DNA from: a virus
Taxonomy: Duplodnaviria; Caudoviricetes
Strand: one strand, 5' to 3'
DNA length: 31,384 nucleotides
Virus record (IMG/VR): IMGVR_UViG_3300048606_000134
Span: 1-31,384 of that record
Notes under the pieces: generated by a model
Told to the model about the DNA's origin: nothing
What the model saw: only the letters and a program-made list of their open reading frames with translations
Database searches by the model: none
Made by a program: the position numbers and the translations under genes
In this document: positions 1 through 31,384 of the stretch, in pieces
Numbering within the stretch: position 1 is the stretch's first letter
Layout: the number at the start of each line of letters is the position of its first letter

Positions 1-2044
1 CAATGACAAAGCCAATTTGCTTTGCAAGATTGGCAACATCCTTTGGCATATGTGTCAACCAATCATTTAGCCAATCCCCATCTTCACGGATCGCTTCAAA
101 ATATTTTGAAACAGCATCACCGCCACCCAAAAAGCCTGTGAGTGAATCAATAATGGATGCGCCCATGCTTGAAGCAGCTTGTGAAATTTCATTGATGCTG
201 CGCTTCAGCCCAATTTCCATTCCTTCACCTGTGTTTTCACCCATTTCAATCATCACTTTTGATGGGCTTCCAAGCTTCAAAATTCCACCAATTTTTTTGG
301 CAATCCCATTGGCAATATCGCCTGCCGCCCTTGCCACATCGCCTGCTTTTTTTGTAATCCCATCAATCAAACCTTGGATGATGTCTTTTCCTATTTGCAG
401 CAATTTTTTGTCTACCCCTTTTAGGGCATCAACAATTGCAAGAATAATTGTTTCAAGCGCTTGATCAATATCAGGCAGCGCTTTAATCAGCCCTTTCACC
501 AAAGCAATGATCAATTTCACACCTGCATCAATTATTTGTGGCAGGTGCTTCAGCAATTCTGTTGATACCAAAACAATTAATTGCAAAGCCATATCAATCA
601 ACATTGGCAGCATTTCAATAATTCCATTCACTAGAGCAATGATTAAAGATACACCTGCTGAAATAATTAAAGGCAGATTTTGTTGCAATATTGCCATCAC
701 CATTGGCATCAATTGTTGGATCTGCGCAATTAATTGTGGCAGCATTTGGATGATTCCTGTGATTAATTGCATCAAGATCTGCATGCCTGTTGAAATAATC
801 AAAGGCAGATTTTCAACAATCGCTTGCACTATGGTTGTTATCATTTGCAAGCCTGATCCAAATAAAGTAGGCAGCAAAGCAACAATTCCTGCTGCAATTG
901 AATCAAAACTGCTTACCAAATTGATATTTTCAATGCTCCATTCAGCAATTTTGGTCAATAAATTTGTCACAATTGTTGCCAAAGGTGTCAACAATATGCC
1001 CAATTCTGCAAGCGCCATTTGTAGATTGATCTGTGCTTCCTGTTGCGCCACCAATTCAGCATTCATTTTGTTGAATCCTTCAGCAGCACTTGAAAGCCCA
1101 AGATCGGACATTGTTTGCAGCATGAAATCTGTCTGTGTTCCATTGGCTGTTGCTGTTGCCAAACCTGCATTGAAGGTGTCAAGGTTCACACCTGATCTTT
1201 CAAGCAGTTCACCAAACATCCCAACAGCTTTTCCTGTTGCAAAAGTTTCTTGAATGCCATCCGCAATTCCTTCAGTGTTCAAAGTATCTGCGAATTTAAT
1301 AGCTGCACCATTTACATGATCAATTGCCTGTGAAAGCTGTTCATCATCAAATCCTGTTTGCATTAATTGCCCAAGCGTTTCAACCGCACTATCTGTTTCC
1401 TGTGATACGGCTGCAATTTTCTTGAATCCTTCTTCAACCCTTGAAACATCAAAGCCTTCATTGAAAGCATTGAACCTTAATTTTGCCAAATCTTTGTTCA
1501 AATCTTGTGTGCCTACAACCAAACCGCCAATGCCTGCTGCGCCTGCTGCTGCACCTGCTGCAAGCCCTTTGCCTGCTGCACCCATTGCACCGCCCATTTT
1601 TTTCAGGGCTGCTGTTGCCTGTCCTGCTTCTCTTTCAATCTTATCTATTTCATCCGCTACTTGTTCAGGTGCATTGGAATCATCAAGATCATCAATTCTT
1701 CTTCTTAAATTTTGAAGGAATCCTTCAGTTGATTGCACTTCCCTTTGAAAAGCACGATACTGTTCCGCCCCAATATCGCCCCTTTCAAATTGGGCTTGCA
1801 CTTGTGCTTCAGCAATGCGCAATCTTCTTAGCTTTTCTTCAGTACTTTGCACCTGATCGCCCAAAATCTGCTGCTGCTGCGCCAATAATTCTGTGTTTGT
1901 TGGATCAAATTTCAAAAGCCTTTGGACATCTTTCAATTCTCTTTGCAAAGAAAAGGTTGTGCTGTTCACATCCTTCAATGCCTTGCTTAATCCCTGTGTA
2001 TCGCCACCGATTTCAACCGTGATTCCTTTGATTCTATCCGCCAA
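1..2044 (-). CDS. Tape measure protein, 5' part (runs off the left edge)
   Basis: Not in the ORF track because there is no stop in the window. Hand translation from TTG at 2044 (SD GGCGGTG at 2051-2057) gives MADRIKGITVEIGGDTQGLSKALKDVN..., a typical Firmicutes siphophage TMP N-terminus, then amphipathic repeats (LPLIISTGMQILMQLITGII) and SPSKVM. It lies directly after the tail chaperone. Confidence 0.93.
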   Translation of the reverse strand, partial: MADRIKGITVEIGGDTQGLSKALKDVNSTTFSLQRELKDVQRLLKFDPTNTELLAQQQQILGDQVQSTEEKLRRLRIAEAQVQAQFERGDIGAEQYRAFQREVQSTEGFLQNLRRRIDDLDDSNAPEQVADEIDKIEREAGQATAALKKMGGAMGAAGKGLAAGAAAGAAGIGGLVVGTQDLNKDLAKLRFNAFNEGFDVSRVEEGFKKIAAVSQETDSAVETLGQLMQTGFDDEQLSQAIDHVNGAAIKFADTLNTEGIADGIQETFATGKAVGMFGELLERSGVNLDTFNAGLATATANGTQTDFMLQTMSDLGLSSAAEGFNKMNAELVAQQEAQINLQMALAELGILLTPLATIVTNLLTKIAEWSIENINLVSSFDSIAAGIVALLPTLFGSGLQMITTIVQAIVENLPLIISTGMQILMQLITGIIQMLPQLIAQIQQLMPMVMAILQQNLPLIISAGVSLIIALVNGIIEMLPMLIDMALQLIVLVSTELLKHLPQIIDAGVKLIIALVKGLIKALPDIDQALETIILAIVDALKGVDKKLLQIGKDIIQGLIDGITKKAGDVARAAGDIANGIAKKIGGILKLGSPSKVMIEMGENTGEGMEIGLKRSINEISQAASSMGASIIDSLTGFLGGGDAVSKYFEAIREDGDWLNDWLTHMPKDVANLAKQIGFVI

Positions 2045-2057
2045 TTATTTCACCGCC

Positions 2058-2258
2058 TTAAAAAGCATCAAAATCAGCTTGGGATGCCCTGCGTTTTCTT
2101 TCTTTTTTGGGCTTTTGTTGATCAATATATTCTTGGATGTAATCAAGCACCATGCCCACCGTTAAAAGATTCAGATCTTCAAGGCGCAATCCTGCCTGAT
2201 ATGCAAGCACTTGGAACATTTCACAATTCAGCGGTTCAGGTTCTTCATTTGTTATTAG
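2058..2258 (-). CDS. Tail assembly chaperone C-terminal extension (gpGT-like), reached by -1 frameshift
   Basis: The -1 frame after the A9C run reads LITNEEPEPLNCEMFQVLAYQAGLRLEDLNLLTVGMVLDYIQEYIDQQKPKKKRKRRASQADFDAF*, ending just before the TMP SD. Confidence 0.8.
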   Translation of the reverse strand, partial: LITNEEPEPLNCEMFQVLAYQAGLRLEDLNLLTVGMVLDYIQEYIDQQKPKKERKRRASQADFDAF

Positions 2259-2605
2259 TTTTTTTTTGTAGTTTGAAAGGATGCAAGCATCAGATCTTGC
2301 AATTCAGGAATCACAACAGCCATCGGGAATTCATCAAATTGTTCCAACCATTCCAAAGGTTCAGGAATAGTTGGATCTGCTGTTTTTGCCATGATCCAAG
2401 ATATATTATAAAAAACTTCAAAATCAAGATGTTGCATATCTTCAGCCGTGATTCCTTTTGCATCCCCCTGAAGCTTTTGCAGCGGTGCAAGCTTCAGGAT
2501 TTCTTTGAAATAATCTTTTCCAAATTGCGCTTTATATCGCAAAGGTGTTGCACCGTTCGTTTTGAATCGCACTTTTTTGCCATCTATTTCAATCGTTTTT
2601 TCCAT
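2255..2605 (-). CDS. Tail assembly chaperone (gpG-like)
   Basis: 116 aa, MEKTIEIDGKKVRFK..., between major tail and TMP; ends ACA AAA AAA AAC TAA (slippery). Confidence 0.85.
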   Translation of the reverse strand: MEKTIEIDGKKVRFKTNGATPLRYKAQFGKDYFKEILKLAPLQKLQGDAKGITAEDMQHLDFEVFYNISWIMAKTADPTIPEPLEWLEQFDEFPMAVVIPELQDLMLASFQTTKKN

Positions 2606-2622
2606 TCATACCATCCTTTTTT

Positions 2623-3195
2623 TTAAACAACAGCAGGGCTATAAACTGCCGTGTACCATGTATCATAAATATTAGCAGGTGTATCACCTGTTGTTGAACG
2701 CTTCACAATTCCGTCACTTGGTCTGGCTGCTGCAACCATTGTCAATTCCTGCGGCTGCGGTTCTGCTGTTTCTGTTTTGGTTGCTGAAGTCAAAGAAGGT
2801 CTTGTCACTGTGACATTATAAAGGATGTGTCGCACCCCTTTGATATCGCCATCAAATTCAAACATGAAAGCAATTTTCTTGTTTTTTTGCAAAGTTGATT
2901 CTGTCAAAACATTGTCAGTTGCTTCAAGCGTTTCACCTAAAACATCAATTCTAAATTCTTTTGGAATATTTGCAATCGTCAAGGTTGCTTCATATCCTGC
3001 ATTTGAAACAGTCGTGTAATAAAGAGTATCATCCGCATAGAAATCAGATGTTTCGCCCTTTGGTTCAAGGGATATTTCTGTTGCCCCTTTGATCGGAATT
3101 GGTGCAGCATATGTGTGAACACCTTCTTCATCTTCAGTAATCACCGCATAATGACAGTTTTTTAAACCATAAACAATTTTATTTTCAGGCATCAA
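2623..3195 (-). CDS. Major tail protein (phi13-like family)
   Basis: NKIVYGLKNCHYA, FYADD, FMFEFDGD motifs; expected position. Confidence 0.92.
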   Translation of the reverse strand: MMPENKIVYGLKNCHYAVITEDEEGVHTYAAPIPIKGATEISLEPKGETSDFYADDTLYYTTVSNAGYEATLTIANIPKEFRIDVLGETLEATDNVLTESTLQKNKKIAFMFEFDGDIKGVRHILYNVTVTRPSLTSATKTETAEPQPQELTMVAAARPSDGIVKRSTTGDTPANIYDTWYTAVYSPAVV

Positions 3196-3521
3196 AACAA
3201 CCTCATTTCATATATTTTTTGATGTAATTGTTCACTTTCAATCCAAGCTTCACTTGAAGAAAAAGGGATTTCATTTTCATTCAGAACCGCTTCAACAATT
3301 GCTTCAGCATCCAAATCTTTTTTGTTTGTATATAGTTCAATTTGCGCATTTTCAATAGGAATATGCACTTTGTTATCCGCCATAAAGTGTGATGAAAAAG
3401 TGATTATATAAATAAGAAAAGGCGGTGCAGGTAAAGGATCATTTTCTGTCTTTGTAAAATGCGAATAAGCAACAGGAAATCCTGTTGCTTCAAGAATAGT
3501 TTTCAATTCATAAAGGTTCAT
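3192..3521 (-). CDS. Tail terminator / tail completion protein
   Basis: 109 aa; LEATGFPVAYSHF, ADNKVH, IELYTNKKD, WIESE; position before MTP. Confidence 0.8.
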   Translation of the reverse strand: MNLYELKTILEATGFPVAYSHFTKTENDPLPAPPFLIYIITFSSHFMADNKVHIPIENAQIELYTNKKDLDAEAIVEAVLNENEIPFSSSEAWIESEQLHQKIYEMRLF

Positions 3522-3880
3522 TGTTCAATTGCCCTTTCAACATCTTTCAGAAAGTTGCGCACGGCTGTTTCTTCAGCAGGTCGGATGTGTGGCTTTTCCT
3601 GTGTTCTATCTGCACCATCCCTTGTGACATGCCCATGTTCCAAAAGATGTGTGAGTTGATAATCTGTCTTATTATGGATCACTAGCCTTTTTGATGTGCG
3701 TTTGATCCGCCATCCTTTTGCATAATCGCCACTTTTTCCTATTGGGCTGTTCATTTTGATTGCCTTCAGGCACGCTTTTGCATTTTCTTCTTTTGCAGCA
3801 TCCACTTTTTCAGAAACATTTCTTGCATAATATTGAAGCTGCTTCAAGATTTCTTGTGCTACACCTTCAATTTCTGTCAT
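3518..3880 (-). CDS. HK97 gp10-like neck/tail completion protein
   Basis: SPIGKSGDYAKGW, YQLTHLLEHGH, PHIRPA. The start is probably ATG 3880 (MTEIEGVAQEI), not 4006. Confidence 0.85.
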   Translation of the reverse strand: MTEIEGVAQEILKQLQYYARNVSEKVDAAKEENAKACLKAIKMNSPIGKSGDYAKGWRIKRTSKRLVIHNKTDYQLTHLLEHGHVTRDGADRTQEKPHIRPAEETAVRNFLKDVERAIEQ

Positions 3881-4220
3881 TTCCAACATCCACTTCACAA
3901 TAGATTTCTGTAAAGCCATCAATCCGCATAAATGATTTATATATAGTGAACCGCTTCCCATAATAATCAACATATTTTTCATCATCATAGGAATCAGAAT
4001 CAACAATCAAAAGCATATCAGGCTTGAATCCAAGCTGCCCTGCTGTTGAATGTTCAGCCCTTGTGATTGAAAGCTTACTGCAAAAAACCAAATAATATTT
4101 GTTTTCAAGGATCGGCTGCCCCAATGCATCTTTGCCTGTTGTCACTTGTGAAATCAAAGTACAAACATCATCAAGGCTGATCATTTTGGGATTGCCAATA
4201 TTAGATTTCATTGATGGCAT
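3867..4220 (-). CDS. Head closure protein (SPP1 gp16-like)
   Basis: VFCSKLSITRAEH..AGQLGFKPD, YYGKRFTIYKSF; neck position. Start is 4220 or 4184. Confidence 0.8.
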   Translation of the reverse strand: MPSMKSNIGNPKMISLDDVCTLISQVTTGKDALGQPILENKYYLVFCSKLSITRAEHSTAGQLGFKPDMLLIVDSDSYDDEKYVDYYGKRFTIYKSFMRIDGFTEIYCEVDVGNDRN

Positions 4221-4488
4221 TTTGCTTTGCAATCCTTTCTTGAATGATTCTGTTGCGCATCCTGTGTTGAATATTATTTGCAATGGGCAGATCTTCTTGG
4301 CGCTTTCGATATGTCCAAGCAGCATAATCAACAATCAGCATTTGATCATCCGCTTTGGTTTTGTCAAGTGTGATGCCCCTGCGTTCAATTTCTTGGATGC
4401 TGCTTTGAATTAATTGAATGAAAAAAGCATCCCTCAAATTGTGAGTGATGCCCATATCAATCTTGAAAAGGTTCAAAAGTGTTTCCAT
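4201..4488 (-). CDS. Head-tail connector (gp6/gp15-like)
   Basis: METLLNLFKIDMGITHNLRD..., DDQMLIVDYAAWTYRKR; start ATG 4488. Confidence 0.85.
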   Translation of the reverse strand: METLLNLFKIDMGITHNLRDAFFIQLIQSSIQEIERRGITLDKTKADDQMLIVDYAAWTYRKRQEDLPIANNIQHRMRNRIIQERIAKQNAINEI

Positions 4489-4489
4489 A

Positions 4490-4909
4490 TCAATCAGCCT
4501 TTTTTGCTTTTGCCTTTGCCTTTGCATCAATAGATTGCTGCATTGTTTGATGATCTTCTTGTGCTTTCATTTGCGCTTGGGATTGTGCGCCTGATTGCAT
4601 ATGTTGTTCAAGATGTTGCTGCCCACTTTGCACATCCACTTGTTTCACGGCTGCATTTGTTTGTTGATTCATTGTTGCTGCATTCTGCGCTGTTTGCCCT
4701 GCTTGAACAGCTTCACTTGAATTGTCATGATGTGCTTGAATGCCTGTTTGCGTATTCTGTTTATTGAAAGCTTCTTCAGCAGCTTGGGCTTCTTTCACTT
4801 TTACTTCCTGCCCATTTATCACCGTTTTTGCTTCAGCATATTTTGCAGCAGCTTGATTTTTTTGGCTCGCTTGATTAGTCGCTTGATTAGTTGCTTGATT
4901 TTCATTCAT
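4490..4909 (-). CDS. Gln/Ala/Asn-rich hydrophilic hypothetical protein
   Basis: SD AAGGAG about 9 nt before ATG 4909; fills the gap between capsid and connector; NQAT repeats at the N-terminus. Confidence 0.75.
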   Translation of the reverse strand: MNENQATNQATNQASQKNQAAAKYAEAKTVINGQEVKVKEAQAAEEAFNKQNTQTGIQAHHDNSSEAVQAGQTAQNAATMNQQTNAAVKQVDVQSGQQHLEQHMQSGAQSQAQMKAQEDHQTMQQSIDAKAKAKAKKAD

Positions 4910-4954
4910 TTTTTCATTCTCCTTTTGATTCATTATTTTGTTTCAAAATTTATA

Positions 4955-6220
4955 TTAAACAGCAGGTGTGATTGTTATAAGCACAAAAGCTTCAGGTTGT
5001 GTGGGCTTGCCATCGAATCTTCCTTTGCCCCTGAAAGCCATTTGATCTTCAACAAAGCGCACATGCTCGCTGTTGTCAATTGCAATGTTTTCACGTTCAA
5101 CCAAAGTATATTTGTCAAATTCACCATATAAAACTTGATCCGCTGCCATGCTATTGTTGAAAGTAACAGGGATTCCAAGGATGTCAGGTGTTGTCAAGTT
5201 CGGCAATCTGCCAATAGTTTCACCTGCTGCATTCACATTGATGGACATTTCAAGGAAATAAGCATAATAAGTTGAACGCTTCATAACCGCACGAATTTCC
5301 CCAACATTATCTTCACCTGTGTCAATCAATCCTATTGGCTTCACATATTCAGCAATCGTTGAATCATCAGGCACGCTTACTTGATTCCCAACAGGAATAG
5401 AAGGGATGATGCCTGTGGGCTGTTTGCCTGCTGCACCTGTTCCATTCAGGATGGCAATATCAAGCGCCAATCCAATTGCCCTTGCAATCTTCTTTGAAAC
5501 ATATTCATCAAGATTAATCACGCTATCTTGTAATAAATAGTTATCAACAAAAGTGACTTTTCCAACCTTGAAGCCATCAAAATCTAAATATGCAAGTGTT
5601 CCAACATCACCAATTGGAAGTGATGCATTTTGTTCAACCCAAGATGCAGGTGTTGTGTCTGTATCAATCAGGATGCGTGCCGTTCCTTTTACTTGGATTC
5701 TGTCAACAATAGGATACAATGTTGAATAATCGCCCAAGATATCCATGATCCTTGAAACAATTACTTCAGGGATTGCAAGTTCGCCACCTGTCACGGCACG
5801 CAAGTTTTTAAATTGTTGATAGAATTCTTGGACATCTGAGCGCTTGAAATATTCGCCTGTTTTTAATAATTCCCTCACTTGCAATCTGTTCATGCTTTCA
5901 CTTTCTCCTTTGCTGCGTGATTGTTGCTTGCTAGTTGCTGAAGCTTTTGCAGATCTTTCTTTTACATCATCAAGTTCTGTTTCAAGTTCTGTGATTTCTG
6001 CTTCAATTGTTTTCTTTTCAACTTCAATTCCATCTTGTTCTTTTTCAATTTCTGTGATTTCAGCTTCAACCGTTTTGATGTCTTCTTCAGTTTTTGCTTC
6101 TTCAAGTGCTGCTGCTGCATCTTCAGATCTTTTTAAAATGGCAGCCGCTTTTGTTTCAACTTCTTTCAATTTGCTTCTTTTGATTTCAAGTTGCTTTGAA
6201 ATTTTTAATTGTTTCAACAT
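4955..6220 (-). CDS. Major capsid protein, HK97 fold with N-terminal coiled-coil delta domain
   Basis: Charged coiled-coil N-terminus; GGELAIPE, LLQDSVINL, AILNGTG..QPTGII, ILGIPV, GRFDGKP..PEAFV. Confidence 0.96.
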   Translation of the reverse strand: MLKQLKISKQLEIKRSKLKEVETKAAAILKRSEDAAAALEEAKTEEDIKTVEAEITEIEKEQDGIEVEKKTIEAEITELETELDDVKERSAKASATSKQQSRSKGESESMNRLQVRELLKTGEYFKRSDVQEFYQQFKNLRAVTGGELAIPEVIVSRIMDILGDYSTLYPIVDRIQVKGTARILIDTDTTPASWVEQNASLPIGDVGTLAYLDFDGFKVGKVTFVDNYLLQDSVINLDEYVSKKIARAIGLALDIAILNGTGAAGKQPTGIIPSIPVGNQVSVPDDSTIAEYVKPIGLIDTGEDNVGEIRAVMKRSTYYAYFLEMSINVNAAGETIGRLPNLTTPDILGIPVTFNNSMAADQVLYGEFDKYTLVERENIAIDNSEHVRFVEDQMAFRGKGRFDGKPTQPEAFVLITITPAV

Positions 6221-6224
6221 AGTT

Positions 6225-6806
6225 TTATTTCAATCCCTTCAATCTTTTTGATAGCGCATCTTTTTTTTCTTGCAGCTTCCTTGTTTCAATCTGTTCAATC
6301 TGCTTGCTGCGTGCATGCACTGTTGTGTTTTCATAAGCAGGGAAGGTGACAACAGATATTTCATGTAAATCAATATCTTTCATCCGCCATCTATAACCGC
6401 CATTTGAAAGTTCTTCAAGATCTTCATCCAAGATATTGAAGCCAAAGCTGCACTGATCTATGTCACCACGCTTAACCAATTCATAAAGATCTTCAGCATA
6501 TTGTGTCTTTGGCAGCTTGATTGTGCCAAACAATCCTTTTTCATCTGCCCTTAGCTGCAAAGATCCATTCTTGCTGCGCCCCAAAACATATTGTGTATTG
6601 TGATTCCATAACGCTCTAACATCATTCTTTATAGTGTTGTCAAAAGCGCCCCGTGATATGATTTCATAAGTATTTTTAAACAGTTCTGTTTCTTGCTCAT
6701 ATAATGCAAAGTATCCTTCAATCACATTTTCTGCATCATCTGCTTCAGCCCTTGTGATTGTAAACTTTGTTTTGAAATCACGAATTGCTTTTTCACGCTT
6801 TTCCAC
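6225..6806 (-). CDS. HK97-family prohead protease
   Basis: IEGYFALY, ALWNH, LGRS, CSFGF, LHEISVVTFPAY. Probable GTG start at 6806 after SD GAAAGGTGGTG. Confidence 0.94.
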   Translation of the reverse strand: MEKREKAIRDFKTKFTITRAEADDAENVIEGYFALYEQETELFKNTYEIISRGAFDNTIKNDVRALWNHNTQYVLGRSKNGSLQLRADEKGLFGTIKLPKTQYAEDLYELVKRGDIDQCSFGFNILDEDLEELSNGGYRWRMKDIDLHEISVVTFPAYENTTVHARSKQIEQIETRKLQEKKDALSKRLKGLK

Positions 6807-7998
6807 CTGATTCATCACCACCTTTCAAGCCGCTGCCATTGTCAAGTTTTTTCTGCTTCCCAACATCAGCAACAGGAATATAATTTTCAAGAACAACATA
6901 TTCATCCAAGCCATCAACAGGGCTGTAATCAAAAGCATTGCGCCCTTCATTGCGGTTTATTAATCCACCGCCCACCATTTCTTTCACATGACTTGTCAAT
7001 TCGCCCAAGTCATATTGCATCAAAGATTTTGCATTAAATCTGAAATACCATGTGGGCTTGTATACTAATTTTTTAGTCAATTCCTGTTCAATGGATTTTG
7101 CAATTGGCATGATCACGGATGATATAAAATTGTTGTATTCATCTTTGTTGAAAGATCCAACCCCAACCATGAAAGCAGGGATGCCAAAAGCAGATGCCAC
7201 CGCTTTTTTGTCAAGTTCAATTGATTCTTGAATTGCAAGATCTTGCAGGCTTAATGGTCTAACTTCTTTCACTTCAATTTCTGAAGCTGGCACAATCCAA
7301 GGTTCACCATTGTCTGTATCGCCCACATAACTATTCAAGATCTTTTCACGTTCTTCTTTCACTTGCATGCCTTCAGCATCAGATTCAACTTTGATAATTA
7401 AAGAAGGTCGCCATTTTGATTGCAAAAATCCTGTCTTTGTTGTATTCGCTTGAACGATATTTGCAATCGTATCTTTCACAATTGGGATGAATCCCTGCCC
7501 TTTGAATGGCAGATTATCATCAGGAATCAAAGCAAAGTGCAGCACTTCATCAGGTTCAAAAAGCTGCAATTTATATTGGATCTGATAGCTGTTAAAATCG
7601 CCCCTGAAGCTTACCCCATTTATATCCCAAATTGAAAGATTATTAAGCAGCCCATTTTCTTCAGATGGCATCACAACCGCATTGCCGTGAATCAACATAT
7701 CAGCCACAATTTTATATATAAAATTCTTTCTAGTCATATATAAATTGGGATATACATCAATCTGTTTTGATAGTTCATTTTTCAATCTGATATCCCCATC
7801 AAGGCTGTTTTCCATTAGCATGATTGTCATGCTGCTTACCAAATCTGCAATCTTGTGAATACATTTTTTTACTTCTTCATTTTTTGTAATTGGCATATAG
7901 CCATTGGGCAAAAGAATGTTCTTTGCTTCATCGCCATTCAGCCAAAAAGCAACAGGTGTTTCTTGCCGCTTTTGCATTTTTTTGCGCATTCCAAACAA
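6793..7998 (-). CDS. Portal protein, HK97 family
   Basis: CIHKIADLVSSM, HGNA, VASAFGIPAFMVG, IEQELTKKL, NRNEGR; SD GAAAGGCGGTG. Confidence 0.95.
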   Translation of the reverse strand: MFGMRKKMQKRQETPVAFWLNGDEAKNILLPNGYMPITKNEEVKKCIHKIADLVSSMTIMLMENSLDGDIRLKNELSKQIDVYPNLYMTRKNFIYKIVADMLIHGNAVVMPSEENGLLNNLSIWDINGVSFRGDFNSYQIQYKLQLFEPDEVLHFALIPDDNLPFKGQGFIPIVKDTIANIVQANTTKTGFLQSKWRPSLIIKVESDAEGMQVKEEREKILNSYVGDTDNGEPWIVPASEIEVKEVRPLSLQDLAIQESIELDKKAVASAFGIPAFMVGVGSFNKDEYNNFISSVIMPIAKSIEQELTKKLVYKPTWYFRFNAKSLMQYDLGELTSHVKEMVGGGLINRNEGRNAFDYSPVDGLDEYVVLENYIPVADVGKQKKLDNGSGLKGGDESGGKA

Positions 7999-8019
7999 AT
8001 ATTTTCACCGCCTTTCAAA

Positions 8020-9759
8020 TCAAAACCATGTGTTGAATTTTTTGTTTTTATCTCTTGCAATAATTGCTTGTTTAACCGCAACAACAGTTGCATCAAAAAG
8101 ATCTATCCTGAAGTTTTCAGCAACCTTTGAAAAGCGCACACGTTCTTCAGCATCTTCATTGGCTTTCACATTGGCAATGCAATATTCAAAAGCTTTGCTT
8201 GAAAGGAAGGTGAACTGTTTGGCTTTTATTTTGCGTTCAATTTCCCTGAAGGCTTCAGATTTTTTCCAATATTGCTGCCCTGCTTCTTCCATTTTAAATT
8301 TCTGCTTTTCCATGCTGCGCACAAAATCACGGCTGTTGTATTTATCAAAAGCAACCGCCTTGATTTTGAAGCCCTGATCACGTTTATTTTTAAACCATTT
8401 CACGACTTCTTCATAATCAACTAATTCACTGTTTGTCATTGAAAGCCATCCTTTATCCATCCACCAAAAGAAAGGGATGTTGTCTTCATCCGCTTTGGCT
8501 TTCGCCTGTGTGATTGGGATGAATCCGTGCGTGATGGTAATATCTATTTCTTCATATCGCCCATAAATTGCTGCGCCTGTTAAATCAAACATCTTTGAAA
8601 GATCCGCACCGCCAAACCATTCAATCTTCAGCTTTGCAAGATCTTCAATTGTTACTTCTTTTTCAGGCGCAATTTTTAATTTCGCCTTTAATGCTTTCAG
8701 GGCTTGTTCATCACTGTATTGGATTTCGCCTATATCAAAGTATGCGCTCATAGTATTTGTGTAAATGTTCAAAGATTTATTTAAAAATTCGCTGCGTGCG
8801 CTCGGATCATTTTGCGCCTGCATTGCTTCTGCCATTATGTCTTGTGGTCTGATTGTCACACCATAATTGGGATTGGCTTTTTCATGTTCAATTGGATTGG
8901 TGTAATCATCAGGATCATCTGCTTTGGTTATAAAAATAAAATATTGTTCATCTTCAATTTCCTTGCTTAATATCTTTTGGCAATAGGTCAAGCGCTGAAA
9001 GCAGAAAGATGTCATGCTGCTGCCTGCTGTCGTGATTCCAATCAGCAGCTTATTCATATAGGCTTTCATTGCTTGCTTGTAAACAAAATAATCATTAGCA
9101 CTTTTATAGGCATGAATTTCATCAAGAATAAAAATATTCCCATTCAAGCCATCCGCCTTTTTTGAATCGGCTGCAAGTGCTTGAATTTTGATTGCGCCTG
9201 TCCTATTCCCTTCAGCATCTTGAAAGGATCTTTGAATGCTGTGTTCACTGTTGTTGTCAAGCACCCTGAAATTTTTTCTTTCACCCATTGCATCAAGATT
9301 TTCAAGAACATTGTTGAAAGCTTCAAGCGCCCTGTCCAATTTGGTTGCCACAATATAAACAACCGCATACTGATTTCTTTCCAACAGTGAAAGCGCCCAA
9401 GCAACCGCTGAAGCAAAAAAGGTTTTGCTGTTTTTTCTTGGCAGAAAGATGAAAGCTTCTTTGTATTTTCTTTCGTTTGTTCCTGAAATATAAATGGCAG
9501 CTACATTGTAAACAATGAACCGCTGCCAATCTTCAAGAATATATGGTTTTCCTTTTGCCGTTCCTTTGATATGCACAAAAGTTTTTTCAATAATGCCAAT
9601 ACAAAATTCAGCATCCTTGTGCTTGATTTCGTATCTTGGATCTTGCAGATCTTCAAGGAATCTTTGCGCTGCTTGGATCAATTCTTTGCAGGCAATCCTT
9701 TTACCCTCCACAATATCATTGGCATATTTCAAAACTATTTTAAAATTTTTATGTTCCAA
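8020..9759 (-). CDS. terL: Terminase large subunit
   Basis: LEDWQRF, Walker A PRKNSKT, Walker B FILDEIH, ITTAG, KANPNYG, GADLS, RIDLFDA. Confidence 0.96.
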   Translation of the reverse strand: MEHKNFKIVLKYANDIVEGKRIACKELIQAAQRFLEDLQDPRYEIKHKDAEFCIGIIEKTFVHIKGTAKGKPYILEDWQRFIVYNVAAIYISGTNERKYKEAFIFLPRKNSKTFFASAVAWALSLLERNQYAVVYIVATKLDRALEAFNNVLENLDAMGERKNFRVLDNNSEHSIQRSFQDAEGNRTGAIKIQALAADSKKADGLNGNIFILDEIHAYKSANDYFVYKQAMKAYMNKLLIGITTAGSSMTSFCFQRLTYCQKILSKEIEDEQYFIFITKADDPDDYTNPIEHEKANPNYGVTIRPQDIMAEAMQAQNDPSARSEFLNKSLNIYTNTMSAYFDIGEIQYSDEQALKALKAKLKIAPEKEVTIEDLAKLKIEWFGGADLSKMFDLTGAAIYGRYEEIDITITHGFIPITQAKAKADEDNIPFFWWMDKGWLSMTNSELVDYEEVVKWFKNKRDQGFKIKAVAFDKYNSRDFVRSMEKQKFKMEEAGQQYWKKSEAFREIERKIKAKQFTFLSSKAFEYCIANVKANEDAEERVRFSKVAENFRIDLFDATVVAVKQAIIARDKNKKFNTWF

Positions 9760-10099
9760 AATTCATCAGCGCCATTTCCAGCTTGCTTTGCGGCTTTTTC
9801 GGTTTTGCTAGTTCATCACTAATTTTTCGCAATCCTGAAGGTGTCAACCCAAGCGCATTTGAATATGAAAGTATATCTTTTCTTAGGTTTTCCAAGGTTG
9901 CCACAATCGGTGCTTTCTTTGCATTGTCGCTGTACCCTGTTTTTTCAACCACCGTAAACTTGCTTTTTTTAAATTCTTTTTCAAGCGCCTGATATTGTTC
10001 AATCAGCCCTGCATAAATTAGAATTGTATTTTCAAATTCAGGTTTATAAATACCCAATGCAATCATATTTTCTTTTGTTTGTTCTGTAACCCTTCCCAT
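9749..10099 (-). CDS. terS: Terminase small subunit (P27 family)
   Basis: ALGLTPSGLRKI motif; SD GGAGGTG before ATG 10099; overlaps terL. Confidence 0.9.
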   Translation of the reverse strand: MGRVTEQTKENMIALGIYKPEFENTILIYAGLIEQYQALEKEFKKSKFTVVEKTGYSDNAKKAPIVATLENLRKDILSYSNALGLTPSGLRKISDELAKPKKPQSKLEMALMNFGT

Positions 10100-10812
10100 G
10101 TTTTCACCTCCAATGCAATTTTTTCGCCTTTCACAAGATTGCACTTTTTACACAATATTTGTAAATTGTTTACTTCACTGTTTCCGCCTTTTGATAATGG
10201 AATAATGTGATCAATATGCGCTTTATCATCCGTGTTCCAATCGCCTGTGCTTTCATCATGCACTTTGATTTCGCATATTTGACAAGTCCAATTATCACGC
10301 TTTAAAATTTCTGTTCGTTCAATAGGACTGAATTCCCTATTATATTTAAGTGATCGAATTTTTAAATTATGATAGTACCTGATATTTTTTCCTTTGTCTG
10401 TTTGTCTATATATTTTTTCTTTCAGGCTTAGATTTTCTTTATTTTCTTTTCGATATTGTTTATCTCTTTTTAAAATATGTTCTTTATTTTTATTTCGATA
10501 TTGTTCATGGTAAGCCAATATATTTTCTTTGTTCTGTTCGTAATAAAGTTTGTGATCATTGACTATTTTTTCTTTATTTTTTTTTCGCCACATTTTAAGA
10601 TAGGCAGCAGTTTTTTCTTTGTTTTTTTCTCTATATTCTTTTCCGTAAATTGCTCTTTTTTCTTTTGTTTCCTGTTTTGAATTATGTTGTTTGGTGTCTT
10701 CTAGTTTGCATTTTTTGCATTTAGAATATAATCCATCTTTTCCTTTTTTACATTTATAAAAATACTCTAATGTTGCAGGATATTCAGTTTTGCATTGGCT
10801 GCATTGCTTCAT
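10063..10812 (-). CDS. HNH endonuclease with N-terminal Cys4 finger (probable free-standing homing endonuclease)
   Basis: CSQC..CKKC, K/E-rich helical repeats, RDNWTCQIC..HIDHIIPLSKGG..NNLQILCKKCN; more AT-rich than its neighbours; overlaps the terS start. Confidence 0.88.
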   Translation of the reverse strand: MKQCSQCKTEYPATLEYFYKCKKGKDGLYSKCKKCKLEDTKQHNSKQETKEKRAIYGKEYREKNKEKTAAYLKMWRKKNKEKIVNDHKLYYEQNKENILAYHEQYRNKNKEHILKRDKQYRKENKENLSLKEKIYRQTDKGKNIRYYHNLKIRSLKYNREFSPIERTEILKRDNWTCQICEIKVHDESTGDWNTDDKAHIDHIIPLSKGGNSEVNNLQILCKKCNLVKGEKIALEVKTWEGLQNKQKKI

Positions 10813-10886
10813 TTTTTCACCTTCATTTATAAATTTTTACAAACAGTTATACACATTTGTAAGAGTTTCTAAACAGGTGAAAAAAT
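10811..10886 (-). promoter_or_regulatory. Long hairpin covering the SD and start of the HNH gene
   Basis: Perfect 12-bp outer arms ATTTTTTCACCT (10811-10822) and AGGTGAAAAAAT (10875-10886), plus inner TTACAAA/TTTGTAA pairing. Confidence 0.6.
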
Positions 10887-10899
10887 ATTTTTAGATTTT

Positions 10900-10975
10900 T
10901 CGCTTGGTTCAGGAAGCTTCCCATTCCGCCGTTTTTCCCATAAGCAAAAAAATTTAAAAAAATAGGCGGGGATAT
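10900..10975. other. Putative cos/packaging site region
   Basis: GC-rich island (CCCATTCCGCCG, AGGCGGGGA) in AT-rich DNA between the small HNH and terS, the usual cos position in HK97-like phages. The exact cut site cannot be determined. Confidence 0.45.
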
Positions 10976-10998
10976 AAAATTTATTTTTAAATAATTTT

Positions 10999-11175
10999 CT
11001 ATTTATTTTCACGGTTTATATCATCTTTTATTTCCTGAAGTTCTTCATATAATTTTTGTTCCTTCATTTGTTTATTCATTGCTCTAGTAGTTGTCAGATA
11101 ATTAAAAAATATAATTATAATCATTGTCAGAACATTGAAGCTTGTAAATTGTTTGATCATCCATTCAAGGAACAT
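10999..11175 (-). CDS. Small single-TM plus coiled-coil protein (holin-like), paralog of 16889-17071
   Basis: Not in the ORF track. SD GAAGGTG; MFLEWMIKQFTSFNVLTMIIIIFFNYLTTTRAMNKQMKEQKLYEELQEIKDDINRENK*, 58 aa. Confidence 0.8.
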   Translation of the reverse strand: MFLEWMIKQFTSFNVLTMIIIIFFNYLTTTRAMNKQMKEQKLYEELQEIKDDINRENK

Positions 11176-11179
11176 TCAT

Positions 11180-11428
11180 TCACCTTCTTATCAGATGCCC
11201 ACCCTTTTCAGGATGGATCTTGTTATGACAGGAAGCGCACACGCTCACAAGATTGCTATTGCTCATAGCCAATTCAGGATGATCTTCAACTTCCTTGATA
11301 TGATGCACAATCCGTGCTTCCCTATTCCTGCCATACTTCTTGCATTCTTGGCAAAGGAAGCCATCACGGTGCAATATATATTGGCGCTTTGATCGCCATC
11401 TTTTCTGATTATAAAAGTTCTTATTCAT
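11180..11428 (-). CDS. Small HNH endonuclease (HK97 gp74-like packaging cofactor)
   Basis: FYNQKRWRSKR..RDGFLCQEC..VHHIKE..NLVSVCASCHNKIH; TGATG coupling to the upstream gene. Confidence 0.92.
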   Translation of the reverse strand: MNKNFYNQKRWRSKRQYILHRDGFLCQECKKYGRNREARIVHHIKEVEDHPELAMSNSNLVSVCASCHNKIHPEKGGHLIRR

Positions 11429-12756
11429 CACAATACCCTTTCATATCCACTTGGCAGCGCTGGCTGCACTGTCACATTTGCTGAAGCATCCCATAAATCC
11501 ACCCAATCAATCCCATTGTTGGTGTTTGATCCTTGGATCTTGAACCTGTTAGCCCTTGGCACTGAAGCTGTTGAATAGCTGTAATATGCTAGGCTTGTCA
11601 ATGGTCTTACTGCCCCAAGATCCACAACAACATTGGCATTCGGTGTTGCTGTCCACCAAATAGGATATCCTGAAGTTGTTTTGATTGTATCTTTTATAGT
11701 GCCAATCAAACCGCCTGCATTAATTGCGTCATTGCTCAAAATTGTTGCCGCTGCCATTCTATTTGTTGCGCCTTCCCATGCTTCAACTTCAATCATTCTA
11801 GTTGTGGCAGGTTCTTGAACTGATCCATATCCTATTATTTTCAGATATCGCCATCCTGAAGGCGCTGCATTTGGTGTTGCAACAGCCTGATCTGAAAGCG
11901 CCCCATATCCACCATAATTGGCAGCCCTTACCGTGTAATAATAAGTTGTTCCATTTATCGCATAATTATCATCATAGTGAAGCCCTGTGAAGTATTCGCT
12001 TACTAAAGTACCTAAAACACCTGCTGCTGTTGAACGATAGACATTATAAGAAGTCGCATTTGGTGTTGCGCCCCAATCAACAGATACATAATAATTTCCT
12101 GCTGTCGCTGTCACAACAGGTTTGCCTGCAATTGCGCCTGCTGTATCATATGTCAATGTTCTTTGCGCTTCAGTGCCACCTGCATTGCTCACTGTCCAAT
12201 AAGTAATAGGAATTTGCGTACCCAATACACCTGCTGTGCTTTGCGATACCTGAAAAGGCGCTGTGAAAGTCTGCTGCGCACCTGTTCCGATTTTGTAATA
12301 TGTTGTTGCTTCTAAAATGCTTCTTGTGATATTTACTGTAATTGGAAAATTATTTTGAATCACTTCTGAAGGTGAAATATAACTTATAGGCACTTCAACA
12401 GCATTAATATTGTATGTTGTTGTTTTCACGGCTTCAGCATTTCCTGCCAAATCAACAGAAAAGTATTTCAAAACCTTTGTTGCATCCATATAAATGCCAT
12501 CACCAACATATTTTGCTGAAGCTGTTGTTGGTTCGCCACCATCCAAAGTGTAATAGGTGTCGCACATTTCATTCACATCAAGATATACTGTTTGCGGTGC
12601 ATCATATGTGTTTGTTGGATTATTTACCAAATCCAATGGTCTTGGTGTCGTGATTGGCGCTGTTGTGTCAAGGATTTTTTCAAAAACAAGATCCGTGCCG
12701 CAATATATTTTGTTCACTTGTCCTGTCCCAAGTCGCACATCTTTAATTTCAGCCAT
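11428..12756 (-). CDS. FN3-associated / FN3 / discoidin-like multi-domain protein (candidate adhesin or receptor-binding protein)
   Basis: Start ATG 12756 (SD AAAGGGGG). N-terminus IKDVRLGTGQVNKIYCGTDLVF; YYTLDGGEPT (FN3-associated); DWGATPNATSYNVYRS..YYYTVRAAN (FN3); VVVDLGAVRPL..RFKIQGS..W (discoidin-like). No signal peptide. Confidence 0.75.
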   Translation of the reverse strand: MAEIKDVRLGTGQVNKIYCGTDLVFEKILDTTAPITTPRPLDLVNNPTNTYDAPQTVYLDVNEMCDTYYTLDGGEPTTASAKYVGDGIYMDATKVLKYFSVDLAGNAEAVKTTTYNINAVEVPISYISPSEVIQNNFPITVNITRSILEATTYYKIGTGAQQTFTAPFQVSQSTAGVLGTQIPITYWTVSNAGGTEAQRTLTYDTAGAIAGKPVVTATAGNYYVSVDWGATPNATSYNVYRSTAAGVLGTLVSEYFTGLHYDDNYAINGTTYYYTVRAANYGGYGALSDQAVATPNAAPSGWRYLKIIGYGSVQEPATTRMIEVEAWEGATNRMAAATILSNDAINAGGLIGTIKDTIKTTSGYPIWWTATPNANVVVDLGAVRPLTSLAYYSYSTASVPRANRFKIQGSNTNNGIDWVDLWDASANVTVQPALPSGYERVL

Positions 12757-13528
12757 TAAAAATGCCCCCTTTGAAAGCAGGTTCATAATCAAGATCATAC
12801 AAAGACATATTCAAGCCTGCTGCACTTGTACCATCCACAATTCCAATTTTTCTGTTGAAAACAATCTGCGGCAATGTGGGCAAAGATTGTGTTGGGAAGC
12901 ATCTGTTGTTTCCATTTGCAGCTACTTCACAAATTATCCGCAATTTTTCTTCTTCAATCTGCGCCCTTGTTTTGCCTGTTGTCACAATTTGCTTGAATCT
13001 GTTTAGACAAACATTTTGCGGAAAAAATCTTCCCATTTGCACTGAAATATCAAACATCAAGGCATATCCCCTTCTTGAATATAGCCCCAAATTATTGAAC
13101 CATTTCAAGCCATTGGTATGCCATGATCCAGACATTTCAATTTGTTTATCAATTGAAGGCTGTGATGTTCCAAGATTCATGAAATAAGTTTTCCAAGGTT
13201 CAATAATTTTGTGTTCATTAAGCGGATCTATGATATTCGTTCCAAATACTCTTTGATCAGCTAAAGGCGCATTAATAAGATTCGCCCATTCTGTATAATC
13301 AGCGCCAAAAGTATCCCTGCATAATTGATTGTAATTTGTGTTTAAATGATTCCATAAGGGCTGCAATGATCCTTGCCCAAAATTATATTGAAGCACACCA
13401 TGTGAAATTGCTTGATCATCCCAATTCCCTGAAGTTATCCCATAACATTCAGGATAATAATTTGATGTTTCAAAAAATGCAACCATTCCAAGTGTTTTTT
13501 CTTTCAAATCTTGATACGATTTCACCAT
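12749..13528 (-). CDS. Putative lysozyme-superfamily peptidoglycan hydrolase
   Basis: Glu after the N-terminal helix (FFETS), then SGNWDDQAISHGVLQYNFGQGSL (GxxQ hairpin) and ALMFDISVQMG. No recognisable cell-wall-binding domain or signal peptide. SD GGGCGGTG. Confidence 0.55.
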   Translation of the reverse strand: MVKSYQDLKEKTLGMVAFFETSNYYPECYGITSGNWDDQAISHGVLQYNFGQGSLQPLWNHLNTNYNQLCRDTFGADYTEWANLINAPLADQRVFGTNIIDPLNEHKIIEPWKTYFMNLGTSQPSIDKQIEMSGSWHTNGLKWFNNLGLYSRRGYALMFDISVQMGRFFPQNVCLNRFKQIVTTGKTRAQIEEEKLRIICEVAANGNNRCFPTQSLPTLPQIVFNRKIGIVDGTSAAGLNMSLYDLDYEPAFKGGIFNG

Positions 13529-13540
13529 TTTTTCACCGCC

Positions 13541-16500
13541 CTATCCTGTGATGAAATACAGTGTATTTGAATCTTTGGTCAAAGCATCATATGCAGCTTG
13601 TGTGCCTTTCCAAAGTGTTAAACCTGCCATTTTTGTATTCATGATAAAATTATCCCCTGCATCCGCATAAGTTGATGTAATTTTTCCATCAAGGGCTGTT
13701 TGCAATCCTGTCACATTTGCAATGGTATGAGTGTGAACCGCATCTGCTTTTCCTGCAAGATCCGCATCATCTGCTTTGGCATTCAAAGCTGTTTGCAGAT
13801 CCGTTTGGGCTGAAATCGTTCCTGTTATTTCGCCCCAAGCACCGCCACCGCCTGCGCCAATTGGTTCATATTTCAGATCCGCATTTGCTTCAGTAATGTA
13901 TGCAGCCAAATCAGCCGTATTTGCTTTGCCTGTTAGCGCTGTATCAACTTCAGTTTTGCTGTATGTCGCTGTTTTCAGATAAACATCCGCACTATTTGCT
14001 TTTCCTGCAAGATCCGCATCATCTGCTTTTCCTGTCAAGGCTGTATCAATTTCAGTTTTGGTATAAACATCCACACTATTTGCTTTTGCCGCCAAATCAG
14101 CCGTATTTGCTTTTGCTGCAAGATCTGCATCATCCGCTTTTCCTGCTAGTGCCGTATTCACTTCAGTTTTCGTGAAAGTTTCTGTTTTCAGATAAACATC
14201 CGCACTATTTGCTTTTGCTGCAAGATCTGCTGTATTCGCTTTTGCTGCCAAATCTGCTGCATCTGCTTTTCCTGTCAGGGCTGTGTCAATTTCAGTTTTA
14301 CTGTATGTTCCTGTTTTTGGATAAACATCCGCACTATTTGCTTTTGCAGCCAAATCAGCCGTATTTGCTTTTCCTGTCAGGGCTGTATCAACTTCAGTTT
14401 TATTGTAGGTTGCTGTTTTGGTGTAAACATCAGCCGTATTTGCTTTTGCTGCAAGATCTGCATCATCCGCTTTTCCATCAAGCGCTGCTTGTAATCCTGT
14501 CACATCTAAAATGGCATGATTGTGGGCTTCAGGCGGATATAATGCAGGCTTATCTGCAATTTGTGCAAAAGTGTGAGTGTGAACCGCATCTGCTTTTCCT
14601 GCAAGATCCGCATCATCTGCTTTTCCATCCAAAACCGCCTGCAATCCTGTCACATCTGCAATGGCATGGCTGTGAATTGCATCAGCTTTTGCTGCTAAAT
14701 CAGCCGTATTTGCTTTTCCTGCAAGATCTGCATCAAGTTCTGTTTTGTTATATGTTTCTGTTTTGGCATAAACATCCGCACTATTTGCTTTTGCTGTCAG
14801 ATCCGCAATATCTGCTTTTGTTTCGTTTAAAATACGCCCCTGATTAGCAGATAAAGCAGCGCTGCTGCTAACACTAGAAAGATTATCTTGAACAATTGTT
14901 CCACCGCCTTCAGTAATTCCTGAAGCAATCGCATCAACTTCTGTTTTGGTGTATGTTTCTATTTTTTGATAAACATCCGCACTATTCGCTTTTGCTGCAA
15001 GATCCGCAAGATCCGCTTTTCCTGTCAGATCCGCATCATCTGCTTTTCCATCAAGGGCTGTTTGCAATCCTGTCACATTTTCAATTGTATGGTTGTGAAT
15101 TGAAGGTGCGTATTTTTCAGATAATAAAGTTCCACTTTCTTTAATAGGTGCGGTTGCATCAACCACAAAGCCTGATTTGGGCTTTAATTCCACATCACCC
15201 CTTGTGCTTGCCAAAGTGATTGTGTTAGGTGTTGAACCTGATCCAATTCCAAAATATCCTCTTTGTAGTTGAGTAATCCCATCTATGTCTAAACCAAATA
15301 AAGAAAAATATAAGGCATTTGTCATTGATGGGGAAATAAATTTTGCCACCGCACCTGTGCCATTAAAAACAGCATTACCTGTGAAAGAAGGTGATGCACT
15401 TGGCGCTTTTGCATCTAAAATATTTTGTAATTCATTTACATTTGCAATTTCATGGCTGTGAATCAGATCCGCTTTTCCTGCAAGATCCGCATCATCTGCT
15501 TTTCCTGTCAGGGCTGTGTCAACTTCAGTTTTGCTGTATGTTTCCGTTTTGGCATAAACATCAGCCGCATTTGCTTTTGCAGCTAAATCAACAGCATCCG
15601 CTTTTCCTGCAAGATCCGCATCATCCGCTTTTCCGTTCAAAGCTGTTTGCAGATCCGTTTGGGCTGAAATCGTTCCTGTTATTTCGCCCCAAGCTGCTGC
15701 AACCGTGCCGCCACCAATTTCATTTTTCAAGGCATATTTGGCATCAGCTTCAATTTCACTGATGAAAGGAATCAGATCTGCATCATCTGCTTTTCCATCA
15801 AGGGCTGTCTGCAATCCTGTCACATCTGCAATGGCATGCGTATGATCAACAGGTGCGCCCAATTCGCCTGTATTTGCTTTTGCATCCAATGCCCCTTGCA
15901 ATCCTGTCACATCTAATATGGCATGATTGTGGGCTTCAGGCGGATATGCAGCAGGCTTGGCTTGAATATCAACAAAATCATGTGTGTGGATTTCAGGCGG
16001 AAAAGCAGCAGGTTTTCCAAGGATGCTGTTCCAATCAACAATTCCGCCACCGCTTTCACCTGCCCCAAGCACCTGCCATCCTGTTTCTGTCAAATCACTT
16101 GCAATAAATGCCCTTTTGTTCACACCTATATCAAAAGCCATCTGCCCAATATATTCAGGCACAATTGTTGGAATCCCATCAACCAATATTGGCTTTTTGT
16201 CCATTGAAAAAAGCACTTCTTGCAAAGCGCTCATTTCCCCTGTTGATTCAATTATTTCACCATCCATAATGGCTTCCCTTGAAAAATAATAAAATGGGCA
16301 TGTTACCATAATCTGTGATTCATTCCGCACAATGACTTCAGCAGCATGCACACCAAATTCCACATATGCCTGCAAAGATAACATTGCAGCCGCATTTCCA
16401 TCAGGCGCATCTGTTATTTCAATAGATTGATAAACTGTCAAGCCTGAAGGTTTTTTGATGGCTAAATCAACATTTTTGCCTGTCAGATCCAAAGGTGCTG

Positions 16501-16627
16501 CATCTTGTGTGATTGTGAAAAGCACTTCAACAGATTCAAAGTCATTTCTTGAAACAGTGAAAAGCAGGTTGCTTGGTGTGTAAAGATCTTTTTCCACATC
16601 CAAAAGGATTTCAAAGGTTTTTTGCAC
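13541..16627 (-). CDS. BppU-like N-terminal domain plus HxH/phage-tail-repeat fibre protein
   Basis: Probable GTG start 16627 after SD GAAAGGTGG. FTITQDAAPLDLTGKNVDLAIKKPSG (BppU-like); nine HxH repeats (H.H.I.DVTGLQ.ALD.KA); KANSADVY.KT.TY.KTEVD repeats; C-terminal LWKGTQAAYDALTKDSNTLYFI. Confidence 0.8.
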   Translation of the reverse strand: MQKTFEILLDVEKDLYTPSNLLFTVSRNDFESVEVLFTITQDAAPLDLTGKNVDLAIKKPSGLTVYQSIEITDAPDGNAAAMLSLQAYVEFGVHAAEVIVRNESQIMVTCPFYYFSREAIMDGEIIESTGEMSALQEVLFSMDKKPILVDGIPTIVPEYIGQMAFDIGVNKRAFIASDLTETGWQVLGAGESGGGIVDWNSILGKPAAFPPEIHTHDFVDIQAKPAAYPPEAHNHAILDVTGLQGALDAKANTGELGAPVDHTHAIADVTGLQTALDGKADDADLIPFISEIEADAKYALKNEIGGGTVAAAWGEITGTISAQTDLQTALNGKADDADLAGKADAVDLAAKANAADVYAKTETYSKTEVDTALTGKADDADLAGKADLIHSHEIANVNELQNILDAKAPSASPSFTGNAVFNGTGAVAKFISPSMTNALYFSLFGLDIDGITQLQRGYFGIGSGSTPNTITLASTRGDVELKPKSGFVVDATAPIKESGTLLSEKYAPSIHNHTIENVTGLQTALDGKADDADLTGKADLADLAAKANSADVYQKIETYTKTEVDAIASGITEGGGTIVQDNLSSVSSSAALSANQGRILNETKADIADLTAKANSADVYAKTETYNKTELDADLAGKANTADLAAKADAIHSHAIADVTGLQAVLDGKADDADLAGKADAVHTHTFAQIADKPALYPPEAHNHAILDVTGLQAALDGKADDADLAAKANTADVYTKTATYNKTEVDTALTGKANTADLAAKANSADVYPKTGTYSKTEIDTALTGKADAADLAAKANTADLAAKANSADVYLKTETFTKTEVNTALAGKADDADLAAKANTADLAAKANSVDVYTKTEIDTALTGKADDADLAGKANSADVYLKTATYSKTEVDTALTGKANTADLAAYITEANADLKYEPIGAGGGGAWGEITGTISAQTDLQTALNAKADDADLAGKADAVHTHTIANVTGLQTALDGKITSTYADAGDNFIMNTKMAGLTLWKGTQAAYDALTKDSNTLYFITG
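13782..13840. repeat. 59-bp exact direct repeat, copy 1 (copy 2 at 15636-15694)
   Basis: TTCAAAGCTGTTTGCAGATCCGTTTGGGCTGAAATCGTTCCTGTTATTTCGCCCCAAGC at both positions; encodes AWGEITGTISAQTDLQTAL. Confidence 0.9.
15636..15694. repeat. 59-bp exact direct repeat, copy 2
   Basis: Identical to 13782-13840; offset 1854 bp, in frame. Confidence 0.9.
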
Positions 16628-16628
16628 T

Positions 16629-16892
16629 TTAATTTCCACCTTTCTTTGAAGCTGCTGCGCTTTCTTTTATTTGACTGATTATTTCCGTTTTTGCTTCATG
16701 GATTTCATCTTGCAATTGCTTGTATATAAATTTATTTTGCGCTTCAATATTATTCATTTCATTTTGCAGATTTTTCTGTTGTTTGTCGTTTTGATTATTT
16801 GCAATCCAATTAAAAATCATTGAAAGAATGATCCCTTCAATGATTAGGCTTAAAACTAATTCAATTACTGTCAATATTATATTTTGATTCAT
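16629..16892 (-). CDS. Small membrane protein, N-terminal TM plus coiled coil (holin-like)
   Basis: 87 aa, hydrophobic residues ~5-30 followed by a Q/E/K heptad tail; ATGA overlap with the upstream gene. Confidence 0.75.
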   Translation of the reverse strand: MNQNIILTVIELVLSLIIEGIILSMIFNWIANNQNDKQQKNLQNEMNNIEAQNKFIYKQLQDEIHEAKTEIISQIKESAAASKKGGN

Positions 16893-17071
16893 TTTTTCGC
16901 ATTACCCCTGATTTCATCCTTGATTTCTTCCAATTCGCAATAAAGTTCTTGTGATTGTTCTTTCAATTGTTTTGTCAAATTTGCTTTTGATAAAACAGTT
17001 GAAAAAATAAAAAAAACCACAAGCATCAAAACATTAAAATGTTCAAACTGTAAATACAGCCATTCTTTCAT
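16889..17071 (-). CDS. Small single-TM plus coiled-coil protein (holin-like), paralog of 10999-11175
   Basis: MKEWLYLQFEHFNVLMLVVFFIFSTVLSKANLTKQLKEQSQELYCELEEIKDEIRGNAKK; TAATG overlap with the upstream 31-aa ORF. Confidence 0.78.
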   Translation of the reverse strand: MKEWLYLQFEHFNVLMLVVFFIFSTVLSKANLTKQLKEQSQELYCELEEIKDEIRGNAKK

Positions 17072-17166
17072 TATTTCACCCATTCCAAAATTGCATAAAA
17101 GATGCCTGTGAAGACATAACCAAAATAAATAAGTGATAAAAGTATAAATGTATATTCTTTATTCAT
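17071..17166 (-). CDS. 31-aa single-TM peptide
   Basis: Not in the track. SD GGGGTG; MNKEYTFILLSLIYFGYVFTGIFYAILEWVK*; its stop overlaps the next ATG. Confidence 0.65.
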   Translation of the reverse strand: MNKEYTFILLSLIYFGYVFTGIFYAILEWVK

Positions 17167-17180
17167 AATTCACCCCATGC

Positions 17181-17212
17181 AAAAAAGCATCCTGCCGCAA
17201 TAGGATGCTTTT
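17181..17212 (-). terminator. Terminator-like hairpin in the leader of the cassette
   Basis: AAAAGCATCCT / AGGATGCTTTT arms; T6 on the minus strand immediately before the SD of the 31-aa ORF. Confidence 0.65.
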
Positions 17213-17249
17213 CCAATGTTTTCTTCAATAGAAAGAGTTTATTAGACAT

Positions 17250-17310
17250 TATTAATTATTCACATAAAATTTGAATAAAATACCGCACTTTTACTGTCAC
17301 AAATCTGTCA
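17250..17310 (-). promoter_or_regulatory. Candidate ArpU/RinA-activated late promoter
   Basis: TGACAG direct repeats with 11-bp period (17294-17299, 17305-17310) upstream of TGTGAATAAT, with no good -35; downstream of the ArpU-like gene. Confidence 0.4.
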
Positions 17311-17328
17311 TGCTGCATATTATATTTT

Positions 17329-17408
17329 GTGTACGGCAATACACTTCCTTTCTAATAGGTTTTATTACTTTTTCAAGCTGATTTTTTCGCCCAAATCAGC
17401 TTTTTTTT
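17329..17408 (+). ncRNA. Candidate ~80-nt small RNA
   Basis: CATATTAT at 17316-17323, 5' hairpin GTGTA-CGGCAA-TACAC, anti-SD-like CTTCCTTTCT, then terminator AAGCTGATTT/AAATCAGCTT followed by a T run. Confidence 0.4.
17375..17408 (+). terminator. Intrinsic terminator, plus strand
   Basis: 10-bp stem (17375-17384 / 17393-17402) followed by a T run. Confidence 0.75.
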
Positions 17409-17454
17409 ATTTCCGCCCAATTGGTAAAATCTGGAGGCCAATTTGTCAGATAAT

Positions 17455-17559
17455 TCACTTTTTCCTCACTTGAAAAGCAGCATAAACAACAGCCAAAAAC
17501 AGAAAAAAGAAGATTCCAGCACCAACAAAAACATCATTTAAAAATTGGCAGCTTAACAT
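17455..17559 (-). CDS. 34-aa single-TM peptide coupled to the protease gene
   Basis: MLSCQFLNDVFVGAGIFFFLFLAVVYAAFQVRKK*; the ATG overlaps the protease stop; no clear SD of its own. Confidence 0.45.
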   Translation of the reverse strand: MLSCQFLNDVFVGAGIFFFLFLAVVYAAFQVRKK

Positions 17560-18491
17560 TTTTCAAAAAAGCTATTCAATTCAGGCAATCCATGCCCTTC
17601 AGTTGATGCTTTGAATCCAAGGCTGCAACATACTTGCGTTAAAAGCCCATAAATTTCTGATTCTGTCAAAGTTCTTTTGAATTTTTTTTCGCCTAATTTG
17701 ATCAATAAAGCCATCATGCCTGAAATATGCGGTGTTGCCATGCTTGTGCCTGAAAGCCGTGCATATCCGCTTTTTGGATATGTTGAAAGCACATCAACCC
17801 CTGCTGCTGTCACATCTACTTCAAGATGGTTATTAGTGAAATATGCCATTTTTTTGTTTTCATCGCATGCTGCCACCGTTATGCATTCATTATATAAAGC
17901 AGGATAGCCCCTTTCATAAGTTTCTTCATCGTTATCCCCTTCATTGCCTGAAGCAACAACAACCACAATGCCCTTGCTGCAAGCTTCAAGAATAGCCGTT
18001 TCAAGATCCTTTTCATCATAGCTACCACCTAATGACATATTAATGATCCGCACTTTTTCACCGTTTTTTCCTGTCCAATTGGTTGCATATCGGATGCCTT
18101 CAATTATGGAATAATAGCTGCCTGATCCGTGCCTGTCCAAAACTTTCAGTGCAAGGATCTTGGCTTCAGGCGCAACCCCTTTGATTCTGCCATTGGCTGC
18201 AATTGTGCCTGCAACATGCGTGCCATGTCCATTGCCATCATCAAATTTATCATGCCCCCATCCTTCAGGTGTGAAATTGCGCCCACCAATAATATTGGGC
18301 TTTAAGTCAGGATGATTTTGATCAATTCCTGTGTCACAAATAGCAACAACAATTCCGCTGCCCATTTCGCCTGTTTTCCATATTTCAGGCGCTTGGCATT
18401 GCCGCACACCGTAAGGGATTTCATGTGTTTCTGTCTGAAGTGATTCAATCTTAAAAGGGATTAATTGTATTTTATGCTTTTCTTCAATCAT
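17553..18491 (-). CDS. isp: Intracellular subtilisin-type serine protease (S8, ISP/IspA-like)
   Basis: Catalytic motifs CDTGID, HGTHVAG, GTSMATPH; oxyanion ASGNEG; N-terminal LIPF (LIPY/F motif of ISPs); no signal peptide or prodomain. Confidence 0.92.
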   Translation of the reverse strand: MIEEKHKIQLIPFKIESLQTETHEIPYGVRQCQAPEIWKTGEMGSGIVVAICDTGIDQNHPDLKPNIIGGRNFTPEGWGHDKFDDGNGHGTHVAGTIAANGRIKGVAPEAKILALKVLDRHGSGSYYSIIEGIRYATNWTGKNGEKVRIINMSLGGSYDEKDLETAILEACSKGIVVVVASGNEGDNDEETYERGYPALYNECITVAACDENKKMAYFTNNHLEVDVTAAGVDVLSTYPKSGYARLSGTSMATPHISGMMALLIKLGEKKFKRTLTESEIYGLLTQVCCSLGFKASTEGHGLPELNSFFEKC

Positions 18492-18508
18492 TTTTTTCGC
18501 TCCTTTTT

Positions 18509-19120
18509 TTAAACCGCTTTTGCTTGAAGTTCATGCCGTGCGCCCCACAAGAAATATTTCTGCGCCCAAGATCCCCAAGTTGAAAGGATTTCCACATCTT
18601 TCATTTCATTCAAATTGCTAATCCAATAATCATTGCCCATATATATGCCAGTATGCGTAATTCTTTTATCAGGTCTAGTTGAAAAGAACATTAAATCCCC
18701 AATTTGAAGCTGCTGAAAAGTGACAGGCTGCCCTGTCAAGGCTTGATCTCGGCTTACCCTTGGCAGGCTTACACCAAATTTTTGATATATGCCTTTTGCC
18801 CATGCGCTGCAATCCACATAATCAGGGAAATCATTGCCGCCAAATTTATATGCTGTCACGGATTGCAGGCTGCGTGCATAATCAACCAAATCTTTTTGCG
18901 GTTCGGATGCGGATCTGATCACAATATAATCATTTGGTTGAATTTTATTAGGATCTTCAATATGCGGATTCAAAGAAATAAGATCTTTCAGGCTCATTTT
19001 GTGCTGCTTTGCAATCTGTGAAAGTGAATCGCCTGTTTTCACATAATACTGTGCTGAAGCTGCTGTTGCTGCACCAAAAACAAATATTGCAGCCATCGCA
19101 ATTGCTGCCATCTTTTTCAC
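18509..19120 (-). CDS. Secreted LysM plus NlpC/P60 (C40) cell-wall endopeptidase
   Basis: GTG start 19120 after SD AAGGAG; signal peptide ending ASA; LysM YYVKTGDSLSQIAK..LNPHIEDPNKI; DCSAW, LPRVSRDQ, GDLMFF, HTGIY. Confidence 0.92.
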   Translation of the reverse strand: MKKMAAIAMAAIFVFGAATAASAQYYVKTGDSLSQIAKQHKMSLKDLISLNPHIEDPNKIQPNDYIVIRSASEPQKDLVDYARSLQSVTAYKFGGNDFPDYVDCSAWAKGIYQKFGVSLPRVSRDQALTGQPVTFQQLQIGDLMFFSTRPDKRITHTGIYMGNDYWISNLNEMKDVEILSTWGSWAQKYFLWGARHELQAKAV

Positions 19121-19173
19121 TGTTTGCATCTCCTTTTTATGTTTAATTTGTTACCGTTTTTTATTATCCCAAT

Positions 19174-19635
19174 TTACTTGAAAGATAATAAATTGTTTAG
19201 GGAAATCAGCAATTTGTCCAAAACATGCCGCCTGATTCTGTAAATGCTTTTGTCTTCAGAATATCCAAGGCGGATTTTCACATCATGGATGGGCAGGCAT
19301 TCAAAATATCTGTATTGGACAAAATCAAGTTCCTGCTGCTTCAATTCTCGCAAAGCCCTTTCAATGGATGTTGTGATGATTTTATATCTTTCAATTTCTT
19401 CCCTTAAATCCAAAGCCCTTTTTCCTTCTATTCTGTCAAGTGCAATATTGGCAGTTGAATCACTTACCACATAAAAAAAAGCGCCATGATTATCTGCGCC
19501 ATATTTGGTTGTTATATTTGGCAGGATATATTCAAGCTGTTCTTCACAATTGCGGATGCCTACTAAATAAGTTTTATAAAGGCGCATATGATTTTCCAAA
19601 AATCGTTCATGCTGCATCTTGGCTTCATGGTTCAT
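19174..19635 (-). CDS. ArpU/RinA-family late transcriptional regulator
   Basis: IERALRELKQQELDFVQYRYF..LGYSEDKSIYRIRR, a sigma region-4-like HTH; lies at the end of the replication module; SD GAAAGGGTG before ATG 19635. Confidence 0.8.
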   Translation of the reverse strand: MNHEAKMQHERFLENHMRLYKTYLVGIRNCEEQLEYILPNITTKYGADNHGAFFYVVSDSTANIALDRIEGKRALDLREEIERYKIITTSIERALRELKQQELDFVQYRYFECLPIHDVKIRLGYSEDKSIYRIRRHVLDKLLISLNNLLSFK

Positions 19636-19661
19636 CCTGTTCACCCTTTCTTGATATGGAA

Positions 19662-19910
19662 TCATAGATAAACACCATGCACTTGCACTGAAGCTTCAAA
19701 GCCATCATGCGTGATTCTTGGAATTACCACCATCTTTGCTTCAAGCAGGCTGAAATCTGAAAAGATCGCAAAAAATTCATATACAAAAGGCGCAACATGT
19801 GTCATTTTCGGAATCCGCACAATCATTCTGCCATGCTCTTTTTCTAATCGTTCAATCAGATCTTCAATATCAAAATCTAATTCTTCAACATCAAAGCCGT
19901 ATTTGTTCAT
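19662..19910 (-). CDS. Hypothetical protein
   Basis: SD AAGGAG before ATG 19910 (MNKYGFDVEEL). The longer start at 19976 runs into the iterons. Confidence 0.6.
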   Translation of the reverse strand: MNKYGFDVEELDFDIEDLIERLEKEHGRMIVRIPKMTHVAPFVYEFFAIFSDFSLLEAKMVVIPRITHDGFEASVQVHGVYL

Positions 19911-19932
19911 TTTGCGGATCTCCTTTTTCATT

Positions 19933-20220
19933 TTGTCCCTTTGTCCACTTAGGGACATTTTTTTCGCCTGTTTCAATTCGCCTGAAGTCAGTCAGGGCAA
20001 AGGATTGCAGAAAAAAAGGGACAAAAGGACAAATTTTTTCGTAAATTCTCTATTACATATATTTATACTTTGTTCTTTTTTGTATAAATAATAATACTTT
20101 TATTTATTTCTCTTTTATAAATATATTTTGTCCTTTTGTCCCTTTTGCCCTTTGATCCCTTGGTGTGAAAGGATTCTGCAAAGGACAAATCAAGGGACAA
20201 CCAAAGGACAAAGGACAAAA
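19933..20220. repeat. Putative replication origin: AAGG(G)ACAA iterons around an AT-rich core
   Basis: Perfect 20-bp inverted repeat (20014-20033 / 20127-20146) flanking ~93 bp of AT-rich DNA; four more direct copies at 20180-20220; immediately after the primase/helicase. Confidence 0.8.
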
Positions 20221-20223
20221 ACT

Positions 20224-22032
20224 TCATTTCATGGGTAAATAGCAGCGTATTGATTTTCCATTTTTATTTGTTTTCCGCATTTCCAATTTCAGCACTTTCA
20301 GCATAGAATCTTGAAATAATCTTTTACTGTGTTCATTTAGCCCATTTTCTTCAGCCCAAACAATATATTCTTCATATGATTCTTTGGCTCTTTTGCCTAT
20401 AAAATGGGCAGGATCAAAATCTTGTAAAAACTCGGTGCAATTATTATTCATTTCATGATACTTTTCATTAAATTCCGCAACAGCAGGTGATTCCGTGAAT
20501 CCCTGATTTTCATATAATCGCATATAAGCTTCAACAATCATTTTCATCCAATATTTCAGCGCTTCAGGTGTTGTCACTTTTTTAATAAAATTTTTATCTT
20601 TCACGGATGGCTTTGAAAAAATGGGAAGCCAATCTACCCTTCTTTTGTAGGAATCGCCCTTTTCAAAACTTTTCAAGATGTGATTGGATGTGAATATCAG
20701 GGATAAAGTCAATTCAATATCTTTGGACATCTCAAAAAGATTTCTTGAAGCGACAAAATCACATGTGCTGATATTTTTCAGCACTTTCATTTGTTCATTG
20801 TTGATGGCTTCATCCTGCACATCATCCCCAAGGTTCACAAGCTTATTTTGTAAAGTGCCAAAATATCTTTCATCAACCATCTGCTTGATGGATAAACCGC
20901 TGCAATTTTTTGTTCCAAGAATCCTGCGCATGATCAAAAGAAAAGTTCCTTTTCCATTGCCCCCACCGCCTACCATAATAAAAAACTTTGCAAGCAGCCT
21001 TTTGAATTCCTTATCAACAATCAAAGGATGCGCCATAATTTCAAGCAGGCGCATCTTGTATTCTTCTTCACCCTTTGTCAAGTGATTGATATATTCATCC
21101 ACAATTGGCACGGCTGCTGCTTCATCATCATAAGGAATATCAATTGAATATGGTGTAAATTCCTGATACTCAATAGGGATGAATCTGCCATTTCGCAAGA
21201 TTCCATTTTGCAATTTAATATCAAAAGTTTGATCCGCTTCAATTATAGGCGCACGCAATTCCATCTGATTCATTACTTCTTTCACATATCTTGTTTTCAT
21301 TGAACCTACTTCATCAAAAATCAGCCGCACAAGCCTTTCATCATCTTGAATATATTTTTCATTTTGCCTAAAATATAATTTTCCAAGATATGAAATCACT
21401 TTGTATCTTGCCATCAAATTTTCTGCCACTTCAGGTTCATTGTTTTTAAGCACTTCAATTTGGACATCCCTTGAAATCACCTGAAATTCTTCTTCAGGCA
21501 GCGCTGTTGCAAAAACATGATTATTGACAAAGCGCAAGATGCTTTGCCAATTCTCTATTTCATGGATTTTCATTCTATGAGCAAAAAGTTTATTATTTCG
21601 CCCATCGTTTTCATCCATTCCCAACAGGGATTCCAAGCGCTTTCTTGAATAAAAAATTGCAGGCAGATCTTCACGAATACCTTCATTTTCAATCAGGCGC
21701 AATTCGCCATTTTGCTTGATGGTTGTGGCTGTTGTGTTTTTGCTGTGCTTATATTCAACTTCAAATCCCAATGGGCAGATCTTTTTGCTGCCCTTGAATC
21801 CTGTTGGTTTTTTGAAATAAAAATGTGCGCCCCTTGATGTCCAAACAATTTGTGTTTTGATGTTGAAAAGGCTGATGATTTTTTCAATTTTTGCTTTCTC
21901 TAGGCTGTCTATATCAACAACAATTTCATGATCTTGTAATATCCAGCCGCATGAATCAAAGGTTTCATGGGAATCTGCTATTTCAGCATTTTTTCTTGGA
22001 TATTTTTCGGTGTCTATAAATTCTTTATACAC
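20224..22032 (-). CDS. Primase / SF3 helicase (P4 alpha / D5-like)
   Basis: VVDID and TSRGAHFYF (prim-pol-like), GRNN, Walker A GGGGNGKGT, LVNLGDD, LIFTSN; GTG start 22032 after SD GAAAGGTGG. Confidence 0.88.
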   Translation of the reverse strand: MYKEFIDTEKYPRKNAEIADSHETFDSCGWILQDHEIVVDIDSLEKAKIEKIISLFNIKTQIVWTSRGAHFYFKKPTGFKGSKKICPLGFEVEYKHSKNTTATTIKQNGELRLIENEGIREDLPAIFYSRKRLESLLGMDENDGRNNKLFAHRMKIHEIENWQSILRFVNNHVFATALPEEEFQVISRDVQIEVLKNNEPEVAENLMARYKVISYLGKLYFRQNEKYIQDDERLVRLIFDEVGSMKTRYVKEVMNQMELRAPIIEADQTFDIKLQNGILRNGRFIPIEYQEFTPYSIDIPYDDEAAAVPIVDEYINHLTKGEEEYKMRLLEIMAHPLIVDKEFKRLLAKFFIMVGGGGNGKGTFLLIMRRILGTKNCSGLSIKQMVDERYFGTLQNKLVNLGDDVQDEAINNEQMKVLKNISTCDFVASRNLFEMSKDIELTLSLIFTSNHILKSFEKGDSYKRRVDWLPIFSKPSVKDKNFIKKVTTPEALKYWMKMIVEAYMRLYENQGFTESPAVAEFNEKYHEMNNNCTEFLQDFDPAHFIGKRAKESYEEYIVWAEENGLNEHSKRLFQDSMLKVLKLEMRKTNKNGKSIRCYLPMK

Positions 22033-22036
22033 AATT

Positions 22037-23758
22037 TTAATTCCACCTTTCAAATCGTTTTATAACAATCTGATAATAGTGATTAATATCAACTATTTTT
22101 TCAAAGCGTTCAAGATCTTCACAATCCTGATTCCAAAGAAACATATTCAAAGGCGCATCCGCATATCTCACAAGCCCATCATCATGCCTTTTTTTAAATA
22201 GGCAGCAGCCTTCTTTTTTAGCCGCAAAAACCCTGTTCACTTTTGTTTCAAGTAGTTCGCCTTTTTCATTGCACGTTCCCTGATATGTATTTCCTGCCTT
22301 CAAGATATATTGATATAAATGCGGCTGATCCAAATTTTCAAGCAGCGTTTCCGCAATATCTTTTCCATGAATTAATTTATTCACTAGGGCAATATCAAGA
22401 ATCCTTGCATTATTATTTTTGAAAAGGGCTTCTTCTTCATATCTGTTTACATCACCACCCTTGCAGATCAAAAAATCATCTTTTTTTGCCACATAATTAT
22501 TCACATCTTTTTGCAGGAAAAGATCAAAATCTTTTTCTTCCAATTGAAGCAAAAAATCATCCTGCCATGTTTTATAGGCTTCAATATAGCCATCATTTTC
22601 AGGGATAAAAGCAACCCCATCTGTATTGATATTTATTATTTTGGCAAAAGGCGCAATCCGCTTGCAAAGATCAAATAGGGCAATCTGTCCATAAATACAA
22701 ACAGAATATGCTGCTTTTGGATTGTAAAGCATGGAATATTCATTGTTTAAATTCCCATAAACACTGTTCAAAATCAGCTTCAAAGCTTCAGAAAGCACAA
22801 AATCTTTGGCTTTTTTCGCTTTGATCCTGTCCATTAAAATTTTTCTATATTTCTCACTAGCTGCGCCCAAGCAATTCAGGATCAAAATAATATTTGGATA
22901 CATACTTGTAACATCCAGCAGCTTCACTTTTTCCACACGTTTCAAGCTTGTATGCGCACCGTGCAAGCCACCAAAAGCGAATTGAATATCATTGTTGAAA
23001 GCTTTGATTGTCACGCTGCCTTTTGGCTTTTTTTCCTGCGCCTGTTCCAACCAAAATTCCTTCACTTCATTTGGTACGCAATCCAAAAGCCATTCATCAA
23101 TTCTAATATTCGACCATTTGGGCAGCGGTTTTTGCATCAGCAGATTGGCTGAAATTGTGGTTGTATTCCATTTCATTGCAGCTTCTTTTCCCAACATCCC
23201 CACAAGTGATATTTTGGGCTGAAAGTAGGATTTTACCCTTTTCAGATAAATATCAATTGTTGTGTCCACATCATAAATACAATAATTCAAGCACTGATCA
23301 AATTCATTTGGCTGCAAAGGTCTATCAATTGTGAAGGGAACGCTTGATTCAAGAATCATGCGCCCCATATTTCCTTCTATTTTCTTCAGTGATGGGAATG
23401 AAACATCAATCTGTTGAAAGCAATCCAAGCTTTTGAATTTTTTGCTTTTGACAAACCGCACATCTTCACCTTCAATGATCCGATCATTCAACCATTTGAT
23501 CTGTTGCGGTGTTTTTAAATCAAGCATATATTGCATGATTTTGTCATCATAGTGATAGTTGTTATATCCAACCAATGTTTTGCCTTGAATGAAATCTGCC
23601 AATAAAACAAAATTGTTGTGAAATACTCTTTTCAGCTTTTTATTGATATCTTTGAAAACAACAAAAGCATCATGGCTGTAAACTTCAATATCATAAAAAA
23701 GCAGATCCGCATCCTGATATATTTTAATCAGCCCTTTATCAGTTGATGTTTGTACCAT
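22037..23758 (-). CDS. Family B DNA polymerase with 3'-5' exonuclease
   Basis: ExoI FYDIEV, ExoII GYNNYHYD, ExoIII YCIYDV; motif A LLDVTSMYP, motif B KLILNSVYG, motif C NINTDG. Confidence 0.9.
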   Translation of the reverse strand: MVQTSTDKGLIKIYQDADLLFYDIEVYSHDAFVVFKDINKKLKRVFHNNFVLLADFIQGKTLVGYNNYHYDDKIMQYMLDLKTPQQIKWLNDRIIEGEDVRFVKSKKFKSLDCFQQIDVSFPSLKKIEGNMGRMILESSVPFTIDRPLQPNEFDQCLNYCIYDVDTTIDIYLKRVKSYFQPKISLVGMLGKEAAMKWNTTTISANLLMQKPLPKWSNIRIDEWLLDCVPNEVKEFWLEQAQEKKPKGSVTIKAFNNDIQFAFGGLHGAHTSLKRVEKVKLLDVTSMYPNIILILNCLGAASEKYRKILMDRIKAKKAKDFVLSEALKLILNSVYGNLNNEYSMLYNPKAAYSVCIYGQIALFDLCKRIAPFAKIININTDGVAFIPENDGYIEAYKTWQDDFLLQLEEKDFDLFLQKDVNNYVAKKDDFLICKGGDVNRYEEEALFKNNNARILDIALVNKLIHGKDIAETLLENLDQPHLYQYILKAGNTYQGTCNEKGELLETKVNRVFAAKKEGCCLFKKRHDDGLVRYADAPLNMFLWNQDCEDLERFEKIVDINHYYQIVIKRFERWN

Positions 23759-24114
23759 CCTGATTTTCGTGTGATGTGAAAATACATCAATTCAAGCAGG
23801 CTTTTCAATTCTTTACTTTGAATATTGCCACCAAAATCTGTGTCAATAATCATCAAAATTTCATCTGTCGCATTCAAATAAATTGTGTCAATAGAAGGTG
23901 TTTTTATTAAAAAATATCTATAAACACCTTTTTTTTCATGTGTGGTTTCTATTTCATAACCTCGCATTCTCAATTCAGATATCCTTGAATCATATTTCAA
24001 TGAAATCTTTGAAAGTTGATGATTCGTCACACCATCTGCGCCTGCTTCTTTCAGCAGATTTATAATTCTTTCAGATTGTGATGGGATTCTTTGCCGTGCT
24101 TCAAAATAGGTCAT
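23728..24114 (-). CDS. Winged-HTH protein (HTH_39-like)
   Basis: SQSERIINLLK..GVT..SRISELRMRGYEIET..YRYFL. Confidence 0.75.
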   Translation of the reverse strand: MTYFEARQRIPSQSERIINLLKEAGADGVTNHQLSKISLKYDSRISELRMRGYEIETTHEKKGVYRYFLIKTPSIDTIYLNATDEILMIIDTDFGGNIQSKELKSLLELMYFHITRKSGWYKHQLIKG

Positions 24115-24770
24115 TTGTTCGCTGCTTTCTTTTTTGGTTTTGGGAAGGGCTTTACTTCACTATAAATCCATTTTCCCATTGCTTGCTTTACTTCAACCAT
24201 GATTTCTTTGCCAATCATATTTTCAATTTCACCAACCAACATGCCAAATTTTTCTTCAAATTTTTCATATTGTTTTTTGCGCTTTTGCGGATTAATAAAC
24301 CATTCTTTTCTTGCATCCAAATAATCAGCATATTGCATTTTGCTTTCATACAAATTGCCATCATATTCAAATTGGATGCTGATCTTTTTGCCATCATCTT
24401 CAGCATGTACACATTCAGTTGTGATGATCTGCCCAAGCATATCTTCTTCAAATTTTGTAATCATTTTTACTTCCCATAAGCTGTTGAACCTGTCATAACA
24501 ATAAACATCTTTTCTTTCACCGATATTTTGCGCCAATTCTTCAAAGGCGCAATTGAAATATTCCTTGCACCATTCATCCACTTCAGCAGCTTTTTTGGAA
24601 TCAGGCACAAATTTTTTGGATGCATCATCATACTTTTGGCGGTTGAAATTGACTTCACGAATTTCCCCTTTTGAATCATCTAAAAATGTTAAAACAGCCT
24701 TTTGATTGTTGTCTTCATATGAAACATCCACCAATTCAAGTTGTTCCAAAAGTTCTTGATTATTTGCCAT
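24111..24770 (-). CDS. Hypothetical replication-module protein (possible SSB or annealing protein)
   Basis: 219 aa, rich in acidic and aromatic residues, between DUF1351-like and HTH/PolB; ATGA coupling. Function is inferred from position only. Confidence 0.6.
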   Translation of the reverse strand: MANNQELLEQLELVDVSYEDNNQKAVLTFLDDSKGEIREVNFNRQKYDDASKKFVPDSKKAAEVDEWCKEYFNCAFEELAQNIGERKDVYCYDRFNSLWEVKMITKFEEDMLGQIITTECVHAEDDGKKISIQFEYDGNLYESKMQYADYLDARKEWFINPQKRKKQYEKFEEKFGMLVGEIENMIGKEIMVEVKQAMGKWIYSEVKPFPKPKKKAANK

Positions 24771-24772
24771 TT

Positions 24773-25540
24773 TTATTGCTCCATTTCATAGTTGATTTTA
24801 TTTTTCTGCATGAACATTTCCAAAAGCGCTGCATCTTTTTCGCCCCAAACAATATATCTATACTGTTTGATAGCTTGTACATTTTTCTGTTGCGCCTGTG
24901 AAGCTTCAATTTGCCGCCTGCGCTCATTTTCTCGCATTACTTGATCCATTGCCTGTGCTAAATCATAAGTGCCAATATAAGCGCTTACATGTGCGTTTAA
25001 ATCAGGCAGCTTTTGCAGCACTTTTATATCTCTTTCAGTTTGTTCCAAAAAATCCACCATATCTTTTTCAGCAGCTTCAATGGATGTGCTTTTGTTCAGG
25101 TGCTTTGGCTTGATGAAATCGGTGAAAGGGATTAAATCGCCCAATTTATATTGCTTGATTCTTTTATCCCATATATCCCAAATTTCAACTTCTTTTTTCA
25201 GCCGTTCTGATTCTTCAAGATCCTTCACTTGCAGCCGCACTGTTTCATCCGCTTCTTTTACAATTCCAAGGATTTCTTTCACCTGTTCTTCAAATTCCTG
25301 ATATGGTTCTAGCATCAATTTTTTGATCCTGATCCGTTCGCCATCCAATTCTTTGCACCGTTTGTTCACGGCTGCAAGAATCTTTTTACTTGTTTTCAAG
25401 GTTTCATCATTCACTTCATGCGCTTTCATAACTTCTGCCAATTGCAGCGCCATATCTTTGATTCTTTGATATTCAGGGAATATGATGCTGCCTTGCACAA
25501 TTTGGATGGATTCAAGATTCAACATTAAATCATTATTCAT
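24773..25540 (-). CDS. DUF1351-like coiled-coil protein
   Basis: SKKILAAVNK..LDGERIRIKK..EPYQEFEEQVKEI; ATG 25540 overlaps the upstream stop; SD GAAGGATGG. Confidence 0.8.
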   Translation of the reverse strand: MNNDLMLNLESIQIVQGSIIFPEYQRIKDMALQLAEVMKAHEVNDETLKTSKKILAAVNKRCKELDGERIRIKKLMLEPYQEFEEQVKEILGIVKEADETVRLQVKDLEESERLKKEVEIWDIWDKRIKQYKLGDLIPFTDFIKPKHLNKSTSIEAAEKDMVDFLEQTERDIKVLQKLPDLNAHVSAYIGTYDLAQAMDQVMRENERRRQIEASQAQQKNVQAIKQYRYIVWGEKDAALLEMFMQKNKINYEMEQ

Positions 25541-25688
25541 TTTTTGCCCATCCTTCAAAGAAATTTCCAAAGCATGTGCTGCACAATTTGACTGATTCAC
25601 CATTTAAAAATATTGGTTTGCTGCCTGCTTGCCCATCACAAAATTCACACCGATATCCAAAATCTAAATAAATTATGTTTTCACTCAT
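25533..25688 (-). CDS. 51-aa Cys4 zinc-finger-like protein
   Basis: MSEKHNYLDFGYRCEFCDGQAGSKPIFLNGESVKLCSTCFGNFFEGWAKNE*; SD AAGGAG. Confidence 0.7.
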   Translation of the reverse strand: MSENIIYLDFGYRCEFCDGQAGSKPIFLNGESVKLCSTCFGNFFEGWAKNE

Positions 25689-25827
25689 TGGCTGCGCTCC
25701 TTAATAATTTCAGCCTGCAATATCCGCAACATAGAAAAGAATAATCATCCATAAATATTTCCACAATCGCTTCACTTTCATTGCATTTTTCACATAATTC
25801 ATTTTCAAGATCATAATAATTTTTCAT
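25681..25827 (-). CDS. 48-aa Cys4 zinc-finger-like protein
   Basis: MKNYYDLENELCEKCNESEAIVEIFMDDYSFLCCGYCRLKLLRSAANE*; overlaps both neighbours. Confidence 0.65.
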   Translation of the reverse strand: MKNYYDLENELCEKCNESEAIVEIFMDDYSFLCCGYCRLKLLRSAANE

Positions 25828-25988
25828 TGTCTTTTTTCACTCTTTCTTTTAATCTTTTTTTCAGCCATTTCAATCAGCCAAAGCATATCATCCACAAATT
25901 GCGGATTTTTACGGTTTTGCCTATATGCTTTGAAAGTCAAATATTTTATTTTACACTTAATAAATTCCAAGCGTTCCGCATCTGTCAT
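25824..25988 (-). CDS. 54-aa hypothetical protein
   Basis: MTDAERLEFIKCKIKYLTFKAYRQNRKNPQFVDDMLWLIEMAEKKIKRKSEKRQ*; ATGA overlap with the next gene. Confidence 0.65.
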   Translation of the reverse strand: MTDAERLEFIKCKIKYLTFKAYRQNRKNPQFVDDMLWLIEMAEKKIKRKSEKRQ

Positions 25989-25990
25989 TT

Positions 25991-26605
25991 TCAATAAAAC
26001 CTTGCAGATTGATGCAGTTCAATAAAAGGTGATTCAGGGCTGCGCCTGTGCATGAAATAAAAGGCTTTTGCCTGTTGTGTAGAAAGATGCCTTTTCCCTG
26101 ATAAATATGGGCTGTATGTGCCTTTCTTTTGATCTCGCACGGCTTCAAGTTTATTTTCATCATGATTGCTTTCTAAAAAGAAATAATCATATTTTTTTTC
26201 AGGCGCATTTTTCAAAGTTGATGTGTCTGTTGCATATATGATTTCCTGCCCTTCTGAAGTTGTCCAACAATAGCCATAAACCAAAACATCATGCATGCAT
26301 TCAAAAGGGCTGAAAACATAATCATCCGTAACAATGTCAAAATCTGCATTAGCAATGATATTGCAATTCCATGCATTATGTACTTCATAATTCCCTATGA
26401 TGCAGATCCTTGGAAATAGGGCTGCAATCTGCTGCATTGTTTTGATATTCAGATGATCTTGATGCGTGTGTGTAATCAATAAATATTTGATGCCATATAA
26501 ATGTTCCCTGATATCCTTAAAAGGCACACCTGCATCAACCATGACATCACCGCCAATAATCACACAATTGCCTTTGCTGCCTGTTGAAATAATGTTGTAT
26601 TCCAT
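25991..26605 (-). CDS. Metallo-beta-lactamase-fold hydrolase (YycJ-like, probable nuclease)
   Basis: STGSKGN, VDAG, ITHTHQDH, HD, YATDT, LESNH, HLS. Confidence 0.9.
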   Translation of the reverse strand: MEYNIISTGSKGNCVIIGGDVMVDAGVPFKDIREHLYGIKYLLITHTHQDHLNIKTMQQIAALFPRICIIGNYEVHNAWNCNIIANADFDIVTDDYVFSPFECMHDVLVYGYCWTTSEGQEIIYATDTSTLKNAPEKKYDYFFLESNHDENKLEAVRDQKKGTYSPYLSGKRHLSTQQAKAFYFMHRRSPESPFIELHQSARFY

Positions 26606-26670
26606 AAGCTGTTCAAATCCTTTTCTGTGTTGTCAAGGCTTTTTGATCGTCAAATTTCGCAAAAATTGTG

Positions 26671-26708
26671 AAAAAAAAGAAGGGAAGCTTTCATCCCCTC
26701 GTTCCCTT
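26671..26708 (-). terminator. Possible intrinsic terminator
   Basis: AAGGGAA / TTCCCTT stem with a large loop; T8 tract on the minus strand. Confidence 0.45.
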
Positions 26709-26744
26709 ATTTAATTCAGCGCTTACCCCTGATTCTTTTTCTCT

Positions 26745-26858
26745 CTATTCTTTGCAGTCTTCACAATTTCTTGGATATCCTGAAGCATTTCCATCAATAA
26801 AACATCCGCACGCTTCACACAATATCCCATCAAGAATAAGATCCACCACATCACCCAT
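26745..26858 (-). CDS. 37-aa Cys4 protein
   Basis: MGDVVDLILDGILCEACGCFIDGNASGYPRNCEDCKE*; TAATG coupling. Confidence 0.7.
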   Translation of the reverse strand: MGDVVDLILDGILCEACGCFIDGNASGYPRNCEDCKE

Positions 26859-27085
26859 TAAATGAAATTTCCTTGCACTCTAAATGCCATTTTTCCATTA
26901 ATTTCTTGGACTTTGATTTTCCCCATTAAAACACTTTTGTCTTCAAAAACAATAATTGTTTCAAGCCTTTCATCAGATTCACCAATGATCCGCAATGTGA
27001 ATATTTTCTGCTTGGCATCCATTTCAAGTGTTTTGATCAATTCATCTGCCAAATCTGCTTGATTATTTGCTTCATATATTTTCAT
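26858..27085 (-). CDS. Hypothetical protein
   Basis: 75 aa in a coupled operon. Confidence 0.7.
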   Translation of the reverse strand: MKIYEANNQADLADELIKTLEMDAKQKIFTLRIIGESDERLETIIVFEDKSVLMGKIKVQEINGKMAFRVQGNFI

Positions 27086-27320
27086 TTTCTGTTTCCTTTT
27101 CGCCTGTTATATTTTCGCCTGCTATTTCAGGCACTTTGACTTTGATCAAAACAGACCAATGTTTATGGGCTTTTTCCAAAGCAATTGGATCTTCCCAAAT
27201 TTCACATCCAACATTTTTAAGATCCTGAAGCGCTTTTTCAATTTCAGCCTTTGAACCATTTATCCTGAAAAGATTCAAGCCTTCTTCATTTCGCCCAAAA
27301 TCAGCAACAATTGCGCCCAA
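27072..27320 (-). CDS. Hypothetical protein
   Basis: 82 aa, TTG start with SD GAAGGGG. Confidence 0.7.
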   Translation of the reverse strand: MGAIVADFGRNEEGLNLFRINGSKAEIEKALQDLKNVGCEIWEDPIALEKAHKHWSVLIKVKVPEIAGENITGEKETENENI

Positions 27321-27337
27321 TCAATCTGCCCCTTCCT

Positions 27338-28030
27338 TCAATTATCATCCTGTTCTTTCTTTGGCGCTTTTTGCATGATCTTCATTTCAATGTAAAAATC
27401 ACTTTCTTCACCTTCAAGTATCAAATCAAATTTTGATAGTTGTTTTTGAATCTTTTCAGCATCATATGTGCCAATAAAAGAAAGATGCAGCCCTTCAATC
27501 ATAATTTCCTGAACAACAGGTGCAGGCGGTGCTGCAACAGGTGCAGGCGGTGTTTCTTCAAGCTGCATCAGTGAAGACTGTATTGCAGATTGAATGGCAG
27601 GTTCTTTGGATGCTGTTTTTGCTGTCGCTTTTCTTGGTTTTTTTTCGCTGCTGGCATCCACTCTTTTTGCTTTTGGCAGCCCAAGATCCGCAACAATTCT
27701 GTAATATCTCGCATTCCATATGCCCATTCCATCTGTGATTGTTTTGTTGCTGTATGTGTTGCGCCAATATGCAAGCATGTTTCTTTGCTCATATTCTTCA
27801 AGCTTTTCAAATTCTTCTATTGGGATTATTTCTTCATATAGGTTCGATATACTCACTTTTGAATTCCCCTTATATTTTCTTTTTTCTTTGCGGCTCATGA
27901 TATCTGAAGGGAATCGCATTTTTCCAACATAGCCATTTTTGCCTGTTTTGTGATGCACTCCTGAAGCTGTTTTTTTCTTATCTCTTACTTCATCATTGAA
28001 CAGCCGTTCTGCCTCGCTTTGCCACATCAT
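27338..28030 (-). CDS. Hypothetical early protein (basic N-terminus, possible HTH, Pro/Ala linker)
   Basis: 230 aa; duplicated PPAPV (17-bp repeat near 27515-27552). Confidence 0.75.
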   Translation of the reverse strand: MMWQSEAERLFNDEVRDKKKTASGVHHKTGKNGYVGKMRFPSDIMSRKEKRKYKGNSKVSISNLYEEIIPIEEFEKLEEYEQRNMLAYWRNTYSNKTITDGMGIWNARYYRIVADLGLPKAKRVDASSEKKPRKATAKTASKEPAIQSAIQSSLMQLEETPPAPVAAPPAPVVQEIMIEGLHLSFIGTYDAEKIQKQLSKFDLILEGEESDFYIEMKIMQKAPKKEQDDN

Positions 28031-28235
28031 GTGATGCCCCTTTTGCTGCTTCCTTTTCCGCTTCCTTTGCTGTGATTAATCTTTTCAATTCCGCTTTGCA
28101 GATCGCAATATCTTTCAAAGTGTTTCTTTTATCCCTGTGCATTTTTTCCGCAATAAATATTCCAAGGCATTTGTTCAATTGGTCAATAATTTTTCTAACA
28201 ATTTGAATTTCATCATCAAGATGTCGTGTGTTCAT
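27993..28235 (-). CDS. Hypothetical protein
   Basis: 80 aa, helical, overlaps its neighbours. Confidence 0.65.
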   Translation of the reverse strand: MNTRHLDDEIQIVRKIIDQLNKCLGIFIAEKMHRDKRNTLKDIAICKAELKRLITAKEAEKEAAKGASHDVAKRGRTAVQ

Positions 28236-28455
28236 GCACTAATTCCTTGCCAAAGATTCTTTGAACGATTTTTTTTTCAATCAAAATTGTTGAATTATCC
28301 AAATCCAATTGTGCAATTTTTTCTGCTTCTTTTCTTGAAAAGATCCCTGCCATCTGCAATGTATCTGTGTAGCCGTGCCTGCTTCTTTTCCAAAAAAAAG
28401 GTCTTCCCATGCCAATTGTTCTTTCTAGGTCTAATAAATAAAATTCTTCAACCAT
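28216..28455 (-). CDS. Hypothetical protein
   Basis: MVEEFYLLDLERT..FWKRSRHGYTDTLQMAGIFS; SD GAAGGGGCGG. Confidence 0.7.
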   Translation of the reverse strand: MVEEFYLLDLERTIGMGRPFFWKRSRHGYTDTLQMAGIFSRKEAEKIAQLDLDNSTILIEKKIVQRIFGKELVHEHTTS

Positions 28456-28540
28456 ATTTCCGCCCCTTCCCATCTGCTGCTTTTCTCTTTTCTATTTGCT
28501 GCCATGCTGCATGGCATCACCCCTTTCAGGCAGATCCAAA

Positions 28541-28795
28541 TCAGGCTTCCTGCTTCAGCATATCTTCTTTCAGTGCGGCAATATATTCCGCATACTTCCC
28601 AAAATAAATATTTTCCGTTGAAATACCATACACGGATTCAAGCTTGATGAAGAAGGTTCTTGGAACATTGGTTGAATCTGCTTCATAATTTGACAAAGTT
28701 TCATAGTGAATTCCAAATTCGCTTGCCGCTTCTTTTAATGTTTTCCCAATGTTCACACGGGCTGCTTTCAATGTTATTTGTGGCAATCTGTTCAC
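28541..28795 (-). CDS. XRE-family HTH regulator (Cro-like)
   Basis: ITLKAARVNIGKTLKEAASEFGIHYETLSNYE; first gene of the early operon. The start may be TTG 28786. Confidence 0.88.
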   Translation of the reverse strand: MNRLPQITLKAARVNIGKTLKEAASEFGIHYETLSNYEADSTNVPRTFFIKLESVYGISTENIYFGKYAEYIAALKEDMLKQEA

Positions 28796-28801
28796 CCCCT
28801 T

Positions 28802-28848
28802 TTCTGCCTTACTCTTTCTATTGTAAAGGCAGAACCTTGCAACATCAA
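28802..28848 (-). promoter_or_regulatory. SigA-type promoter with overlapping inverted repeat
   Basis: TTGATG-N17-TACAAT (28848-28820); TTCTGCCTT-N15-AAGGCAGAA (28802-28834) brackets the -10. Confidence 0.6.
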
Positions 28849-29031
28849 ATCAATTGAACCGCCTGGCACGGAAATATTTATTTGTATTCATATCATAAGC
28901 AGCATCAGCTTGATTTATACCTGAAAAATAAATAAATTTTTTTTGATTAAAAGAATATCTATTTGCCCATGATGTATAAGTTATACAAAAAGCGCCAAAT
29001 TCCTGCCCATTGCGTGCAATTTTTTGAAAAT

Positions 29032-29064
29032 AAAAAAAAAGGGCAGCAATTGCTGCGCCCTTTT
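29032..29064 (-). terminator. Intrinsic terminator after the recombinase
   Basis: GC-rich hairpin AAGGGC(GC)AGCAATTGCTGCCC followed by T9 on the minus strand. Confidence 0.75.
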
Positions 29065-30706
29065 ATGCAAGTTCTTCTTTGATTTCTTTTTCCATGTTCT
29101 TAAAAATTTCATCTGTATCTTTTTTCCAAGCTGCTTTCAAAAAGATTTCATTTCCTTTTTTAGTGTAAATAATTGCTTCAAGAAATTCAGATAATATATC
29201 ATTTTTTTCTTCTTCTTTCATGAATGCATTGGTTCTGCCTGATAAAAATTTTTTTATTTTATCCATTATCTGTGTTGCTGCGCTTGATTCAGATATAAAT
29301 TCTTCAGCATCTTCTTTTTGCAAAGATGTGTGCAGCACTTTGATCATATTTTTAAGATCTATTATTTCATCTCTTTTTTCATCTTCTTCTTCTTCATCTA
29401 AATAAGTACCTTTTTCAAGGTTTTTATTAATGTTTTTTATTGTCCTTTTCCATTCTTCTATTTGCTTTTCTTTTGCAATTTTCATTGATTCTTTTTTGAT
29501 CTGCTGCTTTTTTTCATCAATTTCCGTGTTATTTATTAAATCAATATATTTTTCAAGCTGTTTCACTCGCATTTCCAAAGCCCCAAAAACGATATTTTCA
29601 AAAGGTTCAAGGTTTGATCCGCCATTTTTGCACACTGTATAAGAAGAAAAATCATCATTATAAGTTCTAGTTTGGCAGCTTGAAATTCTTTTTTTGCCGC
29701 CTTTTGATTTTTGAAAAGAATGAACCGCATCACATTCAAAACATCTGATCAATCCACTGAAAGTATGTTTTGCATGTTTTAAGGCAGGCGGTTTTGAGCT
29801 TTTTTTGGTCAATAGTTTCTGAACTATTTCCCATTCTTCCTGTGTCACAATTCCTGTGTGCGTTTCTTCTCTAAAAAGTTGGATCTTTTCATCTGTTTTT
29901 ATCGTTTTCCTTTTTTTAGTTCCTTTTATTTTTGGCTGTGTAGTTTTCCCATAAAGCGTATGCCCTGCATAAGCAACATTGTTCAAGATGCGTGATATTC
30001 CAGCAGGTGACCAAAGCATTTTTTCAGCCGTTTCTATTGTTTCAATCTTTTCATTTTTAAATTTATAAGCAATATCTTTTGTACTCATTCCTTGCATGTA
30101 TAGTTCAAATATTTGCTTTACAACAGGCGCATCTTTTGATTTCACTAGGCGCTTTTTTTCCCTGTCATAAAGATACCCAACAGGTGTTTTTTTGCCTAAC
30201 CAATTTCCACTTTTGGCGGATTGAATTGTTCCTCTTTTTAATTTCTTTTTTAACTGTGTCAATTGATAAATCCCTATTTCTGTCAATACCCCTGCCACTA
30301 ATACATCATTTTCATTATTAAAATCTGAAATACTTCCTGATTCTGTTTGTCCAAATTTACAACCTACTTCTTTCAAAAGTGCTTTAAAAATATGGAAATC
30401 TTCAGTTCTACAAATACGGAATTGGTCAACCACAATAATCATATCGAATTGATAATTTTTTATTTCCACTAACATTTCTTGAAATTTTTCACGTTCCCAA
30501 TCTTCACTACTTTGAGAACCTTCATCAACATAAACAACATAATCAGTGATTCCTTTTCTTGCAGCCCATTCCTTGCATTCATTGATTTGCCCTTCTAAAC
30601 TCATTTGATCTTCCCTTGATTTTCTTGCATAAATTGCTGCTTTTTCTACCCCATAAACATTTTTAAATTGTTGTTGTGGTTCATGCGCTGTGTTCATCTT
30701 TTTCAT
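29063..30706 (-). CDS. Large serine recombinase (phage integrase)
   Basis: IYARKS catalytic motif, DEG..S, R, TPVGYLYD, ILNNVAYAG, HTGIVTQEEW, FSGLIRCFEC zinc ribbon, coiled coil. Start is 30706 or 30697. Confidence 0.94.
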   Translation of the reverse strand: MKKMNTAHEPQQQFKNVYGVEKAAIYARKSREDQMSLEGQINECKEWAARKGITDYVVYVDEGSQSSEDWEREKFQEMLVEIKNYQFDMIIVVDQFRICRTEDFHIFKALLKEVGCKFGQTESGSISDFNNENDVLVAGVLTEIGIYQLTQLKKKLKRGTIQSAKSGNWLGKKTPVGYLYDREKKRLVKSKDAPVVKQIFELYMQGMSTKDIAYKFKNEKIETIETAEKMLWSPAGISRILNNVAYAGHTLYGKTTQPKIKGTKKRKTIKTDEKIQLFREETHTGIVTQEEWEIVQKLLTKKSSKPPALKHAKHTFSGLIRCFECDAVHSFQKSKGGKKRISSCQTRTYNDDFSSYTVCKNGGSNLEPFENIVFGALEMRVKQLEKYIDLINNTEIDEKKQQIKKESMKIAKEKQIEEWKRTIKNINKNLEKGTYLDEEEEDEKRDEIIDLKNMIKVLHTSLQKEDAEEFISESSAATQIMDKIKKFLSGRTNAFMKEEEKNDILSEFLEAIIYTKKGNEIFLKAAWKKDTDEIFKNMEKEIKEELA

Positions 30707-30761
30707 CTGCCCCTTATCTTTCAATGTATTGATATTACTAAGTTTCTAGCATATCACACTA

Positions 30762-30811
30762 TGTTGCATTTTGAAAGCTGTTTATAAACAAACCATTTCT
30801 AAAATGCTACA
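30762..30811. other. Candidate attP site
   Basis: 50-bp imperfect palindrome: TGTTGCATTTT / AAAATGCTACA outer arms, GTTT.T / A.AAAC inner arms, central AA at 30786-30787; just upstream of the recombinase. Confidence 0.6.
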
Positions 30812-30818
30812 CCTAAAC

Positions 30819-30850
30819 AAAAAGAAAACAGGATGATATTTCATCCTGTT
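30819..30850 (-). terminator. Intrinsic terminator after the 49-aa ORF
   Basis: AACAGGATGA / TCATCCTGTT 10-bp stem overlapping the stop codon; T-rich tail. Confidence 0.7.
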
Positions 30851-30990
30851 ATTGCTGCGCTTTTTAATAATCTTTTCACTAATTTTTCAAGATCCAATTC
30901 ACCATATTCTTCAATTGTTCCTACACCTTCAATTGTGAATGTATTAGTGAGTTTTTTATCTTTCAAAAGTTCAATATGATTTTCATGCAT
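30841..30990 (-). CDS. 49-aa protein, candidate recombination directionality factor
   Basis: SD GAAAGGGATG; MHENHIELLKDKKLTNTFTIEGVGTIEEYGELDLEKLVKRLLKSAAITG*. The RDF role is inferred from size and position only. Confidence 0.6.
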   Translation of the reverse strand: MHENHIELLKDKKLTNTFTIEGVGTIEEYGELDLEKLVKRLLKSAAITG

Positions 30991-31065
30991 TGCGGCTTCA
31001 TCCCTTTCTATATTTCAAGTGTGGGCTGAAAGAAAATAAAATAAACATTTTATGTGCAAAATAAA

Positions 31066-31110
31066 AGGAATCAGGTGTGCAGGCATTGCCCCTGATTCCC
31101 TCCTTTTTTT
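31066..31110 (+). terminator. Hairpin with T tract (plus strand)
   Basis: GGAATCAGG / CCTGATTCC stem followed by CTCC and T7. Confidence 0.45.
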
Positions 31111-31118
31111 GAAATCAT

Positions 31119-31148
31119 AAAAAGATCCGCAACCATCTGCGGATCTTT
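31119..31148 (-). terminator. Intrinsic terminator
   Basis: AAAGATCCGCA / TGCGGATCTTT stem; T5 on the minus strand. Confidence 0.65.
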
Positions 31149-31156
31149 GCCATTAA

Positions 31157-31252
31157 TCACTTTTTTTGCTGCTTTTTTTTAAAAAGATGTTGATGCGTTT
31201 TCAAATATTCTTGCAATATTTGATATGGAATCAACCATGATTTTTTATTCAC
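31157..31252 (-). CDS. Possible 31-aa basic peptide
   Basis: GTG start overlapping the upstream stop; MNKKSWLIPYQILQEYLKTHQHLFKKKQQKK*. Confidence 0.35.
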   Translation of the reverse strand: MNKKSWLIPYQILQEYLKTHQHLFKKKQQKK

Positions 31253-31384
31253 TTTCTTCTTCCTTGTATGTCTTATCAACTTTATTATAAATCAAAGAAA
31301 AAACTTCACTTGAAAAGCCCTTCCCAAAATAATCAGGAATATCAATTTCAACAGATCCCCTGCCCATCATCAAATAGGATTCTG
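31245..31384 (-). CDS. 3' end of a hypothetical protein (truncated by the right edge)
   Basis: Open frame ...ESYLMMGRGSVEIDIPDYFGKGFSSEVFSLIYNKVDKTYKEEESE*. Confidence 0.55.
   Translation of the reverse strand, partial: ESYLMMGRGSVEIDIPDYFGKGFSSEVFSLIYNKVDKTYKEEESE

Follow-up and report, generated by a model that had tools for sequence, protein, structure and literature searches.

The 31,384-nt stretch of phage DNA analysed here, referred to as the window, harbors the genes and sequence features collected in Table 1. Among cultured phages, GBSV1 provides the best match to TerL (51.5%), and capsid matches (47-61%) occur in 5 of 401 Bacilli genomes. The closest match in a genome collection is a 19 kb contig of a Saccharimonadales MAG, in which it is probably mis-binned. 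The best 40 recombinase and best 120 subtilase relatives are all located on contigs of at most 56 kb, and a scan of viral contigs with the polymerase gave no match.

Table 1. Genes, leader sites and avoided words of the window; counts are observed vs expected, with a slash for spaced words.
Feature	Position	Strand	Remarks
Head/tail module: tape measure, tail tube, connectors, protease, TerS	2..10144	-	tape measure cut by window end
Tape-measure gene leader	2045..2066	-	GAG-free SD (GGCGGTG)
HK97-type capsid	4955-6220	-	
Stretch within major capsid gene	5069..5837		GAG/CTC-free
Portal	6793-7998	-	
Portal gene leader	7999..8020	-	GAG-free SD
TerL	8020-9759	-	
HNH endonuclease gene	10063..10812	-	partial GAG/CTC recovery, 5 vs 9.9
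Fn3-like protein, putative hydrolase, BppU/fibre gene	11428..16639	-	fibre GAG/CTC 5 vs 58
Intracellular subtilase, LysM-NlpC/P60 gene	17553..19129	-	subtilase GAG/CTC 0 vs 15
Primase-helicase, DNA polymerase	20224..23758	-	PHROG 864 and 1252
Unannotated ORF	27338..28030	-	partial GAG/CTC recovery, 7 vs 14.6
Cro-like HTH gene, large serine recombinase	28541..30724	-	same orientation as all other genes
Separately avoided contiguous words	1..31384		CCAG/CTGG, CCGG, GGCC, CGCG, CCCG, GACG
Further avoided contiguous words	1..31384		CGAAG, CGTAG, CAACG, GGAAAG, CTGCAG, CAGCTG
Depleted spaced words	1..31384		GCA(N7)TC 17/63, CCA(N7)TC 9/44, CAG(N7)CT 8/36, CAG(N6)TA 16/49, CAG(N3)CTG 0/22

The original prediction, made by eye, held that GAG/CTC and CCAG/CTGG are avoided on both strands, and the counts bear this out. 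Under a maximal-order Markov model, the window contains 95 GAG and CTC against 537 expected. This loss of about 80% (observed/expected ratio, O/E, 0.18) is genome-wide and affects both strands; on the + strand the 95 sites are divided into 16 GAG and 79 CTC. CCAG and CTGG are likewise scarce (13 vs 162 expected), CCGG is indeed absent (29 expected) and GGCC occurs once (60 expected); CGCG (0 vs 41) and CCCG/CGGG (4 vs 48) belong to the same picture. Regarding the words named as abundant, CCTG/CAGG is enriched (332 vs 249) but GATC is merely normal (160 vs 170), with GCGC counted 119 times. The capsid gene stretch singled out for its lack of GAG and CTC does lack them, but is not special, since a longer gap extends from 6696 to 8052. 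AAG/CTT and GAA/TTC are enriched in the window.

The suspicion that more than a preference among Glu codons is involved proved correct: both depletions survive a codon-preserving null (200 shuffles of 43 window ORFs). In detail, off-frame GAG is found 51 times vs 177 and off-frame CTC 10 times vs 102, and all 200 shuffles exceed the observed GAG and CTC values in both off-frame positions; CCAG (4 vs 41) and CTGG (6 vs 76) behave alike. Codon preference as the cause is ruled out by this off-frame depletion. A depletion on both strands beyond codon and composition nulls, as seen here, is expected of restriction-site avoidance. In stretches of six Bacilli genomes, none of them shown to be a host, O/E is 0.81-0.98 for GAG and 0.77-1.06 for CCAG, so that a host-wide word bias is not seen in these genomes and the depletion is stronger in the phage than in the chromosomes compared. 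Both deficits are common to a clade of uncultured Bacillales-type phages. The partial recovery in the HNH gene and the unannotated ORF hints faintly that locally regained motifs mark acquired genes. A phage-encoded DNA modification, the other cause that had been considered, is not supported, because a search for methyltransferase and base-modification genes yielded none in 39 ORFs of the window, which comprises all but about 9 kb of the genome, or in 25 selected proteins of the complete relative G003.

The deficit extends to codons and ribosome-binding sites. Glutamate is encoded by GAA 740 times and by GAG 17 times (98% GAA), and CTC accounts for 2 of 793 leucine codons. Based on automatic start calls, GAG is part of 6 of 30 Shine-Dalgarno (SD) sites in the window; in nine phage loci of the outgroup the figure is 154 of 233 (Fisher p 1.7e-6). 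The GAG-free variants reported for the TMP, portal, hydrolase, fibre, primase and Cro genes were all found, and in orthologues of the portal SD the middle position is A, C, T or G, depending on the clade member.

The surviving GAG sites show a further peculiarity, a deficit of T at gaps N5-N8 downstream, corresponding to an A-to-T spacing of 6-9 and termed T-hole below. In the window, N5-N8 is free of T at 64 of 95 GAGs compared with 33.2% at frame-matched distant offsets (p 1e-11); the mirror window upstream is T-free at only 27 of 95, and thus the hole lies downstream only. Pooled over 31 clade loci, T ratios at N5-N8 are 0.73, 0.66, 0.64 and 0.69, surrounded by 1.33 and 1.10 at N3-N4 and 0.93-1.07 at N9-N13, whereas 11 chromosome stretches give 1.00, 1.00, 0.96 and 0.97 at N5-N8. 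Since the clade loci are related to each other, the pooled values do not represent independent observations. Taken locus by locus, a T ratio under 0.9 is seen in 26 of 32 clade loci, as opposed to 2 of 20 loci of the outgroup and none of 15 chromosome stretches; six of the 32 clade loci have no hole.

In the coding DNA of the window, GAG with a T in N5-N8 is observed 22 times vs 378 expected and T-free GAG 47 times vs 168, while the control window N11-N14 is flat (0.11-0.14). T-free GAG hence remains 3.5-fold depleted, and the T-hole explains only part of the GAG deficit of the window. In G003, by comparison, T-free GAG comes close to expectation (165/202) and T-bearing GAG is rare (59/455); group J likewise has T-free GAG near expectation. 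Five post hoc exclusions of contexts are needed to bring T-free GAG to 30/41 in the window, and exclusions in two other strongly purged lineages bring it only to 29/63 and 10/19. The template strand of the window, with 16 sites, shows no significant hole (19 vs 24 T). T-free sites also keep a strand bias, with 0.85 on the coding and 0.23 on the template strand in the G003 group; classical type I enzymes do not predict such a bias. The three trimers most depleted in the clade, GAG (0.41), CGA (0.59) and GAC (0.76), are the same three that have the deepest hole. As a general function of hole depth, trimer depletion is not significant across all 48 trimer-adenine rows (Spearman 0.19, p 0.19). Between the window and locus L119, T-bearing GAG is found at 9 of 14 variable and 6 of 17 shared sites, which is the expected direction with too few sites. 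Sites of the palindromic bipartite form GAG(Nk)CTC were too rare to be tested.

The spacing of the hole equals that of the paired target adenines in published type I motifs, and the A/T deficit at 6-9 downstream of the half-site only is the pattern of type I-like sites, a term that here also covers type IIB/IIG enzymes with bipartite sites of the same geometry. In a table of type I enzymes this adenine distance is D = 6-9, and EcoAI, EcoEI and StyLT7III have a GAG half-site (PMC12707154, Table 1). Counted by eye, Table S4 of Blow 2016 contains 27 rows with GAG adjoining the spacer, 21 of them bare GAG and one of the 27 a type IIG enzyme, and the spacing is 6-9 in 24 of 25 rows with both bases marked. 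These published enzymes share with the window the GAG half-site and an adenine spacing that matches the hole, but none is known to come from the host of the phage. In the related order that contains Anaerobacillus, 150 of 301 genomes encode an HsdS domain. GAG is among the commonest half-sites of Table S4 though not uniquely so: GCA is equally common there (31 string hits vs 28 for GAG), yet it is not depleted (O/E 0.99).

CCAG behaves differently. It shows no T-hole over 415 residual clade sites, which rules out a type I reading of CCAG and separates its cause from that of GAG. CCAG/CTGG is a target of its own, which may be a single 4-base motif or several 5-base ones. Word sets are switched on and off between close relatives, and the four CCAGN words switch separately within the clade. 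Strand-level depletion of 3+3 bipartite words (p<1e-4) comprises 42 words in the window and 93 in G003, compared with 4 and 7 in two outgroups; in four shorter clade loci it comprises only 4-15. Where depleted words match published motifs, these are motifs of other bacteria only. One such motif is cCag, given in Table S4 of Blow 2016 for the methylome of Exiguobacterium sp. GIC31 and for M.Gel16401IV. CCAG is thus a genuine modified 4-base word in one Bacilli genome, and the Exiguobacterium phage EauS-123 likewise avoids CCAG (15 vs 64). For Exiguobacterium the motif is listed with neither an assigned enzyme nor shown restriction, and it differs from the situation in the clade, where the CCAGN words switch separately.

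The same GAG deficit and T-hole are found in PA73 and KL1, phages unrelated to the clade, in which 25 of 28 and 25 of 29 GAG sites are T-free and GAG O/E is about 0.03. A site-level T-hole signal was detected in four of five cultured phages tested, these two and SPP1 and phi29, the latter pair although they are not GAG-poor.

We consider it likely that the GAG/CTC deficit is the summed outcome of selection against many GAG-containing restriction sites of hosts, above all two-part sites of the type I-like class. Selection by a defence that reads DNA motifs, as originally proposed, is supported, but not its specification as a short contiguous GAG motif or BREX, as most of the GAG signal has a bipartite geometry. 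GAG would form one half of the sites while the other half varies, and each GAG with a T at 6-9 would be a full site, or be one step away from one, for the enzyme of some host strain. Loss of the shared half-site would reduce the sites of all those specificities at once. The benefit per lost site would be graded, and for this reason the trinucleotide would be thinned and not eliminated. Contiguous GAG-containing motifs (type IIS, IIG, III or BREX-like) may account for the T-independent part of the deficit. Junctions of SD and start codon share the bipartite geometry, so that GAG would be lost there and SD sites rewritten.

Among the alternatives, a reader of the bare trinucleotide (BREX type 4 phosphorothioate at NCTC, or Dnd at GAGC/GCTC) might drive most of the purge by a density-dependent penalty, with the bipartite signal as a second layer. 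In the window lineage, depletion extends to all 16 NGAGN contexts, and T-free GAG still stands at 0.28 in the window. The accessible text of PMC12914056 places phosphorothioates at ACTC, CCTC and TCTC (BREX 4), GAAG, GACG and CAG, and NCTC, GAGC/GCTC, GACG and CAG are depleted here or in relatives, with GACG/CGTC at 4 vs 52 expected in the window. Several lineages spare the GAGC (GCTC) context, but so do the reference phages relative to the null (1.45). Such a reader should be indifferent to a T several bases away, yet the dependence on T at N5-N8 is about fivefold, and T-free GAG near expectation in G003 and group J also speaks against it. The phosphorothioate motifs, unlike the signal here, have no bipartite geometry; they were mapped in gut Bacteroidota and Lachnospiraceae, NCTC in Bacteroides, and neither phage restriction at NCTC nor avoidance of these motifs by phages is described in that accessible text. 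We therefore regard this reading as improbable. Still less probable are readers of inverted pairs of asymmetric sites (type III, type ISP, MANTIS) as the main force, with one strand purged first. Coding-strand CTC is purged beyond GAG (0.09 vs 0.81 in L125, 0.10 vs 0.42 in G003, 0.07 vs 0.15 in the window), and a strand-asymmetric depletion of an asymmetric word is what bioRxiv 10.64898/2026.09.23.753747 describes for MANTIS as single-strand depletion; CGAAG and CGTAG, both absent from the window, match the type III motif CGWAG. The bias is strong in L125, L047 and G003 but weak in the window, which is depleted on both strands, and part of it arises because the template strand is T-rich: by null counts, T falls in N5-N8 at about 84% of possible GAG sites there compared with 65% on the coding strand. 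Furthermore, inverted-pair systems read 5-7 contiguous bases, with type III and MANTIS sites of 5-6 contiguous bases in the same preprint, unlike GAG here, and would leave no T-hole.

Two explanations dispense with defence. Context-dependent mutation, such as deamination at CTC, or a codon or tRNA preference would fit the enrichment of AAG/CTT and GAA/TTC, as expected of G-to-A change, and the 98% GAA among Glu codons. It is nevertheless very improbable and largely refuted by the off-frame depletion on both strands, the dependence on a distant T, the exchange of the middle A of orthologous SDs for C, T or G, changes at all three positions in 14 sites variable against a 95%-identical relative, and the switching of word sets between close relatives. 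Hardly credible, and refuted as the main cause, is a hole made by avoidance of spurious internal ribosome-binding sites (GGAG/GAGG ahead of ATG, GTG or TTG). In its favour, no dinucleotide in the hole is as depleted as TG (0.35-0.56), and within the clade the coding strand has the deeper hole; however, the hole persists for non-SD GAG (17 vs 56 in the window) and for T without a following G (27 vs 59), does not appear after GGTG or in chromosomes, and is equal on both strands in SPP1.

Selection by type I-like enzymes, our preferred explanation, has to be viewed against a survey of dsDNA phages (Rusinov 2018, PMC6286503) in which type I and IIG sites were not seen to be avoided, a result attributed to specificities changing too fast. 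The elimination of short palindromes (CCGG, GGCC, CGCG, CTGCAG) resembles the findings of that survey and exceeds that in the temperate relatives and chromosomes examined. What differs is a strong bipartite geometry, found without a known specificity and collapsing a whole trinucleotide. Few Sau1 type I sites, proposed to widen strain range, were described for the Staphylococcus podovirus phiAGO1.3 (PMC6346686), a similar case of scarce complete type I sites; there, the counts concern full sites already known, in a single phage group, the GAG-6-GAT site is present 5 times, and the accessible text describes neither a purge of a shared half-site nor an effect on codons or SD sites. The literature searched, which covers few of the subscription journals, yielded no report of GAG depletion or of the purging of half-sites.

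We give an even chance to the broader proposal that half-site purging is a general and unrecognised anti-restriction strategy, in which type I systems shuffle recognition domains but go on reusing a GAG-reading one and phages of unrelated hosts delete the half-site and thereby resist many specificities. If true, this would explain GAG/CTC-poor genomes from the Bacillales-type clade to PA73 and KL1, the T-hole offering one cause for several GAG-poor phages, and would overturn the view that type I sites go unavoided, as purging of a shared half-site would give selection a route despite fast-changing specificities. The strength of such selection would suffice to alter ribosome-binding sites and the choice of Glu and Leu codons. 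The T-hole at 6-9 would then be a specificity-free readout of the type I repertoires of hosts from phage genomes; it needs no list of known motifs and may therefore be applied to any collection of phages or plasmids to gauge their type I-like exposure.

The scarcity of GAG/CTC and CCAG/CTGG which the original prediction had picked out by eye was borne out by counting: in the window, GAG/CTC occurs 95 times against an expectation of 537 and CCAG/CTGG 13 times against 162. CCGG and GGCC are, much as had been read, absent or nearly so, as are CGCG and CCCG, and GATC is indeed not avoided, its count being normal. Further scarce words are GACG (4 versus 52 expected) and, as observed/expected (O/E) counts, CGAAG (0/40), CGTAG (0/9), CAACG (2/32) and GGAAAG (2/20); CGAAG and CGTAG together match the type III motif CGWAG. 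As supposed, the depletion on both strands is more than a glutamate codon preference, since it persists when synonymous codons are permuted inside genes (off-frame GAG 51 versus 177, CTC 10 versus 102). The proposed loss of GAG from Shine-Dalgarno (SD) sites also holds, with GAG in the SD sites of 6 of 30 window genes versus 154 of 233 in nine outgroup loci, based on automatic start calls of which some are wrong.

The GAG deficit is a property of the clade. The comparison used non-redundant loci of 2.5 kb or more and omitted smaller ones; 33 with capsid identity of at least 71% or TerL near 85% were taken as the clade; their GAG O/E ratio ranges from 0.15 to 0.91 and is at most 0.57 in 26 of the 33, and 65 more distant loci give 0.76-1.10. 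A difference from bacterial chromosomes is present as well, with ratios of 0.81-0.98 in chromosome stretches of six Bacilli genomes, which represent the putative host group. Other words vary between close relatives, such as GATC (O/E 0 to 4.5) and CCGG (0 to 1.35), and CAC is low in one lineage and AGC in others. Such switching would be better accounted for by exposure to differing host repertoires than by a phage polymerase with a fixed bias.

Individual clade loci differ in detail. GATC is 4.5-fold enriched in L125 (14.9 kb), most relatives having none or a normal number, and CTG is depleted there on the coding strand only (0.13 versus 1.27 for CAG), likewise in L120 and L151. In L046, L047 and L121 of the G004/G005 lineages, loss of AGC/GCT is context-dependent: AAGCA is retained or mildly reduced, nearly all remaining NAGCN words are gone, and GCA(N6)GC and TGC(N7)GC are close to zero. 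The lineage of L135, L150, L081 and L001 is depleted of CAC/GTG in 16 of 16 contexts and has lost GCAG/CTGC; CAC is low in phages PA73 and KL1, too. L031 (G002:C96), a clade member which has kept CCAG and lost GAG and GAC, is a 19 kb contig within a Saccharimonadales MAG, where it is probably mis-binned.

With 31,384 bases and 37% GC, the window is the entire virus record and carries all annotatable genes on the minus strand. The complete relative G003 comprises 40.8 kb, so about 9 kb are absent from the window. The top cultured match, Geobacillus phage GBSV1 (TerL identity 51.5%), and named recombinase relatives in Bacillus and Risungbinella (identity 39-42%) suggest a Bacillales host. Among the best recombinase and subtilase matches listed, close relatives are contigs of at most 56 kb only; the best 120 subtilase relatives (identity 65-100%) stem from metagenome or run assemblies with no named genome. 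Besides its LysM-NlpC/P60 gene, this large clade of uncultured phages carries a serine protease of the intracellular type. The 401 Bacilli genomes searched contained no prophage with capsid identity above 61%. No CI-like repressor was seen beside the window recombinase, and the clade may not be conventionally temperate.

Features of the window and of related loci
Feature	Location	Strand
HK97-type head and long-tail module	window	minus
Fibre genes	window	minus
Subtilase	window 17553-18491	minus
LysM-NlpC/P60 gene	window	minus
Primase, DNA polymerase	window	minus
Cro-like gene and serine recombinase	window 28541-30724	minus
Serine recombinase region	L045:126-3294	
Q/N/A-rich ORF	window 4490-4933	
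Head-tail connector ORF	L119:5583-7325	
ArdC N-terminal domain protein	L044:17415-17723 (G003)	

The serine recombinase adjoins the Cro-like gene in the same orientation as the lytic genes; in GBSV1 and the Exiguobacterium phage vB_EauS-123 an integrase-repressor cassette is divergent. The Q/N/A-rich ORF (147 aa, no family match) follows the capsid gene, and G003 has a similar one at the equivalent position. In L119, the closest relative, the connector ORF continues over 580 aa; it includes HNHD repeats plus an additional C-terminal domain that the window lacks.

In a scan for spaced words, numerous pairs separated by 5-8 bases proved depleted, among them GCA(N7)TC (17/63) and CAG(N7)CT (8/36) in the window. 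Strand-level hits numbered 42 in the window, 93 in G003, 4 and 7 in two outgroups and only 4-15 in four shorter clade loci. Downstream of GAG there is a shortage of T at gaps N5-N8, which place A and T 6-9 bases apart, and not at N1-N4 or N9-N13, nor consistently upstream. The ratios across this T-hole are 0.73, 0.66, 0.64 and 0.69 when 31 clade loci are pooled, and for the window alone 0.51, 0.33, 0.60 and 0.49; the hole is faint in 14 outgroup phage loci (0.98, 0.88, 0.89, 0.97) and absent after GAG in 11 chromosome stretches. The T-poor base immediately 3' of GAG in the clade pool (0.68) reflects contiguous words. Counted site by site, 64 of the 95 GAGs in the window are T-free at N5-N8 (33.2% expected), and 27 of 95 in the upstream mirror window; on the template strand alone, with 16 sites, the hole is not significant. 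CGA, GGA, GAC and ACC dip inside the identical A-to-T range.

The T-hole is not peculiar to this clade. PA73 and KL1 hold 28/826 and 29/809 GAGs, of which 25 and 25 are T-free at N5-N8 (about 42% expected). SPP1 and phi29 are not GAG-poor, and 526 of 1076 (36.1% expected) and 168 of 417 (27.6% expected) of their GAGs are T-free. GBSV1 gave a negative test (p 0.09), and 15 chromosome stretches showed no hole (34.7% versus 33.3% expected). Avoidance of spurious ribosome-binding sites was rejected as the main cause: the hole remains in non-SD contexts and where T has no G after it, is the same on both strands of SPP1, and does not occur after GGTG. A rival explanation of the GAG deficit, by phosphorothioates, has its source in PMC12914056. 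Neither the window nor 25 selected proteins of G003 yielded a methyltransferase; G003 encodes one ArdC N-terminal domain protein, in a small-gene cluster of a region missing from the window.

We favour half-site purging, the loss of a trinucleotide common to many bipartite, type I-like restriction sites. In HsdS two exchangeable recognition domains are joined; each recognises one half-site, and the target adenines of the two half-sites lie on opposite strands. A GAG-reading domain would be paired with varied partners and spacers across many host strains, any GAG with T at 6-9 would be endangered in some strain, and removal would be cheap because GAA, CTT and SD variants replace GAG. About half of the genomes examined from the Anaerobacillus order (150 of 301) encode HsdS domains. 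The type I table of PMC12707154, as far as available, gives D = 6-9. In the searched rows of Table S4 of Blow 2016 (PMC4752239), GAG lies beside the spacer in 27, as a bare 3-base half-site in 21, and the spacing is 6-9 in 24 of 25 fully marked GAG rows, counted by eye; string counts there are GAG 28, GCA 31, CAG 24, CCA 23, AAG 19 and CAC 13. The accessible text of Rusinov 2018 (PMC6286503) describes type I and IIG sites as not avoided, and that of PMC6346686 describes known Sau1 sites as scarce in phiAGO1.3. The literature searched contained no report of half-site purging.

The share of the deficit explained was estimated with proteins fixed and codons drawn from ten related low-GC phage loci. 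The window has 22/378 GAGs with T in the hole and 47/168 without, a control window being flat under the same null. G003 (59/455 and 165/202) and group J (T-free 236/239) indicate that in some lineages bipartite avoidance accounts for almost the whole deficit, and the 47/168 leaves a 3.5-fold deficit beyond it in the window. Excluding, post hoc, five flanking contexts of contiguous-motif type raises T-free GAG in the window to 30/41, and in two further strongly purged lineages to 29/63 and 10/19 only. Coding-strand CTC is purged harder than coding-strand GAG, a bias explained in part, not entirely, by the T-rich template strand. Outside the half-site explanation lie the T-independent remainder in the window, an additional shortage of G at N6 where the purge is strongest, in three lineages, and GCA, which is not thinned despite a Table S4 frequency equal to that of GAG, though its bipartite words are avoided. 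Among T-free GAGs of the window and the L046 and L048 lineages, G at N6 is nearly missing (5/49, 2/75, 2/24), which perhaps marks a bipartite site whose second half carries a modified cytosine.

CCAG behaves differently from GAG: a T-hole was looked for and none was found. The four CCAGN words switch independently: L047 retains CCAGT, L048 lacks CCAGA only, and L125 retains CCAGA. This separate switching of 3' extensions suggests that the CCAG target may be a union of 5-base motifs. It may equally be a single 4-base motif: PMC4752239 lists cCag as a 4-base modified motif in Exiguobacterium sp. GIC31, where it has no assigned enzyme, and, as m5C, in Geopsychrobacter. The cultured Exiguobacterium phage EauS-123 avoids CCAG/CTGG, with counts of 15 versus 64.

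In our judgement the GAG purge is real, and quite probably it is a form of restriction-site avoidance whose testable mechanism conflicts with the published generalisation on type I sites. Half-site purging would be a new variety of such avoidance, and EauS-123 provides a ready system for identifying the CCAG-directed defence.
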